Positions 1 through 64,000 are shown, counted from the stretch's first letter. The stretch is 64,000 bases of DNA from a virus (IMGVR_UViG_3300033233_000005); one strand, 5' to 3'. The notes: generated from the sequence alone by a model not told the origin. A program made the numbers and translations.

Positions 1-245
1 ACCCTGTCCACGCCACTCATGTCAGTTCCCCCATATATCCATCTTATAAACCTCTACAGTATTCAAGAATTTAGATATTAGCATTATTTCTTCAATATCC
101 TCCCAGTACCCTGGCAGCACTTACAGGGCTTATATTGCCTATCTTCTTTAGCAGCCTCTTTTATAGTCATCCGTATTGCAAACCCAACCATACCTACTAA
201 TATAACCGCTAGCAACTCCAATAATACTTTCTCCATATCTCCTCC

Positions 246-512
246 CTATAGTCCAAACTGCCCAAAGTCACAGCTTTGGCACCTTATATACCCAGGATAG
301 ATATCCTCAGCCCTATGTTCCATACTTTTGAGTATCGGTTCCATTCCATGCAAAAGTCTCTCATAATTCCCGTCGTTTAGGTAATTGGTAATCAACTGGA
401 ATACTCCGGGTATAGGGTTATGTATGCCAAGCTGGTTGAGTATATCAACTCCAACATCTATGCCACAACTTCCACACTTCCATGTCGTCTCAAATTTATC
501 CGGTATACCCAT
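246..512 (-). CDS. hypothetical small protein with two CxxC pairs (Zn-ribbon-like)
   Basis: 88 aa ORF; belongs to the only minus-strand ORF block, at the AT-rich window start. Confidence 0.3.
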   Translation of the reverse strand: MGIPDKFETTWKCGSCGIDVGVDILNQLGIHNPIPGVFQLITNYLNDGNYERLLHGMEPILKSMEHRAEDIYPGYIRCQSCDFGQFGL

Positions 513-755
513 CAGGGAAGGCCAGGTGCAATCCGGTAAACGGGGGATATCAAGGTTTATCTACCCACTCCGACTTGACTACATTATCAACCAATAGATA
601 CCCCATAAGTCCGGTCTTGTCTATTCTAACTAGTATATCCCCGTCGCTTCCATCGCCTATAACTATACCACTAAGCAGAGTGGCAGTATGTTTGGTGCCT
701 ACCCAAACGCCAGACTTTTCCTCATCGACTTCCTTCCACCAGACTCGTAAGTGCA

Positions 756-974
756 TTAGTGTATGAGCTCCCTCTTGAAGGCCCTCTTGCAGACTGGCCT
801 ATACTTATCGGCCAGGTCCTTTATTGCTAGCCTGAGAGACGTCCTATCTACCAGGAAACTGTCCTGCCAGACCTTGCTGTATGCTGGATAGTCCTCTAGC
901 AGGGCATGGACCCTAGTGAGGACCATTTGAACCTCCATCAGATATTTAGGTGTCTTAGTCAATTTTGGTACCAT
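756..974 (-). CDS. hypothetical protein
   Basis: 72 aa minus-strand ORF in the AT-rich leader region. Confidence 0.3.
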   Translation of the reverse strand: MVPKLTKTPKYLMEVQMVLTRVHALLEDYPAYSKVWQDSFLVDRTSLRLAIKDLADKYRPVCKRAFKRELIH

Positions 975-1435
975 CTGGCAGCATTACTGAACCATCCCCA
1001 GGTAGTAGAGCAACCAGATAGCATAGTACTACTAAACCACTGCACACCAACATTTGTTCAATATTCATATTCATATCTTCCTCCCGGTGATCTGGTAAAA
1101 CTTTTTCTTGAATCTTCTAACAAATAGTTCGCCCCGAAATAGAACATACGCAGTTAGAATCCAGTAGATAATAACCAGAATCCAGATCAACTTGGACATC
1201 AGAAAGATACCACCGACCCTAGTAAGATAGCCAAGGCTATAGCAAATAGGCCAGCCGGTACCCAATCCTTCTTAAAGGATAGAAAAACCATGCGGTTCAC
1301 TATGAACAGACCAAACAGACCACGTACTAGAATTAGAGCGTTCATCCACTCGAATTTATACGCTGAGCAGGATTACCCTATAATATACTATATACCCTAC
1401 TATTACTATTCAGCGAGAGGAAGATTGAGCTCCGT

Positions 1436-1538
1436 GTTGGGAGGGGCGGGCGGCCGGGGGCCTCCCCGGACCCCCTCCCAAGGGTGGTGGGGAGTTGTGG
1501 GGTATCTAGGGGAGTGGTAGGGATGTGGAGGGGGTTGG
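1436..1538 (+). repeat. G-tract-rich low-complexity segment (potential G-quadruplex) at strand-switch region
   Basis: runs GGGAGGGGCGGGCGGCCGGGGG, GGTGGTGGGGAG, GTGGGG, GGGG, GGAGGGGG read directly. Confidence 0.4.
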
Positions 1539-1605
1539 TACCTCCAATACCTACCCACGGGTGGCAACATCCGGGGTATACTCTCTGCAACAGGAGGCTA
1601 CTACT

Positions 1606-1872
1606 ATGGCTGGCAACACGACGGTGAAGGTGCAGGTCCGGGATGTCTGTCTCTGGACCGGTGGCAAGGCGGGCGAGGCCGAGGCGGGCTTGGTGAAGGG
1701 GAACCCCAACGGGGTGACCCTGGGTCTGCCCAACGGCGAGAAGGTGAAGTTCATGCCGATGAAGGGGACCTCCGTCCCCGCGCTCAAGCCCACCGAGGGC
1801 AAGGAGGCCTGGACCAAGTTCTACGAGGCGAACCGGGGGAAGACCGTCGATCTGGCGGTCGTGGGGGCGTAA
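1606..1872 (+). CDS. hypothetical protein (high-GC gene)
   Basis: ATG preceded by AGGAGG; about 65% GC versus about 45% background. Confidence 0.5.
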   Translation: MAGNTTVKVQVRDVCLWTGGKAGEAEAGLVKGNPNGVTLGLPNGEKVKFMPMKGTSVPALKPTEGKEAWTKFYEANRGKTVDLAVVGA

Positions 1873-2176
1873 ACCCACCCAACCCCTCAAGCCGAGGGCA
1901 GTCCACGGGGAGAAAACCGTGGGCTGTAAGGCACGAAGGTCGGTCCCAAGTCCGACCTAAACTGGAGGTTAAATTGTGATGCGTTAGTAATATGCGCCCC
2001 ACCCTGTAATGGTTGATACCTAGGTGTGGGCGCAGGTTTCATCTGATTCGCGATAATTGCGAATATCGAAGTAGGGTTGGTATGGCGAACTGCGCCAGGA
2101 AAAGCCTGTGGCGCGATGCGGGGTTAGAGTAACCATCTGGCCTAATTTTATACTAGGCAAAGGTTGGTGGTAAGAA

Positions 2177-2473
2177 GTGGCCAAAATCGATATGGAAGGC
2201 GAGCTGGATATCAAGGAAGTGGAAATTATCCAGCAGACGCTGACCCAGGTGAAGATTAAACTGGGTGGCAGGGAAGTTCCGCACGGCGGGATCCAGTTCC
2301 CGTCTCAGGATGAACTGGATGTCCCGATCAGTATGCTGACCGCAGAGGACTGTGCCAAGGAGTTGCTCCAGGAGGAGATCCCAAGGCTGGTTCGGATCGG
2401 GCACGCGCTGAAGCAGGTGCGGGATGCAAACCTGCGGGATCTGGGAGTCCAGATTGGATTGAAAGTCAGGTAA
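2177..2473 (+). CDS. hypothetical protein
   Basis: 98 aa ORF, acidic, plausible composition. Confidence 0.45.
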   Translation: MAKIDMEGELDIKEVEIIQQTLTQVKIKLGGREVPHGGIQFPSQDELDVPISMLTAEDCAKELLQEEIPRLVRIGHALKQVRDANLRDLGVQIGLKVR

Positions 2474-2533
2474 GGAGGGAGTAACTCCCTTTCCCTGAGA
2501 CCAAGTGTAAACTATATCTCGAAGGAGGTTAAT

Positions 2534-2929
2534 GTGGCCAAGGATGAAAAGAAGGACCTGAAGGTCTTCTCCAAGGAGGAGATCGCTCAGATGGATCAGG
2601 TGTACGACCAAGTGGTAACATTGCTCAAGACGCTGCCCAAGGAGATCGACTATACTCTCCACGTGGGACCCAGACAGGCTGGCTACAATTCGGTGGCGTA
2701 CCGACTGATTGTGTTGGGGAGTGCGATGCAGGCCATTGAGGAAGATGTAATGGAAGACCCTTCTTCCAACCCTCTCCGGATGTTGATGCTCATGACTCTG
2801 TTTGGACAGATGAAGCAGATGCTGGTCAAGCTGGGGATCCAGGAGGTGCTGGCTGACATGGCCAAACAGTGGACCAACGATCCGATGAAGCCAAACAAAA
2901 TGACCGGGCCAGGGCTGGTCGGCAAGTGA
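2534..2929 (+). CDS. hypothetical protein
   Basis: GTG start after GAAGGAGG; 131 aa. Confidence 0.5.
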   Translation: MAKDEKKDLKVFSKEEIAQMDQVYDQVVTLLKTLPKEIDYTLHVGPRQAGYNSVAYRLIVLGSAMQAIEEDVMEDPSSNPLRMLMLMTLFGQMKQMLVKLGIQEVLADMAKQWTNDPMKPNKMTGPGLVGK

Positions 2930-2986
2930 TTGAGATAGTTACTTTGGATCAAGTTTCTAAGTTTCCCAACCTGAAGGAGGTATTCG

Positions 2987-3295
2987 ATGGAACTGCAGAA
3001 GCAGCACCGGTACAAGACGGTTCGGGAGGTGATCGGGGTGCGGGCGCGGTGGACGCACGGGTACGGGGTGGCGGAGGATACGCGGGCGACGGACCCGGAC
3101 CGCATCCGCTACTGGGAGATCCAGGTCCGACACGTGGCTGAATTCCCGCCTGAGGTCCGCGCCAGGATCGCGGCTCGCTACCACTTCGACGCCAAGACGG
3201 GCGAGGCCGAGAAGGGTGGTCGGGTGAAGGTGGTCATCGTCGGCATCACCGACGAGATCAAGGACCAGAGCGACACGAACCCGATCCAGTTCTAG
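2987..3295 (+). CDS. hypothetical protein (high-GC)
   Basis: RBS GAAGGAGG then ATG; 102 aa. Confidence 0.55.
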   Translation: MELQKQHRYKTVREVIGVRARWTHGYGVAEDTRATDPDRIRYWEIQVRHVAEFPPEVRARIAARYHFDAKTGEAEKGGRVKVVIVGITDEIKDQSDTNPIQF

Positions 3296-3568
3296 GAAGT
3301 AAAGCTGGGCTATCTGTTAGGGTAGCCCAGCCGCAATCATCACATCGCAGGCGTCCAGGCTCCTTTGATCTCGGAGCTTTAGCGACTTCATTTGGCCGAG
3401 TCAGCGAAATAGTCGCATATCTGTTAGGGCCTAGTTAGATATCTGTTAGGATATCACTGTGTGGCCACCGCGCATGTAGCTAGCAAAAGCTCGTGAAAAA
3501 TGCGCGCTAGAAGACCGAAGCGATGTTATGGGACAATGTGTATCACAAAGGAGGCTACCGTGGTTTAT

Positions 3569-3805
3569 ATGACTCCTGCTATCCAGAAAATCATTGAGAA
3601 GGCGGTCCAGCGGTGGATTAAGCTTGACTTCAATCCCAGAACGGGCATGGTTAGTATCTCCCCTGACGGCCTCAGGACGATGATACATGGGCTAGTAATT
3701 ATTGCCCTCAACGAGGGAAAGTATGCGCGGAGGGGGCGGAAGCAATCTTCTCCCACTCCTTCCGTTCAGCCCGCGTTTCATTCTGGTACAGTACTTAAAC
3801 AGTAG
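3569..3805 (+). CDS. hypothetical protein
   Basis: internal ATG after AAGGAGG within ORF 3500..3805. Confidence 0.3.
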   Translation: MTPAIQKIIEKAVQRWIKLDFNPRTGMVSISPDGLRTMIHGLVIIALNEGKYARRGRKQSSPTPSVQPAFHSGTVLKQ

Positions 3806-3826
3806 AGCCACCTAACTCGCAATAAT

Positions 3827-4408
3827 ATGCCTACCCACACCCACTATCTCGACCGGGTCTGGACCGGCCCCAAACACTGGTACTACGTACGCATGGACGG
3901 TAACTGGACCAGGATTCAGCCAGTCAAAGTAAATTTCCATGACTCCTTTGAAGAATCTTACCGGTACGTACGGGAACGAATTGAGAACCTGTCCTGCTGG
4001 ATGACCACACACCGGCCCGGCATGTTAGACCTCCCTTTCAGGAACTGGCCTCTATACCAGAAGATGCTAGAACTGGGAGTAACTGTGAAGATTACTGATC
4101 TACTGTACTGGACTCATGCTGGATCGTACTGTTCTGAACTTAAACTTATCTCCCTGAGAGATCCTAAACTCAGTACATGGATGCACGAAATAGGGCATGC
4201 GGCAGAAGATAAACTGAGACTAAAGGCAGACGAGGTAGTGGCGGAAACAGCAGGGTGGGTAACGCGAAAGATGCTGGGCCTGAACTGTGACGAGTATAAG
4301 TCGGCCAGGTATATAAGGAATTATCTGGGTACTTGGACAAGCCGGTATAAGAAGATGTCTGGAGCCAAGAGAAGCGTGAAGCTAGTCGTACAGGAGTTAC
4401 TGTCATGA
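3827..4408 (+). CDS. putative zincin-like metallopeptidase (HEIGH motif)
   Basis: WMHEIGHAAED HExxH motif; ATGA-coupled to the downstream array. Confidence 0.5.
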   Translation: MPTHTHYLDRVWTGPKHWYYVRMDGNWTRIQPVKVNFHDSFEESYRYVRERIENLSCWMTTHRPGMLDLPFRNWPLYQKMLELGVTVKITDLLYWTHAGSYCSELKLISLRDPKLSTWMHEIGHAAEDKLRLKADEVVAETAGWVTRKMLGLNCDEYKSARYIRNYLGTWTSRYKKMSGAKRSVKLVVQELLS

Positions 4409-4680
4409 CAATAAAGTGGTATTGCATGACGCTTAATAGAGGTTCTATCCGTTTTGAGATAGAAGGCAGATTATATAATTGGTATCATGATATTGATAAT
4501 TCAGATACGACTACACCAATAGTAATTACATTCTGGAGGGACACAGTAGACATTAACGTCTTGTTTCCATATAATGCCTCACAACATACGCTGAATCCGG
4601 TTCAGTATAGGGTGATGAAGTTTATAAACGAGAATCCTGAAATTATCTTTGATCCCCTTTGGGACGGAATTATACCATGA
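4405..4680 (+). CDS. DPLW-tail family protein (tandem array member 1)
   Basis: MTIKWY...NENPEIIFDPLWDGIIP; ATGA overlap upstream. Confidence 0.7.
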   Translation: MTIKWYCMTLNRGSIRFEIEGRLYNWYHDIDNSDTTTPIVITFWRDTVDINVLFPYNASQHTLNPVQYRVMKFINENPEIIFDPLWDGIIP

Positions 4681-4988
4681 AGGAATGCGGCAAGGAGATC
4701 ATGAAACTGACATGGCTAGCGCACCCACTTGCTATAGGTAAGTACTGGGTTATGGTCAAAGTTAACGATCAGATTATCATGGTCTCGATGACGATGGCAG
4801 AACGGGTACGACTAACAAAGCGTCGGGAGGAGGAGATAGGATATGTTGTATACCACATCGATGAACTTATCAGAGAATTGGCAAATAATCACGATTCTGA
4901 AAATGTTCAATATAATAAGGCCCTCAAGTTTCTTAATAATCACCCGGAGTACCTGTTTGACCCCCTTTGGAATGGAATTATACCATGA
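4677..4988 (+). CDS. DPLW-tail family protein
   Basis: MKECGKEIMKLTWLAH...LNNHPEYLFDPLWNGIIP; ATGA overlap. Confidence 0.7.
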   Translation: MKECGKEIMKLTWLAHPLAIGKYWVMVKVNDQIIMVSMTMAERVRLTKRREEEIGYVVYHIDELIRELANNHDSENVQYNKALKFLNNHPEYLFDPLWNGIIP

Positions 4989-5308
4989 AGATCACTTGGT
5001 ATCTGATATCAGACCTTGGGACGGCGATGATCCTATTCAAGGTAGACAAAATAGACATATGGTTTACTTATCATTATGTGTACCATACTGAAATGAAACG
5101 CCAGGTAGTAAAGATACTTATGCTGAAAAATCAAAATGGTTGGGTACAGAGTCCGGTAAGTGAATACTCATATAGACTTGCTCATGCTCAGGTGACGCCT
5201 AGGAACCAACCTGTTGGTAATGCTGCTATTATCAAGAAGATAGAGAAGTTTGTTAAAAATAATACAACCATAATATTTGATCCCCTTTGGGACGGAATTA
5301 TACCATGA
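4985..5308 (+). CDS. DPLW-tail family protein
   Basis: MKITWYLI...IIFDPLWDGIIP; ATGA overlap. Confidence 0.7.
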   Translation: MKITWYLISDLGTAMILFKVDKIDIWFTYHYVYHTEMKRQVVKILMLKNQNGWVQSPVSEYSYRLAHAQVTPRNQPVGNAAIIKKIEKFVKNNTTIIFDPLWDGIIP

Positions 5309-5589
5309 AGCACAACCTTGAATGGTACTACTTTATGTCAGGTGTCGATTATGTTTACTCGGTATTTAAGTATAAGGGATTGGTACACGACTGGGTATAT
5401 GACAACAAGGGTCATAAGGTAAACGTACAACTGGGATGCCATTGGGGAGAACATGAAAATAAAGACTTGATACCATTGGGTGCCGAGATGATGGAACGGA
5501 TCAAACCCGATGACATAAGGGTAATAAAATTTCTAGATGAGAATCCAGGCATCTGGAACGATCCGTTATGGGACAGGATAGTACCATGA
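5305..5589 (+). CDS. DPLW-tail family protein
   Basis: ...FLDENPGIWNDPLWDRIVP; ATGA overlap. Confidence 0.7.
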   Translation: MKHNLEWYYFMSGVDYVYSVFKYKGLVHDWVYDNKGHKVNVQLGCHWGEHENKDLIPLGAEMMERIKPDDIRVIKFLDENPGIWNDPLWDRIVP

Positions 5590-5852
5590 AGCTGGAATGG
5601 CTGAGAGATAAGATCACCGGCATAGTGTTTTACAGGGTAAACGGTCTGATCTACCATTGGGTCTTACGTGAAGGCAAGGTTAAACTCGGTAAGCCTGGAT
5701 TCCTACTCAGCCCACAAAGCATGATCATCGCCGCCGATCGTTTGGAACCGTTAATAGATTATTATGGCTTGGATGAATACCGACTGCCGGTGGTGTTGTT
5801 TCTAGATAAGAATCCTGAACTCGTCTTTGATCCCTTTGGGATGGAACTATAA
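5586..5852 (+). CDS. DPLW-tail family protein, C-terminal motif disrupted by a 1-nt deletion in a C-run
   Basis: MKLEWLRD...LDKNPELVFDPFGMEL*; tccctttggg versus tcccctttggg in paralogs. Confidence 0.55.
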   Translation: MKLEWLRDKITGIVFYRVNGLIYHWVLREGKVKLGKPGFLLSPQSMIIAADRLEPLIDYYGLDEYRLPVVLFLDKNPELVFDPFGMEL

Positions 5853-5853
5853 C

Positions 5854-6123
5854 ATGAGGACCTGGTATGTTCGGTATACCAAGGGGTACAGAGAAGGAAT
5901 ACTTGAATCCTTATATTTACAATCTGGAACCAAATGGTTTTCCATCAGGCACAATCTGGCTGGAGGCACGAGCCTGAGTAATTCGTTAATCGTAAATATC
6001 GAACTGATGGTCAAGGTAATAAGCAAGGATCGGATATATCATAAGCATCAGGTAGCCATGGACTTTATGGAAGCCAACCCAGACATTGAATTTGACCCAC
6101 TCTGGGACAGGAGGATACTGTGA
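5854..6123 (+). CDS. DPLW-tail family protein
   Basis: MRTWYVRY...MEANPDIEFDPLWDRRIL. Confidence 0.65.
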   Translation: MRTWYVRYTKGYREGILESLYLQSGTKWFSIRHNLAGGTSLSNSLIVNIELMVKVISKDRIYHKHQVAMDFMEANPDIEFDPLWDRRIL

Positions 6124-6380
6124 AAATCTCCTGGTACATCGGCCACGGGGCTTACTGGGCCAAGGTGAACGACCAGTGGTACCAGATTTACATACTCGGG
6201 CCGTACATGGGTGGTGAATTGATGGTTACCAGAACTCTCTGGAAGGAATTGGATGCTCCTGTCGGTGTGAAACCGGTTGATCTAAAACGTACCTCGTGGA
6301 TTGAAAACAATATGATGGATCACTTCAATTACAACCCCGGCTATCTGTTTGATCCGTTGTGGAATGGGAGGATAATGTGA
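6120..6380 (+). CDS. DPLW-tail family protein
   Basis: GTGA overlap; KISWYIG...NYNPGYLFDPLWNGRIM. Confidence 0.65.
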   Translation: MKISWYIGHGAYWAKVNDQWYQIYILGPYMGGELMVTRTLWKELDAPVGVKPVDLKRTSWIENNMMDHFNYNPGYLFDPLWNGRIM

Positions 6381-6682
6381 GCAAAGCTACCTGGTGGTAC
6401 GATTTCACTGACGATGGAAGGTATGTGGTAGCATGCTTTGAAGTTGAGGGTAAATACTTCTCTTGGAATGCTGAAGGCAAGGTATTAGAATCTCATACAG
6501 CAGATCATAGCGGTTATACCGAATTCGATGAAACCCACTGTAAGCTGGTGTTTAAACTGCTTGAATATAGGTTTCCTAACTCACAAGGCTTTAGTTACGC
6601 CTTTGCTATGACTATGTTTAAACTGATCAACGCCAATCCTCAGATTGTGTTTGATCCTCTATGGGATAGAAAGATTATATGA
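6377..6682 (+). CDS. DPLW-tail family protein
   Basis: GTGA overlap; ...INANPQIVFDPLWDRKII. Confidence 0.6.
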   Translation: MSKATWWYDFTDDGRYVVACFEVEGKYFSWNAEGKVLESHTADHSGYTEFDETHCKLVFKLLEYRFPNSQGFSYAFAMTMFKLINANPQIVFDPLWDRKII

Positions 6683-6996
6683 AGGTTAGATGGTTTAGAA
6701 TGCCGATCCCGTTGGCTGGTGATACTTATCTGGAAGTTAACGGAAGAGAATTTGATGTAGTGGTTGAGGACATAATCCTGCCCTATCCACATGCATCACA
6801 TAAACTTGCTAAACTAGATAGGGCCGCCGTCAAACTGACTCCGGTAATAATAGTGCATCCAGCCAATAAGCAATACCTTAATACCAGGGATTTTAGGCGC
6901 ATGGATTATACATGGCGGCGTTGTATCCTCTACCTGAGCAACAATCCCGGCCTGATATTCGATCCCCTGTGGGATAAGGAGGTACCGCTAACATGA
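6679..6996 (+). CDS. DPLW-tail family protein
   Basis: ATGA overlap; MKVRWFRM...SNNPGLIFDPLWDKEVPLT. Confidence 0.65.
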   Translation: MKVRWFRMPIPLAGDTYLEVNGREFDVVVEDIILPYPHASHKLAKLDRAAVKLTPVIIVHPANKQYLNTRDFRRMDYTWRRCILYLSNNPGLIFDPLWDKEVPLT

Positions 6997-7139
6997 CCGA
7001 ATGGCGTCTGATCGCGTGGGCGTACGACCTGATCCGGCATCGGGTTCAGTTTCACTACTGGCCGGGCAACGGCCTGCGATATTACATCGTGCCGACGGCC
7101 GCCCGCGAGGCCCTGTTGTGGTTGGCATCCAGAACATGA
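6993..7139 (+). CDS. small high-GC ORF inserted in the array
   Basis: ATGA-coupled 48 aa ORF MTEWRLIAWAYDLIRH...; about 62% GC. Confidence 0.3.
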   Translation: MTEWRLIAWAYDLIRHRVQFHYWPGNGLRYYIVPTAAREALLWLASRT

Positions 7140-7444
7140 TGCTAGATAGCTGGGCAGTAGACCTCAACACATCGATGTTTAATTATAAGGGTAAGTTATA
7201 TTCTGCCCTATTAGTAACGCCTAGTGGACCACCTAGCGCCATCTTGATCAGAGAGGAGAGAGGATATATAGATCAAAGGCCGATTGTCAAAGGCGTTAGA
7301 CATTTGATTATTGACAAAGTTCTGGGCCTAGCCAAGGACAGCGGTTTACTAGACGACCCGCTGGCCTGGGATAATATCGGCAGTAATAAGCACATGTGGG
7401 TGAATACCGCTGGCCATTTGGTTCAACTAACGGACAGAACATGA
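7136..7444 (+). CDS. DPLW-tail family protein (DPLAW variant)
   Basis: MMLDSW...LLDDPLAWDNIGSNKH. Confidence 0.55.
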   Translation: MMLDSWAVDLNTSMFNYKGKLYSALLVTPSGPPSAILIREERGYIDQRPIVKGVRHLIIDKVLGLAKDSGLLDDPLAWDNIGSNKHMWVNTAGHLVQLTDRT

Positions 7445-7713
7445 ATAAGTGGTTCGTTGACAAGAACACCATCTATGGACAGCGAGAACTGTACATGCTG
7501 GGAATCGACGGCAACCTGTACATGGTGATTTCAGCAACGATCCTAGAGGGAGCATTGCTTAGGAAGATGCACGATGGGTTAGGCAATCACGATGGTCTGT
7601 TTCCTTTGTCTGACGCACATCAGTTGACCAAGCAGCAACTGGATATGTACGCCTTTATGAATGCTAATCCAAACATTGTCTATGACCCGCTCTGGGATGG
7701 CTGGTCGGCATGA
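7441..7713 (+). CDS. DPLW-tail family protein
   Basis: ATGA; MNKWFVDK...MNANPNIVYDPLWDGWSA. Confidence 0.65.
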   Translation: MNKWFVDKNTIYGQRELYMLGIDGNLYMVISATILEGALLRKMHDGLGNHDGLFPLSDAHQLTKQQLDMYAFMNANPNIVYDPLWDGWSA

Positions 7714-8006
7714 TTAAGATAAAGTTCTTGGTTGGTGGTCGGCACGGGGCGTTCTATCCGTATGCTATTGTCGGCAAGCGCACATACTTTATCGACACCA
7801 GGTGGTATAGCTTTAAACTGGTAGAGGTAGACTCAAATAATAATGAGGCATTTACCACCAGGCAGCTGACCAAAGTCTTAAAAGATAACATCGGTCTGAT
7901 CAATGACCCCCTGGCCTGGAAGGAAAAGAAGATTGGTAGTACGACCGAAAGGACACTTAAAATCGGCAAGTCACTCAACAAAATCAAGAAAGGAGATTAC
8001 ACCTGA
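7710..8006 (+). CDS. DPLW-tail family protein (DPLAW variant)
   Basis: ATGA; MIKIKFL...IGLINDPLAWKEKKIG. Confidence 0.6.
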   Translation: MIKIKFLVGGRHGAFYPYAIVGKRTYFIDTRWYSFKLVEVDSNNNEAFTTRQLTKVLKDNIGLINDPLAWKEKKIGSTTERTLKIGKSLNKIKKGDYT

Positions 8007-8094
8007 TCACCCTCAAGCGTCTGGTGTTCTTCCTGCTGATATTTATTGATGACGCGATTATCGTAGCCCTGGCCCTATGGAGGAAATTTCACGG

Positions 8095-8388
8095 ATGAAA
8101 CGTACCTGGCTGGTGGCCGAAGGTATCCACGAGGGACACTTACAGTTGTTCATGACGGTCGAGGACGAGATGTTTCAACACTGGTTCAAGGTCAGCTATC
8201 AGGTTATCGGATTTGACCACAGGCCGCGCTTGCACGAGTACCATTATGCCCTCAATCTAGAATTCCGTGAGATCGATCCCAACGGAAACCTCTCTATGTT
8301 AGACGCACCTCAGATTGCAGTAATCAGATTTGTAGAATCACATCCTGGCATTGAATTTGATCCCCTCTGGGATAGGATTGCTATATGA
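8095..8388 (+). CDS. DPLW-tail family protein
   Basis: MKRTWLVAEG...ESHPGIEFDPLWDRIAI; upstream ATG at 8077 also possible. Confidence 0.6.
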   Translation: MKRTWLVAEGIHEGHLQLFMTVEDEMFQHWFKVSYQVIGFDHRPRLHEYHYALNLEFREIDPNGNLSMLDAPQIAVIRFVESHPGIEFDPLWDRIAI

Positions 8389-8696
8389 AAATTATTTGGC
8401 GCATGCGTCCATTGCAATATTCTATCACGTTTAAACTGGGTCGGCAGTGGTATGAAGTAGAAGCCACCGATACCCTGTGGAGTTTGACTGGTGGACATAA
8501 GCCGACCGGGATTTTGATTCGCAAGATGCGTAAGCCATACACCCATACTATCGAGCCTAGCCCCATTCACCCTTTGCGTGTCATTATGGAGAAACATCAC
8601 AGCATCGTTAATGACCCGCTGGCCTGGAGTGAACGGTCGTGTCTTATGTTCTTGAAGATATTAAAGAACGACGTGAAGGTAATACAGGCCGGATGA
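8385..8696 (+). CDS. DPLW-tail family protein (DPLAW variant)
   Basis: ATGA; MKIIWRMR...HHSIVNDPLAWSERS. Confidence 0.6.
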   Translation: MKIIWRMRPLQYSITFKLGRQWYEVEATDTLWSLTGGHKPTGILIRKMRKPYTHTIEPSPIHPLRVIMEKHHSIVNDPLAWSERSCLMFLKILKNDVKVIQAG

Positions 8697-8992
8697 AAAT
8701 TACCTGGTTTAGTGGCGATACAGCTCCAAACGGGCGTATCAAAGACGGATTGTGGGTCTACTTCATGGTAGAGGGGGTAGACACCCTCTATACATGGCAG
8801 GGACACAATGATAGCTTTATAAAGATACAGCGTGTGCCCAGTTATATGGAATCCGGCATAGGGCTGACCCAGATATCATCAAACGATGTGAGAATACAGC
8901 CGCTGCAAAGGGACGTCATCAAATTCTTAACAGCACACACAGAACTAATATTTGATCCGTTGTGGAACGGAAACACAGAGGAGGTTAAATGA
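8693..8992 (+). CDS. DPLW-tail family protein
   Basis: ATGA; MKITWFSG...TAHTELIFDPLWNGNTEEVK. Confidence 0.65.
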   Translation: MKITWFSGDTAPNGRIKDGLWVYFMVEGVDTLYTWQGHNDSFIKIQRVPSYMESGIGLTQISSNDVRIQPLQRDVIKFLTAHTELIFDPLWNGNTEEVK

Positions 8993-9171
8993 TCAAGAAA
9001 CCACGCGATGAATGGGTGATAGTTATGCCCATCGATGACTTCTTCCCAAGAAATAGGGTTTTAGCAGTTTGTCTATCCAAATGGAAGGCTGCCTTGGTCG
9101 GATGGATCATTAACTACCTGATTGATCCGCTGGTTGAATCGTACCAGTTCGTAGATGAGGAGGACAAATGA
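8989..9171 (+). CDS. small protein with degenerate DPL tail
   Basis: ATGA; ...INYLIDPLVESYQF. Confidence 0.45.
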   Translation: MIKKPRDEWVIVMPIDDFFPRNRVLAVCLSKWKAALVGWIINYLIDPLVESYQFVDEEDK

Positions 9172-9476
9172 TCATTGTCGTCGCGTTCGATGTTGACAAT
9201 ACACTGATCTGGCAAGAAGCCGATTTGGTCGGCGGAGTTTTGGTTCCCAAGGGTGAACCAGCGCCGCACTACAAGAACATCGATCTGTTCAAGCACTTCG
9301 AACGGTGCGGCTGCCACATGGTGATCTGGTCTGGCGGCGGAATGGATTACGCCAAGCGCTGGGCCGAGAAGCTGGGCCTCAAGGCTGAAATCAGGGAGAA
9401 GAAATTGGCTAACGTAGTGGACATTGCCGTGGATGACCAGGATGTCATACTCGGTAAGGTCAATCTCAAGGTCTAA
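9168..9476 (+). CDS. minimal HAD-superfamily phosphatase-like protein
   Basis: ATGA; N-terminal VVAFDVDNTL (HAD motif I DxDxT). Confidence 0.5.
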   Translation: MIIVVAFDVDNTLIWQEADLVGGVLVPKGEPAPHYKNIDLFKHFERCGCHMVIWSGGGMDYAKRWAEKLGLKAEIREKKLANVVDIAVDDQDVILGKVNLKV

Positions 9477-9485
9477 GGAGGAAAC

Positions 9486-9692
9486 ATGCATTTCGACAAG
9501 AAGGCCGCCTGGCGAGCCTTGGAGATCGGATTAATGGCGTTGGGCATCTGGCACATGGTTGACCGGTTCATCACCGCTGCCGAGAATATCACATATTACA
9601 ACAGGCCGGGACAGGCGCAGGAAGGTGACGACCACACGGACTATGACAGCAAGGCCCCCTTCTCTACGACAGTGTCGGAAGATACCCGATGA
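9486..9692 (+). CDS. hypothetical membrane protein
   Basis: GGAGG RBS; hydrophobic helix. Confidence 0.45.
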   Translation: MHFDKKAAWRALEIGLMALGIWHMVDRFITAAENITYYNRPGQAQEGDDHTDYDSKAPFSTTVSEDTR

Positions 9693-9795
9693 CGCACGAA
9701 CCTGGAATCGTAGATGTCATTCAGTTCTACCACATGCATCCTGGCGCTTGGATTGCGGTTGGTATACTGGTTCTGGTTGCATACCTGGTCAGCCG

Positions 9796-9987
9796 ATGAA
9801 GATCAATTGGAAGAAGGCTTGGTATGCCTACCAACGTCTCAGTGTAAACGATAGGATTAAATTCATCCGCGCACTCTACTCAGAACTGGCCGACCCTGCA
9901 AATGTCGATCCACATAAGAAGTTGATCAAAGATGCATGGCGGAAATGGTGCAACATAGAGATGCGGTTGATCGTAGTAAAAGCATGA
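9796..9987 (+). CDS. hypothetical protein
   Basis: ATGA-coupled MKINWKKAWYAY... Confidence 0.4.
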   Translation: MKINWKKAWYAYQRLSVNDRIKFIRALYSELADPANVDPHKKLIKDAWRKWCNIEMRLIVVKA

Positions 9988-10334
9988 TATTTACACTGGT
10001 CCAGTGGGAAAGTAATATCGGTACCCAGCTGGGCGTGATTCTGTTTAAACATCACGTATGGGAGATTGGTGATATTGGTGTTGCCACCAGTGACCACAAT
10101 GACAAGACGCCTAAGATCGGGATGTATCCTAGTACCAAGGAGATAGAAGAGGTGAAAGTGGTAGCTGATTATCTTGACTATAATCTTGATTTTGATGGTT
10201 GTATCACAGGAGAAGGCTCGCACGTAAGGTATCCTTTGTCATTGGTGGCTGCATCTTTGGAGAAGTTTGATGGACCACTGACGCTCAACAAGCACGGGTG
10301 GCTGACAATACCTTATCTTGAGGAGGGGAAATGA
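9984..10334 (+). CDS. hypothetical protein
   Basis: ATGA-coupled; 116 aa. Confidence 0.45.
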   Translation: MIFTLVQWESNIGTQLGVILFKHHVWEIGDIGVATSDHNDKTPKIGMYPSTKEIEEVKVVADYLDYNLDFDGCITGEGSHVRYPLSLVAASLEKFDGPLTLNKHGWLTIPYLEEGK

Positions 10335-10606
10335 TCGGGCGCACCCTGCTTCGCACATTGTTTACGCCGCGATGCCAATTTGCCGGTACGACACCTGACC
10401 TGTTTGAGAATCACCTTCGATACATGCGGTCGGTCAAAAGCCGTCATGGAGGTCTGGTATTCAGGATTCTACCCAATATCTATGTGGTATCCGGCCACCG
10501 TCCGGATGGCATGCTCGCCATAGCAATTAGTCACCCGGTCAAGAGCATGGTAGGATGGATTCCTGGATACGGCACGTTTAGGTGGTTTGCCTGGAGTCCT
10601 CGATGA
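10331..10606 (+). CDS. hypothetical protein
   Basis: ATGA-coupled. Confidence 0.45.
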   Translation: MIGRTLLRTLFTPRCQFAGTTPDLFENHLRYMRSVKSRHGGLVFRILPNIYVVSGHRPDGMLAIAISHPVKSMVGWIPGYGTFRWFAWSPR

Positions 10607-10848
10607 TCCTGGTCTACGCGTCGCTACTAATCATCACGGTAACGTCCTTCGTAGGTTATATGCACGACTGTGTTACCCACTGTGTACGACGCCCCAATAC
10701 CGGCATGGATGGTTGGTGTGATACAATCGGTCCGTTCCATTTGAGGGGATATCGTGCCAACGGTAAGGGAGACGTAGTTTGGATAATTAGGTGCAAAGAC
10801 AAGATCATCTGGTCTACAATCGTCAATCTACCAATCCAGGAGGTATGA
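10603..10848 (+). CDS. hypothetical membrane/Cys-containing protein
   Basis: ATGA-coupled. Confidence 0.45.
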   Translation: MILVYASLLIITVTSFVGYMHDCVTHCVRRPNTGMDGWCDTIGPFHLRGYRANGKGDVVWIIRCKDKIIWSTIVNLPIQEV

Positions 10849-11162
10849 TGGGAGACGAAGAAATCAGGTTCTACACTTGCGTCGACGGACATGCCTTCGG
10901 ATTTAACGTTGGTGGAGTGGATTTTGGCTGTAGCCCAATGGATGATGAATTCACTGCACACAGAGTTAGCAGTATGCCAATCACAAAACGGTTGAATGAC
11001 AATGATGAACTGCCTATCTGGTTTATACAGCAAGGGCATAGCTTCACTACCAAACAGCTATTGGATACGTTGCGTGGGATGCGGAATCTCTTTACCGATC
11101 CCGAATTTGAGAACAAAAACATTCCATTCAGGGTGAATCAGGAGGACGACAATGCGGATTAA
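10846..11162 (+). CDS. hypothetical protein with variant tail LFTDPEF
   Basis: GGAGG RBS; ...RGMRNLFTDPEFENKNIPF. Confidence 0.45.
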
Positions 11163-11352
11163 AGAGGAGGTTATCGGCACCGACAATCCCTCCGTATGGA
11201 GGAAGGCGCAGCAAATGATGATCAAAATGAAGGACAAGCGCTGCACCCTCTGTCCTCCCCACGGCGGTGAGAATTCCCGCAAGGGACGCAAAATCAAAAA
11301 GAACTGGAAGAAGAAGCGTAAGATCAAATACCAGGTGAAGGAGGTTCAATGA
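11152..11352 (+). CDS. small basic protein with CxxC...HGG
   Basis: RBS CAGGAGG; Lys/Arg-rich. Confidence 0.45.
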   Translation: MRIKEEVIGTDNPSVWRKAQQMMIKMKDKRCTLCPPHGGENSRKGRKIKKNWKKKRKIKYQVKEVQ

Positions 11353-11762
11353 ACACGATTGTGATTGCGCAGTTCAGGGATAAGCACGGTGGGGTCTATT
11401 ATGGTCCGGTAGAGGTCATTGATGGGGCACCGCCCAAGACGGCCACGCTGGAACAGCACGCTGGTATGTTCGAATACGACCACGATGATCACCAGCCCGT
11501 CTATCAGGAGGTGTGAAGTGACGCTTATTACCAGTGGACTAAGATTCCGGGCACGGCACTTCATGAAGCGGTTCATCTACACGCGCCTGATCTGGGACGG
11601 GCACGAGCTGACGGCATTTGACGAAGCCAACCAGCCGAATGGCACAGCGGAGTTCGTGCCCGGATCGCCTGCCCATCGTGCGTTCCTGCACCTGCTGGAC
11701 GCATGCCAGGGCGTAGCCCCCTTTGAAGAGGAATCGGTCTAATCCACAACCAAGGAGGACCA

Positions 11763-12083
11763 GTGAAAATCACAGCAACCGATGAGCAGATCAGTCAGAT
11801 GTGCGCGAATGCCATCAATGCATCTATGGCAGTTGGGATGGGGTTCCTGCACTATAAGGAAGGACACGTCTTCAAGGCCAGCGAGGTGCAGGTCTCGCAG
11901 CCCGGTGTGTTCCTCGACTACGTGGAAGGACGGATGGTGAAGCTGACGGTGCGGCGGATCGGGATGGGCAACACCTGGGATCTGCCCGACAGCGAGCCGA
12001 CGTACGATTACCAGTCCTGGGTGACCAAGTACAAGACCTATCTGGACCTGGCCGCGTCCGTGCCCGGCATCGAGTTGGTCTGA
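11763..12083 (+). CDS. hypothetical protein (high-GC)
   Basis: GTG after AAGGAGG. Confidence 0.5.
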   Translation: MKITATDEQISQMCANAINASMAVGMGFLHYKEGHVFKASEVQVSQPGVFLDYVEGRMVKLTVRRIGMGNTWDLPDSEPTYDYQSWVTKYKTYLDLAASVPGIELV

Positions 12084-12292
12084 TGATACTCAGGATGTTC
12101 TGGCTGATGATTGGTGGTATGGTAACTGGCTTGGGACTGGGGGCACTGTTCTTTGGTCATGATCCGCGTTGGATGAGTTGGGGTGCATTACTGGCTGGTG
12201 TTGGTATGTTTAATGTTCTGATCTCTGGGCAGAGCCTGATTCGCCGTGTGTTTGACGTCATCTCTGGACACCGGGCGGTCACGAATATATGA
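12083..12292 (+). CDS. hypothetical membrane protein
   Basis: TGATG overlap; two transmembrane helices. Confidence 0.45.
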   Translation: MILRMFWLMIGGMVTGLGLGALFFGHDPRWMSWGALLAGVGMFNVLISGQSLIRRVFDVISGHRAVTNI

Positions 12293-12516
12293 AGAAAGCT
12301 ACGATCGTCATCCACCTCAAGAATGGGACGCGTCACCTGCTGGAAGTCAGGGGGTTCAACGTTCCCGAGGCTGGTCGATTTCCAGGTCTGTCCATGTCAT
12401 CCAGGGATAAGGCAATATACTGGATGGAGGAATTTGGTCGCAATCACGGTGCTACGGTTGACGGCGTGTTCTATCCGCTGCACCAGATCAAGAAGATGGA
12501 AGTGAAGGGCGGATAA
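12289..12516 (+). CDS. hypothetical protein
   Basis: ATGA-coupled. Confidence 0.45.
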   Translation: MKKATIVIHLKNGTRHLLEVRGFNVPEAGRFPGLSMSSRDKAIYWMEEFGRNHGATVDGVFYPLHQIKKMEVKGG

Positions 12517-12749
12517 TGCCTCTCCTCAAAGGGCCACCTTGGATATGGAAGGTGACCTATGAGGATGATAGGTTCTCAGTTAAATATAACGTCCTGGGAC
12601 CTAGGACCGGCGTCTATTGGGCACAGGACAAAGAGATCCCGCAATTCAGCTTCCGAGCTTCGGCACTGCACGCTGCCCTGTTGGGTATCTGGTTGAAGTC
12701 CAAGTTTGTTGACGTCAAGGAATACAATGAAACACCAAGGAGGAAGTGA
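12516..12749 (+). CDS. hypothetical protein
   Basis: TAATG overlap. Confidence 0.45.
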   Translation: MPLLKGPPWIWKVTYEDDRFSVKYNVLGPRTGVYWAQDKEIPQFSFRASALHAALLGIWLKSKFVDVKEYNETPRRK

Positions 12750-12894
12750 TGGATATACTAGAAACCAAATACGCGGATGTTGCAGGTGCTGGCATGGATA
12801 AATTGGGTAGCTATCTCACAAATGTAGTAGCGGCGGTGATCTTGTTTCCGTTCTGGTTGATTGGTCTGATGGTTAAGAAGAGACCACTAATTAA

Positions 12895-13206
12895 ATGAAG
12901 GCGGTCTTCAAGTACGTCATCCCAGTGGTTGACGAATTCACGATGGAGATGCCCAAAGGGGCGCAGATTCTCACGGTGCAGGCGCAACGTGGAGTCCCTT
13001 GTATCTGGGCGCTGGTCGATCCGGAAATGGAGAACGAGGAACGATCGTTCGTTATGCGGGGCACTGGCCATCCCATTGATGATAACATGGTTCCGTTCCT
13101 AAATTACGTTGGTACGATGCAGATGATGGAAGGCACATTGATCTGGCACCTATTTGAGAAATGGAAGGTCATGCCCGCCAAACCACTCGTAGGGAGGGTA
13201 CCGTAA
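12895..13206 (+). CDS. hypothetical protein
   Basis: 103 aa ORF. Confidence 0.5.
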   Translation: MKAVFKYVIPVVDEFTMEMPKGAQILTVQAQRGVPCIWALVDPEMENEERSFVMRGTGHPIDDNMVPFLNYVGTMQMMEGTLIWHLFEKWKVMPAKPLVGRVP

Positions 13207-13207
13207 T

Positions 13208-13585
13208 ATGAATCCCGAGCTGTACAGCAGGATCATCGAAGTGGAGGTTGAGGCGGCTAAAGCCTGCCTGGCCGATGAGGATATCACGATGGAGGTGAGC
13301 GCCAAGGCTGCGGTTCTGCCTCACGACCTGACCGAAGACGAGTTGACCATCTGCAAGCATATGCTCAAGCACGGGATCGATCTCCCGTCGGACACGCAGT
13401 TGATCCGCCAGATCATCTGGGAGAACGGCAAGTTTCACGCGATGCAGGTGTTCAAGGACATGTTGGCCCACGCGATGGGCATGCAGATTCCGGACGGCGA
13501 CGAGCCGGAGCCTGCGGGAACCAGGGGTCTCAAGCCTCTGGACCCGCACATGCAGAAGATCGTCAGGCAGGCGCACAACAATTAG
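13208..13585 (+). CDS. hypothetical protein
   Basis: 125 aa ORF, acidic. Confidence 0.5.
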   Translation: MNPELYSRIIEVEVEAAKACLADEDITMEVSAKAAVLPHDLTEDELTICKHMLKHGIDLPSDTQLIRQIIWENGKFHAMQVFKDMLAHAMGMQIPDGDEPEPAGTRGLKPLDPHMQKIVRQAHNN

Positions 13586-13599
13586 ATAGGAGGTGAACC

Positions 13600-13917
13600 A
13601 TGGACACCCTGCCACACCTGGATGCGATATTAACTGCTATCCGTATGGTGCTGGCTGAATCTGAGAAGGAGACCCAATTAAAGACATTTGATGGGCACAA
13701 CCTCAGGGCGATGTTACGGGACATGTACGATCGGGTATCGTCTCGCAAGACGATGATAGTCCGCAAGGTAGAAACGATGGAGCCGCTGACCGAATCCGAG
13801 CGTAGCCTGGTTTATCATGGTGAGGTACTTGCCACTATTCAGTTATACAAGGATCGAACCGGCAGTGGGATGATTGAATCACGCAACCGCGTTGATTACG
13901 AACGCGCACAGATGTAA
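13600..13917 (+). CDS. hypothetical protein
   Basis: RBS AGGAGG. Confidence 0.55.
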   Translation: MDTLPHLDAILTAIRMVLAESEKETQLKTFDGHNLRAMLRDMYDRVSSRKTMIVRKVETMEPLTESERSLVYHGEVLATIQLYKDRTGSGMIESRNRVDYERAQM

Positions 13918-13929
13918 AGGAGGGAATCA

Positions 13930-14322
13930 GTGGAAGCAAGAGTCGCTGTAAGCGTACAAATGGAGAATTTGAAGGCACATGTATTCGATCTGGCTATGAT
14001 GTCGGGCGCGCTGGTGCTGGGAGTCCTGCACATCGTAACTGACGGGTTTGTGATCCGCCATCTCTGGAACTGGTTCGTCGTGCCGGGTATTCACGTTGCC
14101 CGTATTACCCAGGTAACCGGCATGGGGTTGAATCTCCTGGTCGGCCTGCCGCTCCTGCCCTGCGCGATGCTCATGCGCGATACGCTCAGGGAAATCCGGA
14201 AGCTAGACACGGGGGATGCCAAACAGTCACCTACGGCGATGTTCACTACCGTATTGATAGCACACTGCGCGTCCATGATGGTCTGGTGCACCGGATACGT
14301 CATCCACAGGTGGTGGATATAA
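13930..14322 (+). CDS. hypothetical membrane protein
   Basis: GTG after AAGGAGGG; multiple transmembrane helices. Confidence 0.5.
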   Translation: MEARVAVSVQMENLKAHVFDLAMMSGALVLGVLHIVTDGFVIRHLWNWFVVPGIHVARITQVTGMGLNLLVGLPLLPCAMLMRDTLREIRKLDTGDAKQSPTAMFTTVLIAHCASMMVWCTGYVIHRWWI

Positions 14323-14705
14323 TGATCTTCTGGATGATAGTGATAAGTCTGATTGCATTTACTCTGAATGCGATTGTGGCAATGCGGCATTGGTGGCACA
14401 GAAACACGATGGGCGCTGCGGTTAATACGATCATTGCATTGCTCGCTCTATATGCTGGCGTATGCGGCGTTCTCCCATGGCGCTGCTGGAATTGCCATCA
14501 CATCACGGCCGTTTGGACCTATCATGTCAGTCACAGTGCACCGAACTATATGGGGTGGTGTAGAGTTGGAACGGAACATTGCCTCCGGTGCGGCGCAGAG
14601 GCGCACACTACGACCACGTTGGATCGAGATGTTAATATCACCGTTAGGCTGCAGGATGGTGGTTGCCCGCACACCGTTGCCACGAGACCAGACCATGAAA
14701 TCTGA
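14286..14705 (+). CDS. hypothetical membrane protein, Cys/His/Trp-rich
   Basis: 139 aa ORF. Confidence 0.4.
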   Translation: MHRIRHPQVVDIMIFWMIVISLIAFTLNAIVAMRHWWHRNTMGAAVNTIIALLALYAGVCGVLPWRCWNCHHITAVWTYHVSHSAPNYMGWCRVGTEHCLRCGAEAHTTTTLDRDVNITVRLQDGGCPHTVATRPDHEI

Positions 14706-15102
14706 CTTTAAGGACATACGTGACCGAATCGCAGAAGAACCTACGTGGTTCGATGCGATCGGTACACCCCGATACGGTCCATTTGATCCTGAACTCTGTC
14801 CGGACATCTATGCCAACGAGGTGCTGCTGGTAGAGATCGGATGCCAGGCCTGTAAGAAACAGTTTATGGTGGAGATGCATACTGATCGCTGGCTCCACAG
14901 CAGCCCGGCCCTCAGTGGTATGATTAAGGAGGGCAATTTGGGATACATACACTACGGTGACCCGCCATATCACAATTGCGTCGGTGACACTATGAACTGC
15001 CTGGACATCAAGGTCATAGAATTCTGGAGTAAGGACACCAGCACCCTTGACTGGATACGGGTGCCTGAACTGGAAATCAATCTACCAGACAAGGAGGTCT
15101 GA
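14695..15102 (+). CDS. hypothetical Cys-containing protein
   Basis: ATGA-coupled internal start MKSDFKDIRD... Confidence 0.45.
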   Translation: MKSDFKDIRDRIAEEPTWFDAIGTPRYGPFDPELCPDIYANEVLLVEIGCQACKKQFMVEMHTDRWLHSSPALSGMIKEGNLGYIHYGDPPYHNCVGDTMNCLDIKVIEFWSKDTSTLDWIRVPELEINLPDKEV

Positions 15103-15491
15103 TGGTACTGAACATCAGCTGGTTGACGCGTATCTTCAATAAGATAACATCGCGCTCGCCCGAGATGTCAGCAGTGCAGAAGCCCAATCCATATGATAAC
15201 CGGCAACCCACGTGGTACAAGATGGGCGGAATTTGGGGTGACAGGATAGAATGGATGCACGAGATGAAGGATGACGGAACCGGCAGGATCGTCGGATGGA
15301 AAACTCCTGCCCCCGAGCCGGGCGATTTTATCATCTGCCCGATGCGGAGCGGCAAGACAGGCCAGTTCAGACTTATGAAGATCGAACGGTGCAACGATCC
15401 TCGCGATATGTTCTTTGCTGACGTCAAATGGGCAGGCTACTTCGGTAACGATAATCGCATGGCGGAGGATAAGAGTGGCAATCCTGTTTGA
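15102..15491 (+). CDS. hypothetical protein
   Basis: GGAGG RBS, TGATG overlap. Confidence 0.5.
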   Translation: MVLNISWLTRIFNKITSRSPEMSAVQKPNPYDNRQPTWYKMGGIWGDRIEWMHEMKDDGTGRIVGWKTPAPEPGDFIICPMRSGKTGQFRLMKIERCNDPRDMFFADVKWAGYFGNDNRMAEDKSGNPV

Positions 15492-15531
15492 ATATTGGTG
15501 GTATAAGATCGATTTCTGGTTCTATTGGACC

Positions 15532-16002
15532 ATGATCAAGCCATGGGATTGGGTCAGGTGGAAGGCGTATGTTTTGTCCTGGAGGTGGATTAATCGCATC
15601 CCCTGGATCTCATGGAAGAAGCGTAGCAAGCACCCGGCAACTAGTTGGTTGTTGTGGAAGGTATTTAACCTGACCAAACACGATGACTTCTGGGGCCAAG
15701 ACATCATTGTTAAGATTGATCCAACCAAGGTCATGCCGGTTTCCATCTGGATTGTCAAATTGGTGATGCAGGCCAGACAGTGTAGCAGGAATGAAGCTAG
15801 CCGCCTGATCAAACAGGGTAGTGTTCTACTGGATTATGACTGTGATTTGAAAACTGGAAAACTGAGTTGGGCCAAGATCACCGACCCTACCAAATCAGTA
15901 GAGTTAATGTTTGGTTCAGTATTGTGGGTCGGTAAGGATCGACCCTTCAGGGTAAGATACGGCTTTATCGATTTCATGCGGTGGGGATACTGGTATCCAT
16001 GA
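15532..16002 (+). CDS. hypothetical protein
   Basis: ATGA start MIKPWDW within ORF 15415..16002. Confidence 0.4.
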   Translation: MIKPWDWVRWKAYVLSWRWINRIPWISWKKRSKHPATSWLLWKVFNLTKHDDFWGQDIIVKIDPTKVMPVSIWIVKLVMQARQCSRNEASRLIKQGSVLLDYDCDLKTGKLSWAKITDPTKSVELMFGSVLWVGKDRPFRVRYGFIDFMRWGYWYP

Positions 16003-17825
16003 AATATCTAGAAGACGATTTTGAACGGGCTAGAAGGAAGGATAATCTGCCTAATGATGCGGTGGACGCAATCAGGGCGTATGGAATAAAGAATGTTGCA
16101 TCGATATTCCCAGATAAGGATGATATAGAATTGCTGGGATACGTTCCAACCACAACAAGGAGAGACATGACCAAAGAGCAGCTGATTACCAGCATGAAGG
16201 AAGCTCTGAAAGGAGCCAGGGAGAAGTTGGCACAGGTTGAACCCTTGGTAGCACGTCTGAAGTCCCCTCCCCTCAGCAGCGGGATCGTAATCAGTTTGAC
16301 CGAGATCGAATTGCCGATTATCGAATCCACCGCCATCAAGAAAGGGTCCAGGGTCCATCTCCGCACGGATAGTCCTTACGCTGATCAGAGCAGTACCGAT
16401 GGTACGGTGACCGAGACACGGGGAGAGGATGAAGGTCAGGTCGCTACCGTCAAGTGGGATGACGGTGGAAGGGACGGTTATGTGGTCAAGCGGGATCTGG
16501 AACCGGCTGCGGTAAATGGTCCTCCCAAGACCAAAAAGGTCCCTGCGGCTGTGACGGTGATGGACGGGCAGATGGTTATCCTGCGAGCTGACGGTATCAA
16601 GGCGAATCCGGGTGATACGGTGCTGATTCATCGGGAAGCCGGGGTCATCGTGGGTCCCGCTCCGTTCCAGATGACCGGTACGATCGCCAGTGTGATGAAG
16701 GCTGAGGGAGATCACATCGAGATCGCGTGGCAGGGCGGCACGCACACGATCATGCGAGCTGGGGTCGGCGCGGTCGAGGTCGGAGACAAGCTGGTGGTGG
16801 ATAACTCCGGATTCGCCGCCCTGCAGAACTTGGGGCAGGAGGAATCCCATACTCACGAGGATGCGACTGATGTGAGCTGGGACGATATCGGTGGACAGGA
16901 TGAGGCAAAGATGGCGATGCGGGAGGCGGTGGAGTTGAGCCGTACGCATGGTGAGCTGTTTCAGGGGTACAGCAAGCAGCAGACCAAGGGGATCCTGTTG
17001 TACGGTCCACCCGGCTGCGGGAAGACGATGCTGGCCAAGGCTGCGGCTACCGCCAATGCCAAGTTCGCCAAGGACACGGGAGCGAAAGGTGGATTCCTGT
17101 ACGTGAAGGGACCTGAGATCCTGAACCGATACGTGGGTGAGACTGAGGCTGCCATTCAGTCCCTCTATGCCGCAGCTAAGAAACACTTCAACAAGACCGG
17201 ATTCCCGGCGACCATCTGCATCGATGAAGCGGATGCCATCCTGGGAGAGCGGGGTTCGGGCAAGAGTTCTGATATCGAGCGCACGATCGTGCCGATGTTC
17301 CTCGCGGAAATGGACGGTCTGGAGAAGACGGGTGCTCTGACCATTCTCCTCACCAATCGGCCTGACGTGTTGGACCCGGCTGTGACGCGGGACGGACGCA
17401 TTGATCGGAGGGTGCGGGTGAGCCGACCCGATAAGGCGACGTCCAAGCAGATCATGGTACTATACCTTAAGAAGGCTCCCTTGGCAAGTGGGACATCGCT
17501 CGAAGAACTCGCGGCGACGGCTACGGATGCGATCTTTAACGAGCAACTGGTGGTCAACCGGTATCGAGAGATCACGCTGCACTTGGCTCATCTGGTGAAC
17601 GGGGCGACGTTGGCTGGTGTGGTGGAACGCGCCAAGTCTCGGGCCATGCACCGGGATATGGCGGCCAGGGTGAAGAAGGCGAGCGGTATCACGAAGGACG
17701 ATGTGATCGCTGCGGTCAAGGGCATCTACGAGGAGAGCCTGCACATCAACCATCGGGACGCGTTCCTGGAAGTGGCTGAGCGTCTCAATATCATGATGGA
17801 GGGAGTTACTCATGCCGGAACGTGA
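15999..17825 (+). CDS. AAA+ ATPase, Mpa/ARC (proteasome-associated unfoldase)-like
   Basis: Walker A GILLYGPPGCGKTMLAKA, Walker B ICIDEADAILG, second homology region NRPDVLDPAVTRDGRIDRRV; ARC-type insertion FLYVKGPEILNRYVGETE; OB-like N-terminal region. Confidence 0.8.
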   Translation: MKYLEDDFERARRKDNLPNDAVDAIRAYGIKNVASIFPDKDDIELLGYVPTTTRRDMTKEQLITSMKEALKGAREKLAQVEPLVARLKSPPLSSGIVISLTEIELPIIESTAIKKGSRVHLRTDSPYADQSSTDGTVTETRGEDEGQVATVKWDDGGRDGYVVKRDLEPAAVNGPPKTKKVPAAVTVMDGQMVILRADGIKANPGDTVLIHREAGVIVGPAPFQMTGTIASVMKAEGDHIEIAWQGGTHTIMRAGVGAVEVGDKLVVDNSGFAALQNLGQEESHTHEDATDVSWDDIGGQDEAKMAMREAVELSRTHGELFQGYSKQQTKGILLYGPPGCGKTMLAKAAATANAKFAKDTGAKGGFLYVKGPEILNRYVGETEAAIQSLYAAAKKHFNKTGFPATICIDEADAILGERGSGKSSDIERTIVPMFLAEMDGLEKTGALTILLTNRPDVLDPAVTRDGRIDRRVRVSRPDKATSKQIMVLYLKKAPLASGTSLEELAATATDAIFNEQLVVNRYREITLHLAHLVNGATLAGVVERAKSRAMHRDMAARVKKASGITKDDVIAAVKGIYEESLHINHRDAFLEVAERLNIMMEGVTHAGT

Positions 17826-18093
17826 ACAAAAGAACAAACCCCAACAACGGGCCAGAACATTTAGTAAGAAGCCTGTAGCCAAACCCAAGGCAGTTGAAAT
17901 GGGTGAGACCATCGATCTTGCTGACCGGGTACTGGCACACGTGGAGTTTGAGGAACAGGTAATCAAAGGAACGGTGAAAAGGAAGAAACGCAAGACCACA
18001 TGCGGATGTGACGGTGGATGCGGATGCTCAAAATGCACTCCAACCAGTTGCTGCGCCAAACCCGGTTGCAAGGAGAAAAACAACAATGAGTGA
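17812..18093 (+). CDS. small protein with Cys-rich C-terminus (CGCDGGCGCSKCTPTSCCAKPGCK)
   Basis: 93 aa ORF, basic N-terminus. Confidence 0.45.
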   Translation: MPEREQKNKPQQRARTFSKKPVAKPKAVEMGETIDLADRVLAHVEFEEQVIKGTVKRKKRKTTCGCDGGCGCSKCTPTSCCAKPGCKEKNNNE

Positions 18094-18289
18094 GCAAGAA
18101 CAGGTCAGGCGTCCACCTGTCAAGCAATTCGGTGGGGCGATGCAGGGTTCGGGCAGGGGATTGGGGTACAACACGGTCGATCTGGACGATGTCATGGCTG
18201 AGATCGACAAGGTATTGGACCTGGCCCAGAATTCTCATCAGATGCAGGAAGGAAAGACGGAACAGAAGGGCTGTGGGTGCTTCGGATGA
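18086..18289 (+). CDS. small acidic protein ending GCGCFG
   Basis: ATGAGTGA overlap; alternative frame 18090..18392 looks non-protein-like. Confidence 0.45.
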   Translation: MSEQEQVRRPPVKQFGGAMQGSGRGLGYNTVDLDDVMAEIDKVLDLAQNSHQMQEGKTEQKGCGCFG

Positions 18290-18612
18290 ACCACTTTATC
18301 GTCATGGCACTGGCGACAAGTGCTATCTCCCTGACGGTTACCAAGTCCAAGCTGTTCAAGACAATGAGACAATTCATCAAGTTTATGGCTGAACCGAATG
18401 TATATGGGCACGGGTGGTTTGAACTGCTCAGTGAACTGTTGTCCTGCCACTACTGTTTCAGCCATTGGGTAGCGTTCCTGATGGTGTGGACATGTAGGAC
18501 AGAAGATGTTAATATCACCACGTGGTTCATCACTTCAATGGCAGTGGTAGGTGCCGCTGCCGTCAATTCGGGCATCGTCTTGTGGCTGGGCCACAACGAG
18601 GCAAAGGAGTAA
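18286..18612 (+). CDS. hypothetical membrane protein
   Basis: ATGA; 3 to 4 transmembrane helices. Confidence 0.45.
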   Translation: MNHFIVMALATSAISLTVTKSKLFKTMRQFIKFMAEPNVYGHGWFELLSELLSCHYCFSHWVAFLMVWTCRTEDVNITTWFITSMAVVGAAAVNSGIVLWLGHNEAKE

Positions 18613-18804
18613 CCGATGATAACATTCGGTGCTGGTATAGTGGTCGGTATTCTGTTTATTCTGGGCTGTCTTGCGTATGCGCTAATTAGTAGGTTGTAGT
18701 AATACTATGAAACAGTGGTGCATGGACAGTCCCTTCCTGACGTTCTTCATCGTCATGGGAGTGCTGGAAGTTCTCAAAGTGTTGGTGCAGCGGATCAATC
18801 GCAA

Positions 18805-19074
18805 ATGATGGGCCACATCCCATTGCTATTTGGAATAGCCGCCTGGCTGTCGGTCTTTCTGTGTTTCACGGGCACGAAGGCTTGGACTCACTATCTGCGG
18901 TGGGCCAGCATATCCTTCGGGGTGCTGTTTGCCTCTATCGCTGCCGTAGTCGCCTTCAGTGGGGCGATGTTGCTGGAACAATTCCACTTGCCATTAACAT
19001 GGTGGTTGGTAATCTGCACATGGCCATATACCGAGGATTGCATCAGAACGTTAATTAGCAATAAGGAGGGATGA
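18805..19074 (+). CDS. hypothetical membrane protein
   Basis: ATGA-coupled MMGHIPLLFGIAAW... Confidence 0.4.
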   Translation: MMGHIPLLFGIAAWLSVFLCFTGTKAWTHYLRWASISFGVLFASIAAVVAFSGAMLLEQFHLPLTWWLVICTWPYTEDCIRTLISNKEG

Positions 19075-19289
19075 TGGATCGAGAATCGCTGATCCTAGCC
19101 AAGCGGCGGCTATACTCAGCGCTGTTGGCTATTCCGCCTGATGATATCTCGGATGGGGACGTAGACCTGATGTTTGCATTGTCCCAGGATGCAGATATCC
19201 AGGCCGTATTAGATACCGCATTAAAGAAGGAAGCACCGGTTGAGGTCGAGGACACCAGCATTGACATGGAGGATGATGAAGATGAATAG
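19071..19289 (+). CDS. small acidic protein
   Basis: RBS GGAGGG then ATGATG. Confidence 0.5.
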   Translation: MMDRESLILAKRRLYSALLAIPPDDISDGDVDLMFALSQDADIQAVLDTALKKEAPVEVEDTSIDMEDDEDE

Positions 19290-19566
19290 AGAATGGGAGG
19301 ATTGTCCAGCATGTAGCCGAGATCGAAGGATCGCCGACGCGATGGGAGAGCCTGCGGGGGACTGTCTAACCTGTGAGACCCACTTCAAGGAGATAGACAT
19401 CGAGAAGGCCAAGACCAGAGCGGAAGTTATCTCTCTAATCAAACAGGCATGGGAAATCACCTTTCATCCGTCACAATTGGGCAAGACCGCTGGTGCCAAA
19501 AAGAGATTCGAGGCCGCTGTTGACATGGTGGAACACCCACACGAAGCGGTAGGTCAGGCATTGTGA
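19279..19566 (+). CDS. Zn-ribbon protein (CPAC...CLTC)
   Basis: internal ATG MNREWEDCPAC. Confidence 0.45.
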   Translation, partial: KMNREWEDCPACSRDRRIADAMGEPAGDCLTCETHFKEIDIEKAKTRAEVISLIKQAWEITFHPSQLGKTAGAKKRFEAAVDMVEHPHEAVGQAL

Positions 19567-19907
19567 GCTGGTCCGTTAGGCTCATGCCAGCCAATGGTGA
19601 AAATCCCGTATCCGTACCCACATTTACGGAAGGCGGGACCTATGCTATAGGTGGGACCAGCGTGGCTGATCTGAATGTAACCTACAATTATAGCAGGGTT
19701 TACAGAACGGTTGGTTTTGAATTTGGAGACATGGATGGGCGGAGGGCTGGTGACCTTATTCCTCAGATGGAGGGAGTGGTGCAGAAACTGGGAACGAAAC
19801 GAGACACCGATTATTGGGCCGCCACACCTGGGAATGCCGGTTATGCCTTAAATATCCTGCTGGGTTGGGCCGAGTTGTATCCAAACGCCAGATTCGAGAT
19901 AAACTGA
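19563..19907 (+). CDS. hypothetical protein
   Basis: GTGA-coupled. Confidence 0.45.
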   Translation: MSWSVRLMPANGENPVSVPTFTEGGTYAIGGTSVADLNVTYNYSRVYRTVGFEFGDMDGRRAGDLIPQMEGVVQKLGTKRDTDYWAATPGNAGYALNILLGWAELYPNARFEIN

Positions 19908-20659
19908 TGATAGATAGTTTCTCTGTCGAACACAGATTTCTGTCCAATTTCTGGCCAGCCAAGGTCAAACTGGATGGAATCGAATATCAGACAGTAGAGC
20001 ACGCCTATCAGGCCGCTAAGACGCTTGACCCCTTCCTGCGCAAGCCCTTCGAATCTATAGAACCGGGGAGGGCTAAACGCCTGGGCAAACGATTAAAGAT
20101 GCGGCCTGATTGGAAACAAGTTAAGATCCCTATTATGAAGGACCTATTATTACAGAAATTCGCTGATCCCGAGCTAAAACAGCTCCTACTGAGCACGGGA
20201 GATGAACTGCTGATAGAGGGTAACACCTGGGGCGACACATTCTGGGGGATATGTAGATCAGAGGGTAGCAATTATCTAGGTCAGATCCTAATGGGCATTC
20301 GTGCTATACTTAAAGAGGGTGATCACAGCATATTTGATAGGATACCGAGTACGCTGGTGTTTGGGTATATCGGCGTGACATTTCCAGCGGTTAGAACAAT
20401 GGACACAATATGGTGGATCTTAGATCAAACAGAGAATCCGGTGGAATTGGCGAGGACTAAACCACCTGCTGATGAATTCCACAGCTTTCATTCGGGCAAT
20501 GCATCACACGGTCAGTATCCTACTTGGGAGCATTGGCTCAAACAGTGGGTATTAGATAATGAGCAACTATTATATGATCCGTTGGCTTGGACCATTAGTA
20601 ATGGTGGAGCAATAACAAATGTCCTAATGATCAACCAGGAGGTTAAACATGCCAAGTAA
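19907..20659 (+). CDS. NADAR (YbiA/DUF1768)-domain protein fused to a DPLAW-tail module
   Basis: TGATGA coupling; MIDSFSVEHRFLSNFW, EHAYQAAK, GNTWGD...ICRSEGSNYLGQILMGIR; C-terminus EQLLYDPLAWTISNGG. Confidence 0.8.
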   Translation: MIDSFSVEHRFLSNFWPAKVKLDGIEYQTVEHAYQAAKTLDPFLRKPFESIEPGRAKRLGKRLKMRPDWKQVKIPIMKDLLLQKFADPELKQLLLSTGDELLIEGNTWGDTFWGICRSEGSNYLGQILMGIRAILKEGDHSIFDRIPSTLVFGYIGVTFPAVRTMDTIWWILDQTENPVELARTKPPADEFHSFHSGNASHGQYPTWEHWLKQWVLDNEQLLYDPLAWTISNGGAITNVLMINQEVKHAK

Positions 20660-21113
20660 GAAGAAAGAACCAGCGGCGGTTGCCGCTGATGCGCCCGTTA
20701 CAGAAGAAAAGAAGGCCGAGCGCCAGCCTGTCAGCAAGGAAGACCTGCAAAAGGCCGAAGCCATCTTTGATCAGATGAGGACCCTGGCCGACACGTTGCC
20801 CAAGGGAGTGGAGTCGATTATCTCAATTGGCCGGTACACGCAGTCCAATGCCAGTGGCTTATATCTGTTAATGATCTCGCACCGGATGCTGGACAACGTG
20901 TTCAATATGAATAAGGACCACGACCAGCACATGGCGATGCTAACCGGATTGCTGGCTTCCGGAGCATTACAGTTGCTTACCCATGATGGCCTGATGGCAT
21001 TGGCCAAGTATTATGGGGCAGATGGTAAGGACATGAAGAATGATAGCAAACAAGCCAAGATAGCACACGTCGAGCGTCTGTTGCGCGGCGATACCGGGTC
21101 GGCTGCGGCCTAG
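20649..21113 (+). CDS. hypothetical protein
   Basis: RBS GGAGG; 154 aa. Confidence 0.5.
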   Translation: MPSKKKEPAAVAADAPVTEEKKAERQPVSKEDLQKAEAIFDQMRTLADTLPKGVESIISIGRYTQSNASGLYLLMISHRMLDNVFNMNKDHDQHMAMLTGLLASGALQLLTHDGLMALAKYYGADGKDMKNDSKQAKIAHVERLLRGDTGSAAA

Positions 21114-21150
21114 TATAAAACTAGCAGCGACAGCTATAAAGCAAAGGAGG
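21110..21150 (+). promoter_or_regulatory. tandem promoter-like elements CTAG-TATAAAA-CTAG and CTATAAAGCAAAGGAGG
   Basis: palindromic stem around TATAAAA; second copy fused to the RBS of gene 21155. Confidence 0.4.
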
Positions 21151-21154
21151 CCGC

Positions 21155-21571
21155 GTGTCACAACAGCAAGCTACTGTCAGTCATATCCAGGCAAACCAAC
21201 AGAGGTTGAGCGATCTAATGTGTAAGGGTGGCAAGATGAAGATCAGACCCACAAATGGCAAATGGTTTGACTGCTATGAGACGTCCGACGATCAAGTGCG
21301 AGTCGGTGAAGCCTGCCCTCTCGGTACCGCTGCCATTGCAGCTGGATTGCCTTCTGCCACTGCCTATAAATTTGAACAAGCCTCTGGTGATGGCGGCGTT
21401 GAAAGGTGGGTAAAGAAACATCTCCCGTCCGTCAATGAAATGGTACAGCATCCAGCAGACAGCGCTGGCAGGAAATTGCGGTCCGTTATGTCTGTGGTTA
21501 TCGACTTGACTGATGAATATGAATGGAGTCGTAAGCGAGTGATCGCTTGGCTGCGTAAGTTGGGTATGTAA
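21155..21571 (+). CDS. hypothetical protein
   Basis: GTG start preceded by TATAAAGCAAAGGAGG. Confidence 0.55.
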   Translation: MSQQQATVSHIQANQQRLSDLMCKGGKMKIRPTNGKWFDCYETSDDQVRVGEACPLGTAAIAAGLPSATAYKFEQASGDGGVERWVKKHLPSVNEMVQHPADSAGRKLRSVMSVVIDLTDEYEWSRKRVIAWLRKLGM

Positions 21572-21824
21572 GTGAAGTGGTGGCTTATCCTCCTGGCCTG
21601 TGTATGTGGCCATCCAGGAGTGGCAGTACTGATTTTCTTCATCATGGATGAGGACTGATGGGAGACAATCTTAAATGGTACCACGCTCCAATATTACTGG
21701 TGGTTGCACGGTGGAGTAAGCTACGAGCATTGTTTTGGCCACTGGCCATAACCTGGATTGTTTGCTCGGTTATAACTTGTGTCTACCTTAAACATCATCT
21801 AATCTTACACTGGAAGTAATCTTG

Positions 21825-21898
21825 GGGGCGGTAGCTCAATTGGTTAGAGCAACCGGCTCATAATCGGTAGGTTGTGGGATCGTTCCCCACCCGCCCCA
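21825..21898 (+). tRNA. tRNA-Met/Ile2 (CAU)
   Basis: GGGGCGG/CCGCCCC acceptor, TAGCTC..GAGC D-arm, anticodon loop CTCATAA; T-loop ATCGTTC. Confidence 0.7.
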
Positions 21899-21905
21899 AG
21901 TCATT

Positions 21906-22625
21906 ATGAAGATACTTATCACTAGTGACACACATGAAGGGATGACTATGCCTGAGATCCTAAATAACTTTTATAAGCAGATGAGCAAAGAGCGTCCCGA
22001 TCTGGTGTTGCATGCAGGTGACTGGGGTACCTGTGACCTACACGATGTTGACATAGCTATGGACATGTACAGACGGCAGTTGCGCAAGGTACAGACCGTA
22101 ACCGTGTTTGGTAATCATGATTACTGGCAGACCGGTGGGTCAATCAATTACAAGAGTGTAGTAGAAATGGGTATAGCATTGCGGGACACAGCAGCAAAAT
22201 ATCATATTGATTACCCGTTCCCACATTCTCATCAACTCCACCCGAATATTAACATCTATGGATTCGATGGCTGGTATGCGCATGATGACCCTCCTACCAA
22301 AGATATCAGATTCATGCCGCGTGATTTTGAGGGTAAACCGATGCATATAGGGATGAGGGGTAGGGCTCAACGGGAATTTAACTACATGTTGACCAATCCC
22401 ACGCCGTTCGCCGTTGGTAAGCCTAAGTTACTACTTACACACTTCCCTATGGCTGACAATCCGTTCTCTGCGCCAGCCCGATGGATGGACTTCGTAGCAC
22501 CAGAATTTGATTACCTAGTGGTTGGACATTCACACAGACCAGCCGATTATACAGTAGGAAAATGTCGAGTGATAAACCCAGGAAGTGATATAAACAACCC
22601 ACGCTACGTCGTACTGGAGGTCTGA
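21906..22625 (+). CDS. calcineurin-like metallophosphoesterase
   Basis: ITSDTHEG, HAGDWG, FGNHDY motifs. Confidence 0.8.
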   Translation: MKILITSDTHEGMTMPEILNNFYKQMSKERPDLVLHAGDWGTCDLHDVDIAMDMYRRQLRKVQTVTVFGNHDYWQTGGSINYKSVVEMGIALRDTAAKYHIDYPFPHSHQLHPNINIYGFDGWYAHDDPPTKDIRFMPRDFEGKPMHIGMRGRAQREFNYMLTNPTPFAVGKPKLLLTHFPMADNPFSAPARWMDFVAPEFDYLVVGHSHRPADYTVGKCRVINPGSDINNPRYVVLEV

Positions 22626-24256
22626 TGTCCAATCTTGGTAAGGCCGCGCCTATGCTCATGCCCAATGTGCCAGTAGCTACAAAGGAAGATGATGTGGTGC
22701 AGATCACTGTCCAGAATTCCGATTTGGAGAAACTGTACAAAGGTCTCAATAAAAAGAAGATCGCGCACATCAAAAAGTGCATGAATGGGAACAATAGGAT
22801 CATGTCGGTAATCAGGGTGAACATGGCCGAAGACTGGTTCATCAAAGCAATGTTCAAGTTTGACCTGGGCAGGCGTGACTACTTCGTCATCCAGGAAACC
22901 TTGAACGGCGATCCAGATATCCATAAGATGGTGATTACCGATCCGGCTCAATTGGAATATGCGATCAACAAGCTGGGTAAGAATGGCCAGTTGAATGCCG
23001 AGATCTTCCTCAACGGGCGCTGGTACCCGATCCATCTAGATGCCGAATACGAGACTGGCATGTTCGGTACCTATACCACTCTGTCTACCCCGTTGCACAT
23101 CGTTAATATCGACTATACGCGGCGGTGGTACGTTACCGACCGGCACTTTAACGATAGTAATGGCAGAAGCGCGTCCTATACGGTAGAGAAGATTCTGGAT
23201 ATGGTCGGTTTGCGTATGTTCCAGACTAATATTGAGGAATATCGGGCGCGGTGTCTCAAAGCCATCGACAACTACGGTCCGGCTGGTACGGTTAAAGAAT
23301 GTGTAGGTCCGGCCTTAAATCTGGGTGGGTTCATGTTCTGGACCATGCTAGATTCAATTGAGTTGGGAGATAAGACCAGTCCGCGCCGGGTGATCCTGGA
23401 GCGGCAACTGGAGACGAAACACGAGATTGACGATGATCCGGAGGATGTTATCCCCAACCGCCCAATGGAACAGAATCTCCCGTTTATCAGGGTATTTGCC
23501 ATCGATCATAAGGCGTATATGTATGTCGATGTGGACGACCTGCGGCCCGGCACTTTCGATGTTAAGGCAGTTGAGCGTCTGGTCCTGCCAGATGAGAAGG
23601 CGAAATTACTCAAGAGCCTGTTTACGGCTGATACCTCTTCCCTATTTGGTGACATGTTGAAAGGAAAGCACGGCGGGATGATCATTCTAGCGAACGGTCG
23701 GCCAGGGACCGGTAAGACCCTGACGGCTGAGGTCTTTGCCGAATACACCAAGCGCCCACTGTATGCCGTGGCCGTGGGTGAGTTGGGGCTGGATCTCGAA
23801 TCCATCGAACGAAATCTGCAGCGTATCTTCCGACGGGTAACAAAGTGGAATGCGGTTCTCCTTCTAGACGAGGCAGACATCTTCCTGGCCAAACGGGACG
23901 AGAACATCGAGCGGAGCGCCATCGTAGGGGTGTTCCTGCGGTTGCTCGATTACTATAAGGGGCTATTGTTTCTGACCACCAATCGGGTTGAGACGATCGA
24001 CGAGGCATTCAGGTCCCGTATCACGATTAAGTTGACGTACCCCGATCTGGAGAAGGAAGCCCGTTTGAAAATCTGGACTATGATGCTTAAGCAGGCAGAA
24101 GTACCTGTGAATGAATCATTGGGTCCTGTGGCCGATATGCCGATGAATGGACGCCAGATCAGAAATATGGTGCGGCTCATCAAGGTCCTTCACAAGGGGA
24201 AACCCGTTGTACCGGTGAAGGAGATCCTTGAGGTCTGCAAGTTCTCCAACGATTAA
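22625..24256 (+). CDS. AAA+ ATPase (C-terminal AAA domain, unknown N-terminal about 350 aa)
   Basis: Walker A NGRPGTGKT, Walker B LLLDEADIFL, TTNRVETIDEAFRSR. Confidence 0.8.
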   Translation: MSNLGKAAPMLMPNVPVATKEDDVVQITVQNSDLEKLYKGLNKKKIAHIKKCMNGNNRIMSVIRVNMAEDWFIKAMFKFDLGRRDYFVIQETLNGDPDIHKMVITDPAQLEYAINKLGKNGQLNAEIFLNGRWYPIHLDAEYETGMFGTYTTLSTPLHIVNIDYTRRWYVTDRHFNDSNGRSASYTVEKILDMVGLRMFQTNIEEYRARCLKAIDNYGPAGTVKECVGPALNLGGFMFWTMLDSIELGDKTSPRRVILERQLETKHEIDDDPEDVIPNRPMEQNLPFIRVFAIDHKAYMYVDVDDLRPGTFDVKAVERLVLPDEKAKLLKSLFTADTSSLFGDMLKGKHGGMIILANGRPGTGKTLTAEVFAEYTKRPLYAVAVGELGLDLESIERNLQRIFRRVTKWNAVLLLDEADIFLAKRDENIERSAIVGVFLRLLDYYKGLLFLTTNRVETIDEAFRSRITIKLTYPDLEKEARLKIWTMMLKQAEVPVNESLGPVADMPMNGRQIRNMVRLIKVLHKGKPVVPVKEILEVCKFSND

Positions 24257-24266
24257 AGGAGGGTGA

Positions 24267-24449
24267 ATGCCTGAGTCACAACGCAGGATTAGGTTCCTAC
24301 GGTCACAACCTCAGCTAGAGGGGGAACACACCGGGCAGATCATATCCGGGTTTATGTCGCCTACCGGATACATTGAAGTCAAGGTAGAAGGGGATGATGG
24401 CAAGATCGTACATGTACACGTTACCGACATAGAATGGATATTCGCATGA
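24267..24449 (+). CDS. hypothetical small protein
   Basis: RBS AAGGAGGG. Confidence 0.45.
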   Translation: MPESQRRIRFLRSQPQLEGEHTGQIISGFMSPTGYIEVKVEGDDGKIVHVHVTDIEWIFA

Positions 24450-24769
24450 ACAAGAGACAACAGGCTGCAATTAGGCGGTTAAAGAAGTACGTCATCAACA
24501 TCGCCAGGAGAAACATGCTGAAAGTGGTCAGTTTTGAACTGGCACCGGATGTACCTGGACCCCTGGATGTTGAGATCCGCACATACGATCGCATGAAGAA
24601 CAAGTTACTACAGAAACATAATGGAAAGTTTGTCGTGATCAAGGGAACCAAACTGTATGGCGTGTTCCTTAGCTTTGAGAATGCCGCGTACCATGGTGTC
24701 GCCAAATTTGGTAATACACCCATGCTGATCAGACAGGTACTGCGCCAGCAACCGGTGTATTTTCTATGA
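24446..24769 (+). CDS. hypothetical protein
   Basis: ATGA-coupled. Confidence 0.45.
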   Translation: MNKRQQAAIRRLKKYVINIARRNMLKVVSFELAPDVPGPLDVEIRTYDRMKNKLLQKHNGKFVVIKGTKLYGVFLSFENAAYHGVAKFGNTPMLIRQVLRQQPVYFL

Positions 24770-25026
24770 ATGAGAAGCCAGAATGGGTAATGGATATTGA
24801 TAACATGTGCCTGTATGTTAAATTTGCGAATAAGTGGTACCTCCCACAATGGGGAACCGACGGTAAGTTGGCCCTGGTAGAAGATGAGCATCCTCCCAAG
24901 GGAGCGCTACTCAAACAGATTAGAGACGAAATAGAACGGGTAGATAAACACTTCCTGTTGATCAATGATCCGCTGTACTCTGGGCGGAGTACCAACCGAA
25001 TCACCATTCCGCCCAAGGAGGAATAA
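24766..25026 (+). CDS. DPL-tail family protein (variant LLINDPLYSG)
   Basis: ATGA-coupled. Confidence 0.5.
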   Translation: MNEKPEWVMDIDNMCLYVKFANKWYLPQWGTDGKLALVEDEHPPKGALLKQIRDEIERVDKHFLLINDPLYSGRSTNRITIPPKEE

Positions 25027-25200
25027 GATGCGATTCAACATTAAAGGCCACGTTAATGTAGAGGCGTTCTCGTTTAAACGACCGGTCAGGGTAGCATATC
25101 TACTGGCAGTTACTGGTGTCGGCGTATACGTGTATGGCCTGGGATTCCTGGCATTTGCCATGTTGTTCACGTCTGATCTAAAGAACGAAGGAACAAAACA

Positions 25201-25599
25201 ATGATGCCTGGCACACCGGTATTACATCGGTACAAGCGTAACGTGGACAATCTGATGAAGGTTGTGATCTTTGATGGTATCCATGAGGACACTGGTGGTG
25301 GATACAGGTTCTTTGATCCTGAATCCGGTAAGACCTTCTTTCAGGAACGGGTTGCGTTCGTAGGATTTGATGGTCAGCCCCTCAATCCGGTTGATGATAT
25401 GATCGATATCGACTGGTCGATCTACGTCGATCAGAAACGACATTCCTGGGGAGAGATCATGGTGATGGGCAAGATGGACCGGCCTCTCATCAGGACGGCA
25501 GAAATCGTGACCGCGATCAACAGCGCCTTGGAGAAATACGGGGAACGGGAAGAGGAACCGAAGGACAAGGATTTAAAGATGTTCAACCTGGAAGCGTAA
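25201..25599 (+). CDS. hypothetical protein
   Basis: ATGATG; 132 aa. Confidence 0.5.
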   Translation: MMPGTPVLHRYKRNVDNLMKVVIFDGIHEDTGGGYRFFDPESGKTFFQERVAFVGFDGQPLNPVDDMIDIDWSIYVDQKRHSWGEIMVMGKMDRPLIRTAEIVTAINSALEKYGEREEEPKDKDLKMFNLEA

Positions 25600-25798
25600 G
25601 GAGGAACATGGACACTGACATCAAGTACCGGCCCTATGGCCTGTACCGCATGATGAATCCGGATATGAATCCCATCCAATTGTGGTTGATCTGGGCCTAT
25701 ACCGAGATCTCCAAGGCAATCCGGCACCGCAAGGCCAGAACCTTGTACAAGGCGATGGCGGAGTAACGGGATGGCGGGCAACCGCCATCCCTGCAATC

Positions 25799-26224
25799 AT
25801 GGCAAGACTACAATTTAAAATCAATGGCAACAGCAGCCACTGGGGTAAGCTAGTAGTTGTCCTACCCGGTTCATGGTGGATGGTTGATTGGATAGCTGAA
25901 CGGGGTATGATGCTACAGCGTATAGGCAAGGAACTTGTATTTAATAGTCATAGAATCGTCAAATCGATAAATTGGGTTCAATGCCGTGGTATGGTTGGCA
26001 CTTTAAAGCAGGATGGTGATACACCAAAGTATAGCTTAAAGACAATAAAGAGCGCCATCAAGCGGGACTTGTGGCAATTGACCGACCCCTTGCATGAAGG
26101 CGCTCATCCACCTACAATGCCAGGACAGAAGGCAGTACAAATAGAACTGTACTTCCGTAAGAAAAACAGGCGAACGATGCCATACTACGGTAAAAGGAGG
26201 GTGTTTGAATGGTACAGCAATTGA
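25799..26224 (+). CDS. hypothetical protein with degenerate tail LTDPLHEG
   Basis: internal ATG chosen within ORF 25682..26224. Confidence 0.4.
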   Translation: MARLQFKINGNSSHWGKLVVVLPGSWWMVDWIAERGMMLQRIGKELVFNSHRIVKSINWVQCRGMVGTLKQDGDTPKYSLKTIKSAIKRDLWQLTDPLHEGAHPPTMPGQKAVQIELYFRKKNRRTMPYYGKRRVFEWYSN

Positions 26225-26601
26225 TCACCCAGGAATTATCGGTGTGCATCGGCAATGGACACCTTTGTGTGCGTGTCTATGGTAGCTGGTGGTTCGTGTC
26301 TCAAGTTGGATCACGGCGTATCTGGTTAGAGAAGGGATTGGAACACATCCAATTGCAGTTGAATCTCAAGCCGACGGTACGTAATATTCACCTTTACGGA
26401 GTGGCAGGATGGGGCACGATACACGAATGTCTTGATGGCAACTACTACTTGGGTCCGCAATCTGCATCATTCTCTGCCCAAGACATTTGGGATAGGGTGA
26501 AAAATTATGCCTATGATCCCATGGTAATGGAGAACGACAAGGCTATCAAGGGGCGTCTGGTGTTTAAGCTCCCTGAGTTTGATGAGTTACGCGTATGGTA
26601 G
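26209..26601 (+). CDS. hypothetical protein (tail YDPMVMEND)
   Basis: 130 aa ORF. Confidence 0.4.
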   Translation: MVQQLITQELSVCIGNGHLCVRVYGSWWFVSQVGSRRIWLEKGLEHIQLQLNLKPTVRNIHLYGVAGWGTIHECLDGNYYLGPQSASFSAQDIWDRVKNYAYDPMVMENDKAIKGRLVFKLPEFDELRVW

Positions 26602-26798
26602 ACACTCTTGCAGTATACAATTGCCCTAGTTGTAAACATGTACACACGATTAATGAGAAGCATTGTATAGATTGTGGCCAATTACATACCAATCGTAGTG
26701 GCATATGTGATAGCTGCTTAGATTACGAATTTGATGATACTGAATGGGAAGATATAGAAAATCCGAATGAGGCTGATGTCTATGGGGAGGGATCATGA
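26595..26798 (+). CDS. Zn-finger protein (CPSC...CIDCG...CDSC)
   Basis: 67 aa, three Cys pairs. Confidence 0.5.
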   Translation: MVDTLAVYNCPSCKHVHTINEKHCIDCGQLHTNRSGICDSCLDYEFDDTEWEDIENPNEADVYGEGS

Positions 26799-27034
26799 AG
26801 ATACACGTCAACAAGGAGCAGTTTATCGTCAAGGTCCAGGTCAGCCTACATACTACCGATCCGAACGGCGCGCAGGTGCTGGTCTACAATGAGGATCGAT
26901 CAGTATGGCACCAAGCACCACTGACCAAGGAGGTTAGCATGCTGATGAAGGGTCTACCCAAAGTATATTGTTTGGCTCACATGCATGATACCATGGTCGT
27001 TTTGGATGAAATGACTGACGAGCAGGACTGGTAA
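26795..27034 (+). CDS. hypothetical protein
   Basis: ATGA-coupled. Confidence 0.45.
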   Translation: MKIHVNKEQFIVKVQVSLHTTDPNGAQVLVYNEDRSVWHQAPLTKEVSMLMKGLPKVYCLAHMHDTMVVLDEMTDEQDW

Positions 27035-27035
27035 C

Positions 27036-27350
27036 ATGGTTGAATTTAAAGTCCTGTATGCCCTAGGGAGAATAAAATCCTTGGCTGTAGACGTCGTATT
27101 TCAATTTGGCGATGCATATGTCTTTCTGGCAGCAGATACGGCGGCTAATGATCCGATACGAGTTGAGCTAGTTAGTGAAGAAGCTAAGGCTGAGATACAG
27201 GCCCTTAAAGCCAATAATAAGGTCATCACCATCGAATCTGCTCTGCATCTATTGGCCACTAATCTAGAACAGATTCGCATGCTGGTCACTGGTGCATCTA
27301 AACATCAGGTGGATTTAGAGAATCAACTCGTACCTCGGGAGAGATCATGA
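27036..27350 (+). CDS. hypothetical protein
   Basis: 104 aa. Confidence 0.5.
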   Translation: MVEFKVLYALGRIKSLAVDVVFQFGDAYVFLAADTAANDPIRVELVSEEAKAEIQALKANNKVITIESALHLLATNLEQIRMLVTGASKHQVDLENQLVPRERS

Positions 27351-27610
27351 TACCAGATGAATCGATAGAAGTAGCGAAATGGTTGGATGACCTGCCCAGT
27401 TACATTAAGAATTCTAACGATCCATCCAGTATGCTTAACAAATTTGCCGATGATCTGGAAAAGACGGTTGCCAAGATACGCGTCCTGGCACAAGTCTGGT
27501 CACACATCATTGCGGCAAGATATCAACTGGATAACCTCAAGGAGCAATATGACAATGTACAACGGCAATTGAAAAAGTTTGATGTCATTAAGAAAGAAGA
27601 CGTGCAGTAA
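27347..27610 (+). CDS. hypothetical coiled-coil protein
   Basis: ATGA-coupled. Confidence 0.5.
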   Translation: MIPDESIEVAKWLDDLPSYIKNSNDPSSMLNKFADDLEKTVAKIRVLAQVWSHIIAARYQLDNLKEQYDNVQRQLKKFDVIKKEDVQ

Positions 27611-28053
27611 TGTCAACACGCTGTCAATTGGGGGTGTATGAAGATGATACGAGGCCCCTGAAAGAATGGGATGTACTATTGTATAGGCACTTTGATGGCT
27701 ATCCACAAGTTGGCAAGAGTGGCGTATTGCCCGACATAACAGAATTCCTGCGTGATTTCATCGAGAAACGTGGTGGAGATTCAGAATATTTGGGTGCGCA
27801 GCTGATGCATCATATGATTAAGACTACTAACGGCCGTATGGGTAAGATAGGTAAGTATGCTGATGCATGGGTAAACGACTATACCGGATATGGCATCTGC
27901 AAGGCAATACACGGTTACATCGAGTTCTTCTACCGTATTACACCGACCAGGATCATCGTATATCAAGTTGACGATCCAGGGACGATGGATACCTGGAAGA
28001 AAATCAAAACGGTGTTATTACAGCGTAAGAACAAGCAGAAGGAGGATAGATGA
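27610..28053 (+). CDS. hypothetical protein
   Basis: TAATG overlap; 147 aa. Confidence 0.5.
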   Translation: MSTRCQLGVYEDDTRPLKEWDVLLYRHFDGYPQVGKSGVLPDITEFLRDFIEKRGGDSEYLGAQLMHHMIKTTNGRMGKIGKYADAWVNDYTGYGICKAIHGYIEFFYRITPTRIIVYQVDDPGTMDTWKKIKTVLLQRKNKQKEDR

Positions 28054-28259
28054 CCTTCACGCATCAGGGGGAGGAACACACGGTCGATGTGGCGTCTGAT
28101 GACGAATTTGTCACTATAGTTAACATCGATGGCATGCAATTCGAATGTGACCACAAGATGATCATCGATCACCGTGACCCCGATGGTGAACTGTCTGATC
28201 GTGGACTACGTAGTATTGCTATTTCGATCTTCAAGGACCTGGACAGATTAGATGAATAA
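28050..28259 (+). CDS. hypothetical protein
   Basis: ATGA-coupled. Confidence 0.45.
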   Translation: MTFTHQGEEHTVDVASDDEFVTIVNIDGMQFECDHKMIIDHRDPDGELSDRGLRSIAISIFKDLDRLDE

Positions 28260-28548
28260 TCGGCCTGAGATCAAATTATACTTGCATCACAGTTACGGTG
28301 TCGTTAAATTATTTGCCACGATCAATGGCAAAGTGTACAGGTGCATGCGTATAGACCCGAATGGAGCGGCCATGACCATAACACGTGACGGATATTTAGA
28401 AGACAAATTGCCACACGGTTGTATCGATCTGACAGCCGTAGTTGATACTGTTGCGTCAAGATTGGGTGAAATCATGGATCCTCTGGCATGGACTAAACAA
28501 CAGGGGTACGATAATGCTACACAGATGAGGTTAAAGAAAAATGTCTAA
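28252..28548 (+). CDS. DPLAW-tail family protein
   Basis: ...LGEIMDPLAWTKQQG. Confidence 0.55.
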   Translation: MNNRPEIKLYLHHSYGVVKLFATINGKVYRCMRIDPNGAAMTITRDGYLEDKLPHGCIDLTAVVDTVASRLGEIMDPLAWTKQQGYDNATQMRLKKNV

Positions 28549-29080
28549 ATTCCTCCCTGCCGATCATTATAGAGATTGGTTCAAGGGTAAAGAACTGTTG
28601 GTTAAACCGGCCATGTTGGACATATCCAAACCGGCTGAGATCAATACCAAAGTGGGTGGCAAAGAAACCAGATTTGTAATGAGTTTCCAATCCATGCACC
28701 ATCCCATGTATGTGATGGACAATAGAGGCCATCATTGGGAAGTGCAGGGCGCGGTTAAAACTTCATTCGGTCTGCAGGTTACCTTGCATGGTCCAATCCT
28801 CAATAAAGATCCTGAAAAAGTAATGATGAGTAGTAATGATGGAGTCTCATCTACAATCACTGATATCGATTTTGTTGAGTTGAAGGAAGACGGTAGTTCA
28901 GTAAATGATAAAGGCGGTCTGGTTAAGACAGACCCGGCATTGCCGTTGGTAATTAATATCATGGCTACGGTTCGGGCCAACATCAATACACTCTTGGACC
29001 CTCTGGCATACGAGGATCGCAAAGTGACTCTCCGAGACTGGCCACCCGGTGAGATAGCTACCCTATATCAAACCGATTAA
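28541..29080 (+). CDS. DPLA-tail family protein
   Basis: ...NINTLLDPLAYEDRKV. Confidence 0.5.
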   Translation: MSKFLPADHYRDWFKGKELLVKPAMLDISKPAEINTKVGGKETRFVMSFQSMHHPMYVMDNRGHHWEVQGAVKTSFGLQVTLHGPILNKDPEKVMMSSNDGVSSTITDIDFVELKEDGSSVNDKGGLVKTDPALPLVINIMATVRANINTLLDPLAYEDRKVTLRDWPPGEIATLYQTD

Positions 29081-29144
29081 GGGAAGTACCTCGTCGTTCA
29101 ACGGAACCATTTTCCCGTAGGGATTCTAAACCACAGGAGGAACT

Positions 29145-29480
29145 ATGGACAGACCGGTAGTAGAAGTAAATGTCCTGACCAATCTAGGTAGGTCAGGAGA
29201 GTTCTTTCATGAGATCGCCGTCAAAGCTGGCGACAAGGTGTGGTCCCTATATGGGATCAGTCAGGATAAGTCCTCTCTAATATTCAAATTGGTTAGGACT
29301 GACAAATATGAGGCTATCAAGCGCGGCTCCTTACACCAGTTTATGCCATTGCGTCAGTTGACCGATCTATTGGAACAGAATATTGGGATCCTATTCGATC
29401 CACTGGCCGTTGACGGTAAGGATGGACGCGATACTATCACGCTGCCTATTCCTGGTCGTTCTCCAGTGGAGAAGAAGTGA
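29145..29480 (+). CDS. DPLA-tail family protein
   Basis: RBS AGGAGG; ...NIGILFDPLAVDGKDG. Confidence 0.55.
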   Translation: MDRPVVEVNVLTNLGRSGEFFHEIAVKAGDKVWSLYGISQDKSSLIFKLVRTDKYEAIKRGSLHQFMPLRQLTDLLEQNIGILFDPLAVDGKDGRDTITLPIPGRSPVEKK

Positions 29481-29680
29481 ATACGCTCCATAAAAATGAT
29501 CACGATGACTGGCAATTGCCTACCGAACGGTGGCGTCCCAATAGGTTTGCTCTGATGTACGGATTTAGTCGCAATATCTTAGGTATGAAGAGGGGTAAGA
29601 AGAAGGTTAATAGATACCGGGCGTGGAGAGTTGGTCTACCAAGTGGTGACCACCCTCAGATGATCAGACAAGGAGCATAA
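29477..29680 (+). CDS. small basic protein
   Basis: GTGA-coupled. Confidence 0.35.
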   Translation: MNTLHKNDHDDWQLPTERWRPNRFALMYGFSRNILGMKRGKKKVNRYRAWRVGLPSGDHPQMIRQGA

Positions 29681-29682
29681 TT

Positions 29683-29913
29683 ATGGCGAGTCAAGTAGTG
29701 CTAATCAGCCCAGACGAATTACGCACAGAATTGAGTCAGGTAAGATCTACTTTATCTGGCTACGGTGGATTGGACAAATTGATGGATGTTCAATCCAGAA
29801 TGAATGATCATGGACTACAGGAGCAGATACAAGAGATTATAACAGCCAAGATTGATCTGATCTATAAGATCAATAGGTTGATCGCGTCTATTCCATCCAC
29901 GATCAGTGAGTAA
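29683..29913 (+). CDS. hypothetical protein
   Basis: RBS AAGGAG. Confidence 0.5.
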   Translation: MASQVVLISPDELRTELSQVRSTLSGYGGLDKLMDVQSRMNDHGLQEQIQEIITAKIDLIYKINRLIASIPSTISE

Positions 29914-29970
29914 CTACCTCGCGTGTATAATTCTTTGTAGAAAGCAGCTAATCGCGTAGGAGGATTACAA

Positions 29971-30162
29971 ATGGCCGATGAGAATGTATCAGTAAATGTA
30001 AAGGGAAGTATTCTAACTATCCAGGTCGATCTCAGCAAGAAGATCGGACCCAGTGCATCAGGTAAGACAATTATGATCGCTAAATCTGGGTCGGGTATCA
30101 AAATACCCGGTCATGATGGTGTGACTGTCAATCTGAACATATATCGGAAGGCAGAACAATAA
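29971..30162 (+). CDS. hypothetical small protein
   Basis: RBS GTAGGAGG; TATAAT-like element at 29925. Confidence 0.5.
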   Translation: MADENVSVNVKGSILTIQVDLSKKIGPSASGKTIMIAKSGSGIKIPGHDGVTVNLNIYRKAEQ

Positions 30163-30174
30163 TATCTGCCGCCG

Positions 30175-30190
30175 TATAAAGCAAAGGAGG
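30175..30190 (+). promoter_or_regulatory. GTATAAAGCAAAGGAGG promoter/RBS element
   Basis: identical 16-mer to 21135. Confidence 0.4.
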
Positions 30191-30194
30191 CGCA

Positions 30195-30599
30195 ATGGAT
30201 GGACAGGCTCCACCGTCTGTTCCAAAGGTGGAGTTTCATACTGCCCACATAACTGAGACTGCCCAAATGCCTGCACTGATAGTAAAGGTGGGCAAGATCA
30301 TGGCAGTGGTTGGATTCAATCCAGAGGGATTTAGGTTTACCGATGTAAGCAAGGCTAGCTACGTTACGGAGCCTATTGACTATGATAGATGGGAGGGGGT
30401 TAGCCCATCTGGGTCACTATATGAGAAGATCAAAAATGACCACGTGTTCTATTGGTGCTTACAATTGGATAAATTAATAGAGATAATAAATCAACACATC
30501 GGTTATATCTGTGATCCATTGGCCTGGAAGGAAACCGATACTGCCAATGGTAAGAATAGGACGATGACAATACCCTACAAGGTAGAAGAGATAATATGA
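30195..30599 (+). CDS. DPLAW-tail family protein
   Basis: TATAAAGCAAAGGAGG upstream; ...HIGYICDPLAWKETD. Confidence 0.6.
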   Translation: MDGQAPPSVPKVEFHTAHITETAQMPALIVKVGKIMAVVGFNPEGFRFTDVSKASYVTEPIDYDRWEGVSPSGSLYEKIKNDHVFYWCLQLDKLIEIINQHIGYICDPLAWKETDTANGKNRTMTIPYKVEEII

Positions 30600-31108
30600 C
30601 TACAAAGATACCAGTTAAAATCAGGGTCATCAAACCATGGAATGCGTCAAAACCCTATGGCGGCGTATTAATGTGTAGGATCATACATGATTTGTGGGTG
30701 TTATCTTATGTAGATCCCGATGACATGTCTATGCATTTCGTTAAGATAAAACATAACTGGTATGCCAAACGGCTTAAGCACAAGAATCCAGGTGTGGCAT
30801 TCGATGGACACATATATGATATGAAGGCCGTGGGTGTTCCTAGTCAAGGCAGCGCAGATGGATTTCTCTGGAAAATAAACAATGAGGCCGGTGTCATCAA
30901 TAGAAACATGTTTTCATCCAGTAAACGATTGGATATCAGGTTATGTGGATTTGGGGTAGCATTGCATGGCACATTGCTCATCCCGTTGAACAAGATACAC
31001 GGCATAATAGTAAGGAATGCAGCCATGTTCCTAGATCCGTTTGCCATTGCCAAACATCCTGATAAATCGCTAGGTATGGGAGACCAATTAGTCATACCAT
31101 GGGGGTAA
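30596..31108 (+). CDS. DPL-tail family protein (variant FLDPFAIA)
   Basis: ATGA-coupled. Confidence 0.5.
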   Translation: MTTKIPVKIRVIKPWNASKPYGGVLMCRIIHDLWVLSYVDPDDMSMHFVKIKHNWYAKRLKHKNPGVAFDGHIYDMKAVGVPSQGSADGFLWKINNEAGVINRNMFSSSKRLDIRLCGFGVALHGTLLIPLNKIHGIIVRNAAMFLDPFAIAKHPDKSLGMGDQLVIPWG

Positions 31109-31497
31109 CAGTGTACAAAGAAATCGAGCTTAGCCAGGCTAAGTCATCTGCCAAAACCGTGGCTCAACATATGTCATATCTGTGTGCAGAGGTTGCTAAA
31201 ACTATTGAATCCATACCAGGACAGAACAGCATGGAACGGACGATTGAATTGGCCGATCGCATAAAACAAATGGGAAATGCATTGTCTTTTGATATCAAGA
31301 TGTTAGCCGTGGCGCATGAGGCTTTACAGACACTTACGCATGGAAAACCGGAGGTAATTACCGATGAGACTAGGAGAGTTCCTGATAGTGCTCCTACTGT
31401 TGTACCTAGCAATATCATTCAACGTATGGAAGGACAGAAAGACAGGACCGGAACAAAAGAAAGACGATCAAGGAAGCAAGTAAAAACAAAAAAGTAA
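31099..31497 (+). CDS. hypothetical protein
   Basis: 132 aa, Lys-rich tail. Confidence 0.45.
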   Translation: MGVTVYKEIELSQAKSSAKTVAQHMSYLCAEVAKTIESIPGQNSMERTIELADRIKQMGNALSFDIKMLAVAHEALQTLTHGKPEVITDETRRVPDSAPTVVPSNIIQRMEGQKDRTGTKERRSRKQVKTKK

Positions 31498-31510
31498 AGG
31501 AGGACAGAGA

Positions 31511-32521
31511 ATGTGGTATTTCCTCGCGGTGGTTGTCGCACTCGGCATCACTGCTACCAAGTGGCGTAAGTTCTACGACGATAAGAAGGAAGCGGTTGAC
31601 GTTCTGGCTGGTGTCCGAATCCTGGGAGTTAATCTACTGATATTCGGTTCCATCGCTACGGTGTTGTCTGCCGTGGTGGTTATCAGTGCCGGTCACCGTG
31701 GAGTCGTATTCGATAGTGTCAAGGGTGTCCGTCCAGTGGCCCTGAATGAGGGATTGAACTTCGTTACCCCATTCATCCAGACCTGTTATGAAATGGACGT
31801 CCGTACTCAGAAAGCTGAATTTGAGTCTTCTGCGGCATCCAAAGACTTGCAGGAAGTGTCTACCAAGATGACGGTCAACTTCTCTCCCGTCCCTGCTGCC
31901 ATTCCGCAGTTGTTTCAGACGGTGGGCATGGATTATGTTGAGAAGATTGTGCACCCTGCCGTGCAGGAAGCACTCAAGGCCGCCACTGCCAAGTTTACGG
32001 CTGAGGAACTGATCACCAAGCGGGAACTGGTCAAACAGAATTTCCACGACCACCTGACCGCCGTGCTCAGCAGGGCTAATGTCACCCTGACTGAAACGTA
32101 TATTACCGACTTCCAGTTTAGTAAGCCATTTGCTGCGGCCATTGAAGCCAAGCAGGTTGCTGCACAGGAAGTCATGACGGCACAGAATAAGTTGTTGCAG
32201 GTCAAGGTCGAGGCCGAGCAGAAGATTGCACAGTATAGGGCGGAAGCCGAGGGTCTGCGACTCAAGCAGGCTGCTATTACTCCGTTGATGGTTAGGATGG
32301 AAGCGATTAGACAGTGGAATGGTGTACTGCCCCAGGTCATGATGGGTGGCGGCGGTGGGAGCAGCGGTGGCGGCGGTATCCCTTTCTTGGATATTAGCCA
32401 TCTGCCAACCTGGGAGTCCAAGCCTAGAGCGAAGAATGCTGCAGAAATGGCTCAGCCTAACCAGCCAGCAACACAGGCCAAGGCCCCTGCAGAAGATAAG
32501 AAGGAAGACGACGACAACTAA
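31511..32521 (+). CDS. prohibitin/SPFH (band 7) family protein
   Basis: N-terminal transmembrane helix; GHRGVVFD...FVTPFIQ...EELITKRELV...AKQVAAQE...AEQKIAQYRAEAEG matches the PHB fold; Gly-rich tail GGGGGSSGGGG. Confidence 0.85.
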   Translation: MWYFLAVVVALGITATKWRKFYDDKKEAVDVLAGVRILGVNLLIFGSIATVLSAVVVISAGHRGVVFDSVKGVRPVALNEGLNFVTPFIQTCYEMDVRTQKAEFESSAASKDLQEVSTKMTVNFSPVPAAIPQLFQTVGMDYVEKIVHPAVQEALKAATAKFTAEELITKRELVKQNFHDHLTAVLSRANVTLTETYITDFQFSKPFAAAIEAKQVAAQEVMTAQNKLLQVKVEAEQKIAQYRAEAEGLRLKQAAITPLMVRMEAIRQWNGVLPQVMMGGGGGSSGGGGIPFLDISHLPTWESKPRAKNAAEMAQPNQPATQAKAPAEDKKEDDDN

Positions 32522-32582
32522 GTCGTAACTCTACGAGGGGAGCCGGGGTAGTGGCGTGGACCCGGCTCCCCAGGAGTATGGA

Positions 32583-32909
32583 ATGAAACAGGGAGTTGAA
32601 ATCTATCTGATCGGTTCAATAGACAAAGCTGATCCATGCTCTACAACTCTATTGGTCAAGGTACAAGATCGGCTGTGGTCTATGGCCCTGGGTAAGAAAC
32701 CCAAATTATACCGGCTTGATGCAAAGGCCATTAATACATTCAATCGTGATTTACAACGCGGGAAGATAGCCAAGTTACAGGATGTAGTGGGGTGGATAGA
32801 CGGTATATACGATCTGCTATTTGACCCATTGGCAATCAATACCGACGCTGGACCTGGATACAAATATGAATTTATAGACGTACCAAAGAAAAAGGGAGGT
32901 AAGAAATGA
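32583..32909 (+). CDS. DPLA-tail family protein
   Basis: ...GIYDLLFDPLAINTDAG. Confidence 0.55.
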   Translation: MKQGVEIYLIGSIDKADPCSTTLLVKVQDRLWSMALGKKPKLYRLDAKAINTFNRDLQRGKIAKLQDVVGWIDGIYDLLFDPLAINTDAGPGYKYEFIDVPKKKGGKK

Positions 32910-33247
32910 AGTTGTACATCGCTCCGCACTTCAAGCGTGCCGGGCCGATCTATCTGATGCTTGAATACAAGAGCAAGTTGTGGCAAGTAGCCTTAAAGAA
33001 CGGGCAGGTTAGAATCTACACCACCAAGCCCAGCGCGATGGCGAGATTGCACAAAGACATCACGGCCAATCAGGTCATGACATTAGATCGCCTTCTGAAT
33101 CTGTTGACTGGGAACGAGAACATCGTATTCGATCCGCTGGCAGTGAAACAGGACGAATCTGGAAGAGATTATGCAGAATTGGTGGAAACGGCCCCTGGTG
33201 TGCCAGCATTGACTCAGAACGATATACCTTTGGTTGGAGGAGATTAA
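32906..33247 (+). CDS. DPLA-tail family protein
   Basis: ATGA; ...NENIVFDPLAVKQDESG. Confidence 0.55.
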   Translation: MKLYIAPHFKRAGPIYLMLEYKSKLWQVALKNGQVRIYTTKPSAMARLHKDITANQVMTLDRLLNLLTGNENIVFDPLAVKQDESGRDYAELVETAPGVPALTQNDIPLVGGD

Positions 33248-33927
33248 TGGAGATTAAACCTTTCGGTGGTATCCTGTATGGTGGACGGCAATTTGGAGTT
33301 GGATTTGAAGGTTCAAACGATATCTTTATAGTCAGGCATGTGTCATTCCATGACCTGTCTATTACGATGGACCGCGTCCCCAAGCCTTATAACAGGATTT
33401 TACTTAGGATAGACAAATTCGATGATAATATCGGTATCAGTAGCGGCGGTGGGATGAACCGGATAGAGAAAACAGTATCTAAACCAGATATGATTAAAAT
33501 CATTACGACAGCTGCTATCGCAGAAGGCGTATCTAGGGACACGATCACAAAGAATGGCGCTACCGTAACAAGACGTGTATTCGACAAAAACGGTAAGAGT
33601 ACGTTGCAAGCCAATATATACATCAGCGCCGCCAACGGTAGCCCTTATCTTACAGATGGACATGAGGGGGTAAAATTGTCATGGTGGAACGTAGATGATG
33701 ATGTTGAACCAGAGCGTGTCGAGCATTGGCGCAGTAAATCTGGTCCATTAATTACGGACCAGATTTATCTATCTGACGCGGGCGCACTATTAATGTCTGT
33801 AGATCAGTTACTCGCTCAGATCACCAAACATGCCACTCTACTATTCGACCCATTGTTCGTCAGTCCCAGACCCAAGGGCTATAGATCAACCTCGGTAAAA
33901 TTACCGGGCATAAAAGGAGGGCAGTAG
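33247..33927 (+). CDS. DPL-tail family protein
   Basis: ...KHATLLFDPLFVSPRPKG. Confidence 0.5.
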   Translation: MEIKPFGGILYGGRQFGVGFEGSNDIFIVRHVSFHDLSITMDRVPKPYNRILLRIDKFDDNIGISSGGGMNRIEKTVSKPDMIKIITTAAIAEGVSRDTITKNGATVTRRVFDKNGKSTLQANIYISAANGSPYLTDGHEGVKLSWWNVDDDVEPERVEHWRSKSGPLITDQIYLSDAGALLMSVDQLLAQITKHATLLFDPLFVSPRPKGYRSTSVKLPGIKGGQ

Positions 33928-33986
33928 CCATCGGATGTGATATTCATGCCTTTACCGAAGTAAAGGAAGGCGGAAAATGGACGTTT

Positions 33987-34523
33987 GTGGATGAATTAGA
34001 AATCTGGCGCAATTACTCTCTATTTGCCATTCTGGCTGACGTACGAAATGGTAGAGGATTTGCTGGTATTAGAACGGGTGATGGGTTCAACGTTATCGGT
34101 GGCCAGCGTGGATTACCCGCTGATGCCAGCGCCCATGTTAAGAAAGAGAGCGAGCGCTGGGGACAGGACGGGCACTCCCATTCCTGGTTCACCCTCAAGG
34201 AACTGCTAGATTTTGACTGGAACCAAGTCACCAAGCATACCGGCGTGGTGGACGATATTACTTATGAGCAATGGAAGAAAAAGGGTGGAACGCCCAGGAC
34301 ATACAGTGCTGGAGTGGCTGGCCCCAATATTAAAATTTACACAGAAGAAGGATATGCCAGTCTTCCTAGCAGGGCTATAAGCATTGACCAGTATATACAG
34401 ATCAGTTGGGATGAAAAATACGGAGACAGTTGTGATCAATTTATTAAGCAGATCCTACCCAAGCTAAAAGACATGGCTAAGAATCCAGAGGATGTCCGCA
34501 TGGCGTTTTGGTTCGATAATTGA
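33987..34523 (+). CDS. hypothetical protein
   Basis: GTG start; 178 aa. Confidence 0.45.
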   Translation: MDELEIWRNYSLFAILADVRNGRGFAGIRTGDGFNVIGGQRGLPADASAHVKKESERWGQDGHSHSWFTLKELLDFDWNQVTKHTGVVDDITYEQWKKKGGTPRTYSAGVAGPNIKIYTEEGYASLPSRAISIDQYIQISWDEKYGDSCDQFIKQILPKLKDMAKNPEDVRMAFWFDN

Positions 34524-34834
34524 TGAAGACCTTTCAACAATTCGAGGCGGATTGGGCCAGATCTAAAGGATACGCGTCAAATCCATTTACCACGCCACCT
34601 GGGACATGCTATCGGTGCGGCAAACATTTTAAAACGTTCAGCCCACGAAATATGTGCTCTCCCTGCTTGGACATAGAATGCCCTCCTGGCCCATTAGATA
34701 AGACCTGCCGATTCTTGTTTGGGAACATGAGTGACGAAGGATTAACGCTAAGGGGAGCCCTGCGGGTCTATATGGGGGCTATCCCATTGCTAATAGTCGT
34801 ATCTGCAATCGCCACGTATATCCTTCCCCACTAA
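34520..34834 (+). CDS. hypothetical Cys-containing protein with C-terminal transmembrane helix
   Basis: TGATG overlap. Confidence 0.4.
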   Translation: MMKTFQQFEADWARSKGYASNPFTTPPGTCYRCGKHFKTFSPRNMCSPCLDIECPPGPLDKTCRFLFGNMSDEGLTLRGALRVYMGAIPLLIVVSAIATYILPH

Positions 34835-34921
34835 AGCGGACACGTCAGCGCGTATAAAACGACGCGGCGATGAGCAATCAGCGCCGCATCCCACAGTGAT
34901 ATCGCTAAAAGGAGGCCACAA

Positions 34922-35275
34922 GTGGTTTCACAGAGCGAGTTGACTCGGTATCTAGAACTATCAGCCGGATCAGTAGAATTAAAGACCCTAATTGATAGAC
35001 TCAAGGGTGCCATCGACAAGATGGAAGACGTAGAAACCGGTAACTTGGGACTTAGGGTAATCAAGAATGGTGGCACATCCCGTAGCTGGAAGGATGTGAT
35101 GACAGTTATTGCTACCCGTCACCCGGAAATTACTCAGAATGAAATTGACCTGGTGGCCACCGCCAAGGCCAAGCCGACCACTAGCTACGAGGTAGAAATC
35201 TACCCGGCTATCAACGGGAACTGCAAGGATTACCAGGATAAGACCACCGTCGTCGGTGCGTTGAACAAGCAATAA
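34922..35275 (+). CDS. hypothetical protein
   Basis: GTG after AAAAGGAGG; TATAAAA element upstream. Confidence 0.5.
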   Translation: MVSQSELTRYLELSAGSVELKTLIDRLKGAIDKMEDVETGNLGLRVIKNGGTSRSWKDVMTVIATRHPEITQNEIDLVATAKAKPTTSYEVEIYPAINGNCKDYQDKTTVVGALNKQ

Positions 35276-35276
35276 C

Positions 35277-35624
35277 ATGGCAACCTATCATCGAGTAGTA
35301 ATGCACGACCAAGATGGTATGGAATGTGAGCATTGGGACGTAAAGGTGTTTATCCCTGCTAATAAACGCAGGAGTAAGAACATACAAGACAATGATACAG
35401 TCCTGGGCAAGGGAACCGTAAAGAGACACATAATGACACCGAGGCGTTGGCCATGGTATCGGCAAGTTCCATTGAGGACACTCACGGATGCGCAGATGAT
35501 AGAAGAGACTGAGAGGGTAACCCAGTCTATTATCGCAAGATGGGAACGGTGGAAAGGCATCTGCGATTTAGCCGACAGCCTGGACGGTCCAGTAAAGGGG
35601 GCCAAGAAAAATGCCAAAAAGTAA
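35277..35624 (+). CDS. hypothetical protein
   Basis: 115 aa. Confidence 0.5.
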   Translation: MATYHRVVMHDQDGMECEHWDVKVFIPANKRRSKNIQDNDTVLGKGTVKRHIMTPRRWPWYRQVPLRTLTDAQMIEETERVTQSIIARWERWKGICDLADSLDGPVKGAKKNAKK

Positions 35625-36186
35625 AGGTAAGCCCAAAGCTGACCTGGATAAATTGCAACCGATGGAGATGTTCGGTTGCAAACTGGGGTTGGTGATTAAG
35701 CGGGTTAAGGATACGGTCCAGTATGTAATCGTCAAGGAAGTCAAACCGGTCAAGGAAATGTTAGTCCGGTATGGCACTTGCCACAAGGCATGTGCGCGTG
35801 ATTACATTTCTCAGAAGGATCCCATTACCGGTGAGGAAGGTATGATCCAGATTAATATAGACTGCGGTCTATTTGGTCTGGATCGGAGGGGTCAACTGAG
35901 GCAGGGAGTTATTACTAAGGTCCCACATCCCAAGGGGCTGTTATTTGACGGCTTCGAGGGTGTTGAAATGGTGACCAACGTCAAGTTCAGGCCATGGCAT
36001 GTAAAGAATGTGAACGGCAAGGTACAATGGGCAGGTGAGGATCAGGAACACACCTACTATCCATATAAGGAATCTCTGGTAGCAATGCCGGATGAACAAC
36101 TCCTGTATGGTGACAAGGTGCTTATTCCAGCTACGGACGCTGTCTCATGGATGAAGCGCTGGTTGTCTTCTACTAAATTAGGATAA
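35611..36186 (+). CDS. hypothetical protein
   Basis: 191 aa. Confidence 0.5.
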   Translation: MPKSKGKPKADLDKLQPMEMFGCKLGLVIKRVKDTVQYVIVKEVKPVKEMLVRYGTCHKACARDYISQKDPITGEEGMIQINIDCGLFGLDRRGQLRQGVITKVPHPKGLLFDGFEGVEMVTNVKFRPWHVKNVNGKVQWAGEDQEHTYYPYKESLVAMPDEQLLYGDKVLIPATDAVSWMKRWLSSTKLG

Positions 36187-36225
36187 TGACTGGACCTGGG
36201 AAACCAACCTTCAAGGAGGCAATGA

Positions 36226-37338
36226 GTGGACGCCAAACAGTATGAGGACGTAATCCGATTCTGTGCAACGGATGCACCGTGGATGAACATCATGTCCTAC
36301 GGGCATTCGGGAATCGGTAAGACGGCCATCCCCAAGCAGATTGCTGCTGAGTTGGGTATCCCGTACATCCATCTGGATGCGACGGGGATGGAACCCTCGG
36401 ATCTGATCGGACTGCCGTTCAAGGAAGAAATGATTGCTGCAGATGGCAAGACCAAGGAAATGGTGACGCGGTTCCTGCCGCCCCGATTCCTCAAGGCCAT
36501 GGAACAGTCCCCCAACGGGATTTTCATCATGGATGAGGTTACGCGGTTGGACCTCCAGGTGCGTAACACCTGGATGCAGTTCCTCTCTGAGGGAACCCTG
36601 GGTGAGGTCAAACGACCTCTCGGGACAGATGAGAAGTCTGGCAAGCCCACCGGCTGGCTGGTGGTGCAGACGGCTAACCCGGCTGACGAGGGATACCAGG
36701 TCACGGACCTCGACATTGCGCTCGTCCGGCGTAGCATCGTGCTAGAACTTGGGTACGATCTGGAAGTCTGGCGGGATTGGGCCGCTGGCAAGTACCGCTC
36801 TCGGGGTGGCCAGCCGATCTCTGCACGTGTAATCGCGGCTGCGGGACGGATGAATAAGGGGCTGGTCAAGCCGATCAAGAACAAGATCATGCAGACCCTG
36901 ACCCCTGACGGACTGCGGGTGTGCTCGGAGTTGGTGGAAGTCGGGATCATGGATAAGATGGACCGGGATACGGCACTGGCAGTCCTGTCGGGTGCGGCAG
37001 GGTCTGAGGCAGCGTTGGCCATCTACCAGTCTCTCAATGACAAGCGTCTCCAGGAGTTGCTGGATCAGGCAATGAAGGGAGAGAAGGTGAAGTTCGGGGG
37101 CAACGACCACGACGTGGCGGTGGACCTCCTGTATGTATTCTGGGAGAAGGTGGCCAAGAATGCAAAGAAATACGCCAAGGAGATCACGAACCTGTATCAC
37201 TGCCTGCCAGAGGATATCAGGATCGCTCTGATCAAGGCGTGTTACTCCAATTTCGCCAAGCACAGGGAGGAATTCCAGGAGCTTGCGAAGGAGTGGCGTG
37301 AGTGGTGTACTAAAAATGCTTTGGCCCAGGGTCGGTAA
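36226..37338 (+). CDS. MoxR/CbbQ/CobS-like AAA+ ATPase
   Basis: Walker A YGHSGIGKTAIP, Walker B IFIMDEVTRL; AAA_5-like. Confidence 0.8.
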   Translation: MDAKQYEDVIRFCATDAPWMNIMSYGHSGIGKTAIPKQIAAELGIPYIHLDATGMEPSDLIGLPFKEEMIAADGKTKEMVTRFLPPRFLKAMEQSPNGIFIMDEVTRLDLQVRNTWMQFLSEGTLGEVKRPLGTDEKSGKPTGWLVVQTANPADEGYQVTDLDIALVRRSIVLELGYDLEVWRDWAAGKYRSRGGQPISARVIAAAGRMNKGLVKPIKNKIMQTLTPDGLRVCSELVEVGIMDKMDRDTALAVLSGAAGSEAALAIYQSLNDKRLQELLDQAMKGEKVKFGGNDHDVAVDLLYVFWEKVAKNAKKYAKEITNLYHCLPEDIRIALIKACYSNFAKHREEFQELAKEWREWCTKNALAQGR

Positions 37339-37591
37339 GTAATCAAGCAGTACCTGGGCTAGGGATCGAAAGATCCCTGGCCCTCGTCTTCATAAATTCC
37401 TTCACAGTTTTGTTAAATTTGCTAGAATTGCATGGGACGCAGTATAAAGCTTCTTGCTAGTTTTGAGATTTGTTGGGGCCGTTTATTGAACCGTTGCACA
37501 CAAATCTCGTAGTAAAGGCAATAGGGCTTAGGTTATACTTATGAGACACCGCCCTGCGTCCGTATCCTAATAAACGGATGCGCCTGGCATC

Positions 37592-37873
37592 ATGAAAATT
37601 ACCAATCGCAGTGGCCGCTATGAAATTGAACATACTGGTAAGTGGTACCATGCAACATACGATGGACACTATAGTTCTGTGGTAATACGTCACGGACGCG
37701 GTGAACATGGTAGAGCCGAGTATCTATTGGAATCGTTGGTGTGTGACTTGATCACGAAAAATGTTGATTTATTGAATGATCCATTAGCATGGGAAGATCA
37801 TCCTAAAGGACCATCTGACAAAGGTGGGAGAGTGTACGGCATGGAAAATATCCTGGTCATCAGACATGCATAA
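37592..37873 (+). CDS. DPLAW-tail family protein
   Basis: ...NVDLLNDPLAWEDHPKG. Confidence 0.55.
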   Translation: MKITNRSGRYEIEHTGKWYHATYDGHYSSVVIRHGRGEHGRAEYLLESLVCDLITKNVDLLNDPLAWEDHPKGPSDKGGRVYGMENILVIRHA

Positions 37874-38168
37874 AATCAAGATCAAAAAGAGGAAAGACGG
37901 TAGATTTCAATTCCGGGTAGGTCGTAAGTGGTTCTGTGGAGTATTGAGTGACCATTACGTGCATGTATATCGTGGTATGGCTCCCAAGTTTCCAGCTTAT
38001 GGACATCGTATACCGCAGTATAATATGAGTTCCTTATGTAATCGTCATATGGTAGAAACAGTGATCAATAACAATGTCGGGTTATTGTTTGATCCATTCG
38101 CATGGAATAATAAATTCTCCCAGGATGAGACGCAGTTGTTACTTCCGATCCCAAGGAATCATGCTTAA
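37866..38168 (+). CDS. DPL-tail family protein (DPFAW)
   Basis: ...NVGLLFDPFAWNNKF. Confidence 0.5.
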   Translation: MHKIKIKKRKDGRFQFRVGRKWFCGVLSDHYVHVYRGMAPKFPAYGHRIPQYNMSSLCNRHMVETVINNNVGLLFDPFAWNNKFSQDETQLLLPIPRNHA

Positions 38169-38610
38169 ATTTGGAGTAAATCACAGTTCTGGCATGCACT
38201 GGAGCGGGAACAGAGTATCTGGGCGATCTGTACGTACTCCGGATGGAAAGGTCTGGCGCATCAGGGTAACCAAACATGATAAGAGAATCAATCAGCGTGG
38301 CGGTGACATCATAGTATGGGGCGTCCCACCAGAGGCTGAGGACCACTATCAATTTATAGAGAGACCAGAAGAATGGAGTCCAGCATATAAACAGATGCTT
38401 GCTGACAAAGAATGGATGTTCTATGATCCATTATATTGCAAGACTAATAAGATCATGGCATTGCCTCATTTTATCATTAGACGTAGAGTGTTGAAGGCTT
38501 ATGAGAAACGGATGGGTCCTACCGAAGTAGCCCGACGGGGTGAAAAGCGGACTCTGTGGCGGAGGGGCAGTGTTCCACTTGCTGTGCTTACCACTTCCAC
38601 GCCTAGTTAG
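38161..38610 (+). CDS. DPL-tail family protein (DPLY)
   Basis: ...EWMFYDPLYCKTNK. Confidence 0.45.
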   Translation: MLKFGVNHSSGMHWSGNRVSGRSVRTPDGKVWRIRVTKHDKRINQRGGDIIVWGVPPEAEDHYQFIERPEEWSPAYKQMLADKEWMFYDPLYCKTNKIMALPHFIIRRRVLKAYEKRMGPTEVARRGEKRTLWRRGSVPLAVLTTSTPS

Positions 38611-38634
38611 CCCCCGTAAACTAGGTACGGAATT

Positions 38635-39048
38635 ATGAAGAAACTAAATACCAGACTAAGATTCGGGACATATACCGAGGATAGATTCGGTAGTAATAAT
38701 GACCCACGCCTAGCTGTAGCAATAGGTAACGATTGGTGGTATATAACCGACATACGCACAGGTTCAATCAGACTTAAGCGTATTAAGAAGCAAGAAGATC
38801 AGATATTTACCGCAATAGGATCTTTGGATCCCACACAGGGATATGTCGATCACGATGGCCAGGTGTATAATAGAACTATGCTATCGTTGCCAGATATAGC
38901 TAATGAACTAACCAGACATACCGGCTTGCTAGCTGACCCGTTGTATATCACCAGACCTGAACATAGCAAGGAAGAGTATAAAGACCTACAGATTACCAAG
39001 CATTTTAGACGAGAAAACAAAAGGAAGCTTAAACATGAACACCGCTAA
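38635..39048 (+). CDS. DPL-tail family protein (DPLY)
   Basis: ...HTGLLADPLYITRPEH. Confidence 0.5.
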   Translation: MKKLNTRLRFGTYTEDRFGSNNDPRLAVAIGNDWWYITDIRTGSIRLKRIKKQEDQIFTAIGSLDPTQGYVDHDGQVYNRTMLSLPDIANELTRHTGLLADPLYITRPEHSKEEYKDLQITKHFRRENKRKLKHEHR

Positions 39049-39065
39049 GCAAAGGGGGCAACGGG

Positions 39066-40361
39066 ATGTCTGATAACGACAAGCTAGGCCAGATCCTGTT
39101 CCGTATCATACGTGACAACAAGCATATGATCGGACCTCTGGCATATACCAAAAAGATCGAGAATGATCAGATGGAATCCGCCACACGTCTGCGTGGGGAA
39201 TCGCTCGAATATAACCCGGAGAAGCTGCTCGGCATGGACGATGAATGTGTGCCGCAGATGCTCGGGGAAATTGTGCATCTGGCCCTGTTTCACCCTGATC
39301 GGAAGAGGATCATTACCGGTAACATGAAGCAGTATGATGCCGTAGCTGACCTCGCGGCTGATCTGGCGACGTATCACCCTCTATCTAAGAGCGGTAAGTT
39401 CGTGCAGCCAAAGGATCTGGGATTGGATGAGGGGAAGTCGTTTGAAGAATACTTCAAGCTCCTGATGGATAAGATCGACAAGAAGGGTATCGACCTGACC
39501 AAGCTTGGTCAGCAGCAAGGCCAGAGTCAGGGTCAAGGACAAGGTGGCCAGGGCGGGCAGGGTCAGGGTCAACAGGGACAGCAACCGGGGCAGAGTGGTG
39601 GGAATCAACAGCCGAAGGGTCAAGATCCAATGCAGGACCTACTCAATAAGCTGGGGGTAAAGGGTAAAGATCCGCAGGACCATTCGCAGTGGGGGTCCGT
39701 ATCTCAGTCCACCCAACAGCTGGCTCAGCAAGCGATGATCAACGCTCTGAATCGGAATCGGGGAGAACTACCCGGTGAATTGAAACGTCTACTGGACAGC
39801 CTGGAGAAGGATATGCAGCCCAAGTGGTATCAGAAGCTGCGTAACCTCGTGGGCACCAAGATCGCGTCTGACAAGTTCCGGCGTACGATGAAGAAGCCGT
39901 CCCGTCGGATGGGCATACCCTATCCGGGCCGGGTCCGCATGAAGCGGGGGTCTATCATCATCGCGATCGACACCAGTGGATCTATTTCGGATCACGAACT
40001 GGCGGTGTTCCTACACGACGTCAAGGAAATCTGTGACGTGCATCAGGCACCGTTTGAAGTGATCGCATGTGACGCAGCGGTACATCAGGTAGCCCGGATC
40101 GCCAGCAAGGCCAAGATCGAGGATTTCGTGAAGGAGCTAAAGGGCGGAGGCGGTACGTCTCACGTCCCGGTGTTCAAGTACATCGAGAAGGAACGCAAGC
40201 GGCCAGACCTGCTGATCGCCTTCACCGATCTGTACACGGAGTTTCCCAGTGAAGCTCCGCCCTATAAAGTGATCTGGGCGGTTATCGGGGATCAGGGTAA
40301 GGAAGGAACAAAGGTCCCATTCGGGGAAGTGTTCCCTGTCGAGCTAGAAGAAGAGAAGTAA
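39066..40361 (+). CDS. von Willebrand factor A (vWA) domain protein with Gly/Gln low-complexity linker
   Basis: MIDAS IIIAIDTSGSISD; partner of the upstream MoxR-like ATPase (CobT/NorD-like arrangement). Confidence 0.75.
   Translation: MSDNDKLGQILFRIIRDNKHMIGPLAYTKKIENDQMESATRLRGESLEYNPEKLLGMDDECVPQMLGEIVHLALFHPDRKRIITGNMKQYDAVADLAADLATYHPLSKSGKFVQPKDLGLDEGKSFEEYFKLLMDKIDKKGIDLTKLGQQQGQSQGQGQGGQGGQGQGQQGQQPGQSGGNQQPKGQDPMQDLLNKLGVKGKDPQDHSQWGSVSQSTQQLAQQAMINALNRNRGELPGELKRLLDSLEKDMQPKWYQKLRNLVGTKIASDKFRRTMKKPSRRMGIPYPGRVRMKRGSIIIAIDTSGSISDHELAVFLHDVKEICDVHQAPFEVIACDAAVHQVARIASKAKIEDFVKELKGGGGTSHVPVFKYIEKERKRPDLLIAFTDLYTEFPSEAPPYKVIWAVIGDQGKEGTKVPFGEVFPVELEEEK
39508..39625 (+). repeat. GQ-rich low-complexity coding repeat
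   Basis: GQQQGQSQGQGQGGQGGQGQGQQGQQPGQSGGNQQ. Confidence 0.7.
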
Positions 40362-40362
40362 G

Positions 40363-40935
40363 ATGAACGGCGTATACACCGCTTATAATAGGGTGTATGT
40401 TGTCAATGGATCGGAGGCGTGGCACGTGACGGGCGTGAATGCTATCACGTCCACCCTCCGGTTGTTGAAGTGGCCGGGTATAGCTCAGGTTGATGTAGAT
40501 GGTCTAATCAAACGGGCTGCCGACAAGCCAGTAAACGAAGATACATATGGGATGAAGGCTACCAATGGCGGTATGCTGCCGATCAAGCACACCTTTACTG
40601 CCGCTGAATTAGCCAAGCACATACTAGACGATATGCGTGGACGTAGTGGATACGCATTCCCGATTGGTGAAACGCATATCACAGTATTTGCCGGATTTCC
40701 GTGTATCTATGACGATCTATCTACGTACAGATATTACATTGGTAGTAAAGTGCATAGATTCATGAAGAGCAGGGTTAATGCAAGAACGACTGTGGACACG
40801 ATCTACCTATCCGCATACGGACGGGTACTGGTGCCTCTTAAGACGGTGATTAAACGGCTTAAAGACAACATCAACATATTCAACGACCCGCTGGCAGTAG
40901 TAACCGACGGTAAGAAATCCGTCATCACCGTATAA
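40363..40935 (+). CDS. DPLA-tail family protein
   Basis: ...NINIFNDPLAVVTDGKK. Confidence 0.5.
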   Translation: MNGVYTAYNRVYVVNGSEAWHVTGVNAITSTLRLLKWPGIAQVDVDGLIKRAADKPVNEDTYGMKATNGGMLPIKHTFTAAELAKHILDDMRGRSGYAFPIGETHITVFAGFPCIYDDLSTYRYYIGSKVHRFMKSRVNARTTVDTIYLSAYGRVLVPLKTVIKRLKDNINIFNDPLAVVTDGKKSVITV

Positions 40936-40950
40936 AGGAGGTATACAGTC

Positions 40951-41682
40951 GTGGGAGCATTGAATTGGCTGCTGATCGTTCGGGATTTAAGAGGATACCG
41001 TGTGGTCAACGCGCTAGAATACGATGGGGCCGTGTTCCTGGTTGATGGTGGGGATAAAATTGGTAAGCAAGCCGCGTTCATCGCTGACCAGAGTAATATC
41101 ATGCTGATGGCCCAGGGACAGCCGATGCGACCGCCCGAGGATATGTATCTGTTGCCCTTAGAGCCAGCCCCTATGATAAAGATGATGGAGAATTATGGGT
41201 TTGGATTAGACCACGAACTCAGAATTCGGCGGCGGATGCAGAATCCCTGGATGGCGATCAAGGCTGGCCATATCGCACCGATTGTCATGGCGCACGTGAC
41301 CTATAACGAGAAGAATGGCAAGAATCCGGAGAGCCAGCCGCTCAATCTACTGTGGCACGATGAGGCACAGAAGATCGCCATGCTGATCGGGGAAGACCTG
41401 TTTGCCCTGCCTGAGGCTCAGAATGAAATCGGGCATATCAACCTATACGATAACAAGCAGGTGGTCCTGACGTTCCAGGATTATCACATCGTGCCCAAGA
41501 ACTCCAATGTCGGTACCATGATTAAATTCCTAAAAGTTGACCAGACCGGAGCCGATTCGGTGCAAGAATTATGTGGTAAGGATAAGTTCCTGACGGAAGA
41601 TGGCATCCTGCTCAAGCGCGGGGACGCGAAGTTGTCCATGGCCAACCTTAGTATAGACGATTTCCTGAGTGGAGGTGCATAA
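40951..41682 (+). CDS. hypothetical protein
   Basis: GTG after AAGGAGG. Confidence 0.5.
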   Translation: MGALNWLLIVRDLRGYRVVNALEYDGAVFLVDGGDKIGKQAAFIADQSNIMLMAQGQPMRPPEDMYLLPLEPAPMIKMMENYGFGLDHELRIRRRMQNPWMAIKAGHIAPIVMAHVTYNEKNGKNPESQPLNLLWHDEAQKIAMLIGEDLFALPEAQNEIGHINLYDNKQVVLTFQDYHIVPKNSNVGTMIKFLKVDQTGADSVQELCGKDKFLTEDGILLKRGDAKLSMANLSIDDFLSGGA

Positions 41683-42287
41683 TGCATAGAGGAACGCCTC
41701 TACTCGATCTCTCATCCAAATATATCTGTGTATATCATGCCGATGCCGACCCAGATTATAATGCGCCAAGGGCATGGGTATATACCCCATCTGAATCTGA
41801 CCTTCTGGTGGCTAAGCACATAAGCAATCTGCGATTATTGAACGGACAACCTTTTGAGCCGACTAGTCTAGTAACTTTATCTTGGGAAGCGATACAACCA
41901 TACGAATTGTATGTACACAATGATGCGCGTTATCAGCACATGTACGTTGAACAGGATAATACTAAGGTATTCAGCATCATGGAAGACTCAAATGATTGGG
42001 GTGCTTTAATAGGAGCAGATCATGTTAGGGTAGAATTGAATAGAAAATTACCATCTGAATGCCTAATCAACAGCATGGGTGGAATGATCAAGAAGGATAT
42101 GTATGTCAGAATGCGCCCTGGATTCCAAGTGGTCATCAGACCGGTTAGACAAACCGATCGAAATGACCATGTATGGCTGAAATATAATCCTGGTCAGAAT
42201 CCACAGGATTGGTCCCATGTAGCTAAGCAGAACATCAATAATATACTCAATGCCTACAACGAATTCGCCAGACAACACCCTGAGTAA
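41682..42287 (+). CDS. HRGTP-family paralog 1
   Basis: MHRGTPLL...LLNGQPFEPTSLV; paralogs at 42979, 43730, 63365. Confidence 0.5.
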   Translation: MHRGTPLLDLSSKYICVYHADADPDYNAPRAWVYTPSESDLLVAKHISNLRLLNGQPFEPTSLVTLSWEAIQPYELYVHNDARYQHMYVEQDNTKVFSIMEDSNDWGALIGADHVRVELNRKLPSECLINSMGGMIKKDMYVRMRPGFQVVIRPVRQTDRNDHVWLKYNPGQNPQDWSHVAKQNINNILNAYNEFARQHPE

Positions 42288-42296
42288 GGAGATAAT

Positions 42297-42659
42297 ATGA
42301 ACAGGAAGAAGGGTGAATCCGGTTTCACCTTGATTGAGACAATGATCGTTATCACGGTCATTGGGATTATAACTGCGCTGGCATTGCCTAAGTTTAAATA
42401 TCTGCTTGAACGAGCCAGGATCGCTCAGGCCAAGGAAAATGGCACCTATGTGCCACAACCTTCACCGCGTACTGAACCGTATGTAGAACGACCAAACGGG
42501 TCGTCCGTGTCTAATATAGATCAAACAGAACGCGATAGGTTAGCTAGAGCCATTTATATCGCCATCGTAGCCAAACACGATGGGTGGATTAGCGATGGCC
42601 GTGCACAGAGATACAAGGAACTGGCTTACGCAGCAGCGGATGCGTATTTAACCCCGTAG
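42297..42659 (+). CDS. type IV pilin-like protein (prepilin N-terminal motif)
   Basis: KKGESGFTLIETMIVITVIGIITALA matches the G/FTLIE class III signal plus hydrophobic helix. Confidence 0.6.
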   Translation: MNRKKGESGFTLIETMIVITVIGIITALALPKFKYLLERARIAQAKENGTYVPQPSPRTEPYVERPNGSSVSNIDQTERDRLARAIYIAIVAKHDGWISDGRAQRYKELAYAAADAYLTP

Positions 42660-43055
42660 ATGTGGTATAATCTCACGCTTGTAAATCAGGGATATGAACG
42701 TATCCGGGTGATCAGAAACAGGCGGGAGATATTCAGGGGAGCGGTTCCCGCTGGATTTTCTATGGAGCTTACCATCGGGGATGTAGTAGCAATGCATATT
42801 CCCAAAAGGGGTTGGATAAGGAAGTTTAAGATCATAATATGGCACAACCTACCACATATTCGATTCGGTAGTGCTTTTGCCATTGGCAATTTGCACATTA
42901 GCCTGGACAAATTACCTCACATTCCTGGGACTACATGGGGTGGAAAATTAAGAAAGACAGTAAAGACAGGAGGCACACATGCACCGAGGTACGCCAGTAC
43001 TGATGGACGGGGATCGCCTGTACATCTATCACAAGGGCGGCACAGAAGGGTCTGA
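42660..43055 (+). CDS. hypothetical protein
   Basis: TAGATG; overlaps the next gene by 77 nt. Confidence 0.3.
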   Translation: MWYNLTLVNQGYERIRVIRNRREIFRGAVPAGFSMELTIGDVVAMHIPKRGWIRKFKIIIWHNLPHIRFGSAFAIGNLHISLDKLPHIPGTTWGGKLRKTVKTGGTHAPRYASTDGRGSPVHLSQGRHRRV

Positions 43056-43602
43056 CCGTCTCAAGTTTTTCAATGTCTCTAGTGGTGAGATTCAAGTCAA
43101 GATCAAGTCTGCTTGGGCCATCCACACTATTGATGGGAAAGATTTCGATCCAGCATCTATGATCAGCTACGATTGGCATAAAGTGCTGCCACCTGACATG
43201 TATCTAAGGGAATTGAATGTCACGCATGTAGGAAAGGTAGCAGAGAGATCCAAATACCTGCACCTATTGCGCATGGCACCGATTGACTGGCCACGTAAGG
43301 GGAAACGCAAGGAATTGGATACGGATGTGATAGCTACATGGGACCCGCTTCCGTGTTTATTCCATCCTGGTACTTCTCAGGTCATGGCCGATGGGTATTC
43401 CATAGATGACAGCTACAGAGGTGCCGATATCAACGGGTATGATCAAGACGACATCAAAGGTACCATGACTTTTGATCCCAAGCTGACAGTCCAGAAATGG
43501 CAAATTGATACGGTAAAAGCGATAGAAGCTGCCCTAGCCAAATACGAACGTAAAGTCTCTGGTGTAGGCGAGAAGAATACGATTCAATTTAAGGAAGAGT
43601 AG
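42979..43602 (+). CDS. HRGTP-family paralog 2
   Basis: GGAGG RBS; MHRGTPVL...IDGKDFDPASMI...KWQIDTVKAIEAALAKYE. Confidence 0.55.
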   Translation: MHRGTPVLMDGDRLYIYHKGGTEGSDRLKFFNVSSGEIQVKIKSAWAIHTIDGKDFDPASMISYDWHKVLPPDMYLRELNVTHVGKVAERSKYLHLLRMAPIDWPRKGKRKELDTDVIATWDPLPCLFHPGTSQVMADGYSIDDSYRGADINGYDQDDIKGTMTFDPKLTVQKWQIDTVKAIEAALAKYERKVSGVGEKNTIQFKEE

Positions 43603-43729
43603 TATAAAGCGCCGTGGAGGTCCGGAAGTGGCGACACTCCGGGGGCAGGGAAGTCTCCGGCCTGAGTAGCCTCCCGGCGCTATGTCATAATGATGAATAT
43701 CTATCCATCTATCAAACAGGAGAGAACGC
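43603..43729 (+). ncRNA. candidate structured RNA / regulatory leader
   Basis: GTATAAAGC followed by nested inverted repeats (AGCGCCGTGGAGG...CCTCCCGGCGCT; CCGGAAGTG-GCGA-CACTCCGG). Confidence 0.3.
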
Positions 43730-44440
43730 ATGAGTGAAATAGCGGACATGATAGCCACAATCAGAGAAAATATCGACAGGAATAAACAGTGGACCGACAA
43801 CAATGTAAAAAGGAGGAAGACCCAAGTGATCCCAGGCACTCCGTTGGTACACAGTACTGATAGACAGGGGATGATCCTGGCTATCTATCATCGTACGATA
43901 GAAGGCGATTCTAGCTATCCCCACTGCTGCTATGTCCCATCAATACACAAGTGCATTAACATACCTACCGGATCACTTAAATTGCTTAATGGGACTAGAT
44001 TTGATCCAGGCAGCATGATCGATACTAGCTGGGAAACTATGGTTCCGAACGACATGCTGTTGCATCAGCATACTATCAGTGTGGTTAAGAACTGGCTTAA
44101 TAGGGCCAGATTAGCTAGCCTATTGGACCTACAAACTAGTCATTGGCACGACATGCTTATCGGTGAACGCAAGCCAGTTAGGTGCTTACTGCCTGTCGAT
44201 GCCGATACGTCCGGTGCTCTAAGAAATGGGTTGTATATAGTTGGTGGAGAAGATAAAATAGAAGTGACTAGAGCATTAGCCGAATACCAGTATGCAGTAG
44301 AGTACGACCCCGGTGTTACAAAACAAAAATGGCAGGTGGATACGATGGCTGGAATACAAGCTGCCATATCCGAATATGATAATCACGTCCGGGTGGCTAA
44401 GGAGATCAGTCTTGCCGCGAGAGAAACAGAAACATCCTAA
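43730..44440 (+). CDS. HRGTP-family paralog 3
   Basis: VIPGTPLVH...LLNGTRFDPGSMI...KWQVDTMAGIQAAISEYD. Confidence 0.5.
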   Translation: MSEIADMIATIRENIDRNKQWTDNNVKRRKTQVIPGTPLVHSTDRQGMILAIYHRTIEGDSSYPHCCYVPSIHKCINIPTGSLKLLNGTRFDPGSMIDTSWETMVPNDMLLHQHTISVVKNWLNRARLASLLDLQTSHWHDMLIGERKPVRCLLPVDADTSGALRNGLYIVGGEDKIEVTRALAEYQYAVEYDPGVTKQKWQVDTMAGIQAAISEYDNHVRVAKEISLAARETETS

Positions 44441-44477
44441 GGTACAATACATACAGTTGGATTCTAGGGATGCGGCT

Positions 44478-44666
44478 ATGGCGTTTCCCTATAATGGATT
44501 ATATGGGGTAAAAAGGATGCGGACACGGGCTGTGATAAGTGTAGGAGAGGCCGCATATATAGTGGATTACGCTGATTTGCATGACCCGCTAATAAGCGAA
44601 ATCAAGAACGACACAACCTTCGTAGAAGCCATAGTGGATGAGCTTTTACACAGGAGGACCAAGTGA
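44478..44666 (+). CDS. hypothetical small protein
   Basis: in-frame ATG after upstream stop. Confidence 0.35.
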   Translation: MAFPYNGLYGVKRMRTRAVISVGEAAYIVDYADLHDPLISEIKNDTTFVEAIVDELLHRRTK

Positions 44667-44962
44667 GTACCGCTACTTTGTCGAAGGAAGAGGCTATCAG
44701 TAAGCTCAAGGGACTGCTGGAAGCCAACGAGAAGGATGCCAATAGGGTACAATATACATATAAGTCTGTCGGTAGTAAGATGAAAGCATTGACCGACCTA
44801 CGTATGGAAAAAGAATTTATTGAGCATGAGTTGGAGATACTTGGCTGGGTGGACGACCGCATTGAAAAGAGTGAGAAACTGGGTACTATTATAAAGCCCA
44901 AAGACGACGGCGGCGAAGCTGGCGGAGGGGATGATACCCATAAGGAGCCCGTTCTAGTCTAA
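44663..44962 (+). CDS. hypothetical coiled-coil protein
   Basis: GTGA-coupled. Confidence 0.5.
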   Translation: MSTATLSKEEAISKLKGLLEANEKDANRVQYTYKSVGSKMKALTDLRMEKEFIEHELEILGWVDDRIEKSEKLGTIIKPKDDGGEAGGGDDTHKEPVLV

Positions 44963-44973
44963 TTGTTCGCGGC

Positions 44974-45003
44974 GTATAAAACAAGAATAGCAAAGCAAAG
45001 GAG
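44974..45003 (+). promoter_or_regulatory. GTATAAAAC ... GCAAAGGAGG element
   Basis: same motif family upstream of 45016. Confidence 0.4.
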
Positions 45004-45015
45004 GCCAAGAACACG

Positions 45016-45573
45016 ATGCATCCAACTGAGCAATTGATATTCGATTTTGTTAAAGCCCACCCAGCCATGACACACAAGGACCAGTATAAGGCACTAAAGG
45101 GGAAGGGGATTAAATTCAACAGCAATCTGTTGAGCAAGTGCAGGAAGGCATTAGGGACGGCTGGCCCTTCCAGAAAGAAGAAAAAGCCAGTTTTGTATAC
45201 TTCCCAGCACAAGCAGCACACAGACCAGAATGTGCCTACTCTGGTAGATATAGCGCAGGCAGCTGTCATCTCCAATACCAGCAGGAGTCTAATATTCTCC
45301 CGTATCAAGGATGGCACATTGAAGGTAGCTGGTGCTCTTACCAGACGGGGTGGGAAGGCATATGCACTGCGCAAGGATGTGGTAGAGAAGTGGGCCGCGA
45401 CCTTACAGCAGAAAGTTAGTACCCCTACCAATCGCGCAAAGAAACAATTACGGCAGGCATTAAAGGAAGTAGCTACCCTAAAGGCTGCACTGGCTAAGGC
45501 CAATATTCCAGTGGAACCTGTAGTAAAGACGGGCGAGGCCGAGGGGGCACTTCCACACAGCGTCGAAGCATGA
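45016..45573 (+). CDS. putative HTH DNA-binding protein (excisionase/MerR-like turn)
   Basis: TATAAAAC...AAAGGAGG upstream; LVDIAQAAVISNTSRSLIFSRIKDGTLKV. Confidence 0.45.
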   Translation: MHPTEQLIFDFVKAHPAMTHKDQYKALKGKGIKFNSNLLSKCRKALGTAGPSRKKKKPVLYTSQHKQHTDQNVPTLVDIAQAAVISNTSRSLIFSRIKDGTLKVAGALTRRGGKAYALRKDVVEKWAATLQQKVSTPTNRAKKQLRQALKEVATLKAALAKANIPVEPVVKTGEAEGALPHSVEA

Positions 45574-45609
45574 TATACTGGTAAATTCGAAGGGAGAAGG
45601 AAGAGGATA

Positions 45610-45816
45610 ATGCCTACGTTAGAAATAAACGATTCAGAGGAAGTTCAGTACTTCGTATCCAGTACCTACGGGGTGCATATCCAGACCATGCCTAAGTGGG
45701 CTACACCAGAAATGCGCCTCAAATCTATCTATGGAGCAAGCCTAGTTGGATATCGATTAGCCACTCCAGCAGATGTTGACTGGGTAAAGGCCACAGGCGG
45801 GTTCGTTCCGAAGTAA
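45610..45816 (+). CDS. hypothetical protein
   Basis: RBS GGAAGAGG. Confidence 0.5.
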   Translation: MPTLEINDSEEVQYFVSSTYGVHIQTMPKWATPEMRLKSIYGASLVGYRLATPADVDWVKATGGFVPK

Positions 45817-45846
45817 GTCTGCTTGTGGTATAATAAAAAAGCAGAC

Positions 45847-45917
45847 GGGGCCATCGTCCAGTGGGAGGATGACGCCATGGCATGGCGTAGACGGGAGTTC
45901 AAATCTCCCTGGCTCCA
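45847..45917 (+). tRNA. tRNA-Ala (GGC)
   Basis: G3-U70 pair, anticodon loop ATGGCAT, T-arm GGGAG-TTCAAAT-CTCCC. Confidence 0.65.
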
Positions 45918-45931
45918 CAGTTTTATAAAAT

Positions 45932-46002
45932 GGGGGCGTGGTGAAGTAGGATCACAGATCCCTTGCAAGGATCAGTCGCGGGCGCACTTCCCGCCGTCTC
46001 CA
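45932..46002 (+). tRNA. tRNA-Ala (UGC)
   Basis: G3-U70, anticodon loop CTTGCAA; unusual T-loop CGCACTT. Confidence 0.55.
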
Positions 46003-46018
46003 GGTATAATTTAAAAAC

Positions 46019-46090
46019 GGGGCATTAGCTTAAATAGTAGAGCGGTACGTTCGCATCGTACAGGACCCGGAGCGTTACCGGGATGCTCCA
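46019..46090 (+). tRNA. tRNA-Ala (CGC)
   Basis: G3-U70, anticodon loop TTCGCAT; unusual T-loop AGCGTTA. Confidence 0.55.
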
Positions 46091-46100
46091 CGGTTTTATT

Positions 46101-46181
46101 GCGGGAGTGGTGGAACGGCAGACACATACGCTTGAGGTGCGTACGGGGAAACTCGTGAAGGTTCAACTCCTTTCTCCCGCA
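46101..46181 (+). tRNA. tRNA-Leu (GAG)
   Basis: class II, anticodon loop TTGAGGT, T-loop TTCAACT, A73. Confidence 0.75.
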
Positions 46182-46193
46182 GGTTTTATAAAT

Positions 46194-46273
46194 GCCGGGG
46201 TGCTGGAATTGGTATACAGGGTGGACTCAAAACCCACTGCGAAAGCGTGAGGGTTCAACTCCCTCCCCCGGTA
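46194..46273 (+). tRNA. tRNA-Leu (CAA)
   Basis: class II, anticodon loop CTCAAAA. Confidence 0.65.
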
Positions 46274-46290
46274 GGTTTGATACAAATGAT

Positions 46291-46373
46291 GCCCCGGTGG
46301 TGGAACTGGCAGACACGCTACGTTCAGGGCGTAGTGCGAAAGCGTGAGGGTTCAACTCCCTCCTGGGGCACCA
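46291..46373 (+). tRNA. tRNA-Leu (CAG)
   Basis: class II, anticodon loop TTCAGGG, CCA encoded. Confidence 0.7.
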
Positions 46374-46384
46374 GCATTATAAAT

Positions 46385-46466
46385 GGGAGCGTGGCGGAAC
46401 TGGCATACGCATTCGCCTTAAGAGCGAACGCCGCAAGGCTTGAGGGTTCAACTCCCTCCGCTCCCA
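46385..46466 (+). tRNA. tRNA-Leu (UAA)
   Basis: class II, anticodon loop CTTAAGA. Confidence 0.75.
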
Positions 46467-46482
46467 CGGTATAAATGACGTT

Positions 46483-46722
46483 ATGACAATAGAAATCGGC
46501 AAGATTAAAAGATGGTTCTCGGGGCTGTTTACCAGAATAACAAAATGGAAGTCGACAGAGTATACTAGTGTCCATAAATTAAATGGTAGAACCTTGGACC
46601 CGGATAGAGATTCTGCTATAATCGAAGAAATGAATAGGCATATTGATCATTTAGATAAGAGATTAGACGAAATGCATGACATGCTTGATGGCATCCCTAG
46701 AATGTCAAGTTTCTTTAAATAA
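46483..46722 (+). CDS. hypothetical protein inside the tRNA island
   Basis: 79 aa ORF. Confidence 0.45.
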   Translation: MTIEIGKIKRWFSGLFTRITKWKSTEYTSVHKLNGRTLDPDRDSAIIEEMNRHIDHLDKRLDEMHDMLDGIPRMSSFFK

Positions 46723-46724
46723 AT

Positions 46725-46809
46725 GCGCTTGTGGTGGAACTGGCAGACACGTTAGCCTTAGGAGCTAATGGGTAAAACCGTGGGGGTTCGAATCCCTCCA
46801 GGCGCACCA
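46725..46809 (+). tRNA. tRNA-Leu (UAG)
   Basis: class II, anticodon loop CTTAGGA, CCA encoded. Confidence 0.75.
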
Positions 46810-46815
46810 GGACTT

Positions 46816-47049
46816 ATGGATTTTATAGTTAATGCAGCAGTGCCTCGCAACAAGGTATATTTCACAACGGCACCGCATAAGATCACGATACCGGCCCACA
46901 TAGATGTAGAGGTTAAGGTCTTTGACAACGCGCCGTCATTACGATATACAATCACGGCATTTGAACAGATGGGTACGGGAATCTTTAATACAGGTATATT
47001 GCCACCTGATATCTATGGAGAAGAAGATGGGCACTGGGCGCTGGTATAA
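46816..47049 (+). CDS. hypothetical protein
   Basis: ATG 7 nt after the tRNA CCA. Confidence 0.4.
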   Translation: MDFIVNAAVPRNKVYFTTAPHKITIPAHIDVEVKVFDNAPSLRYTITAFEQMGTGIFNTGILPPDIYGEEDGHWALV

Positions 47050-47092
47050 AATCCTCAGCAATAAAACAGAATAAACAAAGCAGGAGGCTGAC

Positions 47093-47374
47093 ATGACCAT
47101 TTCTCAAGCTATCGGTTGGTTGAAGACCCTCAGGGAACGCCATACGGAGTTGGTGAACCTTCGGAATACCAACTCCCACCGTGAAGATCGGTTGTTCGGT
47201 GACAAGCAGACAATCAAGCGGGAACCGACTTATGACGTCAAGAAACTGGACAAGTTAGTCAATAAGGTAGCTATGGAAGTCCGCAAGCTGGACGAGGCTA
47301 TCAAGGAAACCAATGCTAAGACCGAGGTAATCGGTTTCAAGAAGGATGAGAACGCTCTCGGTCAGGTAGAATAA
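47093..47374 (+). CDS. hypothetical coiled-coil protein
   Basis: RBS AGGAGG. Confidence 0.5.
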   Translation: MTISQAIGWLKTLRERHTELVNLRNTNSHREDRLFGDKQTIKREPTYDVKKLDKLVNKVAMEVRKLDEAIKETNAKTEVIGFKKDENALGQVE

Positions 47375-47379
47375 ATCTA

Positions 47380-47740
47380 ATCCTACGGGAAAGGGTGGTG
47401 AACGGTCGGGGCTATAAACATAACGATCTCATACCTCACACTGCATTAACCGAGCCATGATATCAGCATGGCACAGTGTGGAGTTGGCATCTTAAAAACG
47501 AGTACGGCGGGGATGGGGCAGGATAGTCCGGTTGTTTGGACATGTCTCCGGACGATAAACTCTAAAGAAATGTAAATGTGAGGATACTCACTCCAAAATA
47601 TGGACATCCCTTACAGGATACCATTATTACTTGTTGCTGATTGGTGTAGTGGCTATATGCCCTTGATTGTTACCCTAGTTGATAGTTGGTAACATAACCC
47701 TCTTGCGACCTGTCCGTGCTCCTGGTATAATATACATAAT
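47380..47740 (+). ncRNA. candidate structured noncoding RNA
   Basis: no ORF; nested inverted repeats CACACTG..GCCATG-ATATCAG-CATGGC..CAGTGTG, GTCCGG..GACATGTC..CCGGAC, GTTACC..GGTAAC; ends at a TATAAT-like element before tRNA-Pro. Confidence 0.3.
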
Positions 47741-47817
47741 CGGGGTGTGGGTTAATGGGAGACCGCCTGCCTTGGGCGCAGGAGTTTGAGCAGGTTCGAT
47801 TCCTGCCACCCCGACCA
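47741..47817 (+). tRNA. tRNA-Pro (UGG)
   Basis: anticodon loop CTTGGGC, T-arm GCAGG-TTCGATT-CCTGC, CCA encoded. Confidence 0.7.
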
Positions 47818-47862
47818 GCTTTATTCTACACCGCTTCGCGCTTGGCGCGGGCGGCGAAGCTG

Positions 47863-47869
47863 TATAAAA
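47863..47869 (+). promoter_or_regulatory. TATAAAA in the loop of AAGCTG/CAGCTT hairpin
   Basis: GAAGCTG-TATAAAA-CAGCTTGCGG. Confidence 0.3.
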
Positions 47870-47893
47870 CAGCTTGCGGACAGCCACCTCGGC

Positions 47894-48160
47894 ATGATAC
47901 AATCTAAGATAGAACAATACGCAATGGCGGTAGAAGGAATGGCAGACATTATTTGTACTGAGATTGAACAACGGCATATGTCAATATTAATTCCTGGCAT
48001 GCGAATGATGACAGACGCATCCCGAACCGATTCGGGGCGACAGGAAGCCCTCCTATATTTGAAACCGCAGTTGGAACGAATTAGAGACACGGCAGAGCGA
48101 CATGGAGTTATAGAGGTCCGAGATCAAGCAGTAAGTTGCCTGTCGTACTTCTCGAATTAA
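47894..48160 (+). CDS. hypothetical protein
   Basis: in-frame ATG downstream of tRNA-Pro. Confidence 0.4.
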   Translation: MIQSKIEQYAMAVEGMADIICTEIEQRHMSILIPGMRMMTDASRTDSGRQEALLYLKPQLERIRDTAERHGVIEVRDQAVSCLSYFSN

Positions 48161-48199
48161 AGGTTCCAACAACTCAGGTTTCCAGTGGATATGATCAAT

Positions 48200-48271
48200 G
48201 CTAGCGTGGCAGAATGGCTATGCACTTTCCTTGTAAGAAAGAACATGGGGGTTCGATTCCTCTCGCTAGCT
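48200..48271 (+). tRNA. tRNA-Thr (UGU)
   Basis: anticodon loop CTTGTAA. Confidence 0.65.
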
Positions 48272-48332
48272 CGGCATTTTAAAGCCCGACTTTAATAAGT
48301 CTTGGGCGGGTACTTTGACAACTGAGGGCTTT

Positions 48333-48383
48333 GGTAATGCGGTAGCAGCAGTATTGTTGCCGCATTACCTGCATTTATATATT
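48333..48383 (+). terminator. hairpin plus U-rich tail (intrinsic terminator or processing hairpin)
   Basis: GGTAATGCGG...CCGCATTACC 10-bp stem then TGCATTTATATATT. Confidence 0.4.
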
Positions 48384-48466
48384 GCGGGGTCGCCTAACTG
48401 GTCGGGCACCTGACTTTGGATCAGGAGCGGGAAACCGCACTCTAGGTTCGAATCCTAGCCCCGCAG
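48383..48466 (+). tRNA. class-II-architecture tRNA with anticodon UUG (Gln anticodon), G73
   Basis: long variable arm GCGG-GAAA-CCGC, anticodon stem CCTGA/TCAGG, loop CTTTGGA, U1-A72. Confidence 0.45.
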
Positions 48467-48478
48467 GTCTAGTATAAA

Positions 48479-48566
48479 GGAAGGTTGGCAGAGTGGCCTA
48501 TCGCGCTTGTTTGCTAAACAAGTGGGTGTAACAACTCCACAGGTTCGAATCCTGTACCTTCCGCCA
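48479..48566 (+). tRNA. tRNA-Ser (GCU)
   Basis: class II, anticodon loop TTGCTAA, G73, CCA encoded. Confidence 0.7.
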
Positions 48567-48569
48567 GGT

Positions 48570-48998
48570 ATGATAAACACATATGTATTACTCGGTGGAA
48601 GCACCAATATGCGAAAGGCAGTGATTGAAACTCCGTGTGGAAAGTGGGAAATTAGCGGAATCGAAGAAAATACAGTTTTTCTTGCATTACGTACCAAACA
48701 CATAGAGATTGTAACTGACCCGAATACCTTATCAAGATTACGGGTGCCAATGATGCAGCACCTGAGATTTAGGCTGGTCCCATTTAAATTCAAATGGTAC
48801 CATCGAATAGATTCAAAGGGTTACATTGAGAGACCCTTTCCCTTTGGTGTCTGTTTAGGCGATTGGGTCCGGGCACAAAGATTGATCCATACGATTGAGA
48901 GAGATATGACATACTTCTGCGATCCTTTGATGAAAGAGGATACGGAAGTCAGCATCAAGGTGAAACCGATCAAACAGATGTTTTCATTGCTCCCATAG
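48570..48998 (+). CDS. DPL-tail family protein
   Basis: CCAGGTATGATAAA junction; ...MTYFCDPLMKEDTEV; 3' end overlaps tRNA-Asp. Confidence 0.5.
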   Translation: MINTYVLLGGSTNMRKAVIETPCGKWEISGIEENTVFLALRTKHIEIVTDPNTLSRLRVPMMQHLRFRLVPFKFKWYHRIDSKGYIERPFPFGVCLGDWVRAQRLIHTIERDMTYFCDPLMKEDTEVSIKVKPIKQMFSLLP

Positions 48999-49062
48999 TT
49001 TAGTAGTAAAACACCCGCCTGTCACGCGGAAATCAGGAGTGCGATTCTCCTTGGGAGCGCCA
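48989..49062 (+). tRNA. tRNA-Asp (GUC)
   Basis: anticodon loop CTGTCAC; T-loop TGCGATT; CCA encoded. Confidence 0.65.
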
Positions 49063-49063
49063 G

Positions 49064-49138
49064 CAGGGGATAGTGAAAAAGTATCACATTCGCTTGGGGT
49101 GCGAATAGTCCCGGTGCAACTTCCGGGTCCCCTGACCA
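49064..49138 (+). tRNA. tRNA-Pro (GGG)
   Basis: anticodon loop TTGGGGT; 8-nt T-loop TGCAACTT. Confidence 0.55.
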
Positions 49139-49157
49139 GCTTATTTTGATGTGAAGC

Positions 49158-49230
49158 CAGGCTTTAGCTCAACGGTAGAGCATCGCCCCCTGATAGGGCG
49201 AGGTAACTGGTTCGACTCCAGTAAACCTGG
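49158..49230 (+). tRNA. tRNA-Ile(GAU)-like scaffold with register-shifted anticodon loop (reads as CCUGAUA)
   Basis: TAGCTCAACGGTAGAGC D-arm; CGCCC-CCTGATA-GGGCG with C33 and one extra nt at the D/anticodon junction; acceptor C-A mismatch. Confidence 0.4.
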
Positions 49231-49243
49231 ATAAGCATCATTT

Positions 49244-49317
49244 CGGGGAATAGTGAAAAGGCATCACACGTGTTTCGGGTACACGCAGTCCGAGTTCGAG
49301 TCTCGGTTCCCCGACCA
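49244..49317 (+). tRNA. tRNA-Pro (CGG)
   Basis: anticodon loop TTCGGGT, canonical T-loop TTCGAGT, CCA. Confidence 0.75.
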
Positions 49318-49337
49318 GCTTATTTTGACATGAAGTT

Positions 49338-49414
49338 AGGGTTGTAGCTCAGCACGGAGCGGCAGGAGGCGTGGACCTCCCCAGCGGTAGCGGGTGAAAC
49401 TCCCGTCAAACTAA
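49338..49414 (+). pseudogene. degenerate tRNA-like element (pseudo-tRNA)
   Basis: canonical D-arm TAGCTCAG..GAGC and T-arm GCGGG-TGAAACT-CCCGT but 6-nt anticodon loop, 4-nt D/anticodon junction and 2 acceptor mismatches. Confidence 0.45.
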
Positions 49415-49442
49415 ATAATGTCACGGTCAGCTAGCATGAAGT

Positions 49443-49546
49443 CAGGCTGTAGCTCAGTAATGGAGCAAACCCCCGCCATAAGGGGATCAATTCCGATCCT
49501 TTTACGGGGGGGCCAAAGGTAGCTGGTGAAACTCCAGTCAACCTGA
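49443..49546 (+). tRNA. tRNA-like gene with CAU-containing loop and about 33-nt insertion (possible intron or degenerate tRNA)
   Basis: acceptor CAGGCTG/CAACCTG, D-arm, T-arm GCTGG-TGAAACT-CCAGT; CCCC-GCCATAA-GGGG plus hairpin GGATC-AATTCC-GATCC insert. Confidence 0.4.
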
Positions 49547-49560
49547 ACAGTGCTATTTAT

Positions 49561-49649
49561 TGGCAGGACGCGAATGTTGGTTAGTCGCATCCGGCTGTTA
49601 CCCGGAGATCATCGAAAGATGAACGTAGGTTCGATCCCTACCCTGCCAG
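49561..49649 (+). tRNA. class-II-architecture tRNA with anticodon GUU (Asn anticodon), G73
   Basis: anticodon stem TCCGG/CCGGA, loop CTGTTAC, variable arm CATC-GAAA-GATG, U1-A72. Confidence 0.45.
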
Positions 49650-49659
49650 GATTTATAAT

Positions 49660-49734
49660 GGTGAGTGTAGCTCAATGGTAGAGCGCTGGTCTGTGGCACC
49701 AGAAACGCGGGATCGATACCCGTCATTCACCCCA
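49660..49734 (+). tRNA. tRNA-His (GUG)
   Basis: G-1, C73, anticodon loop CTGTGGC, CCA. Confidence 0.75.
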
Positions 49735-49872
49735 GCTTAGTAAGGATACTGGAAGTAGCCAACTTGCGTAAAATAGGAGCCGGTGTTTCCTTAGTAGGTC
49801 CTCTCAAACTGGACCGAAGGGTTGCCAGTGGCTGTCCGTGCGCGGGATAATCGGGCCCAGTATCCCTTTAAT
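49735..49872 (+). other. unassigned structured spacer in the tRNA island
   Basis: hairpins GGTCC-TCTCAAACT-GGACC and GGGATA..TATCCC; no tRNA fold found. Confidence 0.3.
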
Positions 49873-49946
49873 GGGGATGTCGTCTAGAAGCAGGACACCT
49901 GGCTTTCATCCAGGAGAAGAGGGAGCATTACCCTCCATCCCTACCA
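49873..49946 (+). tRNA. tRNA-Glu (UUC)
   Basis: anticodon loop CTTTCAT; T-loop AGCATTA; CCA. Confidence 0.6.
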
Positions 49947-49956
49947 GTTTCTTAAT

Positions 49957-50031
49957 GGGCGATTAGCTCAGCAGTAGAGCGCTTGATTCACATTCAAGAG
50001 GTCGCAGGGGCAGCACCTGCATCGCTCACCA
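49957..50031 (+). tRNA. tRNA-Val (CAC)
   Basis: anticodon loop TTCACAT; T-loop GGCAGCA; CCA. Confidence 0.65.
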
Positions 50032-50034
50032 TTT

Positions 50035-50109
50035 GGCCCCGTAGCTCAGCGGTAGAGCGTCTGGTTTACATCCAGAAGGCCGTAGGGTCAGCACCTACCG
50101 GGGTCACCA
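50035..50109 (+). tRNA. tRNA-Val (UAC)
   Basis: anticodon loop TTTACAT; T-loop GTCAGCA; CCA. Confidence 0.65.
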
Positions 50110-50112
50110 GGT

Positions 50113-50430
50113 ATGATAAATCTAAAGAAGCATCCAATCAGATTTTACCAGATAGACAATGACGGCGATAACTATCTATATTTCGCTTATGGTCGTAAAT
50201 GCTATGATTGGGCATCCAATAGACCAGACAGAGATGGGATAAGCATTACAGAGATCACAAAGGAAGACATGATGCAATCGGGTATACAGAGAATAACCAA
50301 TTTAGCCGATTTTTATAGTCTAAATGCGATTCAATTTGCGGTGGCTAAATATTTACTGAATCACCCAGATATTTTGAATGATCCGTTGTGGACTGGCGCA
50401 GATGTTGAATTACCAAGTCTTGAGAAATAA
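50113..50430 (+). CDS. DPLW-tail family protein
   Basis: CCAGGTATGATAAA junction; ...NHPDILNDPLWTGADVE. Confidence 0.55.
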   Translation: MINLKKHPIRFYQIDNDGDNYLYFAYGRKCYDWASNRPDRDGISITEITKEDMMQSGIQRITNLADFYSLNAIQFAVAKYLLNHPDILNDPLWTGADVELPSLEK

Positions 50431-50433
50431 CAT

Positions 50434-50519
50434 GGAGGGAATCCGGATGGTTGAGGAACCTGTTTCGAAAACAGCTGGCCCTAATAGGCTCGTGGGTTCG
50501 ATTCCCACTCCCTCCGCCA
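50434..50519 (+). tRNA. tRNA-Ser (CGA)
   Basis: class II, anticodon loop TTCGAAA, G73, CCA. Confidence 0.65.
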
Positions 50520-50565
50520 GCTATTATGATGAAGATATGTGGGAAGTAGGATCTGACTAATTAAC

Positions 50566-50653
50566 GGAAAGTTGGCCGAGTGGTTTAAGGCGTACGCTTG
50601 GAGAGCGTAAGAGTGTAACAACTCCGTAGGTTCGAATCCTACACTTTCCGCCA
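50566..50653 (+). tRNA. tRNA-Ser (GGA)
   Basis: class II, anticodon loop TTGGAGA, G73, CCA. Confidence 0.8.
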
Positions 50654-50654
50654 T

Positions 50655-50729
50655 GGTGGGGTAGCCAAGTGGTAAGGCAACTGCCTGCAAAGCAGTTCTA
50701 CGTCGGTTCGAATCCGACCCTCACCTCCA
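50655..50729 (+). tRNA. tRNA-Cys (GCA)
   Basis: anticodon loop CTGCAAA, U73, CCA. Confidence 0.75.
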
Positions 50730-50758
50730 GCATTATAAACTTAAAAATAGGAGAGAAA

Positions 50759-51028
50759 ATGAAACTGCAATTTCCATGTTGGTTGACCGGCCACAAATGG
50801 GAACTGTACGGTACCGCCAGGCATGATAGAGTAAGACATGATAGATTAGGCAACGAAACCACAAGGTGGGAGGAGGTACCAGCAATAGTTAATCAGTGTA
50901 AATGCTGTGGAAAGAGAGTAGGATTCACAGTATTACCCGATAGTAATGAATCAACCAATGTAGATTGGCTAATGAGTCTGGCCAGCTTCGGTAAAATACG
51001 ATCTCCGAACAGGATGTCCGAGGATTAA
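50759..51028 (+). CDS. Cys-containing small protein (CKCCGK)
   Basis: in-frame ATG after GGAGAG. Confidence 0.45.
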   Translation: MKLQFPCWLTGHKWELYGTARHDRVRHDRLGNETTRWEEVPAIVNQCKCCGKRVGFTVLPDSNESTNVDWLMSLASFGKIRSPNRMSED

Positions 51029-51030
51029 TT

Positions 51031-51105
51031 GGCCCTGTCGTCTACTGGCTAGGACAGGTCCCTCTCAAGGACCAGAAACGAGTTCAATTCTCGTCAGGGC
51101 CACCA
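51031..51105 (+). tRNA. tRNA-Glu (CUC)
   Basis: anticodon loop CTCTCAA, T-loop TTCAATT, CCA. Confidence 0.75.
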
Positions 51106-51117
51106 GTACTATATAAT

Positions 51118-51188
51118 GCCCCCGTAGGTAAATAGTATACCGCACCCTTGATAAGGGTTAATCCTTGGAGCGTAACCAAGCGGGGGCA
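51118..51188 (+). tRNA. tRNA-Ile (GAU)
   Basis: anticodon loop TTGATAA; T-loop AGCGTAA. Confidence 0.6.
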
Positions 51189-51194
51189 GGAATC

Positions 51195-51578
51195 ATGAAG
51201 ATAGAACGCTCGATTCGATCTGAATACTTTGGTGCGGGTTCAAAGTACATGCCGGTTCTGATAATTGGAGATCATTGTTATAGTATGCGCATTGCAAATC
51301 GACATTTTATAATTAGACGTCACTCATCAATGGATTCCCTTTTATTACCCCAAAATAGGTTGGAGTTAATTGGCTATGTTGATATGCACGGCTATTTGGA
51401 GGCATCTTGGCACCAACCCTGTGTAACGTTAAACGGGTGGTATGAAATGCTAGAAGCTAAAATCCCATTTATATGTGATCCACTAGCCTGGGATGGCGAT
51501 CAGCAGGAGATAGAAATAGAAGGCGAACCGGCTGGTATTCTCGTAGACAAATTATTAAAGGAGGGTGAGCCGTGTTGA
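51195..51578 (+). CDS. DPLAW-tail family protein
   Basis: ...KIPFICDPLAWDGDQQ. Confidence 0.55.
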   Translation: MKIERSIRSEYFGAGSKYMPVLIIGDHCYSMRIANRHFIIRRHSSMDSLLLPQNRLELIGYVDMHGYLEASWHQPCVTLNGWYEMLEAKIPFICDPLAWDGDQQEIEIEGEPAGILVDKLLKEGEPC

Positions 51579-52114
51579 ATTCGGCGGTCCTATTGTTGAA
51601 TTCTACCTACGAGCCTCTTAACATAATCAATGTGAAGCGTGCCCTTCGTCTACTATTTACAGATAAGGCCAATGTAATAGAAACGGATGGATCAATGGTG
51701 CGGTCTTCCAGGAAGAACACCAAGATGCCTTTGGTGGTCAGATTGAGCTACTACGTCAAACGGCCTCACCAGCACGTCCGGTTTACTAAACAGGCCGTAT
51801 TCGTTCGTGATCAATTCACTTGCCAGTATTGTGGCATACAGTCCAGAGATCTAACTCTTGATCACGTGGTACCTAAAACCCGCAATGGTGAAACTACCTG
51901 GGGTAACGTCGTAGCAGCTTGCAAATCCTGCAATTCTGCCAAGAGTGACAAGTCTCTCAAGGATGCTGGATTGAAGCTCAAGCATCAGCCGAAGGAGCCT
52001 AAATTCCTACCGTATTTGAAAGCAGTCAATAGGGAACGTCATCAGGAATGGAATAAGTATCTATTCACAGATACTGACAGTCCGTTCCTTCTGCAAGGGC
52101 CGCTTCCGGTATAA
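51572..52114 (+). CDS. HNH endonuclease
   Basis: GTG after GGAGGG; CQYCG...LDHVVPKTRNG...N..AACKSCNSAK. Confidence 0.8.
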   Translation: MLNSAVLLLNSTYEPLNIINVKRALRLLFTDKANVIETDGSMVRSSRKNTKMPLVVRLSYYVKRPHQHVRFTKQAVFVRDQFTCQYCGIQSRDLTLDHVVPKTRNGETTWGNVVAACKSCNSAKSDKSLKDAGLKLKHQPKEPKFLPYLKAVNRERHQEWNKYLFTDTDSPFLLQGPLPV

Positions 52115-52133
52115 AGCTCGGCGTCGGGTCGTG

Positions 52134-52209
52134 GCAGAATGGATATGCACTCCCCTCCTAAGGGAGCATGAAGTGGGTTCGACTCCCACCGACCCGGCCA
52201 TGGTATAAT
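52134..52209 (+). tRNA. tRNA-Arg (CCU)
   Basis: anticodon loop CTCCTAA, CCA; TATAAAG element 9 nt upstream. Confidence 0.65.
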
Positions 52210-52223
52210 AAAACTGCGGGATA

Positions 52224-52298
52224 GCCTAGCGGTGCAGGCATGTGGCTCATACCCATACCAGGTAGGTTCGACTCCTACTCCCGCACCCATCTTCATTC
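52224..52298 (+). tRNA. tRNA-Met/Ile2 (CAU)
   Basis: anticodon loop CTCATAC, U1-A72, CCA. Confidence 0.6.
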
Positions 52299-52315
52299 GA
52301 TTTTATCCTGGGGTA

Positions 52316-52391
52316 GCTGAGATTAGATTAGCGCCTCCCTGAAGAGGAGGAGAGGTTGGTGCAATACCAATCCCCAGGACCAGGAATTATG
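52316..52391 (+). tRNA. tRNA-Phe (GAA)
   Basis: anticodon loop CTGAAGA; T-loop TGCAATA; CCA. Confidence 0.6.
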
Positions 52392-52397
52392 AGAAAT

Positions 52398-52544
52398 TAC
52401 CACGGCAATAAACAGTGTGAGTTGTGCGGTAAACCTACGAATGAGCATTTACGGTTGGTCAGGGTGGCTATATATCACATGGCTTGGTGCTGTCTTAGCT
52501 GTTGGTTGCTTCCGTTAAAGCTTCGCGTACAGAGATGGGGATAA
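52398..52544 (+). CDS. small Cys-rich (Zn-ribbon-like) protein
   Basis: CELCGK...CC..C; 48 aa. Confidence 0.3.
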   Translation, partial: YHGNKQCELCGKPTNEHLRLVRVAIYHMAWCCLSCWLLPLKLRVQRWG

Positions 52545-52549
52545 ATAAC

Positions 52550-52622
52550 GCCAGCGTAGCTCAGTTAGTAGAGCGCTCCGCTCATATCGGAGAGGTAGTG
52601 GGGGCAGAACCCACCGCTGGTA
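52550..52622 (+). tRNA. tRNA-Met/Ile2 (CAU)
   Basis: anticodon loop CTCATAT; T-loop GGCAGAA. Confidence 0.6.
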
Positions 52623-52628
52623 GGCATT

Positions 52629-52757
52629 ATGAATAAGCGAGAGGGATACGAGAAGATTAAGGGTAAATGCGAACGATGTGGTAAATGGAGAGTATTACGG
52701 ACTGCATTGGAATGGTGGTATTGCTCTAGGTGCTACAAGATTGCAATGTCGAAATAA
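52629..52757 (+). CDS. small Zn-ribbon protein (CERCG...CSRC)
   Basis: 42 aa ORF between tRNAs. Confidence 0.3.
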   Translation: MNKREGYEKIKGKCERCGKWRVLRTALEWWYCSRCYKIAMSK

Positions 52758-52758
52758 C

Positions 52759-52840
52759 GGGTGTGACCCCTAATTGGTCAGGGACTAGCCTCTTAAGCTA
52801 GCGACGCAAGTCACAGTGGGTTCGATCCCCACCACACCCA
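52759..52840 (+). tRNA. class-II-architecture tRNA with anticodon CUU (Lys anticodon), A73
   Basis: anticodon stem CTAGC/GCTAG, loop CTCTTAA, variable arm GAC-GCAA-GTC. Confidence 0.45.
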
Positions 52841-52851
52841 GGTTTTATAAC

Positions 52852-52922
52852 GGGTTGGTAATTCAACAGCAGAATAGCGGGCTTTTAACCCGTCCACGAG
52901 GGTGCGACTCCCTCCCAACCCA
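52852..52922 (+). tRNA. tRNA-Lys (UUU)
   Basis: anticodon loop CTTTTAA; T-loop TGCGACT. Confidence 0.65.
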
Positions 52923-52930
52923 GGAATAAT

Positions 52931-53146
52931 ATGGAACTAAAGAAACTTACAATCGAGTTTGACGAGGCAGAAATGCATGCTCTAATTACCACTGGGGAGC
53001 TATTGCACCAGATGTCTATCAGTGGTAAATTTAGTGAGTGGAAGCGCAGTTTAACATTATACGACAGGAGAAGGTATACTGTCGCCATGGACAGAATGGC
53101 GCTATTAGTCTTCAAATTACAGAAGGCATTGAAAGACGTCAAATAA
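52931..53146 (+). CDS. hypothetical protein
   Basis: 71 aa. Confidence 0.45.
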   Translation: MELKKLTIEFDEAEMHALITTGELLHQMSISGKFSEWKRSLTLYDRRRYTVAMDRMALLVFKLQKALKDVK

Positions 53147-53147
53147 C

Positions 53148-53233
53148 GGGTAGGTGGCCGAATGGTTAGGCGACAGTCTGTAAAACTGTGGAGCTTGTCT
53201 CTGACGGTGGTTCGATTCCACCCCTACCCACCA
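53148..53233 (+). tRNA. tRNA-Tyr (GUA)
   Basis: class II, anticodon loop CTGTAAA, A73, CCA. Confidence 0.8.
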
Positions 53234-53246
53234 GTTTCATAAATTC

Positions 53247-53320
53247 GCGGGGTTGGCGTAATAGTAACGCACTTCCTTGCCAAGGAAGGGTCACCGGAGC
53301 GTAACCGGTACTCCGCTCCA
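53247..53320 (+). tRNA. tRNA-Gly (GCC)
   Basis: anticodon loop TTGCCAA, U73; T-loop AGCGTAA; CCA. Confidence 0.65.
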
Positions 53321-53338
53321 CCTTCATAGGAGTTCATC

Positions 53339-53590
53339 ATGTGGGACAAGATCACCGATTTCACCGATCAGCTAGACTGGTCTGACGTGTTTTTCATTGT
53401 ATCGGGTTTCTCATTCGGCATAACGGCGGCTACGTTCTGGATAAATTTCTTTGATGACGTTAGGGAATGGGGAGCGGGGCTGACCCTATTATTGCTATTA
53501 ATATGGGTGTCAGCTGGCATTATATCAATGCGTGGCGCGCTAAAGTATAAAGAGAGCGTCAGCAAAAAGGCCGGTGTCGTACAAAAGTAG
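53339..53590 (+). CDS. hypothetical membrane protein
   Basis: RBS AGGAG; two transmembrane helices. Confidence 0.5.
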   Translation: MWDKITDFTDQLDWSDVFFIVSGFSFGITAATFWINFFDDVREWGAGLTLLLLLIWVSAGIISMRGALKYKESVSKKAGVVQK

Positions 53591-53595
53591 TACAC

Positions 53596-53610
53596 GCCCT
53601 TGGTAAGGGC
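53596..53610 (+). terminator. short hairpin after gene (weak terminator candidate)
   Basis: GCCCTT-GGT-AAGGGC; no U-tail. Confidence 0.2.
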
Positions 53611-53651
53611 GAAACAAGGGGGCAGTACCCTTCACTGGCTTGGCATTATAG

Positions 53652-53725
53652 GCGGGATTCGTATAGTGGTAATACCCTAGACTTCCAATCTAGAGACGTG
53701 GATTCGATTTCCACATCCCGCTCCA
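53652..53725 (+). tRNA. tRNA-Gly (UCC)
   Basis: anticodon loop CTTCCAA, U73, T-loop TTCGATT, CCA. Confidence 0.8.
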
Positions 53726-53731
53726 GTCATT

Positions 53732-54211
53732 ATGAGATTTATCAGCGCATATTGGCATGTCAATAAACATCTGAGTATATCATGTGGCAAGCACATATGG
53801 ATAGTTAGTAGAATAACTAAGAATAGAATCACAATAATACGCAGAATGCGGGTCGTAGGGCACACGGACGATGGGCATGAATATCATGGTACCTACAGGC
53901 TCCCTAGAAACGTGAAATGGATTCAACCTAATGGTGAATTGGGTAGTATAGAAACCAGTTATGGGCCGAATCGGCGTAGAGAATACGACACCACTCATAG
54001 ATATTCGATCACACAGATAAAGAAGGAAATACGAGACAGTAAGATATTCTACGATCCATTAGCTCCGTATAAAGGGTTTCACGGGCTAACCATCGATATA
54101 TTACGGGAGAATCGTATAGTAGCTATTACTTCCGCCTCCAAAGCGGAAAACAGTGGTGCGATTCCACTTTCTCCCGCCAGCAATAATCAACAAGTAAAGG
54201 AGAGCAAATGA
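53732..54211 (+). CDS. DPL-tail family protein (extended C-terminus)
   Basis: ...DSKIFYDPLAPYKGFHG. Confidence 0.45.
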   Translation: MRFISAYWHVNKHLSISCGKHIWIVSRITKNRITIIRRMRVVGHTDDGHEYHGTYRLPRNVKWIQPNGELGSIETSYGPNRRREYDTTHRYSITQIKKEIRDSKIFYDPLAPYKGFHGLTIDILRENRIVAITSASKAENSGAIPLSPASNNQQVKESK

Positions 54212-54744
54212 ACAAGCAAGAATGGATAGATGCATATCACGCTCTGGCCAAGAAAGTGGCTCCCAGGTTACCCTCTGTTACCGAATTGGGTGCCGCTTGT
54301 CAAATGACCAGAGAACGTGCCAGGCAGATAACCAATAAATACAAACTGCCAGTTGATCATTTATCTAGCATCAGGAAAGCTAAACGCATAGAAGCGGTCA
54401 TAAGCGCACACAGTGCATTAGAATCAGAATTACATAGACCACCACAGTTACGTGAAGTGCATAAGAAGCTTGGTAATTCCTATGAATTGCAGGGTATTAG
54501 GCTGGCGTTGCGTTCTAACAAGATGCATTCTATTCATGGTAGTGTAAAAACAGATCGAAGGGTTAAATTCATCAAATATTATAATGAATTTAAACGAACA
54601 TTTCACCGTGTTCCATATGGAGCAGAGATGGCTAGGAAACTTAATCTTTGGACCCTGACTGCCATTAGAATGGCGCACGAGCTAAAATTGCCTCTATTTA
54701 AGGGCACACTTCTACCGGTATCACAGAGGGGTACCTACTGGTGA
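54208..54744 (+). CDS. putative sigma-70 region-4-like HTH protein
   Basis: ATGA; ELGAACQMTRERARQITNK resembles the sigma region 4.2 helix. Confidence 0.4.
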   Translation: MNKQEWIDAYHALAKKVAPRLPSVTELGAACQMTRERARQITNKYKLPVDHLSSIRKAKRIEAVISAHSALESELHRPPQLREVHKKLGNSYELQGIRLALRSNKMHSIHGSVKTDRRVKFIKYYNEFKRTFHRVPYGAEMARKLNLWTLTAIRMAHELKLPLFKGTLLPVSQRGTYW

Positions 54745-55475
54745 GTGTGCTAGACACCGGTATTAAGGGATATACCCAATTAGATAGGCAGGCTATGGCT
54801 AAGGGTGGTGGATCAGTAATCATAGGGATAGACGAAGTTGGAATGGGGCCGTTGGCCGGTCCCGTTTGCGCGTGTGCTCTGATTGTCGGGAAGGAACCTA
54901 AGCAGGGGGAACTGGTGGTAAACGATTCCAAGCTGTTGTCACCCAAGAGGCGCGAGGAATTGTTCCCCAAGATCAGAGATAACAGCATCTTTGAATTGGG
55001 ATGGGTGACGGTCAAAGAAATCAACAAACTACAGAACCTTAACGCTGCTGGAAATCTGGCTAGGGAACGGGCATTAAAGAAACTGATCAAAACGATAGGC
55101 TGGCTGCATCCGAATGCGATTATTTGCGATTTCTTCCCGATAGACGCCGGTAACATACCCGTTCTCGCGGTTCCCAAGGCCGATGCCAATTCCTTCATCG
55201 TAGCGTGTGCGTCAATCGTGGCCAAGGTAGCTAGAGATAGATGGATGATCGCGCAAGCCAAGAAATATCCGGAATACATGTGGGATAAGAATAGCGGATA
55301 CAGAACACCAGAGCATCACATGGCACTAAAGATGCATGGCATCACCCCGATACATAGGACTTATCTGGTAGACAAATATTTAAAGGACTACACTATTGCT
55401 GGGTCGCCTAATGGTATGGCAACTGTCTCTGAAACAGTCACAATGGAGGTTCGAACCCTCCCCCAGCAGGAATGA
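54741..55475 (+). CDS. rnhB: ribonuclease HII
   Basis: GTGA; VIIGIDEVGMGPLAGPV and DSKLLSPKRREELF motifs; 3' end overlaps tRNA-Gln. Confidence 0.9.
   Translation: MSVLDTGIKGYTQLDRQAMAKGGGSVIIGIDEVGMGPLAGPVCACALIVGKEPKQGELVVNDSKLLSPKRREELFPKIRDNSIFELGWVTVKEINKLQNLNAAGNLARERALKKLIKTIGWLHPNAIICDFFPIDAGNIPVLAVPKADANSFIVACASIVAKVARDRWMIAQAKKYPEYMWDKNSGYRTPEHHMALKMHGITPIHRTYLVDKYLKDYTIAGSPNGMATVSETVTMEVRTLPQQE
55397..55469 (+). tRNA. tRNA-Gln (CUG)
   Basis: anticodon loop CTCTGAA, T-arm GGAGG-TTCGAAC-CCTCC, U1-A72; lies inside the rnhB ORF. Confidence 0.6.
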
Positions 55476-55660
55476 TGCATAAACTTAGCATACCAATAGC
55501 TAAATTACTGTTGATTAAAGAGAAATTACCAGAAGAATTGGCGATGCAACTAGAGGCATACAAGGTGGCAGGAGAGATAGTCAATGCTGACCTGAGTATA
55601 CTGGTCTCTGTATCAGAAGAGACTTATAACATATTACTTAGCTCCGAATTCCATGATTGA
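55472..55660 (+). CDS. hypothetical protein
   Basis: ATGA-coupled. Confidence 0.4.
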   Translation: MMHKLSIPIAKLLLIKEKLPEELAMQLEAYKVAGEIVNADLSILVSVSEETYNILLSSEFHD

Positions 55661-55895
55661 TACCAATCCTTTACTGAATAAGGAGATAATGGATCAGACT
55701 TTCAGCTATGAATGCGTAGTATGCGTTTCTAGAAATTGGGCATACGGATACTGGCATTTATTTGGATGGAGATTATTTTGGACTATACACATATATGAAT
55801 TCTGTACAGAATGCTACAAAGAATCCGATGTCTTACAGCCCGAAAGTAGATTTACTAAATGGCTATTTAAACATGGCTGGCTAACCACACCATAG
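55653..55895 (+). CDS. hypothetical Cys/Trp-rich protein
   Basis: ATGA-coupled. Confidence 0.4.
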   Translation: MIDTNPLLNKEIMDQTFSYECVVCVSRNWAYGYWHLFGWRLFWTIHIYEFCTECYKESDVLQPESRFTKWLFKHGWLTTP

Positions 55896-55903
55896 GAGAA
55901 GAT

Positions 55904-56407
55904 ATGAAGAATAGGATGCGCGAGCCAGTAAAAGAGGAACAGGGCATACACAAGAAGTGGTATGAAGAGGCCAAGAAGATGACTCTTAAAGATCTTCCTA
56001 AATTCATAGAGAAGTTGGATGAGATGTACGAACACGATTACGGCACTGTTTGTCATTCTATAGCCGCCGCTGCTTTAGCCACTGCCAACGCCATGAATAG
56101 GGGTAAGGGGAGTCGTGGAGGTATTACTGGATTTCAGTCTGGCGCAGTTATGTGGCAGTTTATAACTGGATGGGGATTATATGAGAAAGATGCCCCTCTG
56201 CACATTATCGACTATAACGACATGCTATACCCACAGTCTGTTGGTAAGTTCACCGAGATCAGCGCTGACACGTGGGAACATCTACAGAAAGAGGCTAAGA
56301 CCAGATTAAAAGAAGATAAGGATAAGTCGGCGCATCCCAATGTACGTGCCCATTGGCAATTAATAATAGATGGGGTCGTCCCATTTGGGTATAAAATAGA
56401 GAAATAA
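55904..56407 (+). CDS. hypothetical protein
   Basis: RBS AGGAG; 167 aa. Confidence 0.5.
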   Translation: MKNRMREPVKEEQGIHKKWYEEAKKMTLKDLPKFIEKLDEMYEHDYGTVCHSIAAAALATANAMNRGKGSRGGITGFQSGAVMWQFITGWGLYEKDAPLHIIDYNDMLYPQSVGKFTEISADTWEHLQKEAKTRLKEDKDKSAHPNVRAHWQLIIDGVVPFGYKIEK

Positions 56408-56413
56408 AACGTT

Positions 56414-56489
56414 GGACCGGTAGCCTAGAGGACAGGCACTGAGCTTCTACCTCAGCTTCACGCGGGTTCGATTCCTGCCCGGTCCGCCA
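56414..56489 (+). tRNA. tRNA-Arg (UCU)
   Basis: anticodon loop CTTCTAC, CCA. Confidence 0.7.
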
Positions 56490-56529
56490 GCATTATAGCC
56501 AACGAGATAAATACGATTTGACACGATGC

Positions 56530-56604
56530 GGGGAATTCGTCCAATGGCTAGGACATTAGCCCGACATGCTAAAAACACTGGTTCGAATCCAGTATTCCCT
56601 ACCA
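56530..56604 (+). tRNA. tRNA-Val (GAC)
   Basis: anticodon loop CCGACAT (C33), T-loop TTCGAAT, CCA. Confidence 0.6.
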
Positions 56605-56605
56605 T

Positions 56606-56680
56606 CGGGTTGTGGTCCAATAGATAAGACAGCAGCCTCCGAAGCTGCAAACGGGAGTGCAAATCTCCCCAACCCGGCCA
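56606..56680 (+). tRNA. tRNA-Arg (CCG)
   Basis: anticodon loop CTCCGAA, C1-G72, CCA. Confidence 0.65.
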
Positions 56681-56688
56681 GGAATAAT

Positions 56689-56949
56689 ATGATAAATAAA
56701 CTTGAATTAAAATGCGCATTGTCTGGCAAAAACATACAATGGATATTTATGGCGATGCTACTGATAATATTCAATACACTTATGGTATATGTTAATTATC
56801 CGCATAAGCGTTGCTTGATTAATGTTCTAGCTGCGTTGGTCCCACTTAGTATACTATGGGACAGAATCCGCATGGCTAGAATAGACTTGAAATTGCAGAA
56901 GGAGATAGACGAGCTAATGGAGTTAATATACAAACATGAAACGCATTAG
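56689..56949 (+). CDS. hypothetical membrane protein
   Basis: ATG after the tRNA; two transmembrane helices. Confidence 0.45.
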   Translation: MINKLELKCALSGKNIQWIFMAMLLIIFNTLMVYVNYPHKRCLINVLAALVPLSILWDRIRMARIDLKLQKEIDELMELIYKHETH

Positions 56950-57406
56950 TAAATCTCAGTATTACATGTCTCTGGTGAACGTAGTTAAATTGCGTTCACA
57001 TGACGCCGAGACACAGGCTGGCGCGGTTTTGATAAAGAAAGACACAGGTGCGGTGATCGCCACAGGATTTAACGGATTCGTAAGGGGTGCCAATGATGCA
57101 GCATTACCCAATACCAGACCAGAAAAATACAAGCACATAATACATGCAGAAGAGAATCTGATAGCCCATTGCGCTAGGCATGGCATATCAATGTCCGGTT
57201 GTGAGATATACATCAACTTCGCACCGTGCGAACATTGCGCCAGATTGTTATGGCAGTGCGGAATAGATACTATAATCATTGAAAGTACCGATGCGACTCC
57301 GTCATTTAAGAAATATTTTGAGGCTATGACCACTATGAAGGATATAGCAGTAAAGATGACCACTACGCCAGAGCATCATACGGTATTAAAATTAAAATCT
57401 AAATAA
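56936..57406 (+). CDS. dCMP/cytidine deaminase (CDA fold)
   Basis: HAEENLI...PCEHCARLL zinc-binding motifs. Confidence 0.8.
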   Translation: MKRISKSQYYMSLVNVVKLRSHDAETQAGAVLIKKDTGAVIATGFNGFVRGANDAALPNTRPEKYKHIIHAEENLIAHCARHGISMSGCEIYINFAPCEHCARLLWQCGIDTIIIESTDATPSFKKYFEAMTTMKDIAVKMTTTPEHHTVLKLKSK

Positions 57407-57407
57407 T

Positions 57408-57499
57408 GCCCCTGTAGCATAATGGTAGTGCAGCAAGCTTATACCTTGCAAGCCCTAGATTGGGGCGCGATGGGGGTTCGATTCCCTCCAGGGGTACCA
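57408..57499 (+). tRNA. class-II-architecture tRNA with anticodon UAU (Ile anticodon), A73
   Basis: anticodon stem GCAAG/CTTGC, loop CTTATAC, 22-nt variable arm GCCC-TAGATTG-GGGC, CCA. Confidence 0.45.
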
Positions 57500-57505
57500 G
57501 TTATC

Positions 57506-57835
57506 ATGATCAAGATAATGAAGACCATAGACAGACCGAAGTATGAGGGTAATTTCTATGTCCAGACACCCGTTGGTCTATGGTGGTTAAATGGAAACGC
57601 CGATGGTTGGTTAGAATGGATGTCCACCGCAGCCCGTAGTATATTGGATAGACCAGAAGCCAAATTACACAGGCTAACTGCAGAAGACATAATTAGACCA
57701 TGGGTAGCAGCTATGATCAGATCCGTAGAAGAACACCAATACATGTTCTTTGATCCGTTCGCGCAGATAGAATACAACCATAGTATGTTACATAGAACTA
57801 AGATCGTAAGAATGCCATACAACGATCCGAATTGA
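57506..57835 (+). CDS. DPL-tail family protein (DPFAQ)
   Basis: ...HQYMFFDPFAQIEYNH. Confidence 0.5.
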   Translation: MIKIMKTIDRPKYEGNFYVQTPVGLWWLNGNADGWLEWMSTAARSILDRPEAKLHRLTAEDIIRPWVAAMIRSVEEHQYMFFDPFAQIEYNHSMLHRTKIVRMPYNDPN

Positions 57836-57839
57836 ATAT

Positions 57840-57911
57840 GCTGGCGTGGCAGAATGGCTATGCACTCCGCCCGTAACGGAGACAATGTAGGTTCAATTCC
57901 TACCGCTAGCT
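57840..57911 (+). tRNA. tRNA-Thr (CGU)
   Basis: anticodon loop CCCGTAA, T-loop TTCAATT. Confidence 0.65.
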
Positions 57912-57921
57912 CGTCTTAATT

Positions 57922-57993
57922 GGGCTTGTCGTTCAACAGATAGGACTAGCGCCTACGAAGCGCTGAATGGGGGTGCGACTCCCTCCAAGCCCG
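57922..57993 (+). tRNA. tRNA-Arg (ACG)
   Basis: anticodon loop CTACGAA; T-loop TGCGACT. Confidence 0.65.
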
Positions 57994-58008
57994 GTATTAT
58001 CTCCGCGT

Positions 58009-58054
58009 CCTCCGAGTATAAAACGCTACGGAGGCGCATATGAAGCAAAGGAGG
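58009..58054 (+). promoter_or_regulatory. promoter-like GTATAAAAC in a hairpin loop plus GCAAAGGAGG RBS
   Basis: CCTCCG-AGTATAAAACGCTA-CGGAGG then GCAAAGGAGG; start ATG at 58064. Confidence 0.45.
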
Positions 58055-58063
58055 CTCAAGCAC

Positions 58064-58969
58064 ATGACCCTGATTACCCACCCTATGTTTGCTGGCCGCA
58101 TAGCAGACGGGAATTTCGGTAAACTCAAATATCCGATGGCCGTGACTAAGAAAATAGATGGGATCCGGTGTCTGATTATTAATGGCAAAGCCCTCAGTCG
58201 TACATTTAAGCCCATTCCGAATAAGCACATTGCCAAGCTCCTAACCGCAACCTTCCCCGATGGTACCGATCTGGAATTAACTTCCGGTGCCAACTTTCAG
58301 GACAGCACTTCCGCCGTAATGAGCGAGGATAAAGTTCCTGAATTTAAGGCGTGGGTAATCGATTACGTCAAAGACGACTTGACTGAATCCTATTCTACCC
58401 GCATGGAAAATGCAGCCCGCATCGCGGCAAAGCAAATGCGCGGCGCGGGGTTCCAGATCGAGGTCTTGACCCCCAAGATCATCAATACTGAGGCCGAACT
58501 GCTGGAATATGAGAAGCAAGTATTGGCAGAGGGATTCGAGGGCGTCATGATCAGGCAGATCGACGGACGCTACAAGTGTGGGCGCTCCACCTTCAATGAG
58601 GGATTGTTGATCAAGTTGAAGCGGTTCAACGATCAGGAAGCCAGGGTCGTCGATTTTGAAGAACTGTATCACAACCAGAACACCGCAGAGAAAGACGCAT
58701 TCGGCCGTACCAAGCGGAGCACCGCCCAAGACGGGATGGTAGCTGCGGGTACGCTAGGGAAATTGATCGTGGTTGGTATCGGTGGGGACTATAATAATGT
58801 CCAATTCTCCGTCGGATCTGGATTCGATCAAGCCACGCGTGACAGACTATGGAAGAACAAGGGTGAATTGGTTGGGAAGGTCGTGCGCGTGAAATACTTC
58901 CCGACTGGCGTCAAGGATGCACCCAGATTCCCTATTTTCCAGGGATTCCGGGATAAGAGGGATATGTAA
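58064..58969 (+). CDS. ATP-dependent DNA ligase (minimal, about 300 aa)
   Basis: motif I KIDGIR, IV EGVMIR, V LLIKLK, VI RFPIFQGFRDKRD. Confidence 0.75.
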   Translation: MTLITHPMFAGRIADGNFGKLKYPMAVTKKIDGIRCLIINGKALSRTFKPIPNKHIAKLLTATFPDGTDLELTSGANFQDSTSAVMSEDKVPEFKAWVIDYVKDDLTESYSTRMENAARIAAKQMRGAGFQIEVLTPKIINTEAELLEYEKQVLAEGFEGVMIRQIDGRYKCGRSTFNEGLLIKLKRFNDQEARVVDFEELYHNQNTAEKDAFGRTKRSTAQDGMVAAGTLGKLIVVGIGGDYNNVQFSVGSGFDQATRDRLWKNKGELVGKVVRVKYFPTGVKDAPRFPIFQGFRDKRDM

Positions 58970-59218
58970 ATGAAAAACTTTGTAGCTGGAGTGATAGTGG
59001 GAGTGTCAATTGTAGCTGGGGTAGCCCTGGCCAATGATTGGGTCAAGGAATTGAGTTGGAATCGCTACTATGCACGAAGTATATCTCAGAGAGATGCCCT
59101 AATCATGGTGATTACCCATGCCTATATATCGGGAAATGCGGATGTAAATGCTAATCAAGTTTATATGGCCAGCAAGATCGTAGGACTGGCCAATGAGATA
59201 GCTAAGCAGGCGGAGTAA
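58970..59218 (+). CDS. hypothetical membrane protein
   Basis: TAAATG overlap. Confidence 0.45.
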   Translation: MKNFVAGVIVGVSIVAGVALANDWVKELSWNRYYARSISQRDALIMVITHAYISGNADVNANQVYMASKIVGLANEIAKQAE

Positions 59219-59219
59219 C

Positions 59220-59411
59220 ATGTTAGTAAATGTGTTTCTCCCTGTTTCTCTCACCGGGTTAAGCCTATTGGGTGGCTGGATGACCTTTGACCATATCCTA
59301 TCACACAATGGTGCACCAGGTGTAATTGGTCCAGTGGTATGTGGTACAGGGGCTCTAACATTTAAGATTATTTGGGCGTACCTACGTCAACAGGATGAGG
59401 GGAGGGTGTAA
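59220..59411 (+). CDS. hypothetical membrane protein
   Basis: 63 aa. Confidence 0.4.
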   Translation: MLVNVFLPVSLTGLSLLGGWMTFDHILSHNGAPGVIGPVVCGTGALTFKIIWAYLRQQDEGRV

Positions 59412-59589
59412 TGCAAATCATAGTCATCGAAAGTAACGCATTCCAGAAGAAGTATATGCCAGCTAAGGACGTCAGCGACGCCACCAGCAGATTTTTAATA
59501 TGGGCTAAAAAGACTGGTTTATCATTTGAGATAACCAAAGTTGAAGTGCTAGCTAATAATGACCAAGTCATTGCTGAATAGGAGTATAA

Positions 59590-59814
59590 ATGAAGATTAG
59601 AGTATGTAATATCAGATGGAATGCTGCCATGAAGAAGCACTATAAAGACGAGGGGAAGAAATTACCCATTCGCGTTGTGATAATATTAGACCCATGTGAA
59701 TTAGAGGATAACGCCAATGAATGTCTACACACCCTGATCAACTGGCAGGTCGATGAGTATTTTGGGGACAAATATCGCACCACGCTAGATGGTTTTAATT
59801 GGCATTTCGTATGA
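59590..59814 (+). CDS. hypothetical protein
   Basis: RBS AGGAG. Confidence 0.45.
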   Translation: MKIRVCNIRWNAAMKKHYKDEGKKLPIRVVIILDPCELEDNANECLHTLINWQVDEYFGDKYRTTLDGFNWHFV

Positions 59815-59826
59815 TCAAGGAGAAAT

Positions 59827-60058
59827 AATGGCAAAAGCTGGTTCCGTATTGGAGATAAACGTTAGTGAAGATGAGTCTAACAAGCTATTCCATCGGGTCG
59901 AAGGGACCATGAATAGGTTTAAATGCCTGATCAAAGATAACGGTACCGGATATACACTATGGGAGAGCAAGAATAGGGTATCTAAAATCAGGCTAGACCA
60001 GATACGCCTAGCCCTGCAGATATTGGATTCAAGCCTGACCGTAACCATAAGGGAGTAA
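59827..60058 (+). CDS. hypothetical protein
   Basis: RBS GGAG; internal start MAKAGSV. Confidence 0.45.
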
Positions 60059-60060
60059 TA

Positions 60061-60243
60061 ATGCCATTACATGAACATGGCTGGCCTATCCCATTCTGGC
60101 TGAGAGTAGTAACATGGGTCGCCGTATTCGGATTTAGTTTCTACGCGTTCTGGCCTCCGTCTAGCCAGCCATGTTTATTCTTAGTCGCAGTATGCATGGC
60201 TGGCTATTATGCCAAACAAGTTGTGGGATTCTATAGGAGATAA
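60061..60243 (+). CDS. hypothetical membrane protein
   Basis: 60 aa. Confidence 0.4.
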   Translation: MPLHEHGWPIPFWLRVVTWVAVFGFSFYAFWPPSSQPCLFLVAVCMAGYYAKQVVGFYRR

Positions 60244-60245
60244 TA

Positions 60246-60458
60246 ATGCCATTACAAATGTCATCTGTACGCGACGCTGCCAGCACTATGGTTGATCTGG
60301 TAAAATACACGGTAAGCAAGGCGATATTCCTGGGAATACTGTACGTCGTGGCACTCGCATTCTGGCATTTGGAATTAAACGTCAGTCTAACTCCATTATC
60401 AGTTCAGAAAAGTCCAGATTCTTGGACATTGAGGATACTCAATGACACGAAGCGTTAA
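60246..60458 (+). CDS. hypothetical protein
   Basis: 70 aa. Confidence 0.4.
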   Translation: MPLQMSSVRDAASTMVDLVKYTVSKAIFLGILYVVALAFWHLELNVSLTPLSVQKSPDSWTLRILNDTKR

Positions 60459-61002
60459 AGTCGAATCAATCCAGCACCTATTTGACCCCAGGCTGCAAAT
60501 CGGCCAGGGTAATCACCCTAGCATAGATAAGAACCGCACATGGATGTTTGAAAATGGCAATAGTAGCTTATCTCTAAAATTTAATAATGAAGTATGGTGC
60601 CCAAGCCTAAGGCGTATATTGGGCGAAGATGGACCTAAAACGGTTGGCAGCACATGGGTACACGGATTGAGTCTGTCCAGTTATTACAACAAGCATGGTA
60701 AATATCCAGATATTGCTCTATTCATCAGTGGCAGCGTCATAGACAGCCACATGGGGTGGAAGAAGATACATAGATTACAACCTCATCTTAGAATGCGTGC
60801 AGATGGTGAATTGTTTTTCCATGGTGGACCCAAGCATTTCTCGCCTATTGGAGTAACTTATCTAGTTAACAAGCATATTGATGAATTAATAGACCCATTC
60901 TTCTGGCAGGAAAAGGCCAATAGGCAGTTTATGTGGAATGAGGCTGTTTTCGTACTCACTCCCAAAGAGTTTCAAATCGCCAAGACGGGCGACATAGGAT
61001 AA
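60442..61002 (+). CDS. DPF-tail family protein
   Basis: ...HIDELIDPFFWQEKANR. Confidence 0.45.
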   Translation: MTRSVKVESIQHLFDPRLQIGQGNHPSIDKNRTWMFENGNSSLSLKFNNEVWCPSLRRILGEDGPKTVGSTWVHGLSLSSYYNKHGKYPDIALFISGSVIDSHMGWKKIHRLQPHLRMRADGELFFHGGPKHFSPIGVTYLVNKHIDELIDPFFWQEKANRQFMWNEAVFVLTPKEFQIAKTGDIG

Positions 61003-61235
61003 GGGGATATGCTTAAAAGAACATTAAAATTCGGACGTAGGTGGTTTCAAGAAGGCATCTTCCGCGCCGCTCCGGGCGCATTTCTACAATCGGCTTTCTC
61101 TTATATACAGAGTTTGGACAAAACTTGCCATAGGCATATCACTTGTATAGTTACATTATCACCATACGCTTTTATACACATTGTCATTGCTATATGTGTC
61201 ATAAATATTCCCAATCCCCATATAGGATGGGAGAT

Positions 61236-61898
61236 ATGAAGCTCCAAGTATCAATCAAGGATGGTAAGTTGCGCATCAACGTAAAGGATTACCAAACCTG
61301 GATCGTGATTAGCATAGATGAATCCAAAGGGGAGATAATACTACACGACGATACCATAGCATATGAGCCGAGTAGTACATGGTTAGATAAATTCACGCAT
61401 ATCAAGGATTGGTTCGAACAGTACACCAAGCACCCCGAGAGATTCGGCATGGACGTTGGTGGGAATATTATGCCAATATATTATGTTAAGGCGGATGAAA
61501 TGCGGGTCAGGATAAACGAGATAGCCACAAAACAGTTCCATAAAATGGCTATAGAAAGCGGTATAATGACGATTGCAGATAAGGAACAACATCCATCCTG
61601 GGCATTGAGTGCACTTCATCCGGCATTATCAGACGCAGATGACACTTACGTATATATGGGAGCTATCTTTGGGGCGCGTACTGGAGGGCTAAAATTGGTG
61701 CCGACAATAATTCATCTCCCATATGGGATAACTGAAAGCCCTCAATTTGACGTATACCCGTTGAATTCCAATGGAGAATTAGCCATGCCAGTTAAGACTA
61801 TAATAGACATGTTGGAACAGAACGTAGGCGTTCTAGTAGATCCATTGGCAGTTGATGAAAACGGGTATTTGAGAATACATTACCTAGATATTAAGTAA
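61236..61898 (+). CDS. DPLA-tail family protein
   Basis: ATGA; ...NVGVLVDPLAVDENGY. Confidence 0.5.
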   Translation: MKLQVSIKDGKLRINVKDYQTWIVISIDESKGEIILHDDTIAYEPSSTWLDKFTHIKDWFEQYTKHPERFGMDVGGNIMPIYYVKADEMRVRINEIATKQFHKMAIESGIMTIADKEQHPSWALSALHPALSDADDTYVYMGAIFGARTGGLKLVPTIIHLPYGITESPQFDVYPLNSNGELAMPVKTIIDMLEQNVGVLVDPLAVDENGYLRIHYLDIK

Positions 61899-61911
61899 AG
61901 GAGGCAAGAGA

Positions 61912-62598
61912 ATGTCCCATTTTGTAGCGGTAGTGCTGGTGCCCCCGAAGGATAAGAATATACTCAAGACAGTTGAGCGTCTGATGAAGCCGTATGATGA
62001 GGCCATAGAAGTAAAAGAATATGACGACAAATGCTGGTGTATCGGGAAAAAGGCTGAACACCATGCATTTGATATAGCCAACAAGAAGAAGGATATTAAA
62101 GTATTAAGGTCTGAGTATGACGCCCTGCCTGAAACACAACGCCCAGCCTGGTCTGAATTTATTTCAGAATGGGAATCTGACATGAATAAGGCCATAGGAA
62201 AGCATCCGTTACGCGGGAAGCCCGATCCCAGATGTGACAGTTGTAAGGGCACTGGAACCATGAAATCTACCTATAATCCAAAGTCAAAATGGGACGGGTG
62301 GAGAGTGGGTGGTAGATGGGACGGTGAGATCCTAGGTGATAGTGTTCAGAGTAGCAATGGATTTAATTTTAGTGGGAACCATGAGAGTCTAGAACATAAT
62401 ATGGCCAAGGTAAAGAAGATACACAAGGATTTTAAAGCATTCGCCGTAGTTACACCTGACGGAGAATGGCATCAAGAAGCTAAGATGGGATGGTTCGGTA
62501 TTACCAGCGGTGAAAATACCAATTGGGAAGCTGATTACAAGAAGATAATGGCAAAATACGGTGACCATTGGGCCGTATCTGTCGACTGCCACATCTAA
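61912..62598 (+). CDS. hypothetical protein
   Basis: RBS AAAGGAGG; 228 aa. Confidence 0.55.
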   Translation: MSHFVAVVLVPPKDKNILKTVERLMKPYDEAIEVKEYDDKCWCIGKKAEHHAFDIANKKKDIKVLRSEYDALPETQRPAWSEFISEWESDMNKAIGKHPLRGKPDPRCDSCKGTGTMKSTYNPKSKWDGWRVGGRWDGEILGDSVQSSNGFNFSGNHESLEHNMAKVKKIHKDFKAFAVVTPDGEWHQEAKMGWFGITSGENTNWEADYKKIMAKYGDHWAVSVDCHI

Positions 62599-62613
62599 AA
62601 AAAGGAGAAAAAT

Positions 62614-62841
62614 ATGGGTCTGTTGGGCAGGATGTTTGGGGTTAAGCGCCGGTATAACCGGGAATTCAAGTACGGTGAGTTATATAGTATAATCAGGCAT
62701 GCCATGGGACGTAGACCAATGGCACTGGCTGAGATCGTAAGGCGCACAGAGGTTCAATCAAAGAAAGTATCTGCTACATTAAACTATCACGATGACCAGT
62801 TTATGCATGTCAGTCATGGACAGTGGAAGGTTAGGGGATAG
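62614..62841 (+). CDS. hypothetical protein
   Basis: RBS AAAAAGGAG. Confidence 0.5.
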   Translation: MGLLGRMFGVKRRYNREFKYGELYSIIRHAMGRRPMALAEIVRRTEVQSKKVSATLNYHDDQFMHVSHGQWKVRG

Positions 62842-62882
62842 ATTGCTGGCTGAGTTGATATAGATCAACCAGCCCAGATATT

Positions 62883-63368
62883 ATGATAAATATTAAACCT
62901 AATCCTTCCAAATCTGAAATAAGGAAGTGGAAGGAATCAGGCGGGATGCGCACATTGTTTAAGCATTGGTGCAAGAATAGTGTTGGAATATTTGTAACAC
63001 CCGATGATGTAGTCACCAGATTAATTACCAGACCGGTCGTTGATGGTACTGGAATAATCGGCAAGGAGGTATTGGATGATAACAAATTTACGGTTATCGA
63101 TCACCTTGAAGTCAGATTTATGTGGGATCAGATCACATCTAGACTAGATTCTGTAACCACCAAACAGCGTTGTGGTAAAAATATTCCACCAGATCGGATA
63201 GTGGTGGTGAAACCAGAGGATGTTATGATCCACATTGGCGGCAATCAATCGGTATGGTTCTATACTCCTAGAAAGGCATTGATCGATCCGATGTTAAACC
63301 TTATTGAAGATCCGTATGAATTCATCGTGCAATACGTCAGAGATTTAATGGATAGGAGGATAAAGTGA
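62883..63368 (+). CDS. hypothetical protein with degenerate tail (LIDPMLNLIEDP)
   Basis: 161 aa. Confidence 0.45.
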   Translation: MINIKPNPSKSEIRKWKESGGMRTLFKHWCKNSVGIFVTPDDVVTRLITRPVVDGTGIIGKEVLDDNKFTVIDHLEVRFMWDQITSRLDSVTTKQRCGKNIPPDRIVVVKPEDVMIHIGGNQSVWFYTPRKALIDPMLNLIEDPYEFIVQYVRDLMDRRIK

Positions 63369-63748
63369 TTCAAGGCATTCCCATGGTGCTTTTAGGAGAG
63401 TCTAATCACGATCTATGTGTAGTATATAATGTTAGGGCTAGGGCCGATGACACGAAGTGGGAGGCTATCATATACGAGCCATACACTGACGCACTGATGA
63501 TAGTGAACAGTATGGATTGCACCTTATCTTATCTTCATGGAGAGAAATTTGATCCTAAGAATGTCGTTGATTATATTTGGCAGAAGATGGTGCCTATAAA
63601 TATGCTAATTAATAATGAATTTTCTGTGACATTTGCAGATGGGCCGATATTAAATCCGACCGATGCATCTAAGGTTATTAAATCGGCTATGGAAAAATAT
63701 GCCAAACATTTAGCAACCTGGACGTTTGAAATGGGAGGCCAACAATGA
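63365..63748 (+). CDS. HRGTP-family paralog 4
   Basis: GTGA; GIPMVLL...LHGEKFDPKNVVDYIWQKMVP...VIKSAMEKYAKH. Confidence 0.45.
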   Translation: MIQGIPMVLLGESNHDLCVVYNVRARADDTKWEAIIYEPYTDALMIVNSMDCTLSYLHGEKFDPKNVVDYIWQKMVPINMLINNEFSVTFADGPILNPTDASKVIKSAMEKYAKHLATWTFEMGGQQ

Positions 63749-64000
63749 ATATATGTTTAATCGGTCCTAGCAGATCAGGCAAGAGTCTATTAGCCACTAA
63801 TCTGGCGTCCAGATTGAAGATGCCCATAATAGATACTGGGCAGATAATAAGGCTAACTGCCGATCCAGAAGATCAAGCTAGACTTGCCGCTGGTGGATTA
63901 TCACAACGTGGTGGTAAAGGTACCACTTGGGCTAATGAATTGGTTGATAGGGCATTAGCTGACGAAGAGCATATTATAGTTGGCTATCCACGTAGTATTG
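63745..64000 (+). CDS. adenylate kinase-like P-loop NMP kinase (3' partial)
   Basis: ATGA; ICLIGPSRSGKS P-loop, DTGQIIR, GYPRS; runs off the window end. Confidence 0.6.
   Translation, partial: MNICLIGPSRSGKSLLATNLASRLKMPIIDTGQIIRLTADPEDQARLAAGGLSQRGGKGTTWANELVDRALADEEHIIVGYPRSI

Follow-up and report, generated by a model that had tools for sequence, protein, structure and literature searches.

Judging from their sequences, the tRNA genes with unusual T-loops in this large phage are quite probably working genes, in which the inner layers of the elbow have been exchanged for matched sets of nucleotides while its architecture has been kept. The window (the whole stretch of DNA analysed, 64,000 nucleotides) contains 45 tRNA genes, of which 44 match the Rfam RF00005 model at its gathering score (34.8-68.4 bits; cut-off 29 bits) and one, a tRNA-Asn, was added by ARAGORN. 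T-loops were extracted by anchoring on the acceptor stem (7 bp) and the T stem (5 bp). Taking the array listed below together with the tRNA(CAU) gene at 21825 (Met 21825), 27 of the 45 tRNAs, including all those for Leu, Ser and Tyr, have a canonical elbow (GG in the D-loop and TTCRA in the T-loop). The other 18 do not have the T54-T55-C56-R57-A58 loop, and 15 of them carry G55. The first-pass annotation had named genes with non-canonical T-loops of 7 nt, and every loop that it listed was found there; the length holds for 17 of the 18, the loop of tRNA-Pro(GGG), TGCAACTT, having 8 nt. Both elbow types coexist, even within one anticodon, as in the two Ile-GAU and the three CAU genes. The features are as follows (+, plus strand).

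45847-57994 (+): tRNA array, 44 genes (43 from Rfam, one from ARAGORN) with small ORFs in between
49158-49230: tRNA-Ile(GAU), canonical copy
49560-49650: tRNA-Asn, the ARAGORN addition
51572-52114 (+): HNH endonuclease ORF within the array
21825-21898 (+): tRNA(CAU), Met 21825; T-loop ATCGTTC (swapped pair A54:U58, U55 kept); D-loop AATTGGTTA (G18 G19 kept); 66.3 bits
45932-46002 (+): tRNA-Ala(UGC); T-loop CGCACTT (C54, G55, C58); D-loop AGTAGGA (read as A18 G19); G3:U70; 51.7 bits
46019-46090 (+): tRNA-Ala(CGC); T-loop AGCGTTA (A54, G55, U58, A60); D-loop AAATAGTA (A18 G19); G3:U70; 45.6 bits
48989-49059 (+): tRNA-Asp(GUC); T-loop TGCGATT (U-G-N-R-A type); D-loop AGTAGTA (A18 G19); 62.1 bits
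49064-49135 (+): tRNA-Pro(GGG); T-loop TGCAACTT, 8 nt; D-loop AAAAGTA (A18 G19); 49.4 bits
49661-49731 (+): tRNA-His(GUG); T-loop ATCGATA (A54, A58, A60); D-loop AATGGTA (GG kept); G-1 and C73; 63.5 bits
49873-49943 (+): tRNA-Glu(UUC); T-loop AGCATTA; D-loop AGAAGCA (A18 G19); 49.1 bits
49957-50028 (+): tRNA-Val(CAC); T-loop GGCAGCA (G54:G58, G55, A60); D-loop AGCAGTA (A18 G19); 53.0 bits
50035-50106 (+): tRNA-Val(UAC); T-loop GTCAGCA (G54:G58 with U55); D-loop AGCGGTA (GG kept); 60.4 bits
51118-51188 (+): tRNA-Ile(GAU), second copy; T-loop AGCGTAA; D-loop AATAGTA (A18 G19); 48.6 bits
52307-52379 (+): tRNA-Phe(GAA); T-loop TGCAATA; D-loop AGATTAGAT (A18 G19); 46.0 bits
52550-52622 (+): tRNA(CAU); T-loop GGCAGAA; D-loop AGTTAGTA (A18 G19); 51.5 bits
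52852-52922 (+): tRNA-Lys(UUU); T-loop TGCGACT; D-loop AACAGCA (A18 G19); 60.7 bits
53247-53317 (+): tRNA-Gly(GCC); T-loop AGCGTAA; D-loop AATAGTA (A18 G19); U73, C2:G71, G3:C70; 50.9 bits
53570-53640 (+): tRNA-Thr(GGU); T-loop GGCAGTA; D-loop AAAAGTA (A18 G19); 44.1 bits
54105-54176 (+): tRNA-Trp(CCA); T-loop TGCGATT; D-loop AGTAGCTA (A18 G19); 56.6 bits
56606-56677 (+): tRNA-Arg(CCG); T-loop TGCAAAT; D-loop CAATAGATAA (A18 G19 A20); 58.5 bits
57922-57993 (+): tRNA-Arg(ACG); T-loop TGCGACT; D-loop AACAGATA (A18 G19 A20); 48.4 bits

The changes in the T-loop are matched in the D-loop. A18 accompanies G55 in 15 of 15 tRNAs, counting tRNA-Ala(UGC), whose D-loop is ambiguous between A18 G19 and G18 G19, and G18 accompanies T55 in 30 of 30 (Fisher p = 2.9e-12 over the 45 window tRNAs). 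As a unit, the swap from G18/U55 to A18/G55 spans 13 amino-acid specificities in these 15 tRNAs, and its register is fixed by the four tRNA-Arg, in all of which A20 stands straight after position 19, so that AG-A corresponds to GG-A. Positions 54 and 58 occur in the window only as T:A, A:T, G:G, C:C or A:A, and A60 is present in every loop with A54 or G54 apart from that of Met 21825 (C60). None of the 45 tRNAs departs from the outer platform G19:C56, the stacking purine R57 or the closing pair G53:C61. Because the D-loop change from G18 to A18 matches the change in the T-loop, the elbow contact appears to be compensated, not damaged; the first-pass annotation was right about the T-loops but overlooked this D-loop change, which is the key to their interpretation.

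That the loops are by-eye misfolds, or the genes pseudogenes, is extremely improbable. ARAGORN with default settings does overlook 7 of the 45 tRNAs, six of them among the 18 non-canonical ones, and the G55 group has a slightly lower mean score (51.7 versus 55.0 bits; p = 0.08, not significant); the MFE folds of the overlooked tRNAs are cloverleaves. [quoted passage not shown] The 15 G55 genes score 44-62 bits against the cut-off of 29, and the fold agrees with the covariance-model alignment to RF00005, in which matches are full-length (1-71), the A sits in the G18 column, the odd loops fall in the T-loop columns, and no alternative canonical T-arm, which by the first-pass annotation would have refuted the observation, was found for the non-canonical tRNAs. 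A cloverleaf finder blind to loop sequence gave no matches on the minus strand and none on the shuffled window. These empty controls and the strict D-loop covariation exclude chance. The first-pass annotation was right in taking the loops as real and in seeing recurring sub-motifs among them. The same loops, moreover, turn up again in unrelated genomes.

The rules seen in the window are also obeyed by hundreds of independent tRNAs in unrelated viral contigs, isolated phages and cells. A search with a D-arm-only A18 pattern matched at least 120 viral stretches, and among the matches listed there were 68 unique tRNAs, about 64 with G55. At viral loci the loop-blind finder, with the seed tRNAs left out of the counts, returned GG:TC 213 times, AG:GC 29, GG:GC once and AG:TC never (p = 1e-36); at control loci seeded on a canonical tRNA the corresponding counts were 308, 7, 1 and 1. 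The G55 share is 33% in this phage versus about 2.5% in the viral tRNA background, a 13-fold enrichment, and other near-wholly alternative viral contigs exist, such as L040, with the alternative type in 10 of 11 tRNAs. The same loop classes are found in the isolated phages Acj9, Av-05 and Erythrobacter L02. Acinetobacter phage Acj9 has a tRNA-Phe with 82% identity to the window tRNA-Phe(GAA) and the same elbow, and the counterpart of tRNA(CAU) 52550 in E. coli phage Av-05 has AGTTAGTA with GGCAGAG, and so G60 rather than A60. Chromosomal tRNAs with such elbows occur in DPANN archaea and in SAR11 (Phe; His, AATAGTA/AGCGTAA; Thr, GTCAGTA). The SAR11 tRNA-Phe was found in dozens of single-cell and isolate genomes, Mb-scale contigs included, which makes a decayed or accessory copy unlikely. 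Our literature search found no published description of these elbows.

A structural reading is offered by the generic T-loop motif of FMN and cobalamin riboswitches, RNase P RNA and rRNA, U-G-N-R-A or Y-G-N-R-A with an intercalating adenosine. Among non-tRNA T-loops 88.7% are UGNRA and 10.9% CGNRA, adenosine serves as the intercalating base in 99.96%, bonding to the sugar edge of the position-2 G, and a GGAAG T-loop has been noted in rRNA (bioRxiv 10.1101/2022.12.26.521914). Seven phage tRNAs with TGCRA have the exact U-G-N-R-A followed by two extra loop bases, and their docking partner is A where canonical tRNA has G18; CGCGA loops, which occur in other viral tRNAs, fit the CGNRA minority class. 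This agreement with the non-tRNA consensus argues for structure-preserving elbows and against misfolds or pseudogenes. A18 would intercalate between 57 and 58 and hydrogen-bond the sugar edge of G55, as the receptor adenosine does in riboswitches and other large RNAs with U-G-N-R-A T-loops, and the TGCRA tRNAs would thus have taken up the generic T-loop/receptor solution instead of the tRNA-specific UUCRA plus G18. The phage motif differs in standing in tRNA, where UUCRA with G18 was taken to be near-universal, and in that C56 still pairs as G19:C56. With this G19:C56 face retained, RNase P, the ribosome and the CCA-adding enzyme should still recognise these tRNAs. The AGCRU, GGCRG and CGCAC classes fall outside the YGNRA consensus, though GGCAG resembles the rRNA GGAAG loop; for A54:U58 (AGCRU) or C54:C58 (CGCAC) the literature search turned up no documented precedent. 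A yeast suppressor tRNA loses its activity through single changes at G18, U55, G19, C56, U54 or A58 (PMC4117946), which makes it understandable that the elbow changes are seen solely as matched sets.

Several known tRNAs depart from the canonical elbow in related ways. Zagryadskaya, Doyon and Steinberg (NAR 2003) reportedly randomised E. coli suppressor tRNAs and obtained by selection in vivo G54:G58 and G54:A58, which replace the reverse-Hoogsteen U54:A58 pair. G54:G58 is natural in four window tRNAs (GGCAG.A three times, GTCAGCA once), and also in other phages and in SAR11 tRNA-Thr. Unlike the laboratory selections, made in a single tRNA, it is recurrent here, usually goes with A18:G55, and is accompanied by A60 in 4/4 window copies and in most copies elsewhere. 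The window tRNA-His (ATCGATA) and the Acj9 tRNA-Asp (ATCGAAA) combine A54, A58 and A60 with retained U55 and G18 G19, and so recall the eukaryotic initiator tRNA, whose T-loop has an A54-A58 purine-purine pair (PMC7912444); these are, however, elongators in bacterial phages and have no link to initiation. Other natural departures are tRNAPyl, with G55 and without G18 G19 and T54-Psi55-C56 (PMC1851642), and the staphylococcal non-proteinogenic tRNA-Gly, with U18/C18 and U19 and likewise without G18 G19 and T54-Psi55-C56 (PMC4574755). Both are single specialised tRNAs without G19:C56, and tRNAPyl has other architectural changes as well, whereas in the phage 13 ordinary specificities retain G19:C56 and a standard cloverleaf.

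Several explanations could account for the high share of alternative elbows in this phage. As the first-pass annotation proposed, the altered elbows would change modification, given the chemistry: G55 would leave TruB no site for Psi55, A18 would leave TrmH none for Gm18, and A, G or C54 would leave TrmA none for m5U54. The A18/G55 tRNAs would then fold without TruB and TrmH, and without TrmA if position 54 is not U, and freedom from these host enzymes could itself have been selected, giving fast and stable folding during infection, when the enzymes are in short supply or their help as chaperones is absent. We regard this driver as possible but doubtful. The three universal elbow modifications are exactly those whose substrates the changes take away (PMC7912444), and the elbows are also found in the genome-streamlined SAR11 and DPANN lineages; but most tRNAs of the same phage and of SAR11 retain U54-U55, so the enzymes would still be required. 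Host mimicry, in which the phage tRNAs imitate those of a host with such elbows, is very unlikely. Cellular lineages with several such tRNAs do exist, and the SAR11 tRNA-His has the very loops of phage Gly-GCC and Ile-GAU. However, the phage has both elbow types for one anticodon, its G+C is 48% versus 29% in SAR11, the identity between its tRNAs and those of SAR11 does not exceed 70%, and 13 specificities are affected versus a few in any sampled cell, so that we do not favour the earlier suggestion that the host has unusual tRNAs.

Loop changes let phage tRNAs escape anticodon nucleases, and elbows could similarly, in line with a suggestion of the first-pass annotation, have been selected because a nuclease or toxin that recognises the T54-Psi55 loop or the G18-Psi55 contact would act on them poorly, be it a host defence or a phage shut-off enzyme that spares phage tRNAs. 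Like those escaping tRNAs, the ones described here depart from host tRNAs at loop positions that are usually conserved, but there the changes lie in the anticodon loop and the target nuclease is demonstrated, while here it is the elbow that changes and the nuclease would be hypothetical. T-loop-cleaving tRNases exist, such as CdiA-CT E479, whose cleavage site lies between the conserved T and Psi (PMC9086364), and the enrichment over the viral background, with some contigs nearly all alternative, would fit. We nevertheless consider this unlikely: with 27 of 45 tRNAs fully canonical protection would be partial, the scanned window ORFs include no nuclease candidate, free-living cells have chromosomal tRNAs with the same elbows, and the literature search found no report of an elbow-targeting anti-phage system. 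It is also quite improbable that the changes protect the genes, as DNA, from homing endonucleases of tRNA clusters that cut conserved tRNA-gene sequence, although a compensated elbow change would block cutting without killing the tRNA. T4 SegB and the T5 F-Tfl enzymes cleave the DNA of related phages where tRNA genes lie, and the T5 tRNA region holds several HNH genes. In the array, whose most conserved DNA is the GGTTCGAATCC block, lies the HNH gene (51572-52114). No other protein of the window has homologues at viral loci elsewhere that bear alternative elbows, and there too the HNH homologues lie within tRNA arrays (L121, L133, L040, L117); the ORF may be relevant to this explanation only. 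Yet escape at a T-loop DNA site needs no matched D-loop change, which serves only tRNA function, so homing would explain a cause and not the pattern, and the elbows are present in cellular chromosomes too.

Our preferred reading of the enrichment, and the weakest step of this account, is that a small number of isosteric solutions have been exchanged for one another repeatedly, each time with compensation. Neither the 13-fold enrichment nor the near-all-alternative viral contigs are readily accounted for by drift alone. Fast-evolving phage tRNAs and some streamlined cells may tolerate alternative solutions better than typical bacterial tRNAs do, and the switching is possibly aided by a gain from not depending on modification. 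To anything that reads T54-Psi55, the alternative T-loop would look chemically different.

Standard teaching treats G18, T54, Psi55 and A58 as near-invariant in cytoplasmic tRNAs. In the canonical elbow G18, which bonds Psi55, is intercalated between R57 and A58, T54 and A58 form a reverse-Hoogsteen pair, and G19:C56 caps the stack. The window, part of a large phage genome with many short ORFs on the same strand and PHROG matches, matches the ENA metagenome contig ERZ27248239 k141_1314216 (163,875 bp). A scan of the whole window with Rfam model RF00005 gave 44 tRNAs at gathering score (34.8-68.4 bits), ARAGORN added a 45th gene, tRNA-Asn, and scanning the array with Rfam under more permissive settings brought up no additional tRNA-like genes. 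The genes are placed as follows.

45847-57994, + strand: array of 44 tRNA genes (RF00005 and ARAGORN)
21825: lone tRNA(CAU) gene outside the array (RF00005)

We extracted the T-arms by anchoring on the acceptor stem. Every T-loop quoted in the first-pass annotation, which had reported non-canonical T-loops in many of these tRNAs, was present. T54-T55-C56-R57-A58 is missing from 18 of the 45 tRNAs, and the remaining 27 are canonical.

T-loops of the 18 non-canonical tRNAs, classed by bases 54-58
TGCRA.. : 7 tRNAs (Asp, Pro-GGG with an 8-nt loop, Phe, Lys-UUU, Trp, Arg-CCG, Arg-ACG)
AGCRT.A : 4 tRNAs (Ala-CGC, Glu-UUC, Ile-GAU, Gly-GCC)
GGCAG.A : 3 tRNAs (Val-CAC, CAU 52550, Thr-GGU)
CGCACTT : 1 tRNA (Ala-UGC)
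GTCAGCA : 1 tRNA (Val-UAC)
ATCGATA : 1 tRNA (His)
ATCGTTC : 1 tRNA (Met 21825)

The D-loop changes together with the T-loop. All 15 tRNAs with G55 carry AG in place of G18 G19, and all 30 with T55 carry GG (Fisher p = 2.9e-12). The register of AG at 18-19 is confirmed by the four tRNA-Arg, in which A20 directly follows position 19 (AG-A in the two alternative genes, GG-A in the two canonical ones), and the covariance model aligns the A beneath the G18 column. Departures from the canonical elbow (G18, T54-Psi55, A58) comprise A18 with G55 in 15 tRNAs and a 54:58 combination other than T:A in 11; apart from T:A, the states are limited to A:T (5), G:G (4), C:C (1) and A:A (1). U8, A14, G19:C56, purine 57 and G53:C61 are present in all 45, and A60 is found with all A54 and G54 loops of the window, with the sole exception of Met 21825 (ATCGTTC, C60).

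The affected genes are otherwise intact. Across the 45 tRNAs the acceptor stem has 6-7 of 7 pairs (7/7 in 44) and the T stem 5/5; the 18 non-canonical genes have 7/7 and 5/5 with no stem mismatches, standard cloverleaf dimensions, and scores of 44.1-66.3 bits, where the cut-off is 29, at complete model coverage (1-71). The covariance-model alignment places their loops in the T-loop columns in full-length matches, the genes missed by ARAGORN fold as cloverleaves by minimum free energy, and no better-scoring fold with a canonical T-arm occurred, the outcome that the first-pass annotation had named as fatal to its claim. The marks of a decaying gene, stem mismatches and uncoordinated loss of conserved positions, are missing from the 18; since the elbow changes are coordinated and the genes intact, they are not products of decay, and artefact or pseudogene origin is excluded. 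We also ruled out specialised or atypical tRNAs (cell-wall tRNA-Gly, tRNAPyl, mitochondrial type), recognizable by loss of G19:C56 and/or abnormal stem or loop sizes and by restriction to one specificity, because here G19:C56 is kept, dimensions are standard and 13 specificities are affected.

Synthetase identity elements fit the anticodon in the specificities that were read: G3:U70, the alanyl-tRNA synthetase identity element, in all three tRNA-Ala; G-1/C73 in tRNA-His; A20 in all four tRNA-Arg; U73, C2:G71 and G3:C70 in Gly-GCC; G1:C72 and C2:G71 in Thr-GGU; and C1:G72 and A73 in Pro-GGG. Some other features of the set were also observed. Long stem-loop variable arms occur in tRNA-Gln(UUG) (48383-48466), tRNA-Asn(GUU) (49560-49650), tRNA-Lys(CUU) (52759-52840) and tRNA-Ile(UAU) (57408-57496), species whose variable loops are normally short; all four have canonical elbows. 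ARAGORN draws Gln(UUG) and Asn(GUU) with an 8-bp acceptor stem, and Asn(GUU) and Ser(CGA) at 50434 fit the tRNA-Sec model better, though under its threshold. The two tRNA-Ile(GAU) genes (49158-49230 and 51118-51188) have one canonical and one alternative elbow, and the three CAU tRNAs all differ in T-loop (21825 ATCGTTC, 52215 TTCGACT, 52550 GGCAGAA).

T-loops outside tRNA offer a precedent for this combination. They follow a consensus of U-G-N-R-A (88.7%) or C-G-N-R-A (10.9%); in 99.96% of cases an adenosine serves as the intercalating receptor base, bonded to the sugar edge of the G at position 2, and an rRNA T-loop of GGAAG type is on record as well (bioRxiv 10.1101/2022.12.26.521914). The motif, Y-G-N-R-A and then two flipped-out bases within a 7-nt loop, fits the TGCRA class, 7 of the 15 G55 tRNAs, but one of these, Pro-GGG, has three trailing bases; AGCRU (4), GGCAG (3) and CGCAC (1) depart from the motif. 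At sequence level an A stands at the G18 position in all 15 G55 tRNAs here and in nearly all G55 tRNAs elsewhere. As receptor adenosine, A18 would intercalate between motif positions 4 and 5 and bond the position-2 G, and from the UGNRA and adenosine consensus we infer that tRNAs with TGCRA and A18 probably use the generic T-loop/receptor solution. The GGCAG class is similar to the rRNA GGAAG variant and to the G54:G58 pair that the Steinberg laboratory reportedly selected in E. coli suppressor tRNAs. With ATCGATA, tRNA-His has the A54/A58/A60 arrangement known from eukaryotic initiator tRNA (PMC7912444). Single changes at elbow positions inactivate a yeast tRNA (PMC4117946), which fits the appearance of the alternatives solely as matched sets. 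The 15 A18/G55 tRNAs would be unable to carry Psi55 or Gm18 and the 11 with a 54:58 state other than T:A would be unable to carry m5U54, while the G19:C56 face, on which RNase P, the ribosome and T-boxes stack, would be retained.

A megablast search with the array gave no close relative of the phage among GenBank phages. Its RNase HII and DNA ligase have relatives in IMG/VR and JGI metagenomes that reach no more than 46% identity and lack neighbouring tRNAs, and the best matches to its tRNAs anywhere are at most 82% identical. The same elbows nevertheless occur in unrelated isolated phages, given here as D-loop / T-loop.

Acinetobacter phage Acj9, tRNA-Phe: AGACAGAT / TGCAATT
E. coli phage Av-05: AGTTAGTA / GGCAGAG
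Erythrobacter phage L02: AGCAGTA / GGCAGCA
Erythrobacter phage L02: AGTATTA / TGAAATT (A18 U19 with G55 A56)

The outer pair of the elbow covaries too, with A19:U56 in T5 tRNA-Ile1, S-CBWM1 and Erythrobacter L02 (loci L282, which is T5, L005 and L016) and U19:A56 in viral tRNAs at loci L026 and L071. T5 has this one A19:U56 case only and no G55 tRNA. Some viral tRNAs (L071, L032) combine U54-C55-C56 with retained G18 G19. Three BLAST matches to alternative-elbow tRNAs, phiKZ tRNA-Asp, S-CBWM1 tRNA-Lys and Mx1 tRNA-Gly, were set aside because their elbows are canonical. As side observations, tmRNA genes, some permuted, lie inside the tRNA arrays of Erythrobacter L02, Myxococcus phage Mx1 and two IMG/VR contigs (L016, L018, L040, L137), and viral contig L117 contains a group I intron.

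A DNA pattern restricted to the D-arm and fixing its A18 form, TAGCTCAGNAGTAGAGC, occurs in at least 120 viral stretches; among the viral matches listed, 68 unique tRNAs include about 64 with a G55 T-loop and 2 with TTC. We then counted tRNAs other than the seeds in the viral loci among those matches, with a cloverleaf finder that ignores loop sequence and returns 0 on both the minus strand of the window and a shuffled window. It gave GG:TC 213, AG:GC 29, GG:GC 1 and AG:TC 0 (bases 18-19 with 55-56; p = 1e-36 for the 18:55 association). Control viral loci seeded on a canonical D-arm gave GG:TC 308, AG:GC 7, GG:GC 1 and AG:TC 1, with A54:T58 in 15 of 324 tRNAs. In this sampled viral background G55 reaches about 2.5% and A54:U58 about 5%, against 33% and 11% in the window, a 13-fold enrichment for G55. 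A few other viral contigs are even more extreme (among them L040 with 10 of 11 alternative and L026 with 6 of 14), and only an HNH endonuclease is common to these and the window phage.

The pattern TAGCTCAGNAGTAGAGC also matches bacterial and archaeal genomes. Among the matches listed, the chromosomal tRNA-Phe of SAR11, which ranks among the most abundant groups of ocean bacteria, has A18 / UGCGA in dozens of single-cell and isolate genomes, some on Mb-scale contigs (Pelagibacteraceae loci L144, L142, L175, L178, L180, L157 and many others). Nearby are a tRNA-His with AATAGTA / AGCGTAA, or alternatively GGCAGAA or TGCAATT, and a tRNA-Thr(GGU) with GTCAGTA. Alternative elbows were likewise found, among the matches listed, in tRNA-Phe of Chloroflexi, CPR and Verrucomicrobia and in tRNA-Ala and tRNA-Thr of DPANN archaea. 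The states are thus shared with cellular tRNAs of single-copy type, and their presence in chromosomal tRNAs of free-living cells argues that alternative-elbow tRNAs work in ordinary translation. Separately, Streptomyces loci L151, L163 and L170 hold tandem genes resembling tRNA-Gly(UCC), which combine an A18 D-loop and a UGCGAU T-loop with an irregular T stem and may be cell-wall glycine donors, and an odd tRNA-like family of Actinomycetota (L173, L184, L230, L232, L240, L246) has GGCGGCA/GGCAGCA T-loops and varied anticodon loops.

About 37 window ORFs were scanned against Pfam, PHROGs or NCBIfam, yielding AAA ATPases, an SPFH protein, a VWA/metallopeptidase, NADAR, a phosphoesterase, HNH, RNase HII, DNA ligase and a deaminase, and no candidate tRNA nuclease or modification enzyme among them. 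Those in or near the tRNA genes, with NADAR, are the following.

51572-52114, + strand: HNH endonuclease, within the tRNA array
56936-57406, + strand: zinc deaminase ORF, adjoining tRNA-Arg(ACG)
19814-20659, + strand: NADAR-domain protein
21906-22625, + strand: calcineurin-like phosphoesterase, directly after the lone tRNA(CAU)

The deaminase was rejected as TadA; it is of dCMP deaminase/ComEB type, matching models of that kind and of anti-phage dCTP deaminase, all far under their cut-offs. Similar phosphoesterases adjoin the tRNA arrays of Synechococcus phage S-CBWM1 and Myxococcus phage Mx1. The window also has a type-P5 twister ribozyme match (RF02684) at 1891-1955 on the + strand (48.4 bits, gathering 37.6).

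To explain why so many alternative elbows are found in one phage, we prefer a history of repeated, compensated switches between a small number of isosteric states, in phage tRNAs that evolve fast, possibly aided by not depending on modification. A part for selection is conceivable, given the 13-fold enrichment. It is improbable in our judgement that A18:G55, together with the accompanying 54:58 variants, is a phage-type elbow in its own right, selected to tell phage from host tRNAs and either spared by a T-loop-directed nuclease of host defence or phage shut-off or independent of TruB, TrmA and TrmH; if so, such phages would be part-way to a tRNA set orthogonal at the elbow. Counter-defence, by which the elbows would make phage tRNAs poor substrates of a nuclease reading the T-loop or elbow, we hold to be quite improbable: T-loop tRNases exist (PMC9086364), but 27 window tRNAs remain canonical and the window ORFs scanned revealed no nuclease.

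Mimicry of the tRNA style of the host is unlikely, and for a SAR11 phage it is contradicted by base composition and tRNA identity, which rule out SAR11 as host (29% G+C against 48% in the phage; tRNA identity at most 70%). More speculatively, the elbows could be an escape from homing endonucleases that target tRNA genes, in keeping with the HNH gene inside the array, whose homologues (30-37% identity) are likewise enclosed by tRNA arrays in unrelated viral contigs, among them alternative-elbow arrays (L121, L133, L040, L117).

In the open-access literature our searches turned up no account of A18:G55, nor of the T-loop classes described here, in tRNAs of phages or SAR11, and no mention of SAR11 alternative-elbow tRNAs; an older account may exist, and the sequences are already in public records, some annotated as tRNAs. 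ARAGORN missed 6 of the 18 non-canonical tRNAs in the window, and the records of Av-05 and Erythrobacter L02 have no tRNAs annotated in the stretches examined. Standard finders thus under-call alternative elbows, biasing phage tRNA counts and codon-supply analyses, a practical consequence for gene finding in a result of note to tRNA and phage biologists. Natural, rule-bound alternatives serve a third of the tRNAs of one phage, about 2-5% of the viral tRNAs sampled and chromosomal tRNAs of SAR11. They connect the elbow of tRNA with the T-loop/receptor grammar general to large RNAs and provide natural test cases for the roles of Psi55, m5U54 and Gm18, and they raise the possibility, open to testing, that phage and host may be in conflict at the elbow as they are at the anticodon loop.
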